A stretch of 64,000 nt of DNA from Sedimentisphaerales bacterium. GTDB lineage: Bacteria > Planctomycetota > Phycisphaerae > Sedimentisphaerales > Anaerobacaceae. A program made the translations under genes and the position numbers. The notes under the pieces were generated by a model. That model was not told where the DNA came from. It did not search any database and saw only the letters and a program-made list of their open reading frames with translations. The DNA lies in NCBI GenBank assembly GCA_963708075.1, contig OY970194.1:6080001-6144000 (forward strand), in the 5' to 3' direction. Of the stretch, positions 1 to 64,000 are shown in pieces. Numbering within the stretch: position 1 is the first letter of the stretch; every line of letters starts with the position of its first letter.

Positions 1-739
1 ACCAGATTAGTCTGGGGCATTCGATCAGCGCATCCGGGACGGGCTTGCCGTTATTGTCCACCACGTTCCCCTGCGCAAATAGTGAGAGTTTCTGGGAATT
101 GCGTGGCGCCAGCGGAAGGACGTATATGCCTGATGGGTGATCGCCGTCCATGTACTCCACGATAGCGGCACCATAGTCAGGGTGCTCGATCTTGATGGTA
201 AACGGTCTTCCCATCCGCCGCGGCGCTTGACCCTTGTCGTCCAAGGTGGCCTTGTATGGCATGATGGCGTGCTCGGCTTGAGCTTCGATGGACGCGCCTG
301 CCATGGGCCGTCCAAACGCGTCGACAAACGTCCACGATGGCGCGTAATCATAGTAGTTCCCTATGAGACTCGTCAACGGATAGCCCTTCTGATCAAACCC
401 ACTGTAGAGGATGAAGATGAACTGATTCAGAACCCTGGCGACCTCCTTGTCGGTCTGATCCTCACCCTGGATGAGAACGAATGCCGACTTGGATATGGTT
501 GGATATGCGGACTTGAGAGCACCGAGTTGGAGAACTCCATCGGCTACCGGGATGCTCACTGCTGTGTATTGCTCCGAATCGCTCCACGAGTCCGGGTAAA
601 GACGCCCCTGGACATTGTGGCCGTTGAGCGCGTCATACAAATGCTGCTGGGCCTCGTCCTCCGGCGTGGGAGTCTCTGCCTGCCCAAAGGCGAACGCGGC
701 TTGAATGACAATGACCGGGATGCACAATAGTCGTCTCAT
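1..739 (-). CDS. Secreted hypothetical protein, probable carboxypeptidase-regulatory-like domain; 3' end runs off the window
   Basis: Not in the ORF track. My translation from ATG 739 (GAGAGG upstream) is open to base 1: signal-like MRRLLCIPVIVIQAAFAFG, later GNVVDNNGKPVPDALI. Confidence 0.7.
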   Translation of the reverse strand, partial: MRRLLCIPVIVIQAAFAFGQAETPTPEDEAQQHLYDALNGHNVQGRLYPDSWSDSEQYTAVSIPVADGVLQLGALKSAYPTISKSAFVLIQGEDQTDKEVARVLNQFIFILYSGFDQKGYPLTSLIGNYYDYAPSWTFVDAFGRPMAGASIEAQAEHAIMPYKATLDDKGQAPRRMGRPFTIKIEHPDYGAAIVEYMDGDHPSGIYVLPLAPRNSQKLSLFAQGNVVDNNGKPVPDALIECPRLIW

Positions 740-835
740 ACAGGTAGCCTCTCACAATATGGAAAACTGGTGCCACTGTATCAAGGATGCCTAAACCGGG
801 CAAGTTCATACACGACACGATGTGTCAGAAGGCAT

Positions 836-2365
836 CTATTCGGCAGCGGCGGGGCCTTCGGGGCATGGGGCGGGCTTCGATGAGAGGGCCTCGCGAAGGT
901 GGGAGTGGCGGTAGCCGTAGGCGGCGTACACGGTGAGGCCGACGACGAGCCAGAGGCCGAAGCGAATCCACGAGGTCCGTGGAAGGTAGGCGATCATGCC
1001 CACGCAGGACAGCGCTCCGAGGGTGGGGATCAGGACGGGACCGAACGGTACACGGAAGGGGCGCGGGCGGTCAGGGGCTTTGAAGCGCAGGATCGAGACG
1101 CCGATACAGACCAGCAGGAAGGCGGAGAGTGTTCCGATATTCGTGAGGTCCACCATCTCGTCGATGTTCGAGACGCCGGCCAGGACTCCCACGCCGACGC
1201 CCGTCAGGATCGTCGCGACGTGTGGCGTGCGGAATCGCGGATGGACGCGAGCCAGCGACGCAGGCAGCAAACCGTCACGAGCCATGGCCATGAAGATCCT
1301 TGCCTGGCCGAGTTGAAAGACCAGCAGTACGGCCGTATGTGCGACGACCGAGCCAAAGGCCACGAGACCAATGATCGTATCGGACCGGCCGACGTGACGC
1401 AAGGCCACCGTCAGTGGCTCCGCCTGCTCGGATGCGTTCAGACTCTGCAGGACTGAGAACGGCACGAGGCCTGTAAAGACGACCGCGACCACTACGTAGA
1501 TGAGCGTGCTGACCACCAGGGATCCGAGAATCCCGATGGGCAGATCTCGCCCGGGTCGGCGTGTTTCCTCGGCGCAAGTCGAGACCGCATCGAATCCGAT
1601 ATAGGCGAAGAAGATGATCGCCGCTGCTGCCGCGATGCCACCGAATCCGTTCGGTGCGAAGGGGTGCCAGTTCTCGGGTTTGATGAAGCGAATTCCGACA
1701 AAGCAGAAGAGCCCCAGCACCAGGAGCTTGATGATCACCATGACGGCGGTGGCCCGCGCGGACTCGCGCACGCCCCAGACCAGGAGCACGGACAGAACGG
1801 CCACGATGCCGATGGCCAGCAGGTTGAACACGATGGGCACGCCGAACACGTGCGGAGCGCCGGCGATGACGTCCGGCATCTTCTGGGCCGCCGTGCGATA
1901 ATCGACGGTCAGCCAGGCGGGCAGGTTCAGGCCGAAGCCCGATAGGAGCGTGTTGAAGTAGTTGGCCCAGGAGATCGCGACGGCGACGTTGCCGATGGCG
2001 TATTCAAGGATCAGGTCCCACCCGATGATCCACGCGATCAGCTCGCCGAGCGTGGCGTAGGTAAAGGTGTAGGCCGAGCCGGACACGGGGACCAGCGAGG
2101 CCAGCTCCGCATAGCACAGTCCTGTGAAGGCGCACACGATTGCCGTCAGGACGAATGAGAGGATCAGGGCGGGACCGGCGCCCTGGCGGACCGTATCGCC
2201 GGCCGCCGCTGTCCCGATTGTTGCGAAGATGCCTGCACCGATCGTGGCGCCGATGCCCAGCGCGATCAGATCGATAGGCCCGAGGACCCTTCGAAGCGAG
2301 TGCCGGCGCTCCTGAGTCTCGGCGATCAGCCTCTCGACGGGTTTCGTGAGGAACAGTGAAGCCAT
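836..2365 (-). CDS. Amino acid permease, APC family
   Basis: LGIGATIGAGIF, YAELAS.VP.SGSAYT, FAYIGFDAV motifs and ~12 TM segments. Start may be ATG 2365 or 2395. Confidence 0.92.
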   Translation of the reverse strand: MASLFLTKPVERLIAETQERRHSLRRVLGPIDLIALGIGATIGAGIFATIGTAAAGDTVRQGAGPALILSFVLTAIVCAFTGLCYAELASLVPVSGSAYTFTYATLGELIAWIIGWDLILEYAIGNVAVAISWANYFNTLLSGFGLNLPAWLTVDYRTAAQKMPDVIAGAPHVFGVPIVFNLLAIGIVAVLSVLLVWGVRESARATAVMVIIKLLVLGLFCFVGIRFIKPENWHPFAPNGFGGIAAAAAIIFFAYIGFDAVSTCAEETRRPGRDLPIGILGSLVVSTLIYVVVAVVFTGLVPFSVLQSLNASEQAEPLTVALRHVGRSDTIIGLVAFGSVVAHTAVLLVFQLGQARIFMAMARDGLLPASLARVHPRFRTPHVATILTGVGVGVLAGVSNIDEMVDLTNIGTLSAFLLVCIGVSILRFKAPDRPRPFRVPFGPVLIPTLGALSCVGMIAYLPRTSWIRFGLWLVVGLTVYAAYGYRHSHLREALSSKPAPCPEGPAAAE

Positions 2366-2425
2366 GGGGCACGAGGGTAGCTGTACCCGGTCCATGTGTC
2401 AAGCGTCAATGCCTCGCGTTCCTGG

Positions 2426-3835
2426 TCAGTGGGTCAGGGGCTTGTTGAGATCGACAGGATATTTCTGCCAGGGGACGGCGCCGGACTTTGTGATGTGGTT
2501 TTGCAGGGCTTTGAAGAGCTTGGCGTACATCGGGTGCTTGCTGTCGAGCGGCTTCTCCTCCTTTGGATCATCCTTGAGGTTGTAGAGTTCGAGCGGCTCG
2601 AAGGGGCTGTTTTGCAGGAGCTTGAAGTCGCCTTGCCGGGCGGCGTAGTAGGCCCGGCCGCCGTAGCGATTCCCGCCTTCGCGACGGACCCAGAACAGGA
2701 CGCGATCCTCCTCACGTTGATCGCTGCCCGTCAGAGTCGGCAGGATACTCCGGCCGTCGATCTCGTGCTCGATCTTGACGCCCGCGGCTTCGCAGATCGT
2801 GGGGAACAGGTCCATTGTCAGCGCGACACGGTCGCTGCGCGAGCCTGCCTTGATCCGGCCGGGCCAGACGGCGCACATTGGCTCGCGGATGCCGCCTTCG
2901 TACATGTCGCCCTTGCCCGCCCGCAACGGACCATTGCTCGCGCCGAGATTGATCTGGCCGCCATTGTCGGAGGTGAAGATCACGAACGTGTTGTCGGCCA
3001 AGCCGGCTTCCTTCAGCGTATCCACGACCTTGCCGATGCCGGCGTCGAGATGTTCGATCAAGGCCACGAGAGCAGATCGCTTGTCGCTGATCCCTTCTTC
3101 CCGCTGCTTGACGCGCTCGAGCCACTCCTGCGGCGGCTGGATCGGCGCGTGCGGAGCGTTATACGCCAGGTACAGAAAGAAGGGCTGCTTTTCGCGCGAC
3201 CGCTCACGGAGGTAGTCAACGGCCCACTGGGTGAACAGGTCCGTGGCGTGTCCCTCGGGGTCGATTTCCTTGTTGTCAAGGCGCATGTAGTTGAAGCCGT
3301 GGCGGCGATGGGTGTAATAGTCGTCCATCATGTCGCCGAGGAAGCCGTGGAAATGATCGAAGCCGCGTTCGTTGGGTATGTTCGGCGAGGCCAGACCCAG
3401 ATGCCATTTGCCGATGAGTGCCGTGTGATAGCCTGCCCGCTTGAGCAGTTGCGGCAGCAGAATCGCCTGCGGGAGCAGGTAGCCCCAGTTGTCGGCGATG
3501 TGCGTTCGGATCACACCCGGCACGCCGACGAGATCCGGGAACCGCCCGGTCAGCAGCGACGCCCGCGTCGGCGAGCACACAGGGCAGTTCGCATAGAAAC
3601 GCTCGAATCGCATCCCGGCCGCGATCAGCCCATCGATATTCGGCGTCTTCAAGTCTGTCGCCCCGTAGGCAGACAGATCGCCATATCCAAGATCGTCCGC
3701 GAGAATCACAACGACATTCGATTTGCTGCTCGCGTTCTGTCCCATCGCGGTCAGCCCGCGCGGCAGACTCATCACTGCCGCGCCGAGCCCGGCCATCTTG
3801 AGAAAATCGCGTCGTGTGCCGTCGAACCCAATCAT
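2426..3835 (-). CDS. Arylsulfatase-family sulfatase, Tat-exported
   Basis: TRRDFLK signal, ADDLGYGD, CSPTRASLLTGR formylglycine motif, GKWHLG, SDNG. Confidence 0.93.
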   Translation of the reverse strand: MIGFDGTRRDFLKMAGLGAAVMSLPRGLTAMGQNASSKSNVVVILADDLGYGDLSAYGATDLKTPNIDGLIAAGMRFERFYANCPVCSPTRASLLTGRFPDLVGVPGVIRTHIADNWGYLLPQAILLPQLLKRAGYHTALIGKWHLGLASPNIPNERGFDHFHGFLGDMMDDYYTHRRHGFNYMRLDNKEIDPEGHATDLFTQWAVDYLRERSREKQPFFLYLAYNAPHAPIQPPQEWLERVKQREEGISDKRSALVALIEHLDAGIGKVVDTLKEAGLADNTFVIFTSDNGGQINLGASNGPLRAGKGDMYEGGIREPMCAVWPGRIKAGSRSDRVALTMDLFPTICEAAGVKIEHEIDGRSILPTLTGSDQREEDRVLFWVRREGGNRYGGRAYYAARQGDFKLLQNSPFEPLELYNLKDDPKEEKPLDSKHPMYAKLFKALQNHITKSGAVPWQKYPVDLNKPLTH

Positions 3836-6297
3836 GGTTCCCTCGCTTCGAGACTCATCGTCGTCGCCGCGACCTCATCGACAGCCTTTCGTGAGAGCGG
3901 AGCAGGGTGGAGTTTGCCCTGGCCCCAGAGTTCGTAGTTGCACAAGTGATATGGACTGTCCGGATGCTCCGACTGGCCGACGGGCAGGATGGACATCGAT
4001 TGGTCCACGTTGTCGAGCCGGACGTACTGGGTGTAGGACTGGGCCTTCTGCGAGAGGATCGTGCCGCCTTCGATGCACTGCAGGGCAGGCAGCGTGATAT
4101 CCCGCTGCTCGTCGAGCGAGCCAAAGCCGTCCAGCGTGGACATGTACTGCATCTTCGTCTCGATCAGTTCCTTCTTTGCCCGCTCATTCCACTGGTTCGG
4201 ATCGCTGCCGTAGGAGGCCGCGCCGTACCGCCACGCCGCTCGCACCATAAGGTTGACGTAGTCGGCCTCCTCGTCGGTCAGCGAGGCCTGTGGATTGGCC
4301 TTGATCCGCTCCCCGATCGTCTGGAGCATGCTGCACAGGCCGGAGAGACCGCCGCCGTATGTGAGCGCCGCGCTGAAGTTCTGCCGGAACGCCATCGGCA
4401 TCAGGTTGACGATCTCGGTTCCGGGAATCGACATCTCCAGCTTGCAGCCCTCGATCACCCAGGATTGGAGGTAGTCGAGCGCTTTGAGCGTGTCCTCTTC
4501 GAGCGGATACTTCTGGACGTCGCGGAGGTGGTAGCCGAGCTTGACAAGATCGCGCTTGATGGCGTTGACGGTATCGTAGTGGATGCTGAGCACATCCTCC
4601 GGCGTGAACTGCTCGACGGCCCGGACACGCTCCTTCAGTCGCCAGGAGCGGTCGGTGTCGCCGAGGCTGCCGGTCGAGATGCCCAGGGAGATCGGGTAGA
4701 ACGACGCGATGGGCCGATGGTTCGCGCTGACCAGCCAGCCCTGCTCCGGATTGATGACCTGGGGCAGCAGCTCGTCAGGCAAGATGCCTTGCCAGTCGTT
4801 GGCGCTGTCCCATCCTTCGTGGGTGGCCCGGTCGTCCAGCAGCGAATGGGCCGAGCGGACGGGCAGGGCGAGGATCGTCTTGAATCCGATGTTGCCCTTG
4901 CTGTCGCCGAAGACGCAATTCGCACTCGGGAAGCTCCAGCCGCCGAGCGCCTTTTGGAATTCGCGTGCATCGCCGGCCCGCATCATGTTCAGAATGCCTC
5001 GGAACGTATCGCGCTGGGGCTCGCAGATCGGGATGCGTTTCAGGGTCACTTCATCCCCGGGATGGACGCCTGTTGCGATGGATGTCACCACCGGGCCCAA
5101 AGAGGTCTGTCTGGCCGTCAGTGTCTGCGGCTGTGCATCTTTGACCTTGATGGTCTCTGTACGGACCTCCATATCGCGCCACTGCCCGTCGAGGAAATAC
5201 TGGTTGGGGTGGTTCGGGTCGGTCTTGAGGAGAAACAGGTCCGCCTGGTCGGCGCCGAGGGCGGTCAAACCCCAGGCGATGTTGGGCGTGAAGCCGATCA
5301 GGATGTTCGGACTGCCTGCGACACCGAGGCCGCGGGCGTTGAAGGTCTTGCCGGTGATGTGGAACTCGTACCAGAGCGAAGGATTACGCACGGGGGTCTG
5401 CGGATCGCTGATGAGCACCGTCGAGCCGGTCGTGGTCCTTTTGCCTCCGACGACCCAGGCATGGCTGAACCTCGGCCCCGGCCGCTGTGCGGCAGGCGTC
5501 ACATCCACCTTTCGTGTCACGCCGTGCGCAATCGCGTAATCCAGAACCTCCTGCACCCAGGCATCAGTGACATCACTGCGTTGGATCACCGATGCGTCGT
5601 CGCGTATCGGCATGCCCTGAGCGGCCCCGGCACTATCCGTCGGTGCGAACTGGCGGACCTGCCTGGCGCCTTCCTTGATCTGGTAGTAGGCCGTCATCTC
5701 GTTGAGACCATCGCCGGAGAAGAACAATCCAAGCCGCCACCACGAGGCGATGCAGTCGGTCGGCGTCCAAGACTCCGGCCGCAGGTCGTACTTGCCAAAG
5801 AGGTACAACAGGTCGTTCGGATGGCCGGCGATGTAGTCGTTGACGCCCCGGCAGTAGGCCTCCAGCAGTCCCCGCGTCTCAGGATCGAGCTGCCGGGCCG
5901 TTTCCTGGGCGGCTCGGTAATAGCCGATGGTCCGCATCTGAATGTCGCTGCGCAGGGCCGAGTTCTTACCCTGAGGCAGTTGGCGTGTGGCGCCGATCTT
6001 CACGTCGCCAATCACCTCCGCCAGCTTGCCCTGGATGATTCGCAGGTTGTAGTACATCTGAAAGGCCCGGTCCTCGGCCGTAGCGTAGCCGAGTCCGTAC
6101 AAGGCCCCGGCGTCACTCTTAGCAAAGACATGGGGTACACCCCATCGGTCCCGCAGCAACTCAATCTGCCCATAGTCGCCGGCCCCCGCCGAGCGAATAG
6201 ACCGAGGATGGTTCTCTTTGCCCTCCGCCATCCTGCATCCGGCGAAGATCAGCGTGAGGATCAGAAGATTGGTCAGGAACGCGGACGCCACTCTCAT
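3832..6297 (-). CDS. Penicillin acylase family (Ntn hydrolase), probable lipoprotein
   Basis: RDRWGVPH, GYATAEDR, SHAWVV nucleophile segment, SANHR; FAGC lipobox. Confidence 0.88.
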   Translation of the reverse strand: MRVASAFLTNLLILTLIFAGCRMAEGKENHPRSIRSAGAGDYGQIELLRDRWGVPHVFAKSDAGALYGLGYATAEDRAFQMYYNLRIIQGKLAEVIGDVKIGATRQLPQGKNSALRSDIQMRTIGYYRAAQETARQLDPETRGLLEAYCRGVNDYIAGHPNDLLYLFGKYDLRPESWTPTDCIASWWRLGLFFSGDGLNEMTAYYQIKEGARQVRQFAPTDSAGAAQGMPIRDDASVIQRSDVTDAWVQEVLDYAIAHGVTRKVDVTPAAQRPGPRFSHAWVVGGKRTTTGSTVLISDPQTPVRNPSLWYEFHITGKTFNARGLGVAGSPNILIGFTPNIAWGLTALGADQADLFLLKTDPNHPNQYFLDGQWRDMEVRTETIKVKDAQPQTLTARQTSLGPVVTSIATGVHPGDEVTLKRIPICEPQRDTFRGILNMMRAGDAREFQKALGGWSFPSANCVFGDSKGNIGFKTILALPVRSAHSLLDDRATHEGWDSANDWQGILPDELLPQVINPEQGWLVSANHRPIASFYPISLGISTGSLGDTDRSWRLKERVRAVEQFTPEDVLSIHYDTVNAIKRDLVKLGYHLRDVQKYPLEEDTLKALDYLQSWVIEGCKLEMSIPGTEIVNLMPMAFRQNFSAALTYGGGLSGLCSMLQTIGERIKANPQASLTDEEADYVNLMVRAAWRYGAASYGSDPNQWNERAKKELIETKMQYMSTLDGFGSLDEQRDITLPALQCIEGGTILSQKAQSYTQYVRLDNVDQSMSILPVGQSEHPDSPYHLCNYELWGQGKLHPAPLSRKAVDEVAATTMSLEAREP

Positions 6298-6312
6298 GCA
6301 AACCTCCTATTG

Positions 6313-7041
6313 CTATGAAATTGTGCTGTCACTCGACTTGGAGTCATCATTGTCTCGTTTGTCGTATCCTGCACCGGCGACGAGAACGACGTATTCGCCT
6401 TTTGGGTTCTCTTCGGTGCCGGCAAGGAGCTCGGAGAGCCGGCCGCGACGCACTGACTCATAGATCTTCGTCAGCTCCTTGGCGACGGCGGCGGGGCGGT
6501 CGCCGAAGACGGCCAGCGCATCTTCCAGCAGCCGTCGCACGCGGAAGGGGCTCTCGTAGTAGATGAGCGTGTAGGGGGAGTCCTTGTCGGCTTCGAGGAA
6601 GTGACGTCGCTGGCCGCCCTTGTGCGGCGGGAAACCCCTGAATGTGAAACTGTGCACCGGCAGGCCCGAGAGCACCAGGGCGGTCACGAACGCCGTCGGG
6701 CCGGGAATGGCCGTTACTTCGATGCCCGCTTCGATGGCTTGGCGCAGCAGCACGAAGCCGGGATCGGAGATGCCGGGCGTGCCTGCGCTGGTGACCACGG
6801 CCACCGACTTGCCTTCTTCGAGCAGGCGGATGATTCGCGGGGCCACCAGACGCTCTTTATGCTCGTAGTAGGCGATTTGCGGCTTTTGGATTTCGAAGTG
6901 CTTCAGCAGCAGCCCGGTCCTGCGCGTATCCTCGCTGACGACATAATCGGCCCGGCGCAGCGTCTCCAGCGCCCGCAGCGTGATGTCACTGAGGTTCCCT
7001 ATCGGCGTCGCCACGAAATACAATGTGCCGGTCTGCGCCAT
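6313..7041 (-). CDS. rsmI: 16S rRNA (C1402) 2'-O-methyltransferase
   Basis: [40 protein letters not shown]. Start placed at ATG 7041. Confidence 0.93.
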
Positions 7042-7042
7042 C

Positions 7043-7792
7043 TCATGCCTCCATTTCGCCAAGCTCGTAGAGGATGAGGGCGCAGGCGACCGTTGCCGCG
7101 GTCTCCGTCCGCAGGATGCGCGGGCCCAGGCCGACCCGGACGGCGCCCTTTTCACAGGCCAGAGCCACTTCCTCCTCCGTGAAGCCGCCTTCCGGACCGA
7201 TCATGACGGCGACCGAGGCGGGGGAACGCGTGATATCCTTCAAGGCGTCTCGTAATGTCGCGGCTCCCTCGGATGGTGCGGCGATGATACAGCGGTCATA
7301 GTCCCGCAGGCGGAGGACCGCCTGATCGAATGGGATGAGCGGTTCGAGTTGTGGAATGTGGCCGCGATGAGACTGCTCTGCTGCTTCCATGAGAATCCGC
7401 TGCCAGCGATCCAGCTTGTTCTCCTCGATGGTCTTCGTCCGCACGAGGCTGCGTTCTGTCAGAACGGGCACGAATTGTGTTACGCCCAGCTCCGTGCCCT
7501 TTTGGAGCACCCACTCGAATTTTTCTCGTGCCAGCAGGCTCTGAAACAGGGTGAGTTCCGCCCTTGGCTCGCCGCGTGCGCGATGCCTGCTCGTCACTTG
7601 CCCGGTGGTTTCTTTCCGGTCGACTGTCGTCAGAGTCACGTCGTACTCGGTTCCGCTGTCATCGAGCACAACGATGGTGTCGCCCGGCCTGAGCCGTAGC
7701 ACGTGGCAGACCTGGTGCGACTGCTCGGGGCTCAACTGAACCCGGTCGCCTTCGATGTCCGACGCCGAAATGAAGAAATGATTCGCACTCAC
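7043..7792 (-). CDS. rsmE: 16S rRNA (U1498) N3-methyltransferase
   Basis: [37 protein letters not shown]. Confidence 0.95.
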
Positions 7793-7798
7793 GGTTTT

Positions 7799-7888
7799 CT
7801 ATTTACGACTTACGATTTTCGATTTATGAATGGACCTTGCGGAATGCAGATCCGGCTCAATCATAAATCGTAAATGATAGATCGTACA
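7799..7888. repeat. Heptamer-periodic inverted repeat (GATTTAC-like / GTAAATC-like arms) between host genes
   Basis: atttacgacttacgattttcgatttatgaa ... aatcataaatcgtaaatgatagatcgta. Confidence 0.8.
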
Positions 7889-7898
7889 ACATAATTCA

Positions 7899-8546
7899 AT
7901 GATTGACACCCTGTACGAAGACGACGATATCCTGGCGGTCAACAAGCCGGAAGGGCTGGTGGCGGTTCCGGAACGCCGGCGGCTGGACCAGTCGCTTTTT
8001 GAGATGCTCTGCGCCGAGCGGGGGGAGAAGCTCTACATCGTTCATCGCATCGACCGGGAAACCAGCGGCGTGATCGTCTTTGCCCGCAACGCAGAGGCCC
8101 ACCGGCAACTCAATCGCCAATTTGAAACCCGCTCGGTCGCAAAGGTGTACCTGGCCCTTGTTCACGGTGTTATTGGCGACGACCAGGGCGAGATTGATAA
8201 GCCGCTGCGGCAGTTCGGCTCCGGCCGGGTGGCTGTCGATGCCCAGCGCGGCAAGGCCAGCCTCACCGAGTTCCGCGTCCTGGAGCGATTGGAGGCGTTC
8301 ACGCTCGTTGATGTCCGCCCACACACCGGCCGCCGGCATCAAATCCGTGTGCACTTCTACAATATCGGCCACCCCATCGTCGGTGATCCCCTGTACGGTG
8401 ATAAAGCCATCCAGAGCCACTATCCGCGCCTCATGCTCCACGCCTGGCGCCTGACACTCGACCTATCCGCCGGCAAACGCATGACCGTTGAAGCTCCCGT
8501 CCCCAAATCCTTCAATCATGTTCTACAAACAGCCCCCAGAGAATAG
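7899..8546 (+). CDS. RluA-family RNA pseudouridine synthase
   Basis: VNKPEGL, VHRIDRETSG catalytic motif, TGRRHQIRVH, GHPIVGD.LYG. Confidence 0.93.
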   Translation: MIDTLYEDDDILAVNKPEGLVAVPERRRLDQSLFEMLCAERGEKLYIVHRIDRETSGVIVFARNAEAHRQLNRQFETRSVAKVYLALVHGVIGDDQGEIDKPLRQFGSGRVAVDAQRGKASLTEFRVLERLEAFTLVDVRPHTGRRHQIRVHFYNIGHPIVGDPLYGDKAIQSHYPRLMLHAWRLTLDLSAGKRMTVEAPVPKSFNHVLQTAPRE

Positions 8547-8764
8547 ATCATTCGTATAGCGAGAGTGATCCGCCGCACAACAAACTGCTGCTTGACAAGG
8601 ATTTCGGAACAGCGTATATGTATACGCCTGTCTATCCATTGTCGCATTGATGGTGTGGATGCGACATCTTTGTGCCGCGGTTGAGGATGGCCGCGGTTGT
8701 GCATGGCGGGAGCCGGCGTGTTGGGCACGTCGCCCCCGGATTGGAAGTCTGGGTTTGAGCTGAG

Positions 8765-9334
8765 GTGATTACTGTGAAAGCAAGTGAAATGCGGCCGGGG
8801 ATGGCCATTATCCTTGATGGTCAGTTGTGCATCTGCACGCAGGCGACCCACGTAACCCCTGGAAACCTCCGGGCGTTCGTGCAGGCGAAGCTGCGGCGTC
8901 TCTCCGATGGCATCATGATGGAGAAGCGTCTGCGATCCACGGAGGACGTGGAGGAGGCGTTCTTGGATAAGCGAGACATGGAGTATCTCTACTCGGACAA
9001 GAACTCGCACGTGTTCATGGACACCCAGACCTACGACCAGATAACGGTCTCCGAGGAACTGCTCGGCGATGCGATAAAGTACTTCAAGCCCAATACGCCC
9101 GTTACGGCCCTGCTGCACGAGGAGAGAATCGTCAGCATTGAGCTGCCCAAGGTTGTGGAGCTGGCGGTCACAGAGACCACGCCCCAGCCCAAGGGCGCCA
9201 CGGCCACGAACCAGATGAAAGACGCCACCCTGGAAACCGGCCTGCGGACCCGTGTGCCGCCGTTCATCGAGGTCGGCGAGGTCCTCCGCATCAACACCGA
9301 AGACGGCAGCTATCTCAGCCGAGCGAAGGGCTGA
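8765..9334 (+). CDS. efp: Elongation factor P with PGNL loop
   Basis: HVTPGNLRAFVQ.KLR, YLYSD, FMD.QTYDQI, KDATLETG, VPPFI.VGE. Confidence 0.93.
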   Translation: MITVKASEMRPGMAIILDGQLCICTQATHVTPGNLRAFVQAKLRRLSDGIMMEKRLRSTEDVEEAFLDKRDMEYLYSDKNSHVFMDTQTYDQITVSEELLGDAIKYFKPNTPVTALLHEERIVSIELPKVVELAVTETTPQPKGATATNQMKDATLETGLRTRVPPFIEVGEVLRINTEDGSYLSRAKG

Positions 9335-9382
9335 TGCTATCACCGACCATGGTTGCGGGCGATCATTTGGAGTTCTCTTGCT

Positions 9383-9808
9383 TCATGTTTGCCCGGCCAG
9401 GGCAGCCAGGAGGCGGCTGGCAGTCTCGGGGGACAGGTCGGCGGCGGGGGCGGAGGGCTCTGAAGCCGGTGGCGTGTCCGATGGTGTTTTGTGGCCTGCG
9501 GGATGCTGCATGGAGATGATGTCAAGGCAGGCTTTGCGAGCAGTCTCCTCCTTTTTTGATGCGATCAATTGGATCAGCTTGCGGGCAGCCTTGGGGGCGT
9601 TGCGGGCGAGGATTATGTGGCTTTGACGGTAGCCGCCGGCAATCCGCTGCTCGAATTGCCGGGTGAATCGCTCGTCCGTGAGCCATTTCTCATAGAGGAC
9701 GCTGGGCACATGGTGCTTCTTGAGCACGGTTTGCTCTGTACTCCTACCCGTGAACAAACCGTCAAGAACTGCGAGTTGTCGTTTGGTCAGTTTCGTCGAT
9801 TCAGGCAT
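9383..9808 (-). CDS. HTH protein resembling phage terminase small subunit (phBC6A51-like)
   Basis: LTKRQ...LYEKWLTDERF N-terminal HTH, then KAARKLIQLIASKKEETARKACLDII helical hairpin. Pattern recognition only. Confidence 0.5.
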   Translation of the reverse strand: MPESTKLTKRQLAVLDGLFTGRSTEQTVLKKHHVPSVLYEKWLTDERFTRQFEQRIAGGYRQSHIILARNAPKAARKLIQLIASKKEETARKACLDIISMQHPAGHKTPSDTPPASEPSAPAADLSPETASRLLAALAGQT

Positions 9809-9965
9809 GGTTTTACCCTCGTTCTGAATGGTTGGTTGATAGTTGCTGTAAGGACTTCGGAACGGTCTTTGAACATTGGCAAGCAGGTGTTACACTCGGC
9901 AAGAGATGCATTTTGTGCGGCGTCATGTGCGATAGTACGGCAGTAGTGAGCAGACTCACAGCCAT

Positions 9966-10280
9966 ATGAACCCCAAAGCGGCTGAAGCGTGGAATTTCGC
10001 CCTGGCGAAGATGGAGTCGGCCAGGCAGCTCATCGAGAGCGGACAGGACGAGCAGGCCAAGACGGAGATTGCCAAGGCGGTCTATGTCGGGGCCGGCGCC
10101 CTGTACTATCTGTTCGGCCCCGGTCAGGAGGAGCAGGTCGCCTACCAGGCAGCCCAGAGCTTCATCAAGGACATGGCGACTGAGGACGCCTCCGCCGCCG
10201 AGGCCTTCGACGCCGCCAGGAAGATCCTCACCTACATTGCTGCCATATCACCCCCCGAAGACAGACTCCCGGTACCGTGA
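9966..10280 (+). CDS. Hypothetical helical protein, degenerate HEPN-like
   Basis: ALAKMESARQLIESGQ..QA....AKAVY and AAEAFDAARKIL resemble HEPN helices; no RxxxxH motif. Confidence 0.4.
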   Translation: MNPKAAEAWNFALAKMESARQLIESGQDEQAKTEIAKAVYVGAGALYYLFGPGQEEQVAYQAAQSFIKDMATEDASAAEAFDAARKILTYIAAISPPEDRLPVP

Positions 10281-10428
10281 AGATCAGGAAGGGAGGAAGG
10301 TGAGAAGCCATTTCCCGCCTTCCACCGCGAATGTGAGAACGTTGGACGGGACGGAACGTATCCGAAGACGCAGGCTGCTGAGATGGCAACAACTGCATGG
10401 ATATCATCGAAAGATCTCAGGAGAAGCT

Positions 10429-11610
10429 ATGACGCACTACAATTACCTTATTGTTGGCGGTGGAATGACCGCTGATGCCGCCGTACAAGGAATCCGCGAG
10501 GTGGACCGCAACGGCGCCATTGGCTTGATCAGTGCCGAACATGACCCGCCGTACAATCGGCCGCCTTTAACAAAGGGCCTCTGGAAGGGCAAGCCTTTGG
10601 AGAGCATCTGGCGCCACACGGAAAACCACGATGTGGAGCTTCACCTGGGTTGTCGGGCTCAAACCCTCGATGTGCAGCGAAAGCAGATCACGGATGACAG
10701 GGACAGGACCTACACATTCGATAAGCTGCTTCTGGCGACGGGGGGCCGGCCGCGTCGTCTGCCCTTTGGCGAGGCGCTCATTATCTACTACCGCACGCTG
10801 GAGGATTTCCGGCGGCTTTCTGCGTCGGCGGAGCAGCGCCGGCGGTTTGCCGTGGTTGGCGGTGGATTCATTGGCTCGGAGATTGCCGCCGCCCTGGCCA
10901 TGAATGAGCGGGAAGTGACGATGATCTTTCCCGGCACCGGCATTTGCAGCCGCATGTTTCCCTTCGATCTCTCGGAATCCTTGAACGACTTCTATCGGGA
11001 AAAAGGGGTGGAGATATTGGTCGGGGAATCCATCGCGAACTTCGAAAGGCGCGGCGAGCAGTCTGTCCTCCGCACTTCGAGCAGAGAGATCGTCGTGGAC
11101 GGCATCGTGGCCGGCGTCGGCATTGAGCCGGACATTGACCTGGCGAGGCAGGCCGGACTGGAGTTGAGCGACGGCATTGTTGTAAACGAGCTTCTGCGGA
11201 CGAGCCACCCGGACATCTACTCCGCGGGCGATGTGGCCGCCTTCTATAACCCGGCGTTTGACAGGCGATTGCGCGTCGAGCACGAGGACAACGCCAACAC
11301 GATGGGCCGGTTGGCGGGCAGGAACATGGCAGGTGAATTGGAGCCCTATCGCCACCTGCCGTATTTCTACTCCGATCTTTTCGAGCTGGGATATGAAGCC
11401 GTTGGCGATCTGGACTCTCGTTTGGAAACTGTGGCTGACTGGGAGGAGCCGCATCGGAAGGGGGTGATCTACTACCTGCAACAGGGCCGGGTACGAGGGG
11501 TCTTGTTGTGGAATGTCTGGGGCCAGGTGGACGCTGCCCGCGAACTGATTGCCTCCCACCGGGAATTTCAGTCCGAGGACCTCAAGGGTCTCCTCCTGGC
11601 TGCGACATAA
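10429..11610 (+). CDS. NAD(P)/FAD-dependent oxidoreductase, ferredoxin-reductase-like
   Basis: IVGGG, PYNRPPLTK, LLLATG, VGGGFIGSE, TSHPDIYSAGD; AGGAG RBS before ATG 10429. Confidence 0.9.
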   Translation: MTHYNYLIVGGGMTADAAVQGIREVDRNGAIGLISAEHDPPYNRPPLTKGLWKGKPLESIWRHTENHDVELHLGCRAQTLDVQRKQITDDRDRTYTFDKLLLATGGRPRRLPFGEALIIYYRTLEDFRRLSASAEQRRRFAVVGGGFIGSEIAAALAMNEREVTMIFPGTGICSRMFPFDLSESLNDFYREKGVEILVGESIANFERRGEQSVLRTSSREIVVDGIVAGVGIEPDIDLARQAGLELSDGIVVNELLRTSHPDIYSAGDVAAFYNPAFDRRLRVEHEDNANTMGRLAGRNMAGELEPYRHLPYFYSDLFELGYEAVGDLDSRLETVADWEEPHRKGVIYYLQQGRVRGVLLWNVWGQVDAARELIASHREFQSEDLKGLLLAAT

Positions 11611-11645
11611 GACCCGCGCAAAAACAAGTTGGGCCGGGGCGTTGT

Positions 11646-12158
11646 ATGATCGAATACAAGGTCGGCAGGGGCATGAGAATCCTTTTCGTAGGGATCAACC
11701 CGCATCCCGGCTCTTACCGGCGCCGCGTGCCTTTCTCCAATAACAAAACGTTCTGGTACCTGCTCAATCGCGCGGGGCTGCTGGATGAGGACGAGAGCGA
11801 GTTGCGGACAGACATCGGTCTGAAAGAAATGTATGACCGGCGATTGCTCCCGCGATACCGACTGGGTTTCATCAACCTGATCGACCGTCCGACAGCAAAG
11901 GTCACAGCACTCAGGAAGGGCGAGGAAGAGCCGGGCGTTCAAAGGCTGCTGAGAGATATTCGGGCCTATCGACCCTCCGTCGCATGTTTCATTGGCAAGG
12001 TCACTTACAGTGTTTTTCGGGGTAGCAGGAACTGCAATTACGGCTGGCAAGAGAACATCAATGGCACTCGAGTCTACGTGATGCATTTCCCTATCCGGGG
12101 GCCCGCTGTCATCAGAATCAAAGAACTCCAGGAGTTGAAGGAGGCCAGCCGGGTTTGA
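11646..12158 (+). CDS. Mismatch-specific uracil-DNA glycosylase (MUG/TDG family)
   Basis: RILFVGINP, FW.LL..AG, GFINL.DRPT, CFIGK. Confidence 0.8.
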   Translation: MIEYKVGRGMRILFVGINPHPGSYRRRVPFSNNKTFWYLLNRAGLLDEDESELRTDIGLKEMYDRRLLPRYRLGFINLIDRPTAKVTALRKGEEEPGVQRLLRDIRAYRPSVACFIGKVTYSVFRGSRNCNYGWQENINGTRVYVMHFPIRGPAVIRIKELQELKEASRV

Positions 12159-12249
12159 TGACATGCAGACCGTGAAAGAATTTTGATTTTCTTATCTACG
12201 TTTATCCGGGGGAAAACGCCGGCATACCCTTCTGACCCTGCAGGCCAGG

Positions 12250-12579
12250 TTGGGCACGTCGGTGGAAATCGATGATGTGACGTACGCCGCTGATGAGGTA
12301 GGCGCGCTGGGAGGGGACGTAGATTTTCGCCCGGTGGCTCCATACATTGGAATCGGCTGGGGCAATCCTCTGGGGAGAACAGGTCGATGGGGGCTGGCTA
12401 CTGACCTCGGGGTCGCGTTCACGGGCTCGCCGGACATCGATCTATGCGCCAGCGGTCCGATTGGCGCCGATCCCACGTTCCAGGCGCGACTTGCCGAAGA
12501 AGAGAAAGACATACAGGATGATCTGGACATCTTCAAAATCTATCCCGTTCTGTCCATCAACCTTTACTACCGCTTTTAA
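12250..12579 (+). pseudogene. C-terminal fragment of an outer-membrane beta-barrel-type protein
   Basis: APYIGIGWGN, DLGVAFTGSP and terminal YPVLSINLYYRF; no signal peptide, no good start and no N-terminal half upstream. Confidence 0.6.
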
Positions 12580-13010
12580 CCTTGTTGAGGACTCGGGCCG
12601 CACAAAACGGTATTTCCTCCTGCAGGGGCTTGTCTGAACCTCAGTTACCAGCCGCATCAATTGTGGCGAATTACCTAGTACTGCCCTGAGCATAGGATCG
12701 TACAACAATGGCGTTGTACGCAGCGTATCGCCTTTTGGAATGCGAAATGCCAGGGAGGATCGATGAGGCAGTTCATCTGGCGGTACAATGCGTGCCTTTT
12801 GCGCAGCAAGACGCTGAAAGGGCCGGCTGCCGCGAACGGCAGATGGGCAAACGATAAGCGCCGGAACCGGCGGCCGGCCTGATCGGCTGACCTTACTTGG
12901 GTCCACGCGGCCGGAAGGTCGCCCATTGTCTTCATGCGAATATACCGCACGAGAACGACTGTCCTGTCCGCCTTCATTGTGATTCTGGGTTCGACACTGG
13001 GAGATCATAA

Positions 13011-14981
13011 ATGCCGAGAGCGGGAGAAGCTCGAACGGGAGTGTTTCCGGAATATGCCGCGCGCAAGAGAAAGCTCTCGTTCGGCGCTGAGGTCATTCAC
13101 GGACAAATCAACTTTCGCGTCTGGGCACCGGATAAGAGCCGAGTGGATCTGGTTATTGAGCAGCCGGAGCAGGCGGTCATCTCAATGACTGGTGAGGCGG
13201 GGTTTCTCTCTGCTGCGATAGCCGACCCCGGCCAGCGCGTTCTCTATCGCTTTCGCATTGATGGCCGTGACGATCTTCTGCCCGACCCCGCGTCGCGGTT
13301 CCAACCCGAGGGACCGAACGGACCATCGCAGGTGATCGACCCCAGTCTTTTCGCCTGGACGGATCAGGGCTGGAGTGGGCCGCACCTCGAAGGGCAGATC
13401 ATCTACGAGATGCACATCGGGACGTTCACGCCTGAGGGAACCTGGGCCTCGGCCGCCCGGCAGTTGCCGGAGCTTGTCCAGGCCGGAGTCAGCCTGCTCG
13501 AGATGATGCCTGTGGCTGACTTTGCCGGCAGCCACGGGTGGGGGTACGATGGTGTCAATCTGTTTGCTCCCACGCGGCTATACGGCCGGCCGAACGACCT
13601 GAGAAGTTTCATAAATACCGCGCACGAGCTTGGGATCGCCGTCATCCTCGATGTCGTCTACAATCATCTGGGGCCTGACGGGAACTTTCTCAGGGCATTT
13701 GCGAGAGACTATTTCACAGACCGCTATGAGTGCGAGTGGGGCGACGCCGTGAATTTTGATGGTCTCGGCGCGCAGCCCGTTCGTGACTACTTCATCTCCA
13801 ACGCACGCTACTGGATCGAAGAGTTCCACTTCGACGGTTTTCGGATTGACGCCACTCAGCAGATCTTCGATGCGTCGCAGCCGAATATCATCGCCGAGAT
13901 CACAGACAGCGCCCGGCGGGCCGCGGGGAACCGCAATATTCTGATCGCCGCGGAGAACGAGCCACAGAGAGCGGACCTGCTCAAGAGCGTGAAGGATGGT
14001 GGTGCGGGTCTTGATGCCCTCTGGAATGACGATTTCCACCACGCGATTCATGTGGCCCTGACAGGCAGAAAGGAAGCCTACTACTCAGATTACTGCGGCT
14101 CACCCCAGGAGATCATCTCCACGGTGAAACACGGATTCCTTTACCAAGGCCAGCGCTCCAGATGGCAGAACAAGCCGCGGGGCAGTCCTTCGTTGGGAAT
14201 CGAGCATCCGAGGTTCATCTGTTACATCGACAATCACGACCAAGTCGCGAACTCCGCTTGGGGCAGCCGGACCGGGCAGATTACTTCGCCCGGCAGGCAT
14301 CGGGCAGCGACGGCGCTGCTCCTGCTCGGGCCATGGACGCCCTTCGTATTTCAGGGACAAGAATTCGCTGCATCCACGCCGTTCCTTTATTTTGCCGACC
14401 ACAATCATCAGACTTCCGGCATGGTAGCCAATGGGCGTAAGAGATTCCTCAGCCAGTTTCCCAGCTTTGCTGTCCCTGCCATGCAGGCGGCGCTTGCCGA
14501 GCCTTCCCAACGGGAGACATTTCTGCGGTCCATTCTGGATTTTCGCCAGCGAATGGAGAATTCCCGGTTCTACGATATGTTCAAGGACCTCGCACGGCTG
14601 AGACGGACGGACGAGGTATTCTCGCTGCAGGGCGAAGCGGGCCTTGATGGCGCTGTGCTGTCGGGTGCGGCGTTTGTGCTGCGGTTCTTCGGCCGTGGCA
14701 CGGACAGGCTCCTGTTTGTGAATCTCGGCATGGACCTGTTCTTCGGGCCGGCCCCCGAGCCGCTTCTGGCTCCGCCGCGCGAGCAACACTGGCGGATCCT
14801 GTTTTCGACCGAAGAGCCTTGCTACGGCGGCAGCGGCACCCCCGATCTGGAGCTCGATCAGGGCTGGCGCATCCCGGCTCAAGCCGCAATTGCTTTTGCA
14901 TCCGAGCCCGGCTCGCCGTCTGTCAAGCCGCTGCAACCGTACGTGCAAGCCGTGCAGGAAAAACCAAAAAAGACGCTATGA
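13011..14981 (+). CDS. treZ: Malto-oligosyltrehalose trehalohydrolase (GH13)
   Basis: FRVWAP, PDPASRFQPEG, YEMHIGTFTPEG, WGYDGV, DVVYNHLGP, WNDDFHH, NHDQ. Confidence 0.92.
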   Translation: MPRAGEARTGVFPEYAARKRKLSFGAEVIHGQINFRVWAPDKSRVDLVIEQPEQAVISMTGEAGFLSAAIADPGQRVLYRFRIDGRDDLLPDPASRFQPEGPNGPSQVIDPSLFAWTDQGWSGPHLEGQIIYEMHIGTFTPEGTWASAARQLPELVQAGVSLLEMMPVADFAGSHGWGYDGVNLFAPTRLYGRPNDLRSFINTAHELGIAVILDVVYNHLGPDGNFLRAFARDYFTDRYECEWGDAVNFDGLGAQPVRDYFISNARYWIEEFHFDGFRIDATQQIFDASQPNIIAEITDSARRAAGNRNILIAAENEPQRADLLKSVKDGGAGLDALWNDDFHHAIHVALTGRKEAYYSDYCGSPQEIISTVKHGFLYQGQRSRWQNKPRGSPSLGIEHPRFICYIDNHDQVANSAWGSRTGQITSPGRHRAATALLLLGPWTPFVFQGQEFAASTPFLYFADHNHQTSGMVANGRKRFLSQFPSFAVPAMQAALAEPSQRETFLRSILDFRQRMENSRFYDMFKDLARLRRTDEVFSLQGEAGLDGAVLSGAAFVLRFFGRGTDRLLFVNLGMDLFFGPAPEPLLAPPREQHWRILFSTEEPCYGGSGTPDLELDQGWRIPAQAAIAFASEPGSPSVKPLQPYVQAVQEKPKKTL

Positions 14982-15020
14982 ACTTGTCAAAGAGCCGCGC
15001 AGTCAGGGCGGGGGACGGGC

Positions 15021-15089
15021 TGTAGGGTGGGGCTTGCCCCACCATGAACCCCGCGCCACAGGAGGCGGTGGGGCAGGCCCCACCGTGCA
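15021..15089. repeat. GTAG-type REP doublet between convergent genes
   Basis: gtagggtggggcttgccccacc ... ggtggggcaggccccaccgtgc; same palindrome core at 62281-62298. Confidence 0.75.
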
Positions 15090-15124
15090 ACTACAACTGA
15101 GCCACCGGGCAGATTCAGTCCCGT

Positions 15125-15802
15125 TCATTCATCTGACTCCTGCCGCGTCAGGTCGATGAACAAGTGCGCCAGGCAAGTCAGAGCTTCAGCTCGGCGGGCG
15201 GCGCGTGTGTTCCCATTCCCCGAATTCACTGTCGGCGCAGCGGAACTGTCGCTTGGCGAAACCGGGTCAGCCGCCAGCAACAGGGCCTGCTCGATGGCAC
15301 TCTGCTGTGTCTCACTCACGAAGAACACCATGGGAACCGAGAATGGATTCGGGCTGTGTGGCGTCGTGCGTGGCAGCGGCTTGCGCCCCAGCAGCCGTTC
15401 GAGTTGGCCGCGAGTTTGCGGGAGCAGCTTGGCCAGATCAGGGATAGGGATGTGTCTGCGAAGCCGGCGGAGCAACCCGAGTTTCTTGTCGAGTGCATCC
15501 CGGCCGCCGAGCCGGTTGAGCGTGGCCAGCAGGACAGAAGTCTGCTCGTCATTGACGTCCCAGACCACCACATCGGCGGTTTTGCGGCCGAGCTCTTTGA
15601 GGGCGTCACGCCGGTGGTGGCCATTGATGATCTGAAAGTGGCCGTCTTTGCTGGGATGGGGCCGGACCACGAGGGGCTCGTACCGATCGGTTCGCCCGAT
15701 GTTGCGAACCAGCCTGGCGAAGTTCGCCCGACTCATCCAGTTGGGGTTATCGGGGTGCGGAACCAACTGTTCCAGCGGAATACGCCGAATCTTCGTACTC
15801 AT
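15125..15802 (-). CDS. ParB N-terminal (ParB/Srx-like) domain protein, phage type
   Basis: IPLEQLVPHPDNPN, PLVVRP, FQIINGHHR, LATLNRLGG. Confidence 0.85.
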   Translation of the reverse strand: MSTKIRRIPLEQLVPHPDNPNWMSRANFARLVRNIGRTDRYEPLVVRPHPSKDGHFQIINGHHRRDALKELGRKTADVVVWDVNDEQTSVLLATLNRLGGRDALDKKLGLLRRLRRHIPIPDLAKLLPQTRGQLERLLGRKPLPRTTPHSPNPFSVPMVFFVSETQQSAIEQALLLAADPVSPSDSSAAPTVNSGNGNTRAARRAEALTCLAHLFIDLTRQESDE

Positions 15803-15986
15803 GTGTTCACCTCCAAATGTGCAATGTACGAATTACGATTCACGAATTATGATTTCGGAGTCGAGGCCGGGGGACGGGTAACGAGACAAGGTGTGTGTGG
15901 AGCGTGGGTTGTGGGAGTCCTTCCCTTGTTCCTCGATCCTCCGACCCGCCCCGCAAAATGGTAAATCATAGATCGTAAATCATCTT

Positions 15987-16727
15987 TCACGGCAGTGTGA
16001 CCTCCAGAGTGGGATGGAACCATATATGATAGGCGGGTCGCTCCGTGAGTTTGCTCAGGATGTAGCGCGTGCGTTCGATGCCGGGCAACATAGTCCGGCG
16101 CTTGCCGTGACTTTTCAGAAACCGCTGCACGCGGATTTCGGTGAAATCCGCCGCCGGCTCTGGCAATGCATCCAGCTTCCTCTGTACACTTTCCGGGTCG
16201 ATCAGCTCGTTTTCCTCGATGCCGATGACGCTCAGGGCCTCGATCAATGCGACCTGCTCAAGACGCAGTCTGGGCGCGAATGCCTTCATTCCCGCGTGTT
16301 CCAGAAACGGATTCACCAGGGGCATGACGCCGACCGCTTCAACGACGGGGACATCCATCCGGGGCATGGTCTCGCGGACGAGCCGGGTCGCCAGGCCTAT
16401 GCCCCGAAACCGCGGCTCGATGACAACTCGCGCGATGCAGCGGATGTTCCGGTTGATCAGGGCCAACTGGGTCTGGCGATCGAGGTCCTTGAAGATGTTG
16501 CCGGTGGCGACGTTGCGAAGCTCCACGCGGGGAACAGGCATCGTGTAGACAATCACCCCAACCGGTTTCCTGTGGAATGAGCCAATCGGCGCTGCCGGCC
16601 TCATGGTGAAGACCGCCTTCACGCTGATTGGCGAACCGCCCCGATAGTGATAACAGGCGAGTTGCCTGTAGTCGTCCAGATCGCCGGGGACGATCTCCAG
16701 CTTGTTGCTCAGCGAACACGTGTGCAT
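15987..16727 (-). CDS. GNAT-fold acetyltransferase of the ABC-ATPase-associated type
   Basis: L..YHYR, IARVVIEPRFRGIGLA acetyl-CoA motif, VNPFLE.AGM. GAGGTG RBS before ATG 16727; the longer ORF-track start is repeat-derived. Confidence 0.8.
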   Translation of the reverse strand: MHTCSLSNKLEIVPGDLDDYRQLACYHYRGGSPISVKAVFTMRPAAPIGSFHRKPVGVIVYTMPVPRVELRNVATGNIFKDLDRQTQLALINRNIRCIARVVIEPRFRGIGLATRLVRETMPRMDVPVVEAVGVMPLVNPFLEHAGMKAFAPRLRLEQVALIEALSVIGIEENELIDPESVQRKLDALPEPAADFTEIRVQRFLKSHGKRRTMLPGIERTRYILSKLTERPAYHIWFHPTLEVTLP

Positions 16728-16809
16728 GGCGCACCTCATTGATGATTGATAATGGATGATGGATGATTGGTCTTCCGCCGCCGAATCATCAATAATCAAT
16801 CATCCATAA

Positions 16810-17451
16810 TCAATGGTTTCTATAGATGACCTCGGCCGGGCCCGAGAAGTCCTTGATCACCAGAACGTCGGGGGCAAGGTCGATCAGGATGTCCTCGTGG
16901 CTCGACGCCAGGACGAACGTGGTGCCGGTCCGCTTGGCGAACTTGTGGACGTTGAACGCGACAGCGGCGGCGGTGACTCTGTCCAACTCGCCCGAGAACT
17001 CGTCGGCGAAGATGAATCGCCTGCGGCTGGCCATGGCCTGGGCCAGGCGGAACCGGTACTTCTGGCCGTCACTGAGGTTGCATGGCTTCTTGAGAAGAGA
17101 GAAGACTTCGCTCAGGCCCACCGCGCTGAGCAGCCGCAGGGAAGAGACGATTGTCCCCTCGAAGCAGTCGATCACGGCCCGGTCCCGGGGAAGGGCGATC
17201 TGCGCGAGATTGATGGATTCGCCGGCGGGAATCGCCTGTTCCAACTCGTGCAGGAGCACGCTCTTGCCCGCCCCTGACGGGCCCGTAATGAAGGCAATAT
17301 CCCCCGCACCAAGCTCCAGCCGGCACTGATGAGTCACGATCCTGTCCGCAAGCTTGTCGGCGGTCAGGCCGAACATACGGCACAGTTGCACCGCTCTATC
17401 CGTAAGCGGCCCCTCCCACGGAAAGCCTCTTGATAGATCATAGGTTGCCAT
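16810..17451 (-). CDS. Soluble ABC-type ATPase with no permease partner
   Basis: Walker A GPSGAGKS, signature LSDGQKYR, Walker B FIFADEF, H-loop SSHED. Confidence 0.88.
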   Translation of the reverse strand: MATYDLSRGFPWEGPLTDRAVQLCRMFGLTADKLADRIVTHQCRLELGAGDIAFITGPSGAGKSVLLHELEQAIPAGESINLAQIALPRDRAVIDCFEGTIVSSLRLLSAVGLSEVFSLLKKPCNLSDGQKYRFRLAQAMASRRRFIFADEFSGELDRVTAAAVAFNVHKFAKRTGTTFVLASSHEDILIDLAPDVLVIKDFSGPAEVIYRNH

Positions 17452-17880
17452 TATGTATTCCCTCGCTTGATTGATGCTGCGTATACGCGTGCTCTGCGGA
17501 GAGTCGCTTTCACTCGATAAAGAGTAATCCCGCGATTCTGGCTGATGTGCGCTGCGGAAAGACCGCGGACGAAGAAGTCTTTGATCAGAGCCAACTCGCG
17601 ACCGGTGAAATCATCCCGGTTGCCCAGACAAATCTCATAGGTGTCATCCGCGAGTCGTCGTGCGATTCTGTGAATCCTGCGCCCGACATTCGATGGGCTC
17701 AGCCCCATCAGTCGCCCGATCTGACGAAGACTATTGCCCCGCTCCAGATACATCTCTATCAGGACGCGGTCTCTGCCTGCGAGCAGATGGGCCCGCATCC
17801 GAAGAATCTCGATGACACCACGGTTCTCCACCGTCTCGGTTGACGCAACGGCTGTCTCATAACCGTCCGCAGGTTCTCAT
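17451..17880 (-). CDS. Double-HTH (sigma70 region 4-like) regulator, apparent +1 base just after the start
   Basis: SLRQIGRLMGLSPSNVGRRI and LSAAHISQNRGITLYRV. AGGAG-GGAG RBS and ATG 17880 join the ORF if one base is removed from GGTTCTC at 17872-17878; otherwise start is GTG 17831. Confidence 0.7.
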
Positions 17881-17939
17881 TCTCCCACTCCTGTCGGAAT
17901 CAATCCTATCTCGTGGTATGGTCACAATGCCATTGTCGT

Positions 17940-17967
17940 ATTTTATCTGTACGGGGCATCGCGTCAA
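17940..17967 (-). promoter_or_regulatory. Putative sigma70 promoter of the HTH-ABC-GNAT-ParB operon
   Basis: Minus strand TTGACG-16 bp-TAAAAT in an AT-rich patch ~60 bp upstream of ATG 17880. Confidence 0.55.
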
Positions 17968-18220
17968 TTGTTTTGTTGTGTGTTTAGTAAAAAATCTTAT
18001 ATGGTACTGTAGTTGCAGACATTCTCCTTTTGCTAACATGCCTCCCCGACGCCACTTACGGAGAACCCTGATATCGTAAGCGCGCCTCGCATTTTTTTCA
18101 GAATTCATTCCTTTTTTCATGGACGGCATCATAAGCGGGGAAGAGGCGAGGCCGCCGGTGCGCGGGACGCGGGTCACCATATTCTGTCCCACGGGCCCCG
18201 CCCAGGTCTGACACCCCGCA

Positions 18221-18326
18221 ATGGACTGCTGGATGGACAACCTGGACGGCATGGACGATATGGGCACATGCAAGCCCAGGGACCGTCCATATCGTCCACT
18301 CTGTCCACACAGTCCGCCTCATCCAT
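18221..18326. repeat. Inverted array of 9-mer units (TGGACnnnn / nnnnGTCCA)
   Basis: tggacaacc tggacggca tggacgata tgggcaca ... gtccatatc gtccactct gtccacaca gtccgc. Confidence 0.75.
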
Positions 18327-18674
18327 TCCCTCCCTCTCATCCCCCCCCGACTCTGCGGCTTTGCCACCCTGTCTCACTTTCGATCGATTTTCGCACGATT
18401 CGCGCCGGTTTAGAAGTAAAAACGGCCGATCCTTCATATTTTTTCTACTCCTTTGCCCACAAGGACTTGGGCGCCCCTCCGCTACTTCGGCCACCGGCTT
18501 TCTTCGACCAATTAGCGCACTTTCGTCCCATTGTGGAGGCAGACATAAATGCCTCGAGAATTACGATTTACGATTTAGGCCGGTGCCGAGACGGGCGTGC
18601 CGACCGGGATCCCTGGATCGCGAGTTCCTAAATCATAAATCGCAAATGGTAAATCGTAAGTGGAGCACAGCGAC

Positions 18675-20228
18675 ATGGGATTCAAGCTGGATATCTTCGG
18701 CGACGGGCAGCTCGATGCGGAGTACCTGGAGTGGCTGGTGGATGAGCAGTCGGCCGCGGTGGGGCGGCACTTCTCGCGGCTGTGGGACTACTACAGCAAC
18801 CCGATGGTGGAGGTGGCCGGGGGCAACGCGGCGGACCGCAAGATCAGCGAGTCGGGACACCCTTACGTCCAGGCCCAGGAGTACGGCTTGCCCTCGCGGA
18901 TCACCGGGCTGGTGCGTTCGCCGCAGACGGGGATGTTCGGATCCCAGGTGGTCCGCGATATTCAGCGGAAAGAGGTCGTCATCGAGAACGATATCGCCTG
19001 GCGCATCAATGCGCTGGCGGATTTCCTGTTCGGAAAACCGGTAAGTCTTGTCTCCAAAGCCGCCGATGGCCAAAAACGCAACGAAATCGAGGCGGTTATA
19101 AAGGCGGTCTTTGCGGCCAACGGCGGACTTGGCTTCTTTCAGGACATGGCAGTGCTCGGAAGCGTCTACGGGTTTGTCGATTGCTTCCTCCGCACAGGCG
19201 ACACGTGTTTCGCCCCTGCCTCACACGCTTCCTCCCTTCAGCAGCCTCCGTTCGACACCGTGCTGACCCTGGCACAGGCAATCGACCTGGAACTGATCGA
19301 GGCGCCGAGAGCACTGCCGGTCCTGGATGAAGACGACTACCGTGTCGTCCGTTACTACGTCCAGCATTTCCACCAGAAGAAGAACACCATTCACAGGAAG
19401 AATTCCTTCCTTTCGCGGATTCTTGGAGCGTCGGCATATCCGACGGACACCCGTCAGGTCGTCGCCGTGACGGAGATCACCTCGCCTGAGTACTGGCAGC
19501 GTTACGAGGACAAGGAACTCGTCGCGGAAGGGGAACTGCCGTGGGGCTTTTTGCCGGTGGTGCACGTCCAGAACATCGCGCAGCCGTACTACTATGAGGG
19601 CGTCAGCGATGTCGAGGCGCTGATCCCGCTGCAGGATGAACTCAACACGAGGCTCAGCGATCGTGCCAGCCGGGTTACCTTTCAATCATTCCGGATGTAC
19701 CTGGGCAAAGGCATTGAGGGCTTCGAAAATAAGCCGATCGCGCCGGGGCGAATGTGGTGCACGGATAATCCGGAGGCCTCCATTCAGGAGTTCGGCGGAG
19801 ATGCCTCGGCCCCGAGCGAGGAGCGGCATATCGCCGAAATTCGCGAGGCATTGGACAAGACCAGCGGCGTGACGCCGGCCGTCGCGGGCGTTCTCAAGGA
19901 CAAGCTCGGGAATCTCACCAGCGCGGTGGCGCTGCGCCTGACCTTCATGGGCATGCTCAGTAAGAACGAGCGCAAGCGGCATACCTACAGCGACGGCCTC
20001 AAGAAGATCTGCCGGATGGTCCTGGGTATCCTGGACACCGCGAACATCTATAAGACGACCCAGGCCGAGCGAGACATCGATGTGATCTTTCCAAGTCCGC
20101 TGCCGGAGAATCTGATGGAGAAGCTTCAGGAAGCGCAAATCAAGCGAGATCTCGGTGTCCCCGCTGAGCAGGTGCTCAGAGAATTGGGCTACGAAACCAC
20201 ACAAAGAAGTACGAAGCACGATCCGTGA
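18675..20228 (+). CDS. Phage portal protein, SPP1 gp6-like
   Basis: LWDYY, DFLFGKPV, PVVHVQN, SDVEALIPLQDELN, TSAVALR; ~517 aa, upstream of scaffold and capsid. Confidence 0.85.
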   Translation: MGFKLDIFGDGQLDAEYLEWLVDEQSAAVGRHFSRLWDYYSNPMVEVAGGNAADRKISESGHPYVQAQEYGLPSRITGLVRSPQTGMFGSQVVRDIQRKEVVIENDIAWRINALADFLFGKPVSLVSKAADGQKRNEIEAVIKAVFAANGGLGFFQDMAVLGSVYGFVDCFLRTGDTCFAPASHASSLQQPPFDTVLTLAQAIDLELIEAPRALPVLDEDDYRVVRYYVQHFHQKKNTIHRKNSFLSRILGASAYPTDTRQVVAVTEITSPEYWQRYEDKELVAEGELPWGFLPVVHVQNIAQPYYYEGVSDVEALIPLQDELNTRLSDRASRVTFQSFRMYLGKGIEGFENKPIAPGRMWCTDNPEASIQEFGGDASAPSEERHIAEIREALDKTSGVTPAVAGVLKDKLGNLTSAVALRLTFMGMLSKNERKRHTYSDGLKKICRMVLGILDTANIYKTTQAERDIDVIFPSPLPENLMEKLQEAQIKRDLGVPAEQVLRELGYETTQRSTKHDP

Positions 20229-20299
20229 TTTACGAACTCAGTGCTGGCGCGAGCTAAATTGTAAATCATAAATCGCAATTCATAAATTGGAGAGGTGCT

Positions 20300-20830
20300 A
20301 TGGGTTCAAGTCGGACAGAAGAGAATCTGCTGGAAACAACGGAGGAGCAGGAGCTGGATGGCAATGATGCCGCGAAATTGGTCTCGGTGACCGAGTCGAT
20401 TCGTTACCGAAAGAGGGCGCAGAGCGCCGAGAAGAAGTCGGAGAGCCTGGCGGAGCAACTGACTGAGGCAAACCAGAAGATCGGCCGCCTGGAACAGGAC
20501 CTGACCGACCTTCAGACCGAGCAGAAACTGATACGCAAGCTTGCAGCGGCCGGCGCCGCGGACCTGGAGGCGGCCGTACTTGTGGCGAAGACAAGGATGG
20601 AGGGCAAGCCGGAAGCCGACATTGATGCGTGCATCGAGCAGTTGAGGAGGGAGAAGGCGTACCTGTTCGGTGGATCAATGGAGACATCACCACTCCGCAA
20701 AACGGCGGGCGCAAAGGATCGAGCCAGGCAGCCGCAGATGGCCCTGGAACAGGCTGCCAAGAAGGCAGCAAGGACCGGCAGCCGCGCGGACCTTCAGCAC
20801 TATCTGAAGTTGCGCAGGAACCTGTTGTGA
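20300..20830 (+). CDS. Phage capsid scaffolding protein (putative)
   Basis: Acidic N-terminus, ESIRYRKRA coiled coil, IEQLRREKAYLF; between portal and capsid. Confidence 0.7.
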   Translation: MGSSRTEENLLETTEEQELDGNDAAKLVSVTESIRYRKRAQSAEKKSESLAEQLTEANQKIGRLEQDLTDLQTEQKLIRKLAAAGAADLEAAVLVAKTRMEGKPEADIDACIEQLRREKAYLFGGSMETSPLRKTAGAKDRARQPQMALEQAAKKAARTGSRADLQHYLKLRRNLL

Positions 20831-20899
20831 CGCCGGATCAGGACTTGAACAAATCGCATGTGTGACAAAGTAACTGAACCATTGCAAGGAGAAGAGAAT

Positions 20900-22054
20900 A
20901 TGCCATTTACGGGAAAAGCGACATACTCAGCGGGAACGACTCTGCCGGAATTGGCAGAGGATGTGTCGGATATGATCGCGATCATCTCGCCTGATGAGAC
21001 GCCTCTGTTGAACGCGCTGGGCGATCCTCTGCGCAAGGCGACCAGCACGCATCACGAGTGGTTGGAGGATGAGCTGCTCCCCAACAAAGATGCGATCAAC
21101 GATTCGACGTGGTCGAATCCTGCGTCAGACACGGACTTCGTTGTGGACCACGGCAGCCGGTTCCGTGTGGGCGATCAAATCCAGACCGAGGGCAGTGGAG
21201 AGCTGATGCTCGTGACGGCGGTCAGCACCAACACACTGACGGTCGTTCGCGGTTATGCGGGCACCACGCCGGAGAATTTGGCGGACAACCAGATCATCAA
21301 CATCCTCGGCAACGCGGCCCTGGAAGGCGCCGACAAGCCGAACGCACGGTTCACCAACCGGGTGCGGTGCGGCAACTACACGCAGATCTTCACGGCCACC
21401 GTCGAGGTTAGCGGCACCGACATGGCGGCCAGTCAACTGGGCCTCGCGGATGAACTGGATCTCCAGAAGCAGGAACGATTGCGTGAATTGATCCGTGACC
21501 TGGAGGGTACCATCATCAATGGCGGTCTGCCGGCAAGCGATCCACAGGGCAGCGGCACGGTGCGCAGGACGATGAAGGGCATCATCCGGCACCTTTCGAC
21601 GAACGCATTCAGCACCGGCGACAGCGGTCTTCCCGCCGGCAACGATCTGGATGAGGCCAAGGTCAACTATGTGCTGCGGAAGATCTGGGAGAATAGTAGC
21701 GGCAATGTGGACCTGATCGTCGTCGGAGGCTTTCAGAAGCGAAAGATCAACGCCTTCTGCTCGGACAGTCGAAGCTATGGGGCGACCGACACGACGTTCA
21801 CGGACATGGTGAGCATCTACGAGTCGGATTTTGGCGTCTGCCGGATTGTCACGACTCGGTGGCTGCCGCAGGATGTGGCACTGTTCCTGGATTCTTCGAG
21901 GATCAGCGTTCTGCCCATGGCGGGACGGAGTTTCTACTTCAAGCCGCTGGCCAGCGCCGGCGATTACGAGTGCGGCGAGCTCATCGGCGAGTACACGCTC
22001 GAACTCAAGAATGAGGCTGCTCACGGCTTGATCCGCAACCTGACCACAAGCTGA
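20900..22054 (+). CDS. Major capsid protein, SU10/DUF5309 type
   Basis: EDVSD.I..ISP.ETP, HEWLEDEL, NYTQIF..TVEVSGT, RTMKG, YESDFG, GEYTLELKNE.AHG; AAGGAG RBS. Confidence 0.88.
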   Translation: MPFTGKATYSAGTTLPELAEDVSDMIAIISPDETPLLNALGDPLRKATSTHHEWLEDELLPNKDAINDSTWSNPASDTDFVVDHGSRFRVGDQIQTEGSGELMLVTAVSTNTLTVVRGYAGTTPENLADNQIINILGNAALEGADKPNARFTNRVRCGNYTQIFTATVEVSGTDMAASQLGLADELDLQKQERLRELIRDLEGTIINGGLPASDPQGSGTVRRTMKGIIRHLSTNAFSTGDSGLPAGNDLDEAKVNYVLRKIWENSSGNVDLIVVGGFQKRKINAFCSDSRSYGATDTTFTDMVSIYESDFGVCRIVTTRWLPQDVALFLDSSRISVLPMAGRSFYFKPLASAGDYECGELIGEYTLELKNEAAHGLIRNLTTS

Positions 22055-22142
22055 TGTCGATTGCGGATTGATGATTTCGGATTGCGGATTGGATCGCAGG
22101 GAGTTTTCCAATCCGCAATCCTGAGCGTGGAGATTGAAGACA

Positions 22143-22799
22143 ATGGTCAAGTTCTCAAGCGATGTGGACATTCTGAAGTATGAGCCGATTCTGTTCAGCG
22201 AACTGCATTTGCCGTGGCAGGTACTGGCGAGCGGGACCGGCGCGACCCTGGCTGGCACAACTCTGACGGTTTCAGATGCGAACTTCGAGAGTGCCGGTGT
22301 TTCCCTGGATGGTGTCGCCTATTTGCTCTCGACAGATGGATTGCTTGACGGCGCATATGAGATCGTGTCCGTGGATTCGGCGACACAACTGACTGTCTCA
22401 GTCCTCAGGTCAGACACTGCGAATACTCCAGTTGCCCCACCAGCCGCTGACGACGTCACCTATCGCATCAGCACGTTCGAGCCGCAGGCGGGTGAAGCGG
22501 CCTTCCAACTGACCGAGTACTTTGGCATCCGGCCGGGTGACGCGACGAGCACGATCACTGTTGATGACATCGTGGACACCGAGGGACTGCGAAGAGCCTC
22601 CGCCTTCCTGGTCATCGCCAGCGTCTACGCCATGTGGACCAGCCGGACCGATTGTGAGACGTTTTGGCGAAAGAGCTTGCATTACAGGCAGTTCTTCGAA
22701 AACGCCCGACAGCGATGTCATCTGAGTGTGGACCTTGGGTCCGACGGTGTGGCGGATATCACTCGCGTGGGCGGTGCGATCAGACTGGTGCGGGACTGA
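22143..22799 (+). CDS. Putative virion head-completion/adaptor protein
   Basis: Directly after the capsid gene; beta-rich middle and helical C-terminus. Function from position only. Confidence 0.5.
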   Translation: MVKFSSDVDILKYEPILFSELHLPWQVLASGTGATLAGTTLTVSDANFESAGVSLDGVAYLLSTDGLLDGAYEIVSVDSATQLTVSVLRSDTANTPVAPPAADDVTYRISTFEPQAGEAAFQLTEYFGIRPGDATSTITVDDIVDTEGLRRASAFLVIASVYAMWTSRTDCETFWRKSLHYRQFFENARQRCHLSVDLGSDGVADITRVGGAIRLVRD

Positions 22800-22817
22800 G
22801 CGACAGGGGAGCGACCT

Positions 22818-23190
22818 ATGAATGTCACATTAGATGGCAGTGCGTTGTTCGATGATCAGGGGCTGCAGATGGAAGTCGGCAGCTACAGCAGGGCCTACGT
22901 CGAACGCGCTATCCGCGGTTCTCGACGGTATGCTGAGCATCGATCTGGGAGAACGAACACGAGAAATTCTTCAGCGAGGCACGCTCCGCGCTCCCAGTCG
23001 GGCGGCAATGCAGGCCAGGACCGATTCGATCTCAGCTTTCATCGATGGCGATACGCACACGCTGAGAACCGCTGACAGACAAGAGTATCACAATATCCGC
23101 ATGGACAGCTTCAAGCAAATCGATGAGAGTACCAGCGGGCCGGGAATCGCCATCGAGTACGAGATCGTGTACACACAACTGGGAGTGTAG
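22818..23190 (+). CDS. Putative virion structural protein, frameshifted as given
   Basis: ORFs 22818.. and ..23190 fuse (ERAIRG-LDGMLSIDLG) on removing one T in GGTTCTC 22917-22923. Confidence 0.65.
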
Positions 23191-23195
23191 CGGCC

Positions 23196-23975
23196 ATGTC
23201 GTTTCTTCGTGATGGGATTGAGAATGTTCGGGTCTTCGCTCTGCCGGATGGTGTCCGGGCAGACGGCCGGAGTGTCGCTGTGTATGGGGCCGCATTGGTG
23301 GCCTGGCGTTCATCGCATGTGGGCATGTTCCACCATGTGTACCTGAACGGCCGCTTCGCGGGTGCCACACTCGACACGGAGCAACGGCGACTTGTGGTGC
23401 AGGTACCCGGCTCATTCCAATCGGCGATACGAGTGACGGTGATCGCGGTGTCGCCAGCGGATGCTCACGTGGATTGCGCCGCTGACATCGAGCAGGCCAC
23501 GGTGTGCAGCGGACGGGTCAGGCTGACGTTGCTGCGAAGTCAAACCCTGCCTCTCGGCGCAACAGCCAATATCTACCATGACAGCGGCACGGGACAGATC
23601 GACTATGCAGAGCCGGTGAATCTAGCGCCGATTCCGGTTTGGCCCTGCGTGCAAGACAAGGCGGGTTTCGGGATGGCGCAGTTCGCAACGGGTGATTTTG
23701 GCTACGATTCTGCGGCATCATTCGGCTTTGGGAGAGGCGCTCTGGGACATGGCCAGTTCGGCTTGGATGCCGACTCGTTCCAGTGGACAGGGCCAGCGCT
23801 GCCGCTTGGCAAATACCGGTTTGGCGTGAGGATCACCGATACGATCGGCAACGTGAGCCTCGCCAGTGAGACGGCGCAGGTCACCATCGCGCCTGCCGTT
23901 AAGCCTGCGGACGGTCTTAATGTCGCGGCATTTGACGAACAAACGAACGAACTCACACTGACGGTAACAGGCTAA
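23196..23975 (+). CDS. Putative virion structural protein, beta-rich/FN3-like
   Basis: Tightly coupled; GFG-rich segment and GKYRFGVRITDTIGNVS. Confidence 0.55.
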   Translation: MSFLRDGIENVRVFALPDGVRADGRSVAVYGAALVAWRSSHVGMFHHVYLNGRFAGATLDTEQRRLVVQVPGSFQSAIRVTVIAVSPADAHVDCAADIEQATVCSGRVRLTLLRSQTLPLGATANIYHDSGTGQIDYAEPVNLAPIPVWPCVQDKAGFGMAQFATGDFGYDSAASFGFGRGALGHGQFGLDADSFQWTGPALPLGKYRFGVRITDTIGNVSLASETAQVTIAPAVKPADGLNVAAFDEQTNELTLTVTG

Positions 23976-24007
23976 GTCATGCCTATGACAGATGCCAGGA
24001 GAACACT

Positions 24008-24796
24008 ATGAGCGAAGTCTATCCTTCCGACAATGAATTATTGAATCTGCAGTCGGACGCGGAAACAGGCGTCGAGTATATCGCGACCGGCACGGCCCCG
24101 TACTACCTTCACTTTCGAAAGCTCCTTTACCGGCTGCTGCTGGGCATGCGCCGGGCGAACGACCTGAGGGTATATGACGAGGGCGGGCTGGACATCGGCG
24201 TCAAGGGGGGCAAGTTTTGGCTGGGCACGGACCTAGTCGAGTACGCCGGGTCCTCCGCCAACACGCTGGCCGATAACAAGCCGAACGTCTACATCTACCT
24301 TGATGCCGGGGGCGATCTCGTCACGAACGAATACGGTGGCTTCCCAAGTATGACGACCACACCCCACGTGCGTCTGGCGGTCGTGACCACTGCCGGCAAC
24401 GACATCAGCTCGATCATGGATTGCCGCGGTGGACACAACATTACAGTCCCGTACGCCGCTGGCGGCATCCACAAGTCCATCGAGGCGCACACCAGCAATG
24501 ACGTACTTGCCCCGGCCGAGTCGGGCAGTGTGCACACCAACCTCGGGGCCACCGGCGTTGTGATGCTTACGCTGCCGGCTTCGGCGCCACAGGGGACTGT
24601 CTTCACCCTCGCCGTGCAGGCGGCGTTCGAGTTACGGGTGGATCCTGGCACAGCTGCGATCCGCGACGACAGCGGCCAGACCCCTGACAAGTACAAGTCG
24701 GCCAGCGCCGTCGGCGCGTCTCTCACGCTCGTCGCCGACGCCAACGGTAACTGGGCAACGGTCGCTAAGAACGGAACGTGGACGCAGGAGAACTGA
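24008..24796 (+). CDS. Putative tail/fibre or decoration protein
   Basis: AGGAG RBS; Gly/Thr/Ala-rich, LTLPASA and GASLTLVA...W fibre-like segments. Confidence 0.55.
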   Translation: MSEVYPSDNELLNLQSDAETGVEYIATGTAPYYLHFRKLLYRLLLGMRRANDLRVYDEGGLDIGVKGGKFWLGTDLVEYAGSSANTLADNKPNVYIYLDAGGDLVTNEYGGFPSMTTTPHVRLAVVTTAGNDISSIMDCRGGHNITVPYAAGGIHKSIEAHTSNDVLAPAESGSVHTNLGATGVVMLTLPASAPQGTVFTLAVQAAFELRVDPGTAAIRDDSGQTPDKYKSASAVGASLTLVADANGNWATVAKNGTWTQEN

Positions 24797-24885
24797 CGGA
24801 TTTATGAATTATGATTTCCGATTTAGGGGTGGCGAGAACCCGAATTACAGTTCGCAATTCATAAATCGTAAATGGAGAGACACCG

Positions 24886-25344
24886 ATGTCGAATGAAATT
24901 CACGTGGATTACGGCTCCAGCAACGTCCTGTACGCCGTGATTCGCAACGATGCCGGCCAAGTCTGGCGTGTGGCCGGGCAGGCCTTTGAGAACTGGGGCG
25001 CGGATGGGCACACCGCCGATGATTATGACATCGCTTTGACGGACACCAGCGGCAGCCACTACGTCGGCAGCGTCGATGGGAACATCCCCAGTGGCTCCTA
25101 CTCCATCCAAGTGTTCTGCCGGCTCGGCGCTGCTCCGGCCGACACCGACCCGCTGGTGAGCAGTCGGCAGATCCTCTGGACCGGCACCGGGGAACTGACG
25201 GCCGCCAAGTTCCTCGTGAACCGGGCCGTCCAGGACAAAGTCACCGGTGACGTCGATTACTACGACGATGACAGCCAGACGATCCTGCTCACCCATACCA
25301 TGGGCGAAACCCAAGCGTACTTCACAAGGACACCAAACTCATGA
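24886..25344 (+). CDS. Hypothetical virion-cluster protein
   Basis: GGAGAG RBS; YYDDDSQTILLT motif; same strand as the operon. Confidence 0.55.
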   Translation: MSNEIHVDYGSSNVLYAVIRNDAGQVWRVAGQAFENWGADGHTADDYDIALTDTSGSHYVGSVDGNIPSGSYSIQVFCRLGAAPADTDPLVSSRQILWTGTGELTAAKFLVNRAVQDKVTGDVDYYDDDSQTILLTHTMGETQAYFTRTPNS

Positions 25345-25437
25345 TCTGCGACTTACGAATTGCGAATTACGATTTCGCTCTCACCACGCCCAAGTCGCAA
25401 ATCGAGAATCGCAAATTGTAAATCCAATGGAGGACCT

Positions 25438-25837
25438 ATGTCTGGCTTTTCAGATTACTGGGAAAACCGGATTCTGAACCATCTGTTCTGCAAAGAGGCG
25501 TACGCCCCGCCAGCGTTGCTCTACGTGGCCCTGTCCACTGCTGATCCGGGCGACGACGGGACGGGTGCGGCAGAGCCCGCGGGCGGTTCTTACGCCCGCG
25601 TCGAGAACCTGCAATGCAAGCTGGGCCGGGGCCTCCGGCGGCGCGGTCTGCAACGCCGACGCCATCGAGTTTCCCCAGGCTTCCGGCGACTGGGGCACGA
25701 TCACCCACTTCGCTCTCTATGACGCTGCCACAGGCGGCCACCTGCTCGCCTGCGGGCCCCTGACCTGGCCCAGGACCGTCACCGCCGCCCATGCTATCCG
25801 CTTCGCCCCCGCCCACCTGACCGTGACGCTGGGTTGA
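25438..25837 (+). CDS. Small phage tail-associated protein, frameshifted as given
   Basis: FSDYWEN.ILNHLF..YVALSTADP..GGSYARV continues into IEFPQASGDWGTITHFALYDAATGG on removing one A in GAGAACC 25603-25609; GGAGG RBS. Confidence 0.75.
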
Positions 25838-25944
25838 ACTGAAGATAAAACGTCAAACATCGAAGATCAAAAGTAAGAAAGCATCGCCGAAGGCGATTCC
25901 GCAGCTTTGACTTTTGAGTTTCGATCTTGGAAACGGAGTTTCTG

Positions 25945-26358
25945 ATGGCCAGCTATCCGCAATACGACTACGATCCTTCGAGCACGAACCTGTATCGCAC
26001 GAACCTCTACTCCGGGGCCGACCCGGATGTCGGAAGTACACAGCAGTTCTGTGCCGACATCGACCTGACCCGGCTGCTCTTCGCCGTCTGCGAGCTGAAG
26101 TTCGACGCCAGCGGAGCCACCGACGACCTCAAGGTGAGTCTCTACCGCCGCATCGACGACTCCTGGGATGGCGACGAACTCGAGATCTTCGCCACCACCC
26201 TCGACAGTGACGGCTCCGAGGATCTCTGGTCCTTCGTCCTCGGGCCCGACTTTGGCCCGGGCCACTACCGATTCGGACTTAAAAGCACCGGCGCCACCGA
26301 TACTTTCGACGTCGACCTCGACACCCGCTTCGCACGATTCGAAATCGCCACGAGTTGA
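25945..26358 (+). CDS. Hypothetical acidic beta-rich protein
   Basis: GGAG RBS, strong GC3 codon bias, lies within the operon. Confidence 0.55.
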   Translation: MASYPQYDYDPSSTNLYRTNLYSGADPDVGSTQQFCADIDLTRLLFAVCELKFDASGATDDLKVSLYRRIDDSWDGDELEIFATTLDSDGSEDLWSFVLGPDFGPGHYRFGLKSTGATDTFDVDLDTRFARFEIATS

Positions 26359-26362
26359 GACT

Positions 26363-27907
26363 ATGGCTACTAAGATCAAACCGTTGTTGGGCATTCTCGC
26401 GCGAGGTGGCCATCCCCTCGTTCGGGGTCTGGCGGGTGCATGGTTGTTCAACGAGGGGCGGGGGAACACGGCCTGGGACCTCAGCGGCAGCGGGCATCCG
26501 GGGACGCTGACGGGCATGGACCCGGCGAGCGACTGGGTCGCCGGGCCCCACGGGTACGCTCTGGACTTCGACGGGACCGATGACCGGGTGATTGTCGGCC
26601 CGGACGCAGGGATCAACCTCGGCACCGCCAACGCTTGCGTCATCCGATGCCGTATGAATTTGTTGAGTGCCTCGCGTATGCTCTTTGGGCACAAGGCGTG
26701 GAATAATGGCGGGTACTTCTTCACGCTTGCATCCGGGCTCCTCTATTATTGCGCGAATGGGTCCTACAAGGGCGTCTCGCATGGGATCATCGCAGGCGAC
26801 GAAGTATGGCTGGGGGTGTCACGGCAGGGGACGTTCGTGGCATTCTACAAGAACGGCGTGCCCCTCGGAGCGGTCCAAACGCTCGCCGCCAACAATGGCC
26901 TCTCTGTGAGTTCGATCGGAGCGTACCGCGATAGCGCGGCGGAGCTGGCGAACATGCGGTGTGACTACGTATACTGCTGGAACCGGGCGCTGTCGGCGGG
27001 GGAGATGGCGTGGCTATACCAGGACCCGTTCTGCTTCTTCCGGCGACCGAGCACGATCCCTCTCCTGGATTTCTCCGAAGGCACGATCCACGACGTCTCA
27101 GGCGCGGCCAGCGCGGCTTCTTCGGCAAGCGGGACCGCCACGGTGGTCCCGGGCGCTTGGCAGCCCACCGGCACACCCTGGCCGGAAGCCACGCTGGGCA
27201 TCGAGGCCTCCTGGCGGAAAGAGGCGATGCTCCATGGGATGACGGATGTCGCGGTGAAGCTCGGGATCGTTCTCACGCAGGGCTGGTTCTGGACGCGACG
27301 GTCAGGATGCTCGTTGCTATACGAACTGCAGGACGGGAAGGTTCATAAGCCCACCTTCCTCCTGCGTCGCGTGGCGCCGGTAGACGCCAGGCACATCGCC
27401 TTGTCTGCGTACCTGCCCCATGGGCCCGGCTCGAGTTGCTGCTATCTCCTCCGGCGGTTCAACAGTTGCGGGCACCAGGACCGAACGGTGGGAGCGGCGG
27501 TCCTCGTTCGCATGGCCCCAAACGGCCAACTGGCCCCACCTGCACCGAATCCCGTTTTCGGCCTGCAGGCCCGACAGACTGCCGGCGCCGTAGAGACGCA
27601 ACACCTTGTCTCTGTAGAGTGGTTCTACTGGCCTCTCGATCAGGCGGTGGTTCCGCGCGTGTTCAACGTGTACTGGGACGGCGGAACCGGCTGTCTTGAC
27701 CTTGTGAACCCTGTCGCGGTGGTGCCTTACGCGGGACGCAGGTTCTACCGGTGCCAAAGTGGGCCGGTGGAAGATGGCACGTATGTCTTCGCTGTGCAGG
27801 CTGAGAGTGTCACTGCGGTAGAGAGCCCGCCACGGAAATTCCAAATTCGGATTTCGACATTCGAAACTGGAGAGGAGCCGAGGATCCTCGACGTGGAAGC
27901 CATCTGA
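26363..27907 (+). CDS. LamG/concanavalin-A-like domain protein with FN3-like C-terminus (putative receptor binding)
   Basis: GLAGAWLFNEG.G..AWDLSG, ALDFDGTDD, FYKNG, WNRALS..E. Confidence 0.75.
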   Translation: MATKIKPLLGILARGGHPLVRGLAGAWLFNEGRGNTAWDLSGSGHPGTLTGMDPASDWVAGPHGYALDFDGTDDRVIVGPDAGINLGTANACVIRCRMNLLSASRMLFGHKAWNNGGYFFTLASGLLYYCANGSYKGVSHGIIAGDEVWLGVSRQGTFVAFYKNGVPLGAVQTLAANNGLSVSSIGAYRDSAAELANMRCDYVYCWNRALSAGEMAWLYQDPFCFFRRPSTIPLLDFSEGTIHDVSGAASAASSASGTATVVPGAWQPTGTPWPEATLGIEASWRKEAMLHGMTDVAVKLGIVLTQGWFWTRRSGCSLLYELQDGKVHKPTFLLRRVAPVDARHIALSAYLPHGPGSSCCYLLRRFNSCGHQDRTVGAAVLVRMAPNGQLAPPAPNPVFGLQARQTAGAVETQHLVSVEWFYWPLDQAVVPRVFNVYWDGGTGCLDLVNPVAVVPYAGRRFYRCQSGPVEDGTYVFAVQAESVTAVESPPRKFQIRISTFETGEEPRILDVEAI

Positions 27908-27997
27908 TTTACGATTTATGATTTACGATTTTTGACTCACGCAAATCACGAATCGGAGATCGTAACTCGCAAATCGTACATCAAAAGGGGAACGGGA

Positions 27998-29842
27998 ATG
28001 GGCAACACAGTCGACTTGTTTCAGCCGGAGCGTGTGAGCCTGGCTTTGCCGGCCGGTACGGTGGTCGTCTTCATCGACGGCGCGCTATGCGATGGTCTCG
28101 AGCCGGTGGAGATCGTCCGCGGAGGCTGGCCGGAATTCGGGCGTGCGAAACTGTTGTACAACCCGGCTACACGCCACGCCTCAGCGACACCAGGTGTTGT
28201 GTCCTTGTCAGAGGAGATTGAGGGCCACCTCGGCATGGGCAAGCACGTGAGCCTGCGGCAGCTTTTCAATGCCGCACCGCTGCAAACGGCCATGGATGAC
28301 CTTGTGCTCTTCGAGGGACAGATCGAAAGCATCGAAACCGCCATTGGCCCCGAAGGAGAGACTGTCGAGCTGACGGCCAGGGACTTCAGCGCTGTCCTCG
28401 AACACGTGACTGTGTATGGGCAGCATGTTGATGCATGCACTGGTGGCACCATCTTCCTGTCCGGCCTGGAGACGGCCTTCAACCCCGGCGGAAAGGGCAA
28501 TGCTGGGATGGAGCCGGCTGTAGCCAACGGGCAAACCTGCACGGTCTTCAGCGCAGAGGCCGCGGGAGCCAGAGCATGGCGATTGGCGGAGGTTATTGAG
28601 TACCTTCTGAAGGCGCACCTTCCTGCGGGGCGGCTGCACTGGCCTGGTATTGAGCAACTGCTTGCCCTGACAGAGGCTCGCGCAGCGCACGACTTGGACG
28701 TCACGGGCCTGAGCCTTCTCGAAGCCCTGCATCACTGCTGCGACTGGGCAGGTCTTCAGTTCCGGTTCGTACCGCGCTCGATCCAGACCGGGCCCCGCCA
28801 GGCAGTCGTCTTCTATCGGAACGGCCGGGGCCGCGTGATCGAACTGAATTGCCAGCCGGTGGGACAACCGTTGAGTCTGTCGCGGACCAGCATCGGTGCA
28901 CTGCATAGTCGGCGTGACGTCTATCCTCTCACGCATCGGTATATCGGCCAGGGCGATTTCAAGGTGTACGAGGCGACGTTCGAGCTCGTGAAGGCCTGGG
29001 ATCCCGCTCTGGAGGGCGTGAACTACTACACCTTCTGCCCATCAGCGAATCCGGAATTCCACAAGGTCAGGGATGTGTATCGCAGGTGGTGCCTTAATGA
29101 AGCGGGCGACTACTCCCGCGAACCCTATAGCCGTGGCCTACCCTGCGATCTCACGGGCATCTTTGAAGGCGGCAGCTATGTCCGTCGTCGCCGGAGATTC
29201 TGGCCGACCCTGAGTACGGACAGCCAAGGCAGGCCGCTGGGCTACTCACTGGAGGTTTCCTACGATGATGGTCTGAACTGGTGGCAGTATTTCCACGCCT
29301 TCAACAACCTGCTGGACGAATGTGGAATCTGGCTTTCCAACGACCAACTTGACGTGGATATATGGGTAGCCGTTCTGAAAGGGGTGTTGAGATTCCGGGT
29401 CACCGCCGCTGTCGTGAGCGACGAGCGGTTGACCTGCACGGTGGCGAATGGTCCGGTCGGTTCGACGGCCCCTGTAATCGACCACGTGCTCACGTTGCCC
29501 CGCCGGTTCCAGTATCGCAAGGTCTCGCCACACAGCGTGCTCGCCGGCACGGAGGGATTCGGCAAGCCCAATGAGGTTGATGACACAGCCGCCCTGTATG
29601 AGTTCGTCCGCCGGCACGCGTCGGCATCAGAGGCGATCATTGAAATAACTGACCTGCAAACACCCGCCCTCGCCTTGCACTTCGAGCCGGGCGATCGTGT
29701 GACCTCCGGCCCCGACAGTCGGGATCTGTTGAGCTGTCGGCGCGACAACCGGAGCCTCGTTTGGATAGATCATGTCCGCATGGATTTCAAGAGCCAATGC
29801 ACGCACCTGAGGCTCATCCGACAACGACCGTGGAGCGAATAG
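27998..29842 (+). CDS. Putative tail hub/baseplate-like protein
   Basis: LFEGQI..IE, VELTARD, FEPGDRV motifs seen in tail hub proteins; 614 aa. Confidence 0.5.
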   Translation: MGNTVDLFQPERVSLALPAGTVVVFIDGALCDGLEPVEIVRGGWPEFGRAKLLYNPATRHASATPGVVSLSEEIEGHLGMGKHVSLRQLFNAAPLQTAMDDLVLFEGQIESIETAIGPEGETVELTARDFSAVLEHVTVYGQHVDACTGGTIFLSGLETAFNPGGKGNAGMEPAVANGQTCTVFSAEAAGARAWRLAEVIEYLLKAHLPAGRLHWPGIEQLLALTEARAAHDLDVTGLSLLEALHHCCDWAGLQFRFVPRSIQTGPRQAVVFYRNGRGRVIELNCQPVGQPLSLSRTSIGALHSRRDVYPLTHRYIGQGDFKVYEATFELVKAWDPALEGVNYYTFCPSANPEFHKVRDVYRRWCLNEAGDYSREPYSRGLPCDLTGIFEGGSYVRRRRRFWPTLSTDSQGRPLGYSLEVSYDDGLNWWQYFHAFNNLLDECGIWLSNDQLDVDIWVAVLKGVLRFRVTAAVVSDERLTCTVANGPVGSTAPVIDHVLTLPRRFQYRKVSPHSVLAGTEGFGKPNEVDDTAALYEFVRRHASASEAIIEITDLQTPALALHFEPGDRVTSGPDSRDLLSCRRDNRSLVWIDHVRMDFKSQCTHLRLIRQRPWSE

Positions 29843-29910
29843 AGATTGTCCCGGCATGATGGGTGGGAGATCTGCCTGTTGGCCGACATCAGCCAGTAAT
29901 AAGGAGTCCC

Positions 29911-30243
29911 ATGGACAGCAGGAATGTCACAGATCAGCAGCAGCTTCTGGCCGAGCTGGCGCGGACCGGCTCAGAAAATCGGCAGGAGAGTGCCGTCGTC
30001 ATTTCGCCGGGAGCCAGAGTGGTCGGGTGGGCGGTCAAGGTAAAGAGCCACGTGGCGTACAACAGATACAAGGTGTGCGCCGTCGTCATAACCGTCCCCG
30101 GCTTGACGCCCATCGAGATCGGAGAACAAATGGAGGCGGTCAACCTCGCAGAGCCTTTCCTGAGTCAGGGCACTGTCGCCGCGGGCAAGTACGGCATCAT
30201 GTGTCGTGTGGGCGAGGTCAACGTCTTCTATGCCGTGCCGTAG
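29911..30243 (+). CDS. Hypothetical virion-cluster protein
   Basis: AAGGAG RBS; EAVNLAE motif. Confidence 0.55.
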   Translation: MDSRNVTDQQQLLAELARTGSENRQESAVVISPGARVVGWAVKVKSHVAYNRYKVCAVVITVPGLTPIEIGEQMEAVNLAEPFLSQGTVAAGKYGIMCRVGEVNVFYAVP

Positions 30244-30272
30244 CGCGCCGGCGGACTGAACAGGAGGCGATA

Positions 30273-30542
30273 GTGACTAAAGAAACAGCGACAGGCTGGC
30301 GATTTGACCGCCGGATCAATCTCTCGGTGCTGCTGCAACTCATGGTGCTCGTATCCCTGATCCTCGGAAGCTGGGTGAATCTGCAACGACAGCTCGACTT
30401 GCTCCAGCACGACGTCACCATACTGCTGCAAAGTCAGAAGGAGTTCCAGCAGAAGCTCGAATCACTATCTGAGCGAAGTCTGTCCTGTGAGTACCGCCTG
30501 CAAGCCCTGGAAAAGGAGACGGTAGACCACAGTCGCCTGTGA
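30273..30542 (+). CDS. Small single-TM coiled-coil protein (holin/XhlA-like candidate)
   Basis: AGGAGG RBS and GTG 30273; WRFDRRINLSVLLQLMVLVSLILGSW TM followed by a coiled coil. Confidence 0.55.
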   Translation: MTKETATGWRFDRRINLSVLLQLMVLVSLILGSWVNLQRQLDLLQHDVTILLQSQKEFQQKLESLSERSLSCEYRLQALEKETVDHSRL

Positions 30543-30617
30543 AGTACCGTCAGCACAGGATGGATCGCGGATCCGTGAAGAGCATCCACTGATCGGGCGC
30601 GGCATGCGGCCTGAGTG

Positions 30618-31707
30618 TCACCAGATGAGACAGTTGCATTTGCGAGGATCACCCCGGCTTTTCAGATGATCCCAGACGTAGGGCGTTTCACGGCAGAGAC
30701 TGATAGATATGTGCTTGTTATGAGCGAGGATTGCATCGGTGAGGAGTCGATAGAACCCTATGCGTTGCTCAGGAGGATAGCGATACTTGCCGTCCGACGC
30801 TCTTTCCGTGAGAACCCATGCTTTGCAGTCGTGCGCCGCGATCACCGTAAGCCTGTCGGGCGAGTCTGAAGTGTCCGGGCAACAGCCGCAGCATGCCAAT
30901 CGTGATGTTCTCCGGTTCAAGGGCGGCAAGCGTTTCTCGAATCAATTCGGTGTAGTCGCGTTGCCAGTCAGAATAGAGGATGCCCGGATCGATACGCAGT
31001 CGGATGCGGTAGCCGTGTGCCTGGCACCGTCGCGCGGCGTGGATACGCTGCTCCAGACTCGCGGTACCCACTTCAAACGAGTCGATCATCGCCCGCGTAT
31101 TGAGGCTCCACGAGACCATGGTTTGGCTATTGGGCGTGAGACTCAGAAGGCCATCGACATTGGCGCTCTTAGTCAGCAGCATCAGATATCCGTTGGAGAG
31201 CCGGGAGAACAGCGGAACCAGTCGGGACGCCAACAAGCTGACATGGTCCAGGGCCAGACTGTCCAGCATCTCTCCCATGTTGAAGCTGATCGCATTCTGT
31301 GCACAAGCGGTCAGATCGCGAATCTCGTCGCACATTTTGCCGTAGTTGATGTTCAATTTGATGAAAGGAAGGTGATCCCGGTAGACATAAGCGAGATAGC
31401 AATAGGTACAATAATAAGGGCAGCCGTTCGAGATGGGCACGAGCTTGACATACGATGCACACCGCACGCTGCTGCCGAGACAGCCGTCAAAGTGGCGCAG
31501 GAACGAGGAGGCCTCGCCAATCATCAGGACTCTCTTGCCGGCGACTATGGCGGGCCTGGAGGGATGCTGCGGCAGAACCACGTCCCGCTGGCGGTCCACG
31601 ATCTGGACGTGTGCTTCCGGGAACATCCCGATGATGCGGGCAGCTTCCTTATGTCGCTGCAGCTTGCGCAACAAGTAGATGGTACTCGGTCTGAATGCCT
31701 GGGCCAT
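30618..31707 (-). CDS. Spore photoproduct lyase-family radical SAM protein, frameshifted as given
   Basis: GCPYYCTYCYL, GEMLDSLALD, LLTKS, SWSLN; joins DGKYRY...LCRE on removing one base at GAGAACC 30810-30816. Confidence 0.85.
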
Positions 31708-31794
31708 ATCCACGGCAGTCTCCGTTTGTGAAATCCCTGAACGACCATTGTACGCGTGAATACGAAAAAACGCATGACAATCCAGGAGGCAATT

Positions 31795-32418
31795 ATGAAG
31801 ACACTCTTTGCAGGACGCACAGGCAGATTGGCCACCATGATCCTCATCAAGGTTCTGATGGTATCCTTCCCCACAGGCCTGCTCTGCGGCTGCGACAGCC
31901 TGCGGCTGGCGCCAAGCGAGCAGCAGAAACAGAACGCCTGGCTGCACAACCGCACGGCGACGGTTGCCGCGGAGACGGCGCGGGCGGAGCCGACCTCACA
32001 GGAATTGCAGGCACTGACGAAGCTGTCCGAGCTGCAGAGCCGGGCCTTCACGTCATACTGCGGGCTGCCAAAGGAGTACCCGCCCGCCGAGACCACCCAG
32101 GAGATCCTGTCGCAGTCGAGTTGGGAGCTGGCGGGGACGGCGGTGGCTCAGTCGAGTGATCGGCCGGATCCCTGGCAGGTCGCGGACTCCATGGTGGAAC
32201 TGGGCATCGGCATCTGCGCCCTGCTCGGCGGCGTCGCCGGCACCCGGGCCGTGCGATTCCTCCGTGAGACTCGCACGAAGTCCCAGGCCCTCAGGGAGAT
32301 CGTGCAGGGCAACGAGCTGTTCAAGAAGCACAACGAGGATCAGACCCAGGCCTTCAAAGCCGCCCACCAGCTTCAGTCCCCCGAAACGCGCCAGCTCGTC
32401 ACCGCGATGAAAGGATAG
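31795..32418 (+). CDS. Putative lipoprotein with a C-terminal-half TM helix
   Basis: AGGAGG RBS; LLCGC lipobox; MVELGIGICALLGGVAG hydrophobic segment. Confidence 0.6.
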   Translation: MKTLFAGRTGRLATMILIKVLMVSFPTGLLCGCDSLRLAPSEQQKQNAWLHNRTATVAAETARAEPTSQELQALTKLSELQSRAFTSYCGLPKEYPPAETTQEILSQSSWELAGTAVAQSSDRPDPWQVADSMVELGIGICALLGGVAGTRAVRFLRETRTKSQALREIVQGNELFKKHNEDQTQAFKAAHQLQSPETRQLVTAMKG

Positions 32419-32425
32419 CGACGCC

Positions 32426-33160
32426 ATGGCCGAAGGCTTCATCATGCTGCGTCGTACACCCGAGACATTCGAGTTGCTACGGGACCGAAACGCCTTCGTG
32501 CTCCTGACCGTGATCGCCTTGCGAGCTCAGCGGACAAACGGGTTCAACATTCGTGGTCTCCAGCCGGGCCAGGCCCTGCTTGGCGACCACGAATGTTATG
32601 GGCTGAGTCTGCAACAATACCGCAGCGCGAAGCGGCGCCTCCAACGGTGGCGCTTCGCCGACTTCCAATCAACAAACAGGGGAACGCTGGCAACGCTCCT
32701 GGATACAAGGATTTATGATATCCACAAAGACCGGGAGCAACAAGCCTGCAACAGGCCGGCGACAGACCGTGCGCAGGCGACCGACCAACGGCCAACCACT
32801 ACCAATAAAGATGAGAAGAAAAGAACTGAGAAGAAGCATCCCGACAACTCTGACGAGTTGCGGCTCGCCCAGTTTCTGCTGGATTCGATCCGCCAGAGGA
32901 AAGCGGATATGCGATCCCCGGATCTACAGGCCTGGGCTGTGGAGATCGGCCGCATGATTCGGCTGGACCACCGCGAGCCACAGCGCATCGAGGCGGTCAT
33001 CCGCTGGTGCCGGAAGGACCCCTTCTGGTGGAAGAACATTCTCAGTGCCCGCAAACTACGGGAGCACTTCGACAGGCTTGAGATCGAGATGGGCGGACAA
33101 TCGGCCCGCGAGAGCACGCGGGACCGGATCACCCGCCTGGAACAGGAGGCACCGCTGTGA
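32426..33160 (+). CDS. Phage replication initiator (lambda O / replisome-organiser-like)
   Basis: N-terminal wHTH ending STNRGTLATL, low-complexity linker, C-terminal IRWCRKDPFWWKNILSARKLREHFDRL. Confidence 0.8.
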   Translation: MAEGFIMLRRTPETFELLRDRNAFVLLTVIALRAQRTNGFNIRGLQPGQALLGDHECYGLSLQQYRSAKRRLQRWRFADFQSTNRGTLATLLDTRIYDIHKDREQQACNRPATDRAQATDQRPTTTNKDEKKRTEKKHPDNSDELRLAQFLLDSIRQRKADMRSPDLQAWAVEIGRMIRLDHREPQRIEAVIRWCRKDPFWWKNILSARKLREHFDRLEIEMGGQSARESTRDRITRLEQEAPL

Positions 33161-33762
33161 ACCGTGACGAGCGTCTGCGATTCATCGACCATGAACTGAA
33201 GGGCCTGTGGCCCGATTGGGAGCCCACAGACGCGGAGCTTCGGCTATGGATGGGCATACTGACCGATCGCCCCTATGACCCGGCACGCCGGGTGCTGCAG
33301 GAGTGCTTCTGCGGCCCCGCGGGCCACTATCGCCGCCCCAAACCCGCGGCCTTCATGGAAGCGCTCAAAGCTCTGTCTGCATGCGGCCCCATGGCCCGGA
33401 CGGCCCCGCAGGATACGGAGCCCGGTGTCTTCATTGAGTGCATGGAGCCGCCGGAGGGCCAGCCGCACCTGCTTGGCATGCGGCAACCTGTGATTGTCCT
33501 GCCCGTCTCGCGGCGGGATGATGCGGACTACGTTCAGGCCTGTGCCGAATCCCTGCGCAAGCAAGCCCAGGAGCACGACGGCGGTCAATGGATCACCATC
33601 CGGCCCAGGCCGTCGACCGACGATACTCTCCGCGGACCACCCGCCCGACAGGCGGCTTGCGACCAGATCCTCGCCGGCCCCGATACCCCGGGCCGCCGCT
33701 ATCTCCTCCGACGCCAGGAGGCGGGGAGTTTCAAACTCGTCCCAGACACAAAAGCACCATGA
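33157..33762 (+). CDS. Hypothetical, possibly helicase loader/inhibitor-like
   Basis: GTGA overlap with the initiator; LKGLWPDW...LWMGILTD.PYD...PKPA N-terminus. Confidence 0.45.
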   Translation: MNRDERLRFIDHELKGLWPDWEPTDAELRLWMGILTDRPYDPARRVLQECFCGPAGHYRRPKPAAFMEALKALSACGPMARTAPQDTEPGVFIECMEPPEGQPHLLGMRQPVIVLPVSRRDDADYVQACAESLRKQAQEHDGGQWITIRPRPSTDDTLRGPPARQAACDQILAGPDTPGRRYLLRRQEAGSFKLVPDTKAP

Positions 33763-33853
33763 TTCGGGAATCTCAGCCTGGCCCGGGTCCGGGCATTATG
33801 CCGTCGCCGTTGACGGCACCAAGAGCCACACAGGACCACATCCCCGACCGGGG

Positions 33854-34252
33854 GGGTGTGGTCGGAATTCGGTGGCGGCGTGTAGCCGCCGTGTGCGGAC
33901 TGCGCCTCTTTCGTCCCTTACGGGACTGGCTTTTGTCCTCGGCCCCGGTTCCCCAGCGATAAATCGCTGGGCTATTCTCTATCGCCCTGCGGGCTTGAAC
34001 TGCGCCCGGACGGGTTGATCATTATCCCGCAGGCGTTGCGGCTATTGGCTATCGCCCTGCGGGCTTGGACTTCGCTCCAGTCCTCTTGCGTCGGCCCGTC
34101 CGCCCCACGGGGGCGATCGACACTAGCCCACCGTTTCAACGGTGGGTACGATAGTCAATCCTATCTCAAAGCCCCGTAGGGGCGAAAGAAGACTGGGCTG
34201 CGCTCTTGTGTCGGGTGCAATCCGAATCCGCCACCGAATGCCGACCGCACCT
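33854..34252. mobile_element. MITE copy 1 (399 bp)
   Basis: ~25-bp imperfect TIRs (GGGTGYGGTCGGMATTCGGTGGCGG); flanking direct repeat GACCGGGG at 33846-33853 and 34253-34260. Confidence 0.85.
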
Positions 34253-34395
34253 GACCGGGGCCCGCCGGGTGTTGGGCCTTGCGTTCGGGGGGGGAAGTAC
34301 GGTAGAATAGACAAGGTAGCTTCTGAGGGATCGGTCGGTTGGGAGTCAGGAGGGGCTCCACCCTGTTGCATGGTGAAAGTTGAGAGGGTGACTTC

Positions 34396-35862
34396 GTGTT
34401 TGAACAGTCATTTTCCGGTGGATTGGGGCGTGCGATTTCACTGTGGCTTGTGATTCACGCGTTCAGTCTCACGGCCTGGGCCGCCTATGGCGGGGGTAGC
34501 GGCACACGGGAAGATCCATACCTGATCTTCACGGCCGCCCAGTTGAATGCGATCGGTGCACAGCCCCAGGATTGGAGCGGCCACTTCAAATTGATGGCCG
34601 ACATTGACCTGAGCGGCTATCGGGGGACCGAGTTCAAGACGATTGGCACGCCGGAGGATGGGCCGTTCACGGGCACCTTCGATGGCAATTACAAGACGAT
34701 ATCCAATTTTCAGTGGTCGTCCGAATGGGCGTGGTACGTTGGCCTCTTTGGCATCGTGCAGGGCGAACAGGCCGCGATCACGAATCTGACTCTGGTGAAC
34801 CCCAGCGTCGCGATGGACATCGGCTCGTATGCCGCCGCATTGGTGGGATTCGTCCGCACGGCAACGATCGCGAACTGTCACGTTCGCGGCGGCACGATCT
34901 CAGGCGACGACTGTGTCGGCGGCCTCGTGGGCAGGAGAGACGGGGGCACAATCGCGGACTGCACAGTCCGGGCCACGGTGAGCGGGGCCGTCCGTGTTGG
35001 CGGCCTGGCCGGCTACTGCTATTGGGGGCTGACCGAACGTTGCACTGTGGCAGGTCAGGTGACGGGGCGCTCCGAGTCCGGGTGCTGGGCCGCCGGCGGC
35101 CTTATTGGCAAGAGTGAGAATGGGAGCGTGGCGGACTGTGGTGCACGCGGCTCAGTCAAGGGCTACCGGAGCGTTGGCGGCCTGATTGGCCAGAACGCCA
35201 TCACGGGTATTCGCCGCTGCTGGACCGATGGTGTGGTATCCGGCGAGCAGGATATCGGCGGGTTGAGCGGGCGAAACGACGGCGGAAAGATCAGCGACTG
35301 CTACTCCCTGGCCGATGTTTTCGGCGGTGTCTTCGTCGGGGGACTGGTGGGTCAGAACGGACCATCGTGTGACTGTATAGTGCATGAGGATGGCGTCATT
35401 GAGCGATGCTTTGCGGCCGGCGCGGTTTCGGGCACGTCAGATGTCGGCGGCCTGGTCGCCGTGAACAAGACGGGTTACATCACGGATTCCTTCTGGGACG
35501 TGCAAACCACCGGTTGCCAGACCAGCGCCGGCGGCAGTGAAAAGACGACAATGCAGATGCAGAGTCTCTCTACGTACATCCAGGCCGGCTGGGACCTCGA
35601 CGGAGAGGAACAGAACGGAACGGAGGACATCTGGTGTCTGCCTGCTCTCGGGAGTTATCCCCGGCTTGCCTGGCAGACTGCCGAGGGCGACGTCAACGGC
35701 GATGGCAACGTGGATTTCCGCGACTTTGGTATCTTTGCACTGCGGTGGCGGCAGATAGACAACGGCTTCTGGTCACGCGGAACCTTCCTGACGGCGGACG
35801 GCATCATCGACTTCGACGATCTCAGTGTCTTGGCCCACGCCTGGCTGACCGGCGGTAAATAG
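34396..35862 (+). CDS. Secreted GLUG-repeat protein with C-terminal dockerin-like motif
   Basis: YGGGSGT.EDPYLI, repeated VGGLVG, SFWD.QT, YPRLAW, GDVNGDGNVDFRD. Confidence 0.88.
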   Translation: MFEQSFSGGLGRAISLWLVIHAFSLTAWAAYGGGSGTREDPYLIFTAAQLNAIGAQPQDWSGHFKLMADIDLSGYRGTEFKTIGTPEDGPFTGTFDGNYKTISNFQWSSEWAWYVGLFGIVQGEQAAITNLTLVNPSVAMDIGSYAAALVGFVRTATIANCHVRGGTISGDDCVGGLVGRRDGGTIADCTVRATVSGAVRVGGLAGYCYWGLTERCTVAGQVTGRSESGCWAAGGLIGKSENGSVADCGARGSVKGYRSVGGLIGQNAITGIRRCWTDGVVSGEQDIGGLSGRNDGGKISDCYSLADVFGGVFVGGLVGQNGPSCDCIVHEDGVIERCFAAGAVSGTSDVGGLVAVNKTGYITDSFWDVQTTGCQTSAGGSEKTTMQMQSLSTYIQAGWDLDGEEQNGTEDIWCLPALGSYPRLAWQTAEGDVNGDGNVDFRDFGIFALRWRQIDNGFWSRGTFLTADGIIDFDDLSVLAHAWLTGGK

Positions 35863-36099
35863 CGTCGCAAGGTAACCAGGAAGGTCCCGGCGCCGCCCAG
35901 CCGTGCCTGTTCGTCAAGTGTATCAAGCCCCGCCCGGGATACTCGCCCTGCACACGCATGCCTGAGTGCCGTAACTCCTGTTTACACAAGTAGTAACGTC
36001 GTTTTCAGGCTTCAGGGACTGTGTTTCTGACGGGGTCCAAGGCTATCCCACGGGTCAGCGGGGCGATATGGGAGGTCGTGGCAGATGCCGGGATGAAGG

Positions 36100-36428
36100 G
36101 GGTGCGGTCGGCATACGGTGGCGGATTCGGATTCCACCTGACACAAGAGCGCAGCCCAGTCTTCTTTCGCCCCTACGGGGCTTTGAGATAGGATTGACTA
36201 TCGTACCCACCGTTGAAACGGTGGGCTAGTGTCGATCGCCCCCGTGGGGCGGACGAGCCGACGCAAGAGGACTGAAGCGAAGTCCAAGCCCGCAGGGCGA
36301 TAGAGAATAGCCCAGCGATTGATCGCTGGGGAACCGGGGCCGAGGACAAAAGCCAGTCCCGTAAGGGACGAAAGAGGCGCAGTCCGCACACGGCGGCTAC
36401 ACGCCGCCACCGAATTCCGACCACACCC
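36100..36428. mobile_element. MITE copy 2 (329 bp), inverted relative to copy 1
   Basis: Near-identical reverse complement of copy 1 lacking 70 bp; direct repeat GATGAAGG at 36092-36099 and 36429-36436. Confidence 0.85.
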
Positions 36429-36463
36429 GATGAAGGTCCTGTAAGGTTTTATGTACTTTCATG

Positions 36464-36492
36464 TTGACTTTGGTGTGCAAATTGGGTAATAT
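36464..36492 (+). promoter_or_regulatory. Putative sigma70 promoter
   Basis: TTGACT-17 bp-TAATAT upstream of the PEP-CTERM-type gene. Confidence 0.55.
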
Positions 36493-36578
36493 AGGTGGAC
36501 TGGTGAATCTGGTTCAGGGCATTTGCCCTATTGTCGTGAGCCCTATCAGGGATAGAGCCATTCGTGAGGAGGACTACG

Positions 36579-37277
36579 GTGAAGACTTTGAAGTTCAGTC
36601 AAATAGTATTGTGCGGCATGGTTTTACTGTCCTTGAACAGCCTGGCGGGTGCAAGTGTGACACTCTACGCGGGACTTCCGTACCTGTCAGCAGCCGACAG
36701 CCCGTTCACCGGAGCGGGACTGGGGTACTTCTACCTCGAAGATTTTGAGGATGGACTTCTGAACACGCCCGGAGTCACCGCCTCTGCGGGAATTTCGACC
36801 AAGCCGACCTTTCCGGCCCTCTATACGGACTCGGTCGATGGTGACGACGGCGCTATCGACGGCAGCGGTCAGGGCGGCAACTCCTGGTTCTTCACCAACG
36901 GCGCCACGGGCGTCACGTTCACATTCGACGCCATGGTGCTCGGCTCGCTGCCGACTCAGGTCGGCATCGTCTGGACGGACGGCTCGGACCCCATCCAATT
37001 CGAGTTCTTCGACGGGGCCTCCAATCTGATCGCATGGGGCAGTGTGGTGGCGCCGGCCGACGGCAACTGGGAAGGCGGCACCGCCGAAGACCGCTTCTTC
37101 GGCCTGGACAATCCGATTGGCATTGGGTCCGTCCACATTTGGAGCGGCGCGGGCGCCGGCATTGAAGTGGATCATCTCCAGTACGGCGGAACCCCGATCC
37201 CGGCGCCGGGTGCACTGCTCCTGTGCGGCATCGGCGCAGGTGTCATCGGCTGGATACGAAGAAACAGGATGCTGTAA
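36579..37277 (+). CDS. PEP-CTERM-type (IPAPGA) exosortase-target protein
   Basis: GAGGAGG RBS and GTG; signal peptide; C-terminal IPAPGALLL, TM, then RRNR. Confidence 0.85.
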   Translation: MKTLKFSQIVLCGMVLLSLNSLAGASVTLYAGLPYLSAADSPFTGAGLGYFYLEDFEDGLLNTPGVTASAGISTKPTFPALYTDSVDGDDGAIDGSGQGGNSWFFTNGATGVTFTFDAMVLGSLPTQVGIVWTDGSDPIQFEFFDGASNLIAWGSVVAPADGNWEGGTAEDRFFGLDNPIGIGSVHIWSGAGAGIEVDHLQYGGTPIPAPGALLLCGIGAGVIGWIRRNRML

Positions 37278-37401
37278 TCAGTCGCAGATCCGTCCCAGCC
37301 AAACCGCCGGCTGAAGACAACGCAAGTACAAGGGCCGAGTTCAAAAGCTCGGCCCTTTCTATTGGCACCCAGCGAGACGGCACGGATTCGAACTGCGCCG
37401 A

Positions 37402-38013
37402 TCACTGCCTGGATGGCGGTTTGAGGTTGCGGAGGAATTCGAGGGCTTTCTGAGTGTCTCGCGAGGCATCGACGTTGGTGTCTTTGTAGAGGACCTTGCC
37501 GTCCTGGCCCAGGATAAAGGTCCAGCGGGCGAAGGTGTGGGGCCGCTTGAGGGTGACTTCTTTATCGGCGATGGTGGTCTTGAATGATCCGCCCTTGCTG
37601 ATCGGGACGCCGAACCGGCGGGCGATGCAGCCGTTCACATCGGACAGCAGCGTGAAGTTCAGGTTGTGGGCATCCCGGAATACCTTGAGATTGTTCACGG
37701 GATCGGCGCTGATGCCGATGACTTCGACATCGAGCCCGCTCAGGTCCGCCGCCTGGTCGCGATAGCCGCACGCCTGCTTCGTGCACCCGCCCGTCATCGC
37801 CGCCGGATAGAAGTACACGACCACGTACTTGCCATGACCGACGTGCTCCTCGGTCTGCCACAAATCGCCCGCGTGGGTGTTCGCGTTGAACTCGGGTGCC
37901 TTGTCCCCGACGGCAAGCACCGGCGACTGTCCCTCCGTCTCACCCGAGGCGACCCCGAGGCCGACAAATAAGCACAAAGCACAGCAGATGACACAGCATG
38001 AGATGCGACGCAT
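37402..38013 (-). CDS. Peroxiredoxin (BCP/PrxQ family), exported
   Basis: VGDKAPEF, YFYPAAMTGGCTKQAC, RWTFI. Confidence 0.9.
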   Translation of the reverse strand: MRRISCCVICCALCLFVGLGVASGETEGQSPVLAVGDKAPEFNANTHAGDLWQTEEHVGHGKYVVVYFYPAAMTGGCTKQACGYRDQAADLSGLDVEVIGISADPVNNLKVFRDAHNLNFTLLSDVNGCIARRFGVPISKGGSFKTTIADKEVTLKRPHTFARWTFILGQDGKVLYKDTNVDASRDTQKALEFLRNLKPPSRQ

Positions 38014-38223
38014 GGCACGAATCTCCTATTCACACGGACCCATGGACTGCGACTGCCGGCAGTCCCATCTGCCTGGAGTACGCATCGGATTGCTCGTGGT
38101 TCGCGGGGGACGGCTTGAGTCTGTATGCGGCGGCGCCCGTGAGAAACAAAGCCAAAAGTCAAGCACCGCCTGAGGCCTCCGCTGGGCTCAGGCGGTGCTT
38201 GGGTATTGAGACTGGGGGTCGGG

Positions 38224-40779
38224 CTAGCGCGGCCGCATAGACGGGGTGGGCGGCGCCGGCGGGGCGATCACGATGGTGACGTCCTCGATCTGGCGTTCGG
38301 CTCCGGTGTCGAGGCCCGTCGAGAGAATGTTCTGATCCTTGTAGAAAATCGACTGGACCACCATGTCGCTGGCCTTGGGCATGAAACGCAGGACCACTTG
38401 GCCGGGGAGCATGCCCTCAATGACGAACGTGCCGGGGGTGGGGAAGTCCATGTACTCTTCCTCGTAATCGCCGGCGCCGGCGTTGAAGGTGGGGTCGGCC
38501 CTGTTTTCGGTAGCCGTATAGCGATTGGCCTTGCCGGACCAGGATTGATATTCGGGAGTGGGATAGCCGAAGCGGTACCCCAGGCCGTACGCCGGCTCGC
38601 CCATCTGGATTTCCTTGCCGGCCGTATCCACGAGCTTGCCGCGAATCGTGACGCCAGGCTTCAGCGAAAGGTCCAGGCGGCTCTCCTTCGTCTGGCTGCT
38701 GATCGTCAGGGGCTGCCTGTGCTTGACGAATCCGAACGGTTTGGCATCCACGTGGACCAGGAAGTCGCCGGGAGCCAGGGTGTCGATGCGGTAGTGCCCC
38801 TGGGCGTCGGTGTAGGTCGTGATGTGGTCAAAGAGCATATCCTTGTGATGCACGACGACCAGGGCCTTCTCGATGGGACTGCCCGTGACCCGGTCGATGA
38901 CCGTGCCCTCCAGGACGTACTCGCCGTGCTTCTGCAGGTGGATGTCCACGTTGTCGGCGGACTTCCCTTTCTCCAGGAGCACTTTCTGCGCCTTGCTCCT
39001 GTCGAGAGTACCAGGATAGTAGCACGGCGGATAGTAGTCGTCCCTGTCCTCGGACCGGATCTCCTGCGCCATGACATAGAATGGGCCTGTGTCCAGCCTG
39101 TCCAGCACATACGAGCCGTCGGCCTTCACCGGCTCCCGGGCGGCAATCTCAAAGGTGGCTCCGATGCTGTCAGGGGCGTCCTTCTGTTGCCACGCCACGA
39201 CCCAGAGCTTCACGTTGCTCAGGGGCTGTCCATTTTCGTCGAGAACGAGGCCCGAAATGTTGGCGGCGGGTTCGGGCTTGAGCACGATGTTGGTTCTCTG
39301 CTCGCCTTCCTTGAGCGTGAAGGACGGGCGCTGGGCTGTCGACCCTTCCGGATCATAGGCGAAGTCCTGGTAGCCGGCGGTGTTGACCGTTCTCAGGCCA
39401 TAGGTGCCGGCGGCGATATCCTTGAACAGGAACGACCCATCGCTCGCCACGCGGATGAAGATGGCGTCAAAGGTGTCGTTGCTGAACAGGTAAACCGTGG
39501 CGTGATCGACGGGCTCGCCGCTGTCGGCCGAGATCACCCGTCCGCTGAGGGAGCAGTCTCCGTTCGGTCGTCGCTCCCCGGGTCCGAGGTGCTCTTCCTG
39601 CGGACGGAAGGACGTGTCGTTGACATCTGTGGAAACGGCGCCGGCCAGCATCACGGCCGTCGCCGGCACAGGGGAAACACTGGGGTTCGGCCGAGCGCTC
39701 AGGCGGATCGTGCCCAGCGCTATGAAGCACAGCAGGAAGCTCACCGCGCACGTCCAGGCGGATCGGCGCGTCATGCGGGTGATGCGGTTATGCTGCGGGT
39801 CGAGCAGGCTGCGGACTCTCGACAGCAGTCCGCCCTCAAACAAGGCTACGGTCGGTAGATGGCTCGTCTTCATAAGAATTCGCTCCCCAATGTCTGAAAG
39901 CAATTGCATGTAGTCGTCGACGGAAATGCCTCGGGCAAGGACCCAGTTGTCGCAGATCCGCTCTCGCTCGTGGGTCAGTTGCCGGCTGGCGAGCCAGATG
40001 AGCGAGTGGAAGAAGAACACCGATTCGAGCAGCCGCTGGAAGAGATTCACCCAGCAGTCGCCCCGGTCGATGTGCGCCAGCTCGTGAGTCAGGACCATGC
40101 GCAGGTCCTTCGAGGAGGCGTCCTGATACATTCGCTGAGGCAGCAGGATGACCGGGCGCAACATTCCGAAGCACACGGGCCCGGGCAGTCGCTCTGTCAG
40201 CCGGATTTCAAGCCTGCGGCCGGACAAGTCCCCGGCAAGCTCGCGCGGCTCGACAAGCGTTGCCGAGCGGCAGATCCTTCGGAGCCGATACCCTCCGACG
40301 GCTAACCGGATGAGCATGATCGCGAATCCGGCAAGCCACACGCCGGCGACCGCGACTTTCCAGGAAATCATGTTCGCCCACGGAGCGGAATAATGGGGCG
40401 ATGTACCCTTGCCTGGTGCACCGGACTGCTCCCGCGTCACAGGCACGACAGCAGTCTCCGGCCCAGGCTGTGACGCGACCGGTGCCTCACTTGCCTTCGG
40501 GGGCTGTGCTGGCGTTTGCGGCAGGGGGGGAGCCTCGCTCACGTGGACGCGTGCGGGCAGGACCGGCAGCATCAGCTTGGGGCCGTGCAGCCAGATCGCC
40601 GGCAGCGCGACCGTGCCGATCAGACAGTAGAGCCAGACCATGTGGCGATAGACGGGGGCCCGCAGGCGGGTGGCCCGGAGCGTGAGCCACGCCAGCGGCA
40701 CGAGGATGGCGGCGGCGATCGATCCGATGAGCAGGTAACGCACCGCCGCATCCGCTGAGGTACTGACGATCTCATTCAT
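38224..40779 (-). CDS. BlaR1-like M56 peptidase with carboxypeptidase-regulatory-like repeats
   Basis: HELAH, ERICD, N-terminal TMs, repeated G.V.D..G.P domains; overlaps the upstream repressor. Confidence 0.9.
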   Translation of the reverse strand: MNEIVSTSADAAVRYLLIGSIAAAILVPLAWLTLRATRLRAPVYRHMVWLYCLIGTVALPAIWLHGPKLMLPVLPARVHVSEAPPLPQTPAQPPKASEAPVASQPGPETAVVPVTREQSGAPGKGTSPHYSAPWANMISWKVAVAGVWLAGFAIMLIRLAVGGYRLRRICRSATLVEPRELAGDLSGRRLEIRLTERLPGPVCFGMLRPVILLPQRMYQDASSKDLRMVLTHELAHIDRGDCWVNLFQRLLESVFFFHSLIWLASRQLTHERERICDNWVLARGISVDDYMQLLSDIGERILMKTSHLPTVALFEGGLLSRVRSLLDPQHNRITRMTRRSAWTCAVSFLLCFIALGTIRLSARPNPSVSPVPATAVMLAGAVSTDVNDTSFRPQEEHLGPGERRPNGDCSLSGRVISADSGEPVDHATVYLFSNDTFDAIFIRVASDGSFLFKDIAAGTYGLRTVNTAGYQDFAYDPEGSTAQRPSFTLKEGEQRTNIVLKPEPAANISGLVLDENGQPLSNVKLWVVAWQQKDAPDSIGATFEIAAREPVKADGSYVLDRLDTGPFYVMAQEIRSEDRDDYYPPCYYPGTLDRSKAQKVLLEKGKSADNVDIHLQKHGEYVLEGTVIDRVTGSPIEKALVVVHHKDMLFDHITTYTDAQGHYRIDTLAPGDFLVHVDAKPFGFVKHRQPLTISSQTKESRLDLSLKPGVTIRGKLVDTAGKEIQMGEPAYGLGYRFGYPTPEYQSWSGKANRYTATENRADPTFNAGAGDYEEEYMDFPTPGTFVIEGMLPGQVVLRFMPKASDMVVQSIFYKDQNILSTGLDTGAERQIEDVTIVIAPPAPPTPSMRPR

Positions 40780-41164
40780 CTTGCCTTTTCCTTTCCGCTA
40801 TCAGTTTCCGAATCTCTCGCAATTCATCTTCGGTGATGTGATTCTGCTCCACGAGGCTGCTGACGAGCAGGGACGGCGAGCCCTCGAAGACGCGTTCGAG
40901 GAGGTCGCCGAGCATGCTGTGTCGGGCCTGCTCCCGGCTGATCGTGGCTCGGTACACAAAGGTGCGGTCCGCCACGTCGTGCTCCAGGTAGCCCTTGGCC
41001 TCGAGCTTTCGCATCATGGTCAGGATAGTGCTGTAGGCTGGCTTGCGGCCGCGGGTGAGGGCTTCCTTGACGTCGTGAACGGTCGCCGTGCCCTTGTTCC
41101 AGACGACACTCATGATCTGCAGCTCCAGGCGGCCCAAACGAATCTCTGACGCCTTCTTCGACAT
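40772..41164 (-). CDS. BlaI/MecI/CopY-family repressor
   Basis: ELQIMSVVW, AYSTILTMMRKLEAKG, FEGS. Confidence 0.92.
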   Translation of the reverse strand: MSKKASEIRLGRLELQIMSVVWNKGTATVHDVKEALTRGRKPAYSTILTMMRKLEAKGYLEHDVADRTFVYRATISREQARHSMLGDLLERVFEGSPSLLVSSLVEQNHITEDELREIRKLIAERKRQDE

Positions 41165-41189
41165 GAAACGACTCCTTCAATCGCTTTGC

Positions 41190-41229
41190 ATTATGATAGT
41201 AATATTACCACGGTAATAGACAAGGTCAA
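41190..41229 (-). promoter_or_regulatory. Promoter overlapped by tandem BlaI-type operators
   Basis: Palindrome TATTACC-AC-GGTAATA (41203-41218) plus degenerate ATTATGATAGTAAT; minus strand TTGACC-16 bp-TAATAT. Confidence 0.65.
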
Positions 41230-41297
41230 CAAGAAAAATCCCCAGAAGCGAAATATTTTTTCCGAGGCGTCTGACGGGTGCAAACCGCCGGGATTTC

Positions 41298-41375
41298 GGG
41301 TGCCATGTCCACGCCCCGTGGACATGCTCCGTCGATCGGGCAAGGCATGCTTACGCGAGCGTAAGCATGGCACCC
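41298..41375. repeat. REP-like doublet hairpin
   Basis: gggtgccatgtccacg..cgtggacatgc ... gcatgcttacg..cgtaagcatggcaccc. Confidence 0.7.
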
Positions 41376-41437
41376 AGCCCACGAGGTGCGACCACGCGGA
41401 CTGTGCCGTGCTCCTGCCGGCGGTCTTCACAGCCACC

Positions 41438-42098
41438 CTATTGTTTACCCATTGAATTGATGAACGTATCCGCCTCGGCAATGGACGCATCCATTTCCTT
41501 GATCAAGGATGCCACATTGGACTCGATGGAAACGAGCTCACCCTGGAGCGAGGCGACGGCCTGGGCGTTCAAATTGTGCTTGAGGAACAGAACCTGGTCA
41601 CGGAACGCCGAAAGGACCGGGTCGATTTTACGCTCCGCCTGTTTCATGGCGCCGATGAGCTGGTTGTATCGAGCTTGCGTCTGTTTGAGGCTCTGCTCGC
41701 TGCTGCGGCGAAGATCCTTGTTCGTGTACTGGCCCAGCTCCGACTGCCACTCGGCGAACAGGTCCTTGGCGACGTTTTCCACGTCGCTGATGCGTGACGA
41801 GAACCGCTTTCGCCTCGCTTCTGTCCAGCTCCGACTTCAACTGATTGTACTTGCTCTGCAGTTCACTGGAGGGAACCTTGACAATGGAGCTGAACTTCTC
41901 GAAAGCGGTTTGAAACTGCTGCTTGGCATCCTCCTGCGCGTCGCGAGCATTCTCCACGCGACTCACCAGGATGTCCCTTTTGTGCTTTCCGAAGGTCTCC
42001 ATCGTCTTGTAGTAAGCACGCTCGCAGCCTGCGGAGAGCGCTATGAGACATGCTGTCTCGACAAAGAGAGAAATCCGGTACAGCAATGGCTTTATCAT
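41438..42098 (-). CDS. DUF2959-family lipoprotein, frameshifted as given
   Basis: AGC..AYY.TME.FG.HKRDILVSRV and FRDQVLFLKHNLNAQA; halves fuse (AVSSRISDVENVA) on removing one base at GAGAACC 41799-41805. Confidence 0.8.
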
Positions 42099-42270
42099 CG
42101 TCTCTACTCCTCTCAGGAACGGACTCACATCTTCTGCTCAGCCTGTCTCGTACGACGCCGGCAATACCCTGCCTCACTATGGTACAGCCTGCCCGCCACG
42201 CTCGCAACTACCTGGTTCGTGGCACGAAGATGGCGTGTGCGACCACATTTCGTGGGGGAGTGACGCCCAT

Positions 42271-42367
42271 TTGTCATGCTGAACGAAGTGAAGCATCTGG
42301 GCAGCGACCGTGACCAATGCTTGTTCCCGCGCTCAGCCCAGATCCTTCGCTACGCTCAGGATGACAA
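42271..42367. repeat. TGTCAT-type REP-like palindromic element
   Basis: ttgtcatgctgaacgaagtgaagcatctggg ... cccagatccttcgctacgctcaggatgacaa. Confidence 0.75.
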
Positions 42368-42398
42368 GACTCGTAGGGTTCTCAACCCGCTCGCCAAT

Positions 42399-43619
42399 CT
42401 ACCGGGCCGGCGCCGGGACATTGGCAGGCTGGTCTTCGAAGATCTTGCGGTACACGTGGCAGTAGGGGGTTTTGCCGGTCGTGTTGTAGTAGTCCTGGTG
42501 GTAGTCCTCGGCGGGCCAGAATTTGCCGGCCTTGGTGATCTGCGTCTTCACGCTGAAACCTTTCTTCCGCAACTGCTTGACGAGGTCCTGGGCGATCTGC
42601 TTCTGCTCATCGTCAAGATAGAAGATGGCCGAGCGGTACTGCGTGCCGATGTCCGGGCCCTGGCGGTTCAACTGCGTGAAGTCGTGCGTCTCGAAGAAGA
42701 GCCTGGCCAGTTGCTCGTAGCTGGTCTTCGAAGGGTCGAAGATCACTTCGACTGTCTCGGCATGGCCGGTCCGGCCGGTGCTGACCTGCTTGTAGGTCGG
42801 GTTCTCCGTCCGCCCGCCCGTGTAGCCCACGGTCGTGGAGATCACGCCGGGGGCCCGTTGCATGTAGTACTCCGTGCCCCAGAAGCAGCCGGAGGCGAAG
42901 AGAGCCCGGCCTTGCGATTGGGGATTGGGAATTGCGGATTGCGGATTCGAGGCGGGCACCGCTGCGGCCTGCGCCATTGCCTTCTGCATTCGCTGCTCGG
43001 CGGGGATGAAGTCCATCGAGATCGAGTTCACGCAGTAGCGGGCGTTCTTAGGCGTGAGGCGTTCGCCGCGGAACAGGTGTCCCAGGTGAGCGCCGCAGTT
43101 GGTGCAGAGAATCTCGGTCCGCCTGCCGTCGCGGTCGCGCTGGCGTTTGACCGCCCCGGGGATCTGGTCGTCGAAACTCGGCCAGCCGCAATCCGAGCGG
43201 AACTTGCTCGATGATTCGAACAACTCGGCCCCGCACCGCGCGCAGGTGTAGACGCCCTTCTCGAAATGCTGATAGTATTTGCCGGAAAATGGCGGCTCGG
43301 TGCCTTTACGGACGATTACCTGTTCTTCTTGAGGTGTGAGTTTCTTCATCTTTGCGTAACTCTCCTGCCCTCTGTAAAGGGTCGTATCGTCGATGGCGAT
43401 ATTCGAGGTGGGGCTGCTGCCTGCCGCGGCCATCGCGATGATTGCGGCGAGATAGTCATCGAGGATCACTCCCCCGGTGGCTTGTGGCATGGCGCTGGTC
43501 GGTCGTGCGGCCGGCAAGGCGGTTCCCATCGTCAGCACAACTCCTGCCAGGGCGGCCGCGAAGGCCATGCCCTCTCTCGTACGTGGATGCCTGTTGCGAC
43601 GCATGATTAAGCCTTTCAC
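42399..43619 (-). CDS. msrAB: Bifunctional methionine sulfoxide reductase, MsrB-MsrA order
   Basis: MsrB GTEPPF, GWPSF, HLGH.F, RYCVNS; MsrA GCFWG, GHAETV, AEDYHQDY. Start uncertain. Confidence 0.92.
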   Translation of the reverse strand: MKGLIMRRNRHPRTREGMAFAAALAGVVLTMGTALPAARPTSAMPQATGGVILDDYLAAIIAMAAAGSSPTSNIAIDDTTLYRGQESYAKMKKLTPQEEQVIVRKGTEPPFSGKYYQHFEKGVYTCARCGAELFESSSKFRSDCGWPSFDDQIPGAVKRQRDRDGRRTEILCTNCGAHLGHLFRGERLTPKNARYCVNSISMDFIPAEQRMQKAMAQAAAVPASNPQSAIPNPQSQGRALFASGCFWGTEYYMQRAPGVISTTVGYTGGRTENPTYKQVSTGRTGHAETVEVIFDPSKTSYEQLARLFFETHDFTQLNRQGPDIGTQYRSAIFYLDDEQKQIAQDLVKQLRKKGFSVKTQITKAGKFWPAEDYHQDYYNTTGKTPYCHVYRKIFEDQPANVPAPAR

Positions 43620-43802
43620 ATTACTGCATCAACGCTAAAGGTTTATACAGCCGGTGCAAGGCAATTGTTTGATCGATCTGCTGTCGTCGAACAGTTGGCG
43701 CGGATGAAGCATCGCCGGTAGAATAGCTTAAACAGTTGCAGGCGGCTTTCGGGCGTCGCGGCTGCCGGAAGATATAGGAAAAACCTTAAGGGAGGCTGGT
43801 CT

Positions 43803-44993
43803 ATGAATCCTCACGTGCATCCCATGTATCGGCGCGAGTTCCTGGAGAAATTGGGAATGGCCTCGCTGGGAGCGGTCGCCGCAAGTGGTCTGGCCGTACG
43901 TGCAGTCGGGGCGCAGGAACAGGGGCAGAAGAAGTGGGAACCCGTCTCCGACCGCAAGGTGCGCGTGGGGATCGTCGGCTACGGCGTGTGCCAGTTCGGG
44001 GCAGCGTTCGGCTTCCAGGACCACCCGAATGTCGAGATCGTCGCCGTGAGCGACCTGATCCCGCAACGGTGCAAGGGCCTGATGGAGGCCTGCCGCTGCT
44101 CCAAGTCGTATGAGTCCCTGGAGGAGTTGGTGAAAGACCCGAAGATCGAGGCGGTGTTCGTGGCGACCGACGCGGCCAGTCACGCGCGACATTGCATGGA
44201 GGTCCTCGATCACGGCAAGCACGTGATGACCGCTGTGCCGGCGGTGCTCGGATCCATTGAAGACGCCGAGAAGCTTTTGGAGACCGTCAAGAAGACCGGA
44301 CTCAAGTACATGATGGCCGAGACAAGCTGCTACCGCGAGGATTGCTGCGCCATGCGGCAGATTTATCGCGCGGGCGGGTTCGGCAGGCTCGTGTACTCCG
44401 AGGGCGAGTACTATCACTTCAGCCCGACGCCCATCGATTCGTTCAAGGGCTGGCGGATCGGCCTGCCGCCCATGTGGTATCCCACGCACTCGACGGCCTA
44501 TTACGTCGGCGTCACCGGCAAGCGGCTCACCTCCGTCTCCGCCATCGGCTTCAACGCCGGATACCCTGAGTGCCGGCCTGATGCGAACAAGTACGGAAAC
44601 CCGTTTACCGATGAGGTCGCCCTGTTCGAGACGAGCGAGGGCGGCTCGTCCCGCATGCTCATGTGCAAGGGCGTCCAGGGGGCCATCGTCGAGACCGGCA
44701 GGGTCTTCGGCGAGAAAGGCTGGATGAATGAGATGAAGTACCAGGGCGTGATGAAGCAGTTGCCCGACCTGGACCGTCCGGCGCTTCCGCCCGGCATGCC
44801 CGCCGGCGGACACGGCGGCTCCCACGGGCCCCTGGCCAACGAGTTCGTCTCAGCGATCCTCGAGAACCGTGACCCGTTGGTGAACATCTACGAAGCCCTG
44901 GCGATGACTGTCCCCGGCGTCGTCGCCCACCAGTCCGCCCTCAAAGGCGGCGAGCGCCTCAAGGTCCCACAGTTCGACCCGCCCAAGGCGTGA
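43803..44993 (+). CDS. Gfo/Idh/MocA oxidoreductase, Tat-exported
   Basis: RREFL signal, VGIVGYG, EGEYYH, YPTH, GGHGGS. Confidence 0.88.
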   Translation: MNPHVHPMYRREFLEKLGMASLGAVAASGLAVRAVGAQEQGQKKWEPVSDRKVRVGIVGYGVCQFGAAFGFQDHPNVEIVAVSDLIPQRCKGLMEACRCSKSYESLEELVKDPKIEAVFVATDAASHARHCMEVLDHGKHVMTAVPAVLGSIEDAEKLLETVKKTGLKYMMAETSCYREDCCAMRQIYRAGGFGRLVYSEGEYYHFSPTPIDSFKGWRIGLPPMWYPTHSTAYYVGVTGKRLTSVSAIGFNAGYPECRPDANKYGNPFTDEVALFETSEGGSSRMLMCKGVQGAIVETGRVFGEKGWMNEMKYQGVMKQLPDLDRPALPPGMPAGGHGGSHGPLANEFVSAILENRDPLVNIYEALAMTVPGVVAHQSALKGGERLKVPQFDPPKA

Positions 44994-45004
44994 AGCCCGC
45001 AGGG

Positions 45005-45041
45005 ATAAGACCCATAGGACGAGTAGGACCCATGGGACCTA
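45005..45041. repeat. 9-mer tandem repeat (TAGGACnnn-like) between convergent genes
   Basis: ataagaccc ataggacga gtaggaccc atgggacct at. Confidence 0.6.
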
Positions 45042-45064
45042 TATTGGCCGCTCGTTTCAGGCGG

Positions 45065-47137
45065 TCATCGGGCTGTGGCGACGGCATCAGGGACTGCGAT
45101 GAAGAATATGCTGCCTCTGCCCGGGGCGCTTTTGATTTTCATTCGACCGCCGAGCAGCTCGGCACGCTCGCGGATGGTCAACAACCCGGAACCGGCTGTC
45201 TCCGCAAGCGACGCCACATCGAATCCCCGGCCCTTGTCGGAAAGGATCAGCCATAATTCATCACGCACTCGCTGCAATCGCAGCCTGACCTCCCGCACTT
45301 GCGCATGCTTGACGGCGTTGAACAGGATCTCTCTCGCCGCCCTGTACACGAAACTCCTTACCGCTTCGGAATCTGAGTCGGTGCGGCCGCGGATTTCTAC
45401 GCGGACCGTCAGCCCGTGCTTACTTTCCATCTGACCCGCCAGCCAATCGAAGATGGCGTCCAGTCTGCCACTGTATAGCAGGGGCGGCCCCAGCTCGTGT
45501 GACAGGCTTCGCGATTTCTCGATCGCGTCCTTGAGCATCTGTTTGGTTTGCTCCAGGATCTCCTGAGCCTCCTCGTCGCTCTCAATCCGGCCGGCGAGGA
45601 TGCCCAGGTGGAATTTTGCCGCCGCGAGGATCTGTTGCAGGTCGTCGTGGAGAAACTCGGCCAGCCGCCTTCGTTCACACTCTTCCGCCTGTGAGAGCTC
45701 CAGCGTCAGTTTCTGAAGCTGGCCGGCGCGGTGCGTCAGCTCCTCCATCGCCGCTTGCAGCCGGTCAACCGTTTGGTTCAACTGCGTGGTTCGCGCCTGT
45801 ACTTGCTCCTCCAGTCGCTCATTCGCCTGTTGCAGCATGGTTTCCATCTGTTTTCGCTGCGTGATGTCCACACCGATCCCTCCGACGAATTTCCTGCCGG
45901 AGGCGTCGTCGAAGGGGAACTTGAAGTTCCACCAGCAGCATCGCCGGCCGTCGGGAGAAGGACTCTCTTCCACGACCTCAAGAGGTCGGCCGGTGCTGAG
46001 TACCTCCAGATCATTTTTGCGGAACTCGTTTGCCACCTCTTGCGGCCAAAGCTCAAGATCCGTCTTTCCACGCCAATCTTCGAGCCGCACGCCGAAACGT
46101 CTCTCGTAGGCTTCGCTGAGGTATACGTATCGGCCTTTCACATCCTTCATCCACGCAATGGCCGGGGAGTTGTTCATGAACGCCTGGAATCGCTCTTCGC
46201 TCTCATGCAGCGCTTCGGCGGCCCGCCTGCGCTCCGTCACGTCGCGAACGATCGCAAGCGCTACAGGACGGTCGCCAAATTGGACGAGGCTTGCATTGAT
46301 TTCGACAGGGATGCGCCGGCCATCCTTTGCGACGCCAGTGATCTCAAACGAAATCCTGCCCGACTGTCGGACCTTTCCAATGAGTTCCAGAATCCTCTCT
46401 CTTGTGCCATCCTCTACAAGATCAAACAGAGATAATTTCAGAAACTCCTCGCGTGCATAGCCCAACATCCGGCAGACGCCATCGTTCACATCGATGAATC
46501 TTCCCTTCCGCGATGAGACAGGCAATTCATAGAGCGCGATACCGTCGAGGGCGCATTCCCAAAGGCTCTTGTATCGTTCTTCGCTTTCCCGCAGCGTTTT
46601 TTCGCTGTAGAGCCGGCCGAACAACGATTCGATTTCGTGCACCAGGACCCAGAGACCTTGAATATCCGCTCTTTCAGGCGGCTCGACCCGGAGGGAGGCG
46701 ACGTTGAGGAAGCCAAAGAGAATTCCGCTCGCCCGCAATGGAAAAGAGAACGCATGCTGTATCCCATGCTTGTGGAAGAGTTCCCGCATGACCGAAGAGA
46801 TCTCGGCCAGCTCGATGGGTTCTCGTTGGCCGAGCAGAGTTTGGACTGGTGGGGGCCTCAGCGACATGTGCGTCACTTCGCGGATGAATGCCTCCGGCAG
46901 ACCCCGGTGATGGCGGAGCACGGCGACATCGCCCTCCACCCAGTAGACGCCACCTCCATCCATCTGCGTGACATCCAGCGCGGCGTCGAGCAAAGGCTCG
47001 AGTGCTTCATCGAGTGTCGCGCACCGGCTGATCGAAAGGATGGCATTGAGCAATCGCTCATTCAAGGCGGCTGGATTCAACTGCGCAAGTGTCCGATCCC
47101 CCTCATCGGTCTTTTCCGGCCTCCGTTCCCTGGCCAT
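45065..47137 (-). CDS. Cytoplasmic GAF-PAS-PAS sensor histidine kinase (NarX-like HisKA_3)
   Basis: RDVTERRRA, ERRRLAEFLHDDLQQ, NAVKHA, DKGRGFD, GLLTIRER. Confidence 0.9.
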   Translation of the reverse strand: MARERRPEKTDEGDRTLAQLNPAALNERLLNAILSISRCATLDEALEPLLDAALDVTQMDGGGVYWVEGDVAVLRHHRGLPEAFIREVTHMSLRPPPVQTLLGQREPIELAEISSVMRELFHKHGIQHAFSFPLRASGILFGFLNVASLRVEPPERADIQGLWVLVHEIESLFGRLYSEKTLRESEERYKSLWECALDGIALYELPVSSRKGRFIDVNDGVCRMLGYAREEFLKLSLFDLVEDGTRERILELIGKVRQSGRISFEITGVAKDGRRIPVEINASLVQFGDRPVALAIVRDVTERRRAAEALHESEERFQAFMNNSPAIAWMKDVKGRYVYLSEAYERRFGVRLEDWRGKTDLELWPQEVANEFRKNDLEVLSTGRPLEVVEESPSPDGRRCCWWNFKFPFDDASGRKFVGGIGVDITQRKQMETMLQQANERLEEQVQARTTQLNQTVDRLQAAMEELTHRAGQLQKLTLELSQAEECERRRLAEFLHDDLQQILAAAKFHLGILAGRIESDEEAQEILEQTKQMLKDAIEKSRSLSHELGPPLLYSGRLDAIFDWLAGQMESKHGLTVRVEIRGRTDSDSEAVRSFVYRAAREILFNAVKHAQVREVRLRLQRVRDELWLILSDKGRGFDVASLAETAGSGLLTIRERAELLGGRMKIKSAPGRGSIFFIAVPDAVATAR

Positions 47138-47285
47138 GGTGTACCCCCTGCGGTTGGTTCTGCGTCGAACGGACTCCTCGGCGTCGTAGAGCCCGTCAGG
47201 ACAAATCATATCCGGTACTATGCAGATTGTACATAGCCGAATTTGCACAATCTGCAAGATTTTGTTTTGCCGGGGGTACTTGTGG

Positions 47286-48446
47286 CTATCGGTCGATTAT
47301 TCCGGCTGTGCTGCCGCTGGCCTGGGATTCAAGGGCGGCGGTGAAGAGCTTGTGCCAGGTGACGCTTTCTTCGGGCGTGGCGCAGCCTGCGAATCGGGCG
47401 AGCGGCTTGCCCATGTCGAGCTCATAGAGGAACGCTGCCCACATCTGAAGGATCGCGTCGCAGACGCCGAACTGAAATATGTCGCCCGTGATCGATGGGA
47501 ACGTTACTTCGTGACCCATGTCGATCCGCCGCCACGCCTGCTCGCCGCCGACCTCATATTCGAGCAGTTCCAGTGCGTTGGCGTCCTTGAGGCTGTATTT
47601 GACGCTCGCCCGGGTCCCGTAAATCTCGATATACCAGTTGTTCTTCTCGCCCGGCGAGATGCGATCGATCCGCAGGCTGAAAGGAAAGTCGCTTTTCGAC
47701 GCCGGGTCCTCGGCCTCGCACAGCAGCGTCGCGTTGTCCCATGTCTCGCACGGGACCATTCCTCCCCGGCCGTCCGGCCTCTCGCGCACGATGTTGGACA
47801 GGACCGCCCGCACGTTTCGCGGCAGCCAGCCGGCCCGCAGAGGGATGGTGCACGGGTGCGGCCCGAGATCGCCCATAACGCCGTACTGCCCGTTGTACTC
47901 GACCATGCGTTTCCAGTTGATGGGCTTCTGCGGATTCAGGTCGCTGCTGTGCAGGAAGCCCGCATTGACCTCGATGATCCGGCCGAACGCCCCCGCGTCG
48001 ATCATCCGGCCAATCCGCTGGACCGCGGGAAAGAAGACAAACTGCGACGCGCACCGGACGAAGCATTTGGGATGCCTGCGGACTGCGGCCAGAATCGCAT
48101 CGTTGGCTCTCAGGTCGATGCCGAAGGGTTTCTCGCCCATCAGGTGCTTGCCCGCCTCCAGGGCGGCGATGAAGAATTCCTCATGCAAATTGTGTGGCAC
48201 GGCGATGTACACCGCCTCGATCTCGGGATTCTTCAACAGCTCGCGATAGTCATTCGTGACCTGCCGGATAGTCGGGACATGCTGTTTGAACCAGTCGACT
48301 TTTGGCGTCACAAGCGTGCGGTTGCAGATGGCCACGATCTCCGGCCGAACCGTCATCTCCGGCAGGTGCAGCCATCGCGCCGCCGCACTGGCAAACTCCC
48401 GCCCCATCATTCCACAGCCAATGATCCCAAACCGAACCGTCCGCAT
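47286..48446 (-). CDS. Gfo/Idh/MocA oxidoreductase
   Basis: FGIIGCG.MG, GKHLMGEKP, GDLGPH. Confidence 0.88.
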   Translation of the reverse strand: MRTVRFGIIGCGMMGREFASAAARWLHLPEMTVRPEIVAICNRTLVTPKVDWFKQHVPTIRQVTNDYRELLKNPEIEAVYIAVPHNLHEEFFIAALEAGKHLMGEKPFGIDLRANDAILAAVRRHPKCFVRCASQFVFFPAVQRIGRMIDAGAFGRIIEVNAGFLHSSDLNPQKPINWKRMVEYNGQYGVMGDLGPHPCTIPLRAGWLPRNVRAVLSNIVRERPDGRGGMVPCETWDNATLLCEAEDPASKSDFPFSLRIDRISPGEKNNWYIEIYGTRASVKYSLKDANALELLEYEVGGEQAWRRIDMGHEVTFPSITGDIFQFGVCDAILQMWAAFLYELDMGKPLARFAGCATPEESVTWHKLFTAALESQASGSTAGIIDR

Positions 48447-48498
48447 ATCCAGCCTCCACTTACTTAGCGTGTGACCATCCACGGCAAAATGCATCACC

Positions 48499-48699
48499 TC
48501 ATTCGGTGATCTCTCGCTCCAGGAGCATGTTCAGGCCGCCTTTCCAGGACGCCAGCGCTCGAAGACTGACTTCTCCATACAAGCGGTTGAGACGCCAGCC
48601 CTCACTGCCGAACCGATTCAGGGTGTCGAGTATTTGCCCTTCATTCGGCTTGCCGGTTTCGAGTTTCAGATAATGAATCTTGTACTCGTACTTCTTCAT
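48499..48699 (-). CDS. DUF4177-like small protein
   Basis: YEYK...LNRFGSEGW.L...LERE; AAGGAG RBS. Confidence 0.7.
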   Translation of the reverse strand: MKKYEYKIHYLKLETGKPNEGQILDTLNRFGSEGWRLNRLYGEVSLRALASWKGGLNMLLEREITE

Positions 48700-48935
48700 T
48701 GGGGTCTCCTTCACCAACCAGGAAGATCGTAGCACGACAAGCTTGACGAGGCGGGCATGCGGATGAATCCCCCGCCGCCTGAACTACGTCATCTTGGTAA
48801 ATCGCCGGCTTGCCCCCTGCAAATACTAACTTGTCACATTTTAGTATTGGATCAGTATATGGTCGAGCTACCCAGGCCAGTCCGATAAGAAAGGCATTCC
48901 CGGCATAAGAGCGAGATCGGTCTTTTGGCATATCC

Positions 48936-50291
48936 TCAGATCGTTCGGAGGAGATGGGCGGCGGCCTTGGTGCCTCGGATGAAACTGTCGAGGCTGAAAT
49001 GCTCGTTGGGTCCGTGCGGCCGGTCGCTGTCGAGGCCGAAGCCCATCAGGATCACCGGGCAGCCGAGTTGCTCCACGAAGGTGTTGACCACGGGGATCGA
49101 GCCGCCGCAGCGAATGAACACCGCGTCGTGACCGAACCCGCGGCGCAGGGCTTCCTGCGAGGCGCGGATGATCGGATTGTTCACGTCGAACAGCACCGGC
49201 GGGCTGGCTCCGAATTGCGTGAGCTCCAGGCGAACGGTGTCCGGGCAGACGGACCGGATATGCTCGAAGACCACGTCCCGGATTCGGTCGGGGTCCTGGT
49301 GGGGGACGAGTCGGACACTGAGCTTGGCCGTGGCGGAGGCAGGGATGATCGTCTTGGATCGCTGGCCCTGGTAGCCGCCGAAGATGCCGTTGATCTCGAA
49401 GGTGGGCCGGGCCCAGAGCCGCTCCAACGCGCTGTAGCCGGGTTCGCCGTGCAGGCTGGGGATGCTCAACTCGCGGGCAAGGCCCTCCTCATCGAAATTG
49501 AGTTTGCGGAAGCCCTCGCGTTCCCAGTCCTCCAGGGGCGCGACATCATCGTAAAAATGCGGGATCAGGACCTTACCGTCCCGCGAGACGCATTGGGCCA
49601 GGATCTGGGCGACGACCATGGCGGGATTGGCGATGGCGCCGCCGTAGGCGCCGGAATGGACGTCTGTCGATGGGCCCTTCACGGTGAATTCAAAGGCGAC
49701 AATGCCGCGAAGACCATAGGTAATCGCGGGGGTGTTCTTGTCGTACATGGTTGTGTCGGAGACGACGATGGCATCGGGCTTCAGCTCGGCCCTGGCCTGC
49801 TTGACGTAGCGGCCCAGGGCATCGCCGCCGGACTCCTCCTCGCCCTCGAGCAGGAAGATAACCTCGCAGGGAAGCTGTCCCTCGGTCTTGATCAGGCTCT
49901 CGACGGCCTTGACATGGGTGAAGACCTGTCCCTTGTCGTCAGTGGCCCCGCGGCCGTACAGGGTGTCGCCCTTGACCGTCGGCTCGAAGGGCGGCGTCTC
50001 CCACTGATCGATCGGATCCTCCGGCTGGACATCATAATGCCCGTAGATCATCACGCGGCGCGGGCTCTTGCCCTTCTTGGACGCCCGCACGATCGGCTGG
50101 CCGCCGATGTCCACCAGTTGCGCCTCGAAGCCCAGGCCCTTGAGATGGTCCCTCAGCCATTCGGCGCAGGCCCGCGTGTCCCCGTCATGGTCGCGCTGCG
50201 CGCTGACCGAGGGGAACCGCATCCACTGCTTGAGCTCTTCGATAAAGCGACCGCGATTCGCGTCGATGTAGCTCTCAATTCGATCCGTCAT
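48936..50291 (-). CDS. M20 family dipeptidase
   Basis: YGHYDVQP, GRGATDDKGQ, EGEEE, DVHSG, GGSIP, HGPNE. Confidence 0.92.
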   Translation of the reverse strand: MTDRIESYIDANRGRFIEELKQWMRFPSVSAQRDHDGDTRACAEWLRDHLKGLGFEAQLVDIGGQPIVRASKKGKSPRRVMIYGHYDVQPEDPIDQWETPPFEPTVKGDTLYGRGATDDKGQVFTHVKAVESLIKTEGQLPCEVIFLLEGEEESGGDALGRYVKQARAELKPDAIVVSDTTMYDKNTPAITYGLRGIVAFEFTVKGPSTDVHSGAYGGAIANPAMVVAQILAQCVSRDGKVLIPHFYDDVAPLEDWEREGFRKLNFDEEGLARELSIPSLHGEPGYSALERLWARPTFEINGIFGGYQGQRSKTIIPASATAKLSVRLVPHQDPDRIRDVVFEHIRSVCPDTVRLELTQFGASPPVLFDVNNPIIRASQEALRRGFGHDAVFIRCGGSIPVVNTFVEQLGCPVILMGFGLDSDRPHGPNEHFSLDSFIRGTKAAAHLLRTI

Positions 50292-50467
50292 TCTCCTGTA
50301 TCCTCCCAGTCAAAGCGGATGCATTCACACTCATATCAGTTCAATCGAAGCGCTATTCTACCCTGAGCATGCATAATTCGGCTACAGGGAAATGCTTAGT
50401 ACTCCGATTGTCCGAGGGACTTATACCCCTGCTTGTCTGAATCATGCAAAGGTGTAGGACGCGCGAG

Positions 50468-52447
50468 CTATTGGCTGCTGCGACCGGGGCGACTGGCACG
50501 GTAGGCCCAGAGGGCGATCGCCAAGAGGACAATCAGGCCGATCCAGGCGCCGCTGGTTCCAATCCACGTGCGCAGCGTCGGCAGGAATGAGGCTGCTTTC
50601 TGCTGCCAGAGGCTCGTGAGCGGAAGCTCCAATCCTCGGCTCTTCATGAGCACGACGGGGATTGCGACGATAATGCCCATTAAGGCCTCGCCGGTGATCA
50701 AGCCGGAGGCGAAAAGCACGCTTCTTTGCTCGGAATCTTCCTGCGCCTCCTTGCTTGCCCGCAATCTGACGAGAGCTCGCTTGACGATTGTCGCGATAGC
50801 GCCGCCGATGAAGATCGTCACCGATTGAGAAAATGGCAGGTAAAAACCGATGGCCACCGCAAGGACCGGTGTGCGGAAGGTGCTGCCTTTGCGTTCGAGG
50901 ATCGCGTTGAGGACGATCAGACTGACGGCGACCCCCATACCGATAAAGATGAACGTCCAGGGCAGCCCGCCTTGAAAGACGCCCTTGGCGACGGCGGCCA
51001 TGACGTTGGCCTGTGGCGCGGGCAGCGGTCTGGCTGCCGGAGCGGCCTGGCCCGCAAAGCCGTAAGCGTGCTGCAACAGCGTGAGCACCGGGGCGATCAC
51101 GGCGGCGCCCGTGAGGGTGCCGATGCCCAGCATGACCTGCTGCTTCCAAGGCGTGGCGCCGACGATGTAGCCGGTCTTGAGGTCCTGCAGATTGTCCCCC
51201 GCAATGGAGGCGGCGCAACAGACCACGGCGCCGATTACAATGGCCGCCGCCGGACCGATGGGCGCCCCCTTGCCGATCAGGAGCATCAGGAAAAAGGCGG
51301 AGAACACGATGGTGGTAATCGTGACGCCGGAGATCGGGTTGTTGCTCGATCCAACAAGGCCCGCCATGTACCCGGCCACGGCGGAGAAGGCAAACCCGGC
51401 GATGAGCATGAGCACGGCCATCGCTATGGACACGGGCAGTCTCTGAACAAAGGCGTGGTACACGAAGAATAGCGGAATCACCGACAGGACCATCAGGATG
51501 AGAATCCATTTCATGGGCAGGTCGCGCTCTGTGCGTGGGATTTCCGTTACGGCCTGGCCGGCGCCATCGACCGTGCGATACGCCTGCAGGCCGCTGGTGA
51601 CGCCCTTGAGGAGGGTCTTTCGCATCTTGAAGACAGTCCACAGGCCGCCAACGAGCATGGCGCCCACGCCGATGTATCGCGTCTGGTCCCTCCAGATCTG
51701 ATCCGCCCAGGCGGCCACGGAGAGATCCTCGGGCTTGGGGTGGAAGTGCGAATAGATGGGGATGGCGATCAGCCAGTTGCAGGCGCCGCCGAGGAACATC
51801 AGGATGCCGATATTGAGCCCGACGATCAGGCCGACAGCGAGCAGGGCCGGACTGAGCGTCACGCCAAACGCCGTGACACTCGAGCCGATGGCCCGGCTGA
51901 CCTGGAGTCTCTCGGGCCACAGGCCCACGAGGTCGCCGAACACCTTGAATAATCCGCCGGCCAGGCCGGTGCGGACGATCTGGCGAAGGCCCTCCGGACC
52001 CATCTGGCCGCTCTCCAGGACCTTGGCCGTGGCGATGCCCTCGGGGAACTGCAGCTCGCTTCCCACGATGAAACTTCGCCGCAGCGGGATGGTGAAGAGC
52101 ACGCCGAGCACGCCGCCGAAGCCGGCGATGATCGTGACCCACTTGTAGTCGAACGTCTGCCAGGTCCCCAGCAGAATCAGGGCCGGCAGCGTGAAGATAC
52201 AGCCGGCGGCGATGGCTTCGCCGGCGCTGGCGCAGGTCTGCACGATGTTGTTTTCGAGGATGTTGTTGCGTTTGAAGAACCGCAGGACGCCCATGGAGAT
52301 GACCGCCGCGGGGATCGTGGCCGATACCGTCATGCCGGCAAACAGGCCTAGGTAGGCGTTGGCCGCCGCCAGGATCGCCGCCAGCAGCATGCCCAGGATC
52401 ACGCCTTTGATTGTGATTTCGGGAAGTGAGTTGTTCAGTCTATCCAT
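50468..52447 (-). CDS. Oligopeptide transporter, OPT family
   Basis: ILENNIVQT, FPEGIA, SNNPISG, DNLQDLKTG, APQA, ASGLITGE. Confidence 0.92.
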   Translation of the reverse strand: MDRLNNSLPEITIKGVILGMLLAAILAAANAYLGLFAGMTVSATIPAAVISMGVLRFFKRNNILENNIVQTCASAGEAIAAGCIFTLPALILLGTWQTFDYKWVTIIAGFGGVLGVLFTIPLRRSFIVGSELQFPEGIATAKVLESGQMGPEGLRQIVRTGLAGGLFKVFGDLVGLWPERLQVSRAIGSSVTAFGVTLSPALLAVGLIVGLNIGILMFLGGACNWLIAIPIYSHFHPKPEDLSVAAWADQIWRDQTRYIGVGAMLVGGLWTVFKMRKTLLKGVTSGLQAYRTVDGAGQAVTEIPRTERDLPMKWILILMVLSVIPLFFVYHAFVQRLPVSIAMAVLMLIAGFAFSAVAGYMAGLVGSSNNPISGVTITTIVFSAFFLMLLIGKGAPIGPAAAIVIGAVVCCAASIAGDNLQDLKTGYIVGATPWKQQVMLGIGTLTGAAVIAPVLTLLQHAYGFAGQAAPAARPLPAPQANVMAAVAKGVFQGGLPWTFIFIGMGVAVSLIVLNAILERKGSTFRTPVLAVAIGFYLPFSQSVTIFIGGAIATIVKRALVRLRASKEAQEDSEQRSVLFASGLITGEALMGIIVAIPVVLMKSRGLELPLTSLWQQKAASFLPTLRTWIGTSGAWIGLIVLLAIALWAYRASRPGRSSQ

Positions 52448-52498
52448 TCTGTATCGATCTCCTTAACCTTTTGGCCTGTCAATTCGGCGTGCTCATTG

Positions 52499-54178
52499 TC
52501 ACTTCACGAACTGTTGCACGAAGTACTTGGCTGTGAGCGGCTCGCTGGTGGCGCGTTCGATCATCTTGTTCCACGGGTAGAGGTTGCCGGCGTGGAAGAC
52601 GTTCTCTCTCAAGAATTGGCCGGCCTTTTCCTGGCCGATGTAGCTGACGTTCTTGTCCGACTTGAGGGCGAGCACCTTCGAGACGACGTGGTGGTGCAGT
52701 TGCGAGGCCAGCATTTCGCCGAGCATGTAGTTGTGGTAGTAGCATGGGGCGGCGGAGAAGTGAATCTTGGCGGCCCAGTCCGGATCGGTCCGGCCGGCCG
52801 GCCGTTTCACAAGCTGGTACTTCTCGACGAGGCTCCACCACAGGGCCGTCAGGTCCTGGTCGGGATTGGCGTACAGTCCTTTCTCGAAGTTGTACATGAC
52901 CATGGCCCAGCGGGCGAAGATGAGCTGCTTGAGCTGGGCGTACTTGCCGCTGACCTTCTCGATTTCGGCTTGCTGGGCCTTGGACAGGCCGAGCGTCTGC
53001 TGCATCCAGGCGGGATTGCGGCTGAGCCGGCCGAAGAACATGGCCATTGCCTCGGTCGTGAAGGCATGGGCCGGAGAGCGGAGCAGGTACGGCGTACTGT
53101 AATCGAGGTACTTGTCGTACACGCCGTGGCCCAGCTCGTGCAGGATCGTCTCCATCCAGTATTCATCGTTCTTGAGATTGCACAGGACTCGCACGTCGCC
53201 CTCGCGGTCGATGTGCGTGCAAAACGCGTGGGGGTTCTTGCCCTCTTTCTCATAAAGGTCACTATTGGCCAGGATCGCCTCGACCGGCAGGCCGATGCCC
53301 GCGTAGAAGCCTTCGGCCAGCTTCTTGACGTCCTTGTCCTTATAGTAGGTGTCGAGGTCGAGGTCATAGACCATCGGCGTCTCCTGGAAGAACGGGTCAT
53401 GGTAGTGCCAGGGCATCAGCTTGTCGGGCTTGATGCCATACTTCCTGGCCAGCGTGCGGTCCAGGTCAGCCTTCAACGCGGCGAAGGGCTTGTTGGTCAG
53501 CTCGTACAACTCGTTGAAGATCTTGTCCAACTCTTTGACATCCTGCTCGCCGGTGGCCAGGGCCATCGTGTGGTAGTTGTCGAAGCCGAGCTTGCGAGCG
53601 GCCTCATTGCGCAGCTTGACCAGCCGGACCAGGTCCGCCGCGACGACCTGCCCGACCTGCTTGCTCGCCAGCCACGCCTTCTCCCGTTTGGCGGAATCCG
53701 TCTCGCTCTTGAGGATGCCCTTGATCTCGTTGTCGGTGACTTTCTTGCCGTCGATGGAACCGCGGGACGTGCTGAAGTTCTTCTCGATCTGCGTGCCCAG
53801 CTCGACGATCTGCTTGAGCAGGTCCGGCTCGATCTGGTTCGACAGGTAGGCGTTGTAGAGCACCGTCAACTGCCGGGCGAGCAGGGGGTCGGCGATCTGA
53901 CCCGATTCTTTGAACCCCTTGAGCGACGCGAACTCACTCGGGTTGCTGTACACCTGGCGAAGCTGCAGGGTCAGCTCGCTGTTGCGGTCGTACGCCTTCG
54001 GGTCGCCCGTGACCGCCGCATCCCACCAAGCCAGGTTCATCTGCTTTTCCATGGGCTTGATCTTCTCGACGTGTGCGGTGATGAAGTCCTTCAATTGAGT
54101 CTCCTTCTCATTCAGAGCATACCCCTGCGTGGTCAGTCCCATCGCAAGCAATCCCATCGCTACGTACCAGTTTCTCAT
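52499..54178 (-). CDS. Secreted zinc metallopeptidase (M2/M3-like)
   Basis: Signal peptide, HELGH, TEAMAM, YYHNY.LG. Confidence 0.85.
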   Translation of the reverse strand: MRNWYVAMGLLAMGLTTQGYALNEKETQLKDFITAHVEKIKPMEKQMNLAWWDAAVTGDPKAYDRNSELTLQLRQVYSNPSEFASLKGFKESGQIADPLLARQLTVLYNAYLSNQIEPDLLKQIVELGTQIEKNFSTSRGSIDGKKVTDNEIKGILKSETDSAKREKAWLASKQVGQVVAADLVRLVKLRNEAARKLGFDNYHTMALATGEQDVKELDKIFNELYELTNKPFAALKADLDRTLARKYGIKPDKLMPWHYHDPFFQETPMVYDLDLDTYYKDKDVKKLAEGFYAGIGLPVEAILANSDLYEKEGKNPHAFCTHIDREGDVRVLCNLKNDEYWMETILHELGHGVYDKYLDYSTPYLLRSPAHAFTTEAMAMFFGRLSRNPAWMQQTLGLSKAQQAEIEKVSGKYAQLKQLIFARWAMVMYNFEKGLYANPDQDLTALWWSLVEKYQLVKRPAGRTDPDWAAKIHFSAAPCYYHNYMLGEMLASQLHHHVVSKVLALKSDKNVSYIGQEKAGQFLRENVFHAGNLYPWNKMIERATSEPLTAKYFVQQFVK

Positions 54179-54392
54179 TTTGTCGCACTCCCTAAAGCCG
54201 ACTTGCTATTCCCATACTCTGCGCCCCGGTCAAGGCGACGAACAATGGGTGGCAGCGGCAAGCGAAGCCTGCGGAGCTTGCCGATGGTCCTTGCATACAC
54301 AGACGCCATCGGCAAGCTGGCGCTTGCCGCTGCCACCCGCCACAAGTTCAAGATGCGCAGTACTAGCCATTGTCTTCATTCTGCCGGCCAGA

Positions 54393-57300
54393 TCAGTTCG
54401 CATCGGCCGAGCGATTTGGATACGCCGGCTTCTTGGGCCTCTTTGGCGGCTCCTTGTCCAGCAGCTTGAGAGCCACGCTGATTCCTCTCTCGAGTTGCGG
54501 GTCGTGTCCGGCCACCAGCTCATGCGGAGCGTTCTCGACCTCGTAGTCGGGATCGACGCCGTAGCCCTCGACCGTCCAGCCGTTGTCATTGTATATGCCG
54601 AACGTCGGGGCTGAGACGAAGCCGCCATCGATCAGTTGCGGATTGCCGCTGATGCCGATCAGGCCGCCCCAGGTCCGCGTGCCCACCAGCGGCCCGAGCC
54701 CGGCCTCACGGAAGTAATATGGGAACGCGTCACCGCCCGAGCCGGACCAGCCGTTGATGAGCATCACTTTCGGCCCGGTATGCGAAACCGATGGTGTCTG
54801 CCAATCCCTGTGGTCACGCCGGGCCCAGTAGTTGTAGGTCGGGCGCCGGAGCAACTCGACGAACCGATCGGGGATCTGGCCGCCGCTGTTGAATCGCTCG
54901 TCGATGATGAGGGCGTCCTTGCCCCATTGGGGTGTGAACTGCCGGACAAGCTCATTCTGGCCGTTCCTGCCTGTGTCCGGCACGTAGATGTACCCGACGC
55001 GGCCTTGTGTGGCCTCCTCGACCTTCCTGCGATTGCCCTCGATCCAGGCGAGGTTGCGGAGGCGAAATTCGCTCGACATCGGCTGGACCAGGACATCATT
55101 CGTATCGTTCACGTCCGCCGTGTGGCTGATCGTCAGCCGCACCGTCTCGTCGGCGAGACCCTGGAACGCGGCCCAGGGGTCCATGGCGGTGTCCACCCGC
55201 CGGCCGTTGACGGCCAGCAGGTAGTCGCCCTCGCGCACATCCACGCCGGGGCAGCATAACGGCGAGCGGACTTCAGCATCCCACGCAGCACCCCTGTAGA
55301 TCTTGCTGATACGATAGGCATTGGCCTTCTTATCCGGCTCGAAGTCGCAGCCGAGCAGGCCGACGGCCAGGCGTGACGGCTGTTCCATGTCGCCGCCACG
55401 GACGTAGGTGTGCGAGCAGTTCAACTCTGCGATCATCTCGCCGATCACATAGTTGAGATCTTCCCGGTCCACGATGTAGGGCAGCAGGGCGGCATAGCGG
55501 TCCCTGGTCGCGTTCCAATCGACGCCGTGCATGCCGGGATCGTAGAAGTAGTCCCGCTGAATTCGCCAGGCCTCCGCGAACATCTGCCGCCATTCCTCCT
55601 GTGGATTGATCCAGGCTTTGAGGTCGCCCGAGGCGATCTTGCCGTCGCCGACTTTCTTGTTCTCGGCGATATCGATGATGCCGTATGTGGACCGGCTCTC
55701 GTAGAGGACCTTCTTGCCATCGGCGGATACCTCATAGTTGCCGATGCCGTCGATAACCGTCTTCTCCTCGCGTTCCTTCAGGTCGTAGTAGAGCAGCTTG
55801 CCCGACGGCTCACCCGGCTTGCCCGCTCCTTCCGGCAGCCGTCGCAGGAATAGCAGCTTGCCTTCGACGCTGTGTAGTGCCCCGATTCGGCCCGCCTGGA
55901 TGGGCAGCTCGACGACACGGCCTTCAAAACCATCAAAGTCGATCTTGACCGGCTCGACCTTTTTCTCCGCCTTTTCATCCTTCTCACTGTCTTTCTTCTT
56001 CTCCTCAGGCGCGTTCGGATCGGCCTTCTTTTCCTCGTCCTTTTCGTCCTTCTGGTCCTTTTTATCCTTGTCCTTCTTGCCTTCCTCCTCATCGCTGCGA
56101 GGCGCCAGCGGCGACTCGATGTCCTTTTGCAGCGTCACGGCGTACACCCGCGTCGAATTCGGGTAGATCCACGTCGCGTCCATGTCGCCATAAACGGGAT
56201 TGAACGCCCGGTTGGAGCGGAAGAACAGGTATTTGCCGCCGGCGTCGAAAACAGGACCCGTGTTGTCGTAGAAGTCGCTGGTGACCTGCCGGACCGTGCC
56301 CTCGTTGACATCATAGACTGCGATGTTGCCGTTGCGGTTGGCCCCGCGTTTGGAGTAGGTGAGCCAGCGGCTGTCGGGCGACCAGCCGTAGGATTCCATT
56401 TCTTCCCACTCATCCTTGTCGACGAACTTGATTTCACCGCTGTCGATCTCGACGAGGAACAGGCTGCCTGTCTTATCGCTGAAGGCGACCTGTTTACTGT
56501 CGGGGGACCAGATGGGCAGGTAGCGGAAGGCCGTGCCACCTTGCGTGATCTGCTTCTCCTGACCCTTGCCGTCGCCCGGGCGGATGTACAGCTCGTACTC
56601 GCCGGTTTTATCGGAGAAGTACGCGATGTGCTTGCCATCCGGCGACCAGGTTGGGTATCGCTCCGCGATGCCCGAGGTATTGGTCAGGTTGCGCACGCTG
56701 CCGTGTTTCTCGGGCACGGTGAACAGCTCGCCCCGAGCCTCGAAAATCGCCCGTTTGCCGCTGGGGGAGAGTAAGCAGCTCTCGATGCGATCTGAGACGC
56801 TCTTGAGCACCGGGCGCGTCTGCGGCAGGTCGCAGGGAACGCGGATCTTCAACGGCTGCGATTTCTCCGTGGCCAGGTCCAGCAGGTGCAGCGCGCCGCC
56901 GTTCTCGAAGACGATCGCATCAGGCCCAATGCTTGGCCACTTCACGTCGTAGTCCGTGAAATTCGTGACCTGCCGGGTCTTTCTCGTCTTGAGATCATAC
57001 GCCCAGAGGTTGAGCCTCTTGTGCCCATCCCGGTCGGACATGAAGTAGATCGTATCTCCGTGCCACATCGGCACGGCGTCGGTGCCCGCGAAGTCCGTGA
57101 TTTTCTCCGAGGTATTGTTGACGAAGTCATAGAGCCACAGATCGCTGGCCATGCCGCCCTGGTAGCGCTTCCACGTGCGGAACTCGCAGGAGATGAATTG
57201 GAAGGCCATGCGCGTGCCGTCGGGGCTGAAGCTTGCCAGTTCGGCGTAGGGCAGGGGCAGCGTCTGCGGCAGGCCGCCCTCCACCGGTTGCTTGAAGAAC

Positions 57301-57728
57301 CGATTGAATCGCATCGACGGGCTGGCCATCGTGGACCGGTAGAGGATGTCCTTGCCGTCCGGATACCATTCCACGACCATGTCCGTATCGGGATGGTGGG
57401 TCAGCCGGCTGGGTGCGCCGCCCTGGGCCGAGATGGTGTAGATGTCCGTATTGCCGTCATAGTTGCCGCTGAAGGCGATGAGCGAGCCGTCCGGCGAGAA
57501 CTTCGGGAGCATTTCCTGCCCCTTGGGCGAGCTGAGCCGCCGGGCTGTGCCGCCTTGTTTCGCGACGATCCACAAGTCGCCCGCATAGACGAAGACGATC
57601 TCGTCCTTGCTGACATCCGGGAACCGCAGCATTCTCGCGTCCGGCGTGTGGATCGGGTCCTGCGGCTGGCCGGCAAATCCTGCGGCCGAGAATAGAATTG
57701 TCGCGATCAGGATCGGCGCATACTTCAT
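54393..57728 (-). CDS. Tricorn protease homolog (S41)
   Basis: PD40/WD-like repeats, WKRYQGG, PDZ, IDERFNSGG, GSGGD, GTRTWGG. Confidence 0.93.
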   Translation of the reverse strand: MKYAPILIATILFSAAGFAGQPQDPIHTPDARMLRFPDVSKDEIVFVYAGDLWIVAKQGGTARRLSSPKGQEMLPKFSPDGSLIAFSGNYDGNTDIYTISAQGGAPSRLTHHPDTDMVVEWYPDGKDILYRSTMASPSMRFNRFFKQPVEGGLPQTLPLPYAELASFSPDGTRMAFQFISCEFRTWKRYQGGMASDLWLYDFVNNTSEKITDFAGTDAVPMWHGDTIYFMSDRDGHKRLNLWAYDLKTRKTRQVTNFTDYDVKWPSIGPDAIVFENGGALHLLDLATEKSQPLKIRVPCDLPQTRPVLKSVSDRIESCLLSPSGKRAIFEARGELFTVPEKHGSVRNLTNTSGIAERYPTWSPDGKHIAYFSDKTGEYELYIRPGDGKGQEKQITQGGTAFRYLPIWSPDSKQVAFSDKTGSLFLVEIDSGEIKFVDKDEWEEMESYGWSPDSRWLTYSKRGANRNGNIAVYDVNEGTVRQVTSDFYDNTGPVFDAGGKYLFFRSNRAFNPVYGDMDATWIYPNSTRVYAVTLQKDIESPLAPRSDEEEGKKDKDKKDQKDEKDEEKKADPNAPEEKKKDSEKDEKAEKKVEPVKIDFDGFEGRVVELPIQAGRIGALHSVEGKLLFLRRLPEGAGKPGEPSGKLLYYDLKEREEKTVIDGIGNYEVSADGKKVLYESRSTYGIIDIAENKKVGDGKIASGDLKAWINPQEEWRQMFAEAWRIQRDYFYDPGMHGVDWNATRDRYAALLPYIVDREDLNYVIGEMIAELNCSHTYVRGGDMEQPSRLAVGLLGCDFEPDKKANAYRISKIYRGAAWDAEVRSPLCCPGVDVREGDYLLAVNGRRVDTAMDPWAAFQGLADETVRLTISHTADVNDTNDVLVQPMSSEFRLRNLAWIEGNRRKVEEATQGRVGYIYVPDTGRNGQNELVRQFTPQWGKDALIIDERFNSGGQIPDRFVELLRRPTYNYWARRDHRDWQTPSVSHTGPKVMLINGWSGSGGDAFPYYFREAGLGPLVGTRTWGGLIGISGNPQLIDGGFVSAPTFGIYNDNGWTVEGYGVDPDYEVENAPHELVAGHDPQLERGISVALKLLDKEPPKRPKKPAYPNRSADAN

Positions 57729-57948
57729 TGCATCTCCTTGCCCCTCACGGCGTATGCCTGTATTCCTTTACGTCCGCCAGATACTATCACCTCCCCGTCG
57801 CCAAGGCAAGGCCGCTGCCCGACCACTTGGGGGTAGCATCGGGATTTGTTTGATGCTTGTGGGCGGTACGGGTATTATGGCCGGCAATTGGTTAGGGGGA
57901 CGGCCTGCTCGATGAGCAAGGATGGTACAGGAGCAACACGGAACGAAC

Positions 57949-59292
57949 ATGGCCCGACGCGAATACGTGACCGCACCGCTGCCCACGAAAAAGATGCCGC
58001 CCGGCATCCCGTACATCTTCGTCAACGAAGCGGCGGAACGTTTTGCCTTCTACGGCATGACTTCGATCCTCGTGGTCTTCATGACATCCTTCCTGAGGGG
58101 CCCGGCCGGCGTCCTCAGCGACGAGCAGGCGACGGAGTGGTTTCACTGGTTCACTTCCGCCGCGTATTTTCTGCCCTTCGTGGGGGCATTGATCTCCGAT
58201 ATCTGGCTGGCTAAGTACAGGACCATCATTTACTTTTCGCTGGCCTACTGCGTCGGGCTGATCGCGATGACTGTGGACGATACGCGTCTGGGCCTTGGGC
58301 TGGGCCTGATCCTGACGGCGGTTGGCTCGGGGATCATCAAGCCCTGTGTCGCCGCGAATGTGGGCGACCAGTTCGGGGAGATGAATAAGCACCTGCTATC
58401 CAAGTTCTACGGATGGTTCTACTTTGCCATTAATCTCGGCGCCGCCATTTCCATGTTCCTGTGCCCGTGGCTGCTGCATCGGTCCGGCCCGTTCGCGGCA
58501 TTCGGCGTCCCGGCGGCCCTCATGATCGTGGCCACAGTCGCTTACTGGACGGGCCGAAGGAAGCTCGTCCACATTCCGCCCGCCGGCTCGCGATTCCTCA
58601 GACAGACCTTCAGTAGCGAAGGGCTCAGGGTGATCGGCAGGCTCTCGCTGATTTATGTGTTCATTCTGATGTTCTGGGCCCTGTACAACCAGTCGCAATC
58701 GGCCTGGGTCCTGCAGGCCCGGAGCATGAACCTGCGATGGCTCGGGTTCACCTGGTTGCCCGAGTGGCCGCAGGCGATCAACGCCGTACTGGTCATGGCC
58801 ATGATTCCCCTGTTCTCCTACGCGATCTATCCGGCCATCGAGAAGGTCGTGCCTCTCACCTCGCTCCGAAAAATTGCCATCGGCCTGTTCGTCACCGCCT
58901 TGTCGTTCGTCGTCTCCGCATGGATCGAGATGCGGATCGCCGGCGGGTTCAAGCCGAGTCTCGGCTGGCAGGGCCTCGCTTATGTGTTTCTGACGGCCGC
59001 CGAGATCATGGTCTCGATCACCGCCCTGGAGTTCTCCTATACCCAGGCGCCGAAGGAGATGAAGTCGCTCGTTCAGGCGATCTTCCTCCTGTCCATTTCC
59101 CTGGGCAACGCGTTCACCGCTGTCGTCAACTGGTTCATCCGCAACGAGGACGGCACGAGCAAACTCTCGGGGCCGGGCTACTACTGGTTCTTTGTGATCG
59201 CGATGCTTGCCGCGGCGGTGCTCTTCATCCCGGTCGCGCGGTGGTACCGGCCGCGAGACTACATCCAGGACGAAGCCCCCGTCGAAACGTGA
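57949..59292 (+). CDS. POT/PTR family peptide transporter (MFS)
   Basis: EAAERFAFYG, GIIKPCV, FYFAINLG, EFSYTQAP.EMKS. Confidence 0.92.
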   Translation: MARREYVTAPLPTKKMPPGIPYIFVNEAAERFAFYGMTSILVVFMTSFLRGPAGVLSDEQATEWFHWFTSAAYFLPFVGALISDIWLAKYRTIIYFSLAYCVGLIAMTVDDTRLGLGLGLILTAVGSGIIKPCVAANVGDQFGEMNKHLLSKFYGWFYFAINLGAAISMFLCPWLLHRSGPFAAFGVPAALMIVATVAYWTGRRKLVHIPPAGSRFLRQTFSSEGLRVIGRLSLIYVFILMFWALYNQSQSAWVLQARSMNLRWLGFTWLPEWPQAINAVLVMAMIPLFSYAIYPAIEKVVPLTSLRKIAIGLFVTALSFVVSAWIEMRIAGGFKPSLGWQGLAYVFLTAAEIMVSITALEFSYTQAPKEMKSLVQAIFLLSISLGNAFTAVVNWFIRNEDGTSKLSGPGYYWFFVIAMLAAAVLFIPVARWYRPRDYIQDEAPVET

Positions 59293-59303
59293 TTTCGCAA
59301 CTT

Positions 59304-59389
59304 TGCAGGCTGTGCTGTGCACACCATTTGTCTTTGCATTGGCGGTTCGGGTGTTAGCGCAAAGATCAGTGTGCACAGCACGGCCTGCA
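59304..59389 (+). repeat. Long hairpin downstream of the POT gene (possible terminator/stabiliser)
   Basis: tgcaggctgtgctgtgcacac ... gtgtgcacagcacggcctgca. Confidence 0.6.
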
Positions 59390-59534
59390 GACACGCCTTT
59401 GTCACAATCCTCCCGTGTATGCGGCATGCAAGATCGGACGAGTTTTTGCGTTGCCGGTTGGACCCTATTGCAGTAAGACTATAGGGCACGTGACGACCAG
59501 GGTACATTCTCTCTGCGTTTTGGAGTCCTGAACG

Positions 59535-60866
59535 ATGGCAGATAGGTTACGGGCGTCGAAATACCTCGCGTGGCTCTCAGTCCTTCTGGCGGTGACAGCG
59601 ATTGTGATGCTTGTGATGGGCTACCGGTCCGAGGTCGGGCCATTTGTGGTGGGGGCGCTGGCATCACTTGCGTTGTTCTGCATGGGCCACCATTTCCTGA
59701 AGAGCTATGCTTTTACGGTCTGGGTCTTCGCATTCGTTGCCGCCTCGATGTTCTATCCTCAAGGCTTCACGGTGTGGGGCTCGTATGAATTGAAGAGTCT
59801 GATAAGCCCGTTGATTCAGATTATCATGTTCGGCATGGGCACGACCCTGAGCCTGGCCGACTTCACGCGGGTCCTCAAGATGCCCTGGCCGGTCTTCATC
59901 GGCTTCTTCCTGCAATTCACGATCATGCCTCTGGTTGGTTTCACGCTGGCCAAGGCTTTCGGTTTCAGCAATGAAATCGCGGCCGGTGTCGTCTTGATCG
60001 GCTGCTGTCCGAGCGGCGTCGCCTCGAATGTGATGGCCTATCTGGCGGGCGGGGACGTCGCGCTATCGGTGACGATCACCTCGTTCACTACCCTGGCCGC
60101 ACCGATCATGACGCCGCTCTGGATGAAGGTCCTGGCCGGCGCGTTCGTCGAGGTCCAATTCCTGAAGATGATGTTCGACATCATCAACGTTATTATCGTC
60201 CCGATCATCGCGGGCGTGGTCGCCCATCGTATCTTGTACAGCCGGCAGCAGGTCTTCAGGCAGAGCTGGACCTTGGCTCTCATGGCGGCGGCTGGGCTCC
60301 TGCTGGCCATCGCCATCCAAGGTTTCGTCCCGGCGACCCTGGTCCAGTATGGTGGCGCCTCCTTTCAGAAGGGTGGTCTCGTCGTGGGCCTGCTGCTCAT
60401 CGCGATTGTGACCTTGGTGAAACTTGTGGTCAGCGTGTGGCTCAGGGCCTCCGAGCGGTGGATGGACAAGGCCCTGCCCATTGTCTCCATGGTGGCGATC
60501 TGCTGCATCATCGCGATCATCACGGCCCAGTCTCGAAACGACCTGCTGACCGTGGGACCCTGGCTGATTGGATCGTCGATGATCCACAACTTCCTCGGTT
60601 ATCTGATGGCGTACTGGCTCGCGCGGGCGATTCGCTTGAACGAAAGCGCGTGCCGGACCGTGGCGTTCGAGGTCGGCATGCAGAATGGTGGAATGGCCTC
60701 CTTCTTAGCCATGAACGTGCTCAAGAGCCCGCAGGCCGCCTTGGCCTCGGCCATCTTCGGGCCCTGGCAGAATATCTCCGGGTCCATCCTGGCCACGTAC
60801 TGGCACCGCAAGCCTGTGAAAGAAACAAAGCCAATTGCGGATTTCGGATTGCAGACGGCGGATTAG
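59535..60866 (+). CDS. Bile acid:sodium symporter (BASS) family
   Basis: IMFGMG, QFTIMP, PSGVASNV, EVGMQNGG. Confidence 0.9.
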   Translation: MADRLRASKYLAWLSVLLAVTAIVMLVMGYRSEVGPFVVGALASLALFCMGHHFLKSYAFTVWVFAFVAASMFYPQGFTVWGSYELKSLISPLIQIIMFGMGTTLSLADFTRVLKMPWPVFIGFFLQFTIMPLVGFTLAKAFGFSNEIAAGVVLIGCCPSGVASNVMAYLAGGDVALSVTITSFTTLAAPIMTPLWMKVLAGAFVEVQFLKMMFDIINVIIVPIIAGVVAHRILYSRQQVFRQSWTLALMAAAGLLLAIAIQGFVPATLVQYGGASFQKGGLVVGLLLIAIVTLVKLVVSVWLRASERWMDKALPIVSMVAICCIIAIITAQSRNDLLTVGPWLIGSSMIHNFLGYLMAYWLARAIRLNESACRTVAFEVGMQNGGMASFLAMNVLKSPQAALASAIFGPWQNISGSILATYWHRKPVKETKPIADFGLQTAD

Positions 60867-60909
60867 CGTCGTAAGCGAATCCGCAATCTGAAATCATCAA
60901 TCCGCAATC
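60833..60909. repeat. Heptamer inverted repeat (ATTGCGG / CCGCAAT) overlapping the BASS stop
   Basis: attgcggatttcggattgcagacggcggatt ... aatccgcaatctgaaatcatcaatccgcaat. Confidence 0.75.
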
Positions 60910-60925
60910 AAGGTGGGAGCATCTG

Positions 60926-62263
60926 ATGAATCGACGTGATATGGTGAAGGGGTTTGGGTTCGGGGCCGCGGCGGGTATGCTGGGTTTTTTGCGGCCGACG
61001 AATGACGCCGCCGTCGCTCAGACGTATTCGAAGGCGACGCAGGGACTACCGCCTCTGAAGATCGCGAATATCAAGGCGGTTCTGACTGCGCCGGAGCGGA
61101 TTCGGCTGTGCGTGGTGAAGGTCGAGACGAGCGAGCCAGGACTTTACGGACTTGGATGCGCCACGTTCAATCAGCGGCCGCTCACCGTTGCCGCGGCGGT
61201 CAACGAGTATCTCGCCCCGTTCGCCAAGGGCCGGGATGTCGATAACATCGAGGACCTCTGGCAGAACGCATACACGAGTTCCTACTGGCGCAACGGACCT
61301 GTGCTGAACAACGCGCTGAGTGGCTTGGACCAGGCTCTGTGGGACATCAAGGGCAAGCGGGCCAATATGCCCGTTTATCAACTGCTCGGGGGCAAGTGCC
61401 GCTTTGCAGTTGATTGTTACACGCATTGCGGCGGCAGCGATCTCAAGCAGATCGAAGAGAGCGTGAAAAAGGCGATGGAGCGAGGTTTCCGACACATCCG
61501 CATCCAGCGGGGCGGCTATGGCTCGCCGCAACTGTCGAAGAAGGCCGACTACAAAGATGCGGGATTCGGGCTGCCTGTCGATTCAAACATGGCAGTCCGG
61601 CCGTACGTCGAGGCGACCGTCGAAATGTTCGACCACATCCGCAACGTGGTTGGCAAAGAGGTCGAGCTGCTCCACGACATCCACGAGCGAATCCCGCCCA
61701 TCGACGCGATCAACCTTTGTAAGCGGCTGGAACCATATCACCCATTCTTCATCGAGGACCCATTCTCGCCCGAGGACATCGGCTACTTCAAGATGCTCCG
61801 CCAGCAGACGAGCGTGCCCATCGCGATGGGAGAGTTGTTCAACAGCCCGCACGAATGGGTCGGCCTGATCTCCGAGCGGCTGATCGATTTCATCCGCGTG
61901 CACATCTCGCAGGTCGGCGGCCTGAGTGTCGCCCGCAAGATCGCAACGCTGGGCGAGTGGTTCAACGTTCGCAGCGCCTGGCACGGTCCGGGCGATGTCT
62001 CGCCCGTCGGCCACGCCGCCAATGCCCACCTGGACCTGGCCATCTGGAACTTTGGCATCCAGGAGAGCGTCACGTTCAACGAGAGAACCCAGGAGGTCTT
62101 CCCCGGCTGCCCCACGATGGAGAACGGCTATATGCGCGTCAACGAAGCCCCCGGCTTTGGTGTCGATCTCAACGAGGAACTGGCCGCCAAGTACCCGCTT
62201 CCCGAAAGGCCCGGCTACTGGGACCCCGTCCGAAGACCCGACGGCACCGCCGTGAGGCCGTGA
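60926..62263 (+). CDS. Enolase-superfamily acid-sugar dehydratase (RspA/mannonate dehydratase-like) with Tat-like leader
   Basis: YWRNGPV, ALWDIKGK, LLHDIHER, FIEDP, MGELF, HGPGD. Confidence 0.88.
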   Translation: MNRRDMVKGFGFGAAAGMLGFLRPTNDAAVAQTYSKATQGLPPLKIANIKAVLTAPERIRLCVVKVETSEPGLYGLGCATFNQRPLTVAAAVNEYLAPFAKGRDVDNIEDLWQNAYTSSYWRNGPVLNNALSGLDQALWDIKGKRANMPVYQLLGGKCRFAVDCYTHCGGSDLKQIEESVKKAMERGFRHIRIQRGGYGSPQLSKKADYKDAGFGLPVDSNMAVRPYVEATVEMFDHIRNVVGKEVELLHDIHERIPPIDAINLCKRLEPYHPFFIEDPFSPEDIGYFKMLRQQTSVPIAMGELFNSPHEWVGLISERLIDFIRVHISQVGGLSVARKIATLGEWFNVRSAWHGPGDVSPVGHAANAHLDLAIWNFGIQESVTFNERTQEVFPGCPTMENGYMRVNEAPGFGVDLNEELAAKYPLPERPGYWDPVRRPDGTAVRP

Positions 62264-62304
62264 CCGAGGCAAGCATGCGGGGTGGGGCTCGCCCCACCAG
62301 AGCC

Positions 62305-64000
62305 CTACCACAAGTCCCTCCGGGTCGCGGGCTTTGGAAGGCCCGCGGCGAGGGCTTTCTCGCAGAGTCTGTCGCCCAGCGGCGTGGGGGAGTGGTGGAA
62401 GATCGCCTGGACGACATTTTCGTAGCTGTTCAGCGCCGCCAGAGCTTGCGACCATTCCTGCGGGTGCTCCGTATGGATGGATTCGGCTAGATCGAGGCAG
62501 ATGGCATAGTAAGCGGCACGGGCTGATTGCTGCTTTGAAGCCGGGTGCGTGATGTTTTCCTTGATTTCGCGTTGGAGCTTCTCTCTCAGGACGGCTGCCT
62601 GTCCGTCGGGGCTTTCCATGGGCTGAATACACTTTGGTTTCTGCGTGCTGATTCGGTAGACGGTTCGGCCGTCTTTCGTCCGTCGTTCACCGCCTTGTTC
62701 GACGATGACTCTCCCGGCCAGGTCGATCAGGCGGTCGGCGAAACTCGTGATCGTCTCGTCGGCGGGCATGTTCTCACGGGTGGTGTTCTTGTAGCGGTCC
62801 ACGATCTGCCAGCCTTGGGCCAACATCCAGCGGTAGCCCTTGATCACCCCGAGGATCGTGCCGGCGGTGGCGGCGTTGCAGTCGGCGTCCCAGCCAAAGT
62901 TGAACGCCGTGATCAGCGTTTTGACGAAATCGCCCTGGCCATAGAGCAGGGCGGCGATGATGGAGCCGGTGTTCAGCTCGTGGCCGTTGCGGTCGCGCAT
63001 CTCACCGTTGTGCTTGCTGTACTTCTGTTTCAAGAATTGTCGCGTTGTGCGCCAGTCGTCGGGGTGCTCCTTGTGCCAGCGGCGCACGTCTTTGATGATC
63101 TGGCAGATTTGGCTATTGGGGTCGATGGCCGAAAGGCCGGCGTCGAGGATGGCGTTCACATCATCCTCGACAAAGGCCGTGGCGATCATGCCGGTGAACA
63201 ATTGCGTGGTCTGGGCAGGCTCGCCGTCGATGGTGACACGGGTGTAGTTCAGGCCGATCTCTGCAGCCTTCTGCGGCATGGCCGGAGCGATCAGGCCGAA
63301 CGTCTCGCAGATGAACTGGCCGGAGATATTGAAATCCGCCCAGGGGTTGAAGACAGCCATCCCCGTCAGCGGCGGCTCGATCCCCAGGTCCATTAACTGC
63401 CGGGCGTAGAGATTCGAGCACCAGATGCGCGTGTTGATCCGTTCCCGCCACAACCGACAGATCCGCTGCGGCGGCAGGAGCAGACAGTTCTCATCCTGCA
63501 TCACCTTGATATAGACCCACTCGAAGTCCGTGTCGTCATCGGTCCACGCCCCTTGCGGCAACGAGGGAGTGTAGGTTGTGACATTGCCCGGCTCGGCGAT
63601 GTACTTCATCTCGTGGGGCAGGCCGTTGAGATTGCCGAGGATTTGTCCCAGCAGCCCGCCCCGAATCTTGTCCCGCAGCACCTCAGCGGGGATGTCCGCC
63701 GTCCGCTGAATACGCTTGTTGGCCTCGGCAATGGCCTTGAGCTGGTACGAGCGAGCGTTATCGGCACGCACACTCCATTGTGGTTGCCCCTTGTAGTCAA
63801 AGACCCACAGGGCGGCCAGCGGGACCTGCGCGTCTTCGATCACCCGCAGGAGGGTCTGGAACTGCTCCGCTGACTCAGAGGCCTGAATGCCGAACTCGCC
63901 GACAAACAAAGGCTTTCCGGCTCGTTTCGCTGCCTTCCGAGCCTCCGCGAGACGATCCGCCGCATCGTCGTACACGTGCACGCTGATCGTGTCCACGGGA
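62305..64000 (-). CDS. Glycoside-hydrolase-like domain fused to ADP-ribosylglycohydrolase-family domain; 5' end outside the window
   Basis: ISVHVY...GKPLFVGEFG (GH-A clan end), then DKIRGGLLGQ, TDDDT, GWDADCNAA. Confidence 0.75.
   Translation of the reverse strand, partial: PVDTISVHVYDDAADRLAEARKAAKRAGKPLFVGEFGIQASESAEQFQTLLRVIEDAQVPLAALWVFDYKGQPQWSVRADNARSYQLKAIAEANKRIQRTADIPAEVLRDKIRGGLLGQILGNLNGLPHEMKYIAEPGNVTTYTPSLPQGAWTDDDTDFEWVYIKVMQDENCLLLPPQRICRLWRERINTRIWCSNLYARQLMDLGIEPPLTGMAVFNPWADFNISGQFICETFGLIAPAMPQKAAEIGLNYTRVTIDGEPAQTTQLFTGMIATAFVEDDVNAILDAGLSAIDPNSQICQIIKDVRRWHKEHPDDWRTTRQFLKQKYSKHNGEMRDRNGHELNTGSIIAALLYGQGDFVKTLITAFNFGWDADCNAATAGTILGVIKGYRWMLAQGWQIVDRYKNTTRENMPADETITSFADRLIDLAGRVIVEQGGERRTKDGRTVYRISTQKPKCIQPMESPDGQAAVLREKLQREIKENITHPASKQQSARAAYYAICLDLAESIHTEHPQEWSQALAALNSYENVVQAIFHHSPTPLGDRLCEKALAAGLPKPATRRDLW

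Follow-up and report, generated by a model that had tools for sequence, protein, structure and literature searches.

The phage-derived capsid, packaging and tail genes of a Sedimentisphaerales bacterium quite probably form a host-owned, vertically inherited particle system of Phycisphaerae, that is, a viriform resembling gene transfer agents (GTAs). Domestication of this phage-derived gene set is well supported, and it is very likely that a particle system is what was domesticated. Judging from the genes, we lean towards a system that would make DNA-filled particles, and gene transfer, which we infer, is a serious though doubtful candidate for the selected function. This GTA-like particle system is probably undescribed; no description of such a system in Phycisphaerae was found in the literature searched.

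The stretch that was analysed, hereafter the window, consists of 64,000 nt of contig OY970194.1 (GCA_963708075.1, positions 6,080,001-6,144,000); coordinates are window positions unless marked genome, and G and f codes denote compared genomes and families. Positions 15125-32418 encode a portal, scaffold, SU10-type capsid, head-to-tail adaptor, fibre-like proteins, gp27/VgrG-like hub and two small membrane proteins, together with a divergent operon whose products are an HTH protein, an ABC-type ATPase and two proteins resembling GNAT and ParB. There are two co-inherited modules, a packaging operon and a head/tail operon, whose genes are single-copy, intact (three frame changes aside) and scattered among host genes, the set spanning ~42 kb in the source genome, of which ~23 kb are host genes.

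GTAs are defined functionally as phage-type genes of the host chromosome that lack integration, lysogeny or conserved replication functions, are inherited vertically under purifying selection and yield particles delivering random host DNA to recipients; in addition, the particle cannot pass on the whole set of their genes at once, because the loci are dispersed or the head is small. A functional temperate prophage is a contiguous genome with an integrase and att site, a lysogeny switch, and replication, packaging, structural and lysis genes. Here, the structural and packaging genes are host-resident and come without integration, lysogeny or conserved replication functions: no integrase, recombinase or repressor was found among the ORFs scanned (73 with Pfam, 62 with PHROGs), Pfam gave no family for a sheath, tape measure or endolysin in its 73 ORFs, and the 64-kb window has no tRNA, all of which agrees with the initial annotation, where no integrase, CI/Cro-type switch, tRNA site, sheath, tape measure or endolysin had been recognised.

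Head, tail and accessory genes

The head genes, like all genes in this section unless stated otherwise, are on the plus strand. The portal (g08, 18660..20228) matches SPP1_portal (PF05133, 3.8e-16) and phrog_64 (2.2e-22). The scaffold (g09, 20300..20830), whose Phage_scaffold match (PF06810, 9e-5) is below the Pfam cut-off, has kept its place between the portal and capsid genes in 79/80 near loci. The major capsid protein (g10, 20858..22054) is of SU10 type, with a PF17236 match at 1.2e-87 that scores 294.6 bits against a gathering cut-off of 24.1; its nearest counterpart from a cultured phage, among 50,697 phage records, belongs to a Sporosarcina phage and is 31.6% identical. These three genes had been named in the initial annotation and are confirmed by Pfam and PHROGs. 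Always directly after the capsid gene, and found in 36/36 sampled genomes, comes g11 (22134..22799), whose predicted fold (AlphaFold2 pLDDT 94.4) supports a head-to-tail adaptor with an inserted beta-barrel, its VIA-align matches being phage adaptors or neck proteins of Mu (5ydn, Z 8.5), GP4 (8jov_2, Z 7.5) and SU10 (7z47_A, Z 6.5).

The roughly nine neck, tail and fibre-like genes proposed earlier are real ORFs conserved in relatives, two of them (the adaptor and the hub) with fold support. A small neck/tail protein (g12, 22818..23190), to which 66 relatives align across two frames, is followed by a protein with Ig-like and glycine-rich repeats (g13, 23196..23975) recognised by alignment and by weak Ig/PKD-type PDB matches (2e-3), a fibre-like protein (g14, 24008..24796) with a profile match to PDB 8kec_A 'Long tail fiber' (9.7e-5) and 60-75% identity within the order, and a small virion-module protein (g15, 24886..25344) conserved in 43/80 near loci. 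Then come a protein like Gp80, fibre I of podophage GP4 (g16, 25438..25831, or about 25360-25831; PF23140, 1.3e-16), also aligned across two frames, by 39 relatives, and a fibre-like or receptor-binding-like protein of variable length (g18, 26168..27907; 225-1217 aa in relatives) with no family match in Pfam or PHROGs. The last of these genes (g19, 27932..29842) is predicted to encode a tail hub of gp27/VgrG/Mu gp44 type, an assignment supported by its modelled fold (AlphaFold2 pLDDT 81), which has 54 Foldseek PDB matches at E <= 1e-3 (top 7aef_q, 4.4e-11), all among the matches listed being baseplate hubs or central spikes. No prohead protease or tail tube was detected in the cluster with Pfam and PHROGs. 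In five complete genomes of f8, f14, f19 and f26 that have the head and packaging genes, both the hub and g14 are undetectable anywhere, so that a DNA-delivery tail is not universal.

Two membrane genes had been read as lysis-like; membrane helices are indeed predicted for both, and the lysis role is putative only. The first (g20, 30273..30542) encodes an 89-aa protein with one membrane helix, seen as a hydrophobic segment, and a coiled coil, its start fixed from 57 homologues (mostly 86-100 aa) and an upstream GGAGG; by sequence, it is a candidate release/lysis factor. The second (g22, 31756..32418), a conserved membrane-associated protein with hydrophobic segments, ends the head/tail module, directly follows g11/g20 in G031, G037, G038 and G132, and has only hypothetical planctomycete and viral clusters as Atlas matches; its true start is probably later, since relatives have 190-200 aa. 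Accessory genes are found here as well. A spore-photoproduct-lyase-like radical SAM gene (g21, 30621..31947; PF20903, 2.9e-26), on the minus strand and therefore opposite to the head/tail genes, occurs in 16/80 near loci. The supposed replication initiator pair (g23 and g24, 32426..33762) stands in part: the match of g23 (32426-33160) to a DnaD/O-like initiator is real (phrog_2514, 9.3e-35), but the pair falls outside the conserved set, being present in 4/80 (g23) and 1/80 (g24) near-relative loci by tblastn, and in 4 and 2 by phmmer.

Packaging operon, control region and frame changes

The packaging operon comprises genes for an HTH protein like sigma-70 region 4, the ABC-type ATPase, the GNAT-like and ParB-like proteins, a TerS-like protein and the large terminase TerL, all on the minus strand. 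Its first gene (g05, 17451..17831; PF04545, 7.6e-9; TIGR02937, 5.7e-11), the position of which is conserved in 25/36 genomes, encodes the HTH protein, by sequence a candidate regulator. The soluble ATPase (g04, 16810..17451; PF00005, 2.2e-10; phrog_293, 4.9e-28), conserved upstream of TerL across families, is weakly like the defence-system ATPases mad3 (3.7e-13) and PtuA (8.5e-3), and PADLOC matched no system beyond generic ATPase similarity. The GNAT-like acetyltransferase-fold protein (g03, 15987..16799) is recognised by PDB GNAT chains (3e-3) and through its orthologues, 18/19 of which match PF00583 (best 7.8e-6); in family f9 it is fused to the ATPase. The ParB-N-domain protein (g02, 15125..15802; PF02195, 1e-6; phrog_723, 8.9e-14) has an orthologue adjoining TerS/TerL in 11 of the 36 sampled genomes. 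Separated from these genes by 5.3 kb of host genes is g01 (9383..9808), which matches a terminase small subunit (phrog_2538, 2.7e-7) and whose orthologues in relatives are flanked by the ParB-like gene and TerL.

No large terminase had been recognised in the initial annotation, but terminase genes exist: besides the TerS-like gene within the window, there is an intact TerL of 528 aa outside it, at genome 6070072-6071658, which places it 27 kb upstream of the portal and a further 17.7 kb from g01. TerL is assigned by PF17289 (26.5-29.6 bits against a cut-off of 22.6) and PHROG TerL families (6.9e-15), with no match to PF03237 or PF03354. It has the ATPase Walker motifs and C-terminal RNaseH-like nuclease of large terminases, and none of the 37 genomes shows a change in Walker A, Walker B or the acidic residues of the nuclease, which argues that DNA is really packaged.

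Between the two operons lies a divergent control region (17832..18659) with palindromic AT-rich heptad repeats. The host-type repeats that had been reported at the junctions are real, these heptad palindromes being present at host loci too, and the ORFs at 17857-18273 and 18221-18631 have no homologues in related loci and are not conserved. The lesions of the source copy are, as first described, motif-specific: the frame changes three times by a single base, always at GAGAACC/GGTTCTC, namely in g12 (near 22920, GGTTCTC), g16 (~25605, GAGAACC) and g21 (~30813, GAGAACC). They are probably assembly errors, since GAGAACC is frameshift-prone genome-wide (44/400 sites versus 5-13/400 for five control 7-mers). 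An independent metagenome contig has one base fewer at 25606, and the g16 frame change is absent from it.

Distribution and inheritance

Of 301 Phycisphaerae genomes sampled, 165 have the capsid gene, which is also found in 34/41 relatives, and 203 have TerL, which is mostly unlinked to it (a tally that counts G314, an unpublished genome with a weak match); both show the same clade pattern. Presence goes by whole families (f7 21/23, f10 21/22 and f19 13/13, versus f11 0/12, f20 0/18 and f23 0/12), the set extends through the class and into a few further families of Planctomycetota, and the more distant the taxon, the lower the capsid identity (86% down to 51%). Copy number is mostly one per genome. 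Fifteen families share the operon order, the 36 other genomes sampled from them all have full-length ORFs, and a PfkB kinase gene is a shared host neighbour of the portal in 42/80 near loci. The distance between capsid and TerL ranges from 9.5 kb to ~981 kb in the 13 genomes with both on one long contig. The packaging operon is intact in G047 (a complete genome) and G288, which have no SU10-type capsid or portal, a hint that the operon either has a role without the capsid or is being lost.

Trees were built for 37 genomes (36 of them picked for single full-length hits) using quick searches, with TopA as the one host marker. Family labels change 15 times on the capsid tree and 14 times on those of TerL and portal, against a minimum of 14 and ~29 when shuffled, and the deep clades of all three match those of TopA. 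Patristic distances correlate with those of TopA (r 0.57-0.80, reached by 0/2000 permutations), and the capsid evolves more slowly than TopA, with a mean distance 0.61 of the latter's. A few capsid-tree nodes conflict with host families, e.g. the grouping of an f21 row and an f15 row at SH-aLRT 96. Median pairwise dN/dS, approximate since dS is close to saturation, is 0.06-0.20 (capsid 0.061, portal 0.104 and, highest, g22 0.202). The genes are therefore inherited vertically under purifying selection; conservation, synteny, dN/dS below one, tree congruence and the search for TerL, the checks proposed in the initial annotation, all favour the vertically inherited, domesticated system that it had suggested.

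Possible functions and relation to known systems

How the particle system might work can be outlined. Upon a host signal, the HTH protein would activate the two divergent operons; procapsids would be built from scaffold, capsid and portal, and TerS/TerL would cut DNA and pump it into them; the adaptor would seal the portal and bear a short hub-and-fibre tail; and the membrane proteins would aid release of particles that would deliver their DNA to sister cells. This would be mostly host DNA since the particle genes are split by host genes and are up to ~1 Mb apart in relatives. We tentatively propose a class-old GTA family of Phycisphaerae and a few other planctomycete families, independently derived from an SU10/GP4-like phage, with its own packaging operon including the ABC-ATPase/GNAT/ParB set, and with tail-less, head-only variants that would have to deliver or release DNA by a route that is not known from GTAs. 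It is rather unlikely that the domesticated particle/packaging system is kept for another purpose, such as anti-phage defence, a chromosomally fixed capsid-forming satellite borrowing the tails of infecting phages, DNA release for biofilms or a killing particle. Such a purpose would suit the head-and-packaging-only lineages without hub and fibre genes, the two genomes keeping the packaging operon alone, and the conservation with the terminase of an ABC-ATPase/GNAT pair and ParB-like protein, the ATPase having its weak likeness to mad3 and PtuA. However, the generic PADLOC result speaks against defence, a clade-wide, integrase-free and split set against a satellite, and the invariant ATPase and nuclease motifs of TerL argue for real DNA packaging.

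The two readings without domestication fare much worse. Conservation might be merely apparent if an autonomous temperate phage lineage or active prophage infected Phycisphaerae widely, which is very improbable: every gene is of phage type, the DnaD/O-like initiator adjoins the cluster in the source genome, and two IMG/VR contigs carry close capsid genes (84% and 67% identical), but the 84% contig shows the same chromosomal cluster, the initiator is rare in near loci, host genes separate packaging from head genes, and trees of unlinked, mostly single-copy genes follow the host. A functional temperate prophage was accordingly rejected, given the split packaging genes, the modules unlinked in relatives and the lack of integrase, tRNA and repressor among the ORFs and window scanned. 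Least credible is a decaying cryptic prophage remnant without function, for which one could invoke the frame changes, a capsid gene split in G013, G021 and G321 and the absence of tail genes from several families; against it stand the full-length ORFs elsewhere, the low dN/dS, a capsid slower than TopA, and frame changes at a frameshift-prone motif, one of them absent from the independent contig.

The domesticated system resembles the alphaproteobacterial GTAs of the type of RcGTA, from Rhodobacter capsulatus, in its chromosomally fixed phage head, packaging and tail genes without detected integration or lysogeny genes (the initiator being accessory), in its several loci inherited vertically over a large clade under purifying selection, and in having a gp27-like hub and a candidate sigma-like or HTH regulator. 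Unlike RcGTA, it belongs to another phylum, stems from another phage ancestor with a capsid of SU10 type, has no detected prohead protease, tail tube or tape measure, carries the ABC-ATPase/GNAT/ParB set beside the terminase, is devoid of tail genes in some lineages and is known from genes alone. Membership of the RcGTA-like family (Rhodogtaviriformidae), whose members have homologous head-tail clusters that include an HK97-type capsid and a prohead protease, was rejected, as the capsid matches PF17236 SU10_MCP only and the cluster holds no protease family. BaGTA (Bartonella), VSH-1 (Brachyspira), Dd1 (Desulfovibrio) and VTA (Methanococcus) are independent domestications of tailed phages, to which the Phycisphaerae set would add a further case, unlike them in its planctomycete host and in its class-wide spread, which takes in a few further planctomycete families. 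Head-only lineages are similar in content to capsid-forming phage-inducible chromosomal islands (cf-PICIs), which are compact, patchy and mobile, bear integrases and encode a terminase, portal, scaffold, capsid and connector of their own; a cf-PICI or other phage satellite was rejected since the Phycisphaerae modules are clade-wide and split, carry no integrase and follow the host tree. With podophages SU10 (Kuravirus) and GP4 (Ralstonia), the system shares the PF17236 capsid family, the adaptor fold of portal-tail complexes and the Gp80 fibre-I domain, and it differs from them in lacking a complete phage genome and in having a gp27-like hub, a component characteristic of long-tailed phages.

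Should particles indeed be made, Phycisphaerae would have a GTA-like system that is new and was domesticated independently, the first in Planctomycetota and one spanning a whole class of environmentally abundant and genetically intractable bacteria. It would then provide (i) a route, open to testing, by which genes could move horizontally in sediments and wetlands, (ii) a possible DNA-delivery tool for planctomycetes and (iii) a natural series of virus taming, from full head-tail through head-only to packaging-only sets. On a practical note, viral catalogues already contain the chromosomal cluster, as the IMG/VR contig illustrates.

Gene content of the cluster and its dispersed terminases

The cluster consists of two divergent gene sets flanked by host genes, one of the alpha-amylase family (13011-14981) and one with a GLUG motif (34396-35862), as defined by an ORF listing, codon-position GC and searches with Pfam, PHROGs and NCBIfam. 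The minus strand encodes a ParB-N-domain protein (g02, 15125-15802), a 270-aa GNAT-like protein (g03, 15987-16799), a soluble ABC-type ATPase (g04, 16810-17451) and an HTH protein resembling sigma-70 region 4 (g05, 17451-17831). On the plus strand, the portal (g08, 18660-20228), the scaffold (g09, 20300-20830) and the SU10-type major capsid protein (g10, 20858-22054; PF17236, 1.2e-87) are followed by about 10 more ORFs extending to 30542 and, beyond a spore-photoproduct-lyase-like (SPL-like) gene on the strand opposite to the head/tail operon (g21), by a 220-aa ORF (g22, 31756-32418), a DnaD/O-like initiator (g23, 32426-33160) and a 201-aa ORF (g24, ending at 33762). None of the structural genes is named by NCBIfam. 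This inventory agrees with the initial annotation, as do the absences reported there of integrase, tRNA, sheath, tape measure and endolysin: the window contains no tRNA, and its 73 Pfam-scanned ORFs include no member of integrase, repressor, sheath, tape-measure or endolysin families.

The large terminase, which had also been reported missing, is present. In this 7.5-Mb single-contig genome, of which the window covers bases 6080001-6144000, TerL is an intact 528-aa ORF (genome 6070072-6071658, minus strand) lying outside the window, 27 kb upstream of the portal, between topoisomerase I (TopA) and an FAD oxidoreductase. PF17289 (terminase nuclease domain) matches a single place in the genome and PHROG TerL families match the same ORF (up to 6.9e-15); the Pfam TerL ATPase families PF03237 and PF03354 have zero matches genome-wide, PF17289 alone detecting it. 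Its Walker A (G120, K122, T123) and Walker B (D209, E210) residues, like its four cysteines and nuclease acidic residues, are invariant in 37/37 sequences. A TerS-like ORF (g01; phrog_2538, 2.7e-7) lies within the window (9383-9808, minus strand), with host genes on either side of it: ~17.7 kb towards TerL, including permease, sulfatase and penicillin amidase genes, and 5.3 kb towards the ParB-like gene, made up of an oxidoreductase and the amylase-family gene. Adjoining it is a 275-aa ORF (8516-9343, minus strand) with no family match, which may be a further component of the system; a homologue (3.5e-19) is found in G227, two genes downstream of the adaptor (L234 8981-9658).

Proteins of relatives align across two frames at three sites, in g12 (~22920, 66 queries), g16 (~25605, 39 queries) and the SPL-like gene (~30813, 20 queries), all of which sit at GAGAACC or its complement GGTTCTC, in line with the earlier description of these lesions as motif-specific single-base insertions. 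At 44/400 GAGAACC sites sampled genome-wide, removing one base extends the open frame by 300 nt or more, against 5-13/400 for five other 7-mers used as control, and a contig from an independent metagenome lacks one base exactly at 25606. In our reading the three frame changes are systematic errors of the assembly and not signs of decay; the error is perhaps linked to methylation and may explain the 92.8% completeness of this genome.

Gene junctions are filled with palindromic AT-rich heptad repeats, with units such as CGTAAAT, at 15823-15982, 18557-18668, 20255-20289, 22059-22081, 24798-24880, 25356-25423 and 27835-27981. The genome has 143 of these sites (179 raw matches vs 28 in a reversed-sequence control), and the densest group is the cluster itself (8 sites in 9.4 kb). 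Other groups are located in a flagellar operon, at a MacB-type transporter locus and in comparable host regions, which bears out their identification as host-type repeats; copies in metagenome contigs join many different sequences. Candidate roles are terminator, mRNA stabiliser or regulator site. Just past the cluster, at 33848-34258, lies a widespread short repeated element. It contains inverted repeats (33848-33878 and 34228-34258) as well as a 36-nt direct repeat, and its depth is very high in four metagenome contig sets.

Two modules inherited vertically across the class

Synteny was surveyed by tblastn and locally built HMMs in the regions flanking the capsid and TerL genes of 36 genomes from 15 families, together with a second set of 80 near-relative loci, many of which are cut by contig ends. 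The order of the packaging operon is fixed in essentially all families (HTH, ABC ATPase, g03, sometimes ParB and TerS, then TerL), and portal, scaffold, capsid and g11 form the core of the head operon everywhere. After g11 come g12, g13, g14, sometimes g15 and g16, then g18, g19, g20 and g22 in families f1, f5, f9, f10, f16 and f21, a downstream set also found in parts of f7 and f15. In L095 and L082, two near relatives, the operons sit side by side in divergent orientation; compared with these, the window genome has unchanged order and strand with host genes inserted. The distance between capsid and TerL ranges from 9.5 kb (G158) to ~981 kb (G031) in the 13 genomes that have both on a single long contig. 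A PfkB-family kinase gene lies immediately upstream of the portal in 42/80 near loci, and NAD kinase and TPR neighbours are shared with the window genome.

Among the same 80 loci, the capsid is found in 80, scaffold in 79, g11 in 77, g12 in 70, portal in 69, g13 in 67, g14 in 66, g19 in 50, g15 in 43, g18 in 42, g16 in 39, g22 in 31 and g20 in 21, followed by the ATPase and HTH genes (19 each), SPL (16), g03 (8), ParB (6), and TerL and TerS (2 each). The replication initiator pair picked out by the initial annotation does exist, but with the initiator in 4/80 loci and g24 in 1/80 it is accessory and not conserved.

The capsid protein is present, mostly in single copy and at 86% down to 57% identity, in 34/41 genomes of a relatives sample that includes the source genome (22/26 of high-quality ones). 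In the class Phycisphaerae it is found in 165/301 sampled genomes in a clade-by-clade pattern, with families that mostly have it (f7 21/23, f10 21/22, f14 36/43, f19 13/13, f21 5/5) and families that do not (f11 0/12, f20 0/18, f23 0/12, f17 0/7). TerL is distributed likewise, with f11 (0/12) and f20 (0/18) again negative, and occurs in 203/301 genomes, a tally that counts a weak match in the unpublished genome G314. The closest public records are titled Sedimentisphaerales, Phycisphaerales, Phycisphaerae or, in many cases, 'uncultured Pirellulales'. Across the phylum, the capsid was detected in 53 of 401 sampled genomes, out-of-class occurrences being confined to a few families (f79, with 17 genomes at 42-52% identity, f62, f55 and f116), while large families such as f29 (0/20) and f38 (0/23) have none. 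Five out-of-class genomes carry a distant TerL (31-37% over the nuclease domain). That f79 might be an anammox family is unsupported (hydrazine-synthase family in 0/5 genomes, three of these from f79). One capsid gene with 82% identity to that of the window comes from a public record titled Candidatus Aegiribacteria (L040), probably a Phycisphaerae contig that was mis-binned.

Trees were built for the source genome and 36 others, chosen because capsid and TerL each gave a single full-length hit, by quick IQ-TREE searches (LG+G4, SH-aLRT support only). All ORFs in this set are open (capsid 348-400 aa, portal 461-747 aa, TerL 474-644 aa). The 15 family labels require 15 changes on the capsid tree and 14 on each of the TerL and portal trees (minimum possible 14; ~29 for shuffled labels, with 0/200 shuffles as low as observed), and all three trees share deep clades with a topoisomerase I tree of the identical genome set. 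Patristic distances, from which the G025 row was dropped because its TopA branch is long, correlate with those of TopA (capsid r 0.66, TerL 0.80, portal 0.57) and between capsid and TerL (0.74), with 0/2000 permutations reaching any of these values; capsid distances average 0.61 of those of TopA. In the capsid tree, one starred node unites rows from f21 and f15. Median NG86 pairwise dN/dS among near relatives, rough because dS is near saturation, is 0.061 for the capsid (1395 usable of 3240 pairs), 0.104 for portal, 0.11 for g14, 0.136 for g11, 0.164 for g13, 0.165 for g19, 0.176 for scaffold and 0.202 for g22. Congruent trees, purifying dN/dS and clade-wide distribution thus uphold the vertical inheritance initially proposed, and it is well supported that these phage-derived head, packaging and (here) tail genes have been passed on vertically and kept by selection.

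Predicted products and a candidate function

Sequence profiles gave weak leads against the PDB for g11, g13, g14 and g19, and folds were therefore needed. For g11 (pLDDT 94.4), Foldseek returned no PDB match at E <= 1e-3, so VIA-align was used instead; residues 5-221 of the predicted fold, which also has an inserted beta-barrel, align to head-to-tail adaptors and neck proteins (Mu, Z 8.5; GP4, Z 7.5; SU10, Z 6.5; also P74-26, Moo19 and others), middling values whose agreement is consistent with a putative adaptor/neck identity. The g19 model (pLDDT 81) has 54 Foldseek matches at E <= 1e-3 (best 4.4e-11), and every match listed is a hub of the gp27/VgrG/Mu gp44/Pvc8 type. g14 has a profile match (9.7e-5) to a solved chain named 'long tail fiber', and g16 carries a GP4 fibre-I domain. 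As for the two membrane genes previously claimed, the 89-aa g20 has one predicted membrane helix and a coiled coil, and g22, for which an Atlas search yields no function, carries hydrophobic segments; that they are release factors is only a guess. PF00583 is matched by 18/19 orthologues of the GNAT-like g03. g03 is fused to the ABC-type ATPase (together 15987-17451 in the window) in family f9 (L251 2543-3805), and such fusion clusters in the Atlas are mostly viral (Uroviricota), with no assigned function. PADLOC found no defence system, generic ATPase likeness only.

Across 50,697 phage records, capsid identity reaches 31.6% at best. Two close contigs occur in IMG/VR (capsid 84% and 67%), of which the 84% one represents the same chromosomal cluster as here. 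Full-text literature searches, judged on listings and abstract starts, found no description of such a system; one passage of PMC12213060 cites the RcGTA (Rhodobacter capsulatus gene transfer agent) paper. We consider it likely that the head, packaging and tail genes make DNA-filled particles, for which a gene transfer agent is our best single guess, as yet unproven.

Some lineages fit less neatly. In five complete genomes (families f8, f14, f19 and f26), profiles of the hub (g19) and g14 have no match, and the adaptor is followed by other small genes; in such head-only lineages, with no detectable hub or fibre genes, these small genes (c5, c10, c11, c8, c18, c17) show no HMM-HMM likeness to genes of the window (best probability 24%). 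G047, a complete genome, and G288 have an intact HTH-ATPase-GNAT-ParB-TerS-TerL operon (L275 6924-11281 and L276 3821-11428), with neither SU10-type capsid nor portal detectable anywhere in the genome. In G045 (L277 1731-13765) and G082 (L278 1554-12760), which belong to families f13 and f22, the contig that carries TerL also has scaffold-like or adaptor-like genes downstream of it, and no SU10 capsid is detectable; a divergent capsid may lie in between, in a contiguous layout that may be older or an alternative one. G013 and G021, whose assemblies are of low completeness with few contigs, have split capsid genes. In G321 (L115 4075-16993) the capsid gene is interrupted by ~11.5 kb, and in G179 (L105 9140-19421) insertions of several kb separate portal from scaffold and capsid from adaptor.
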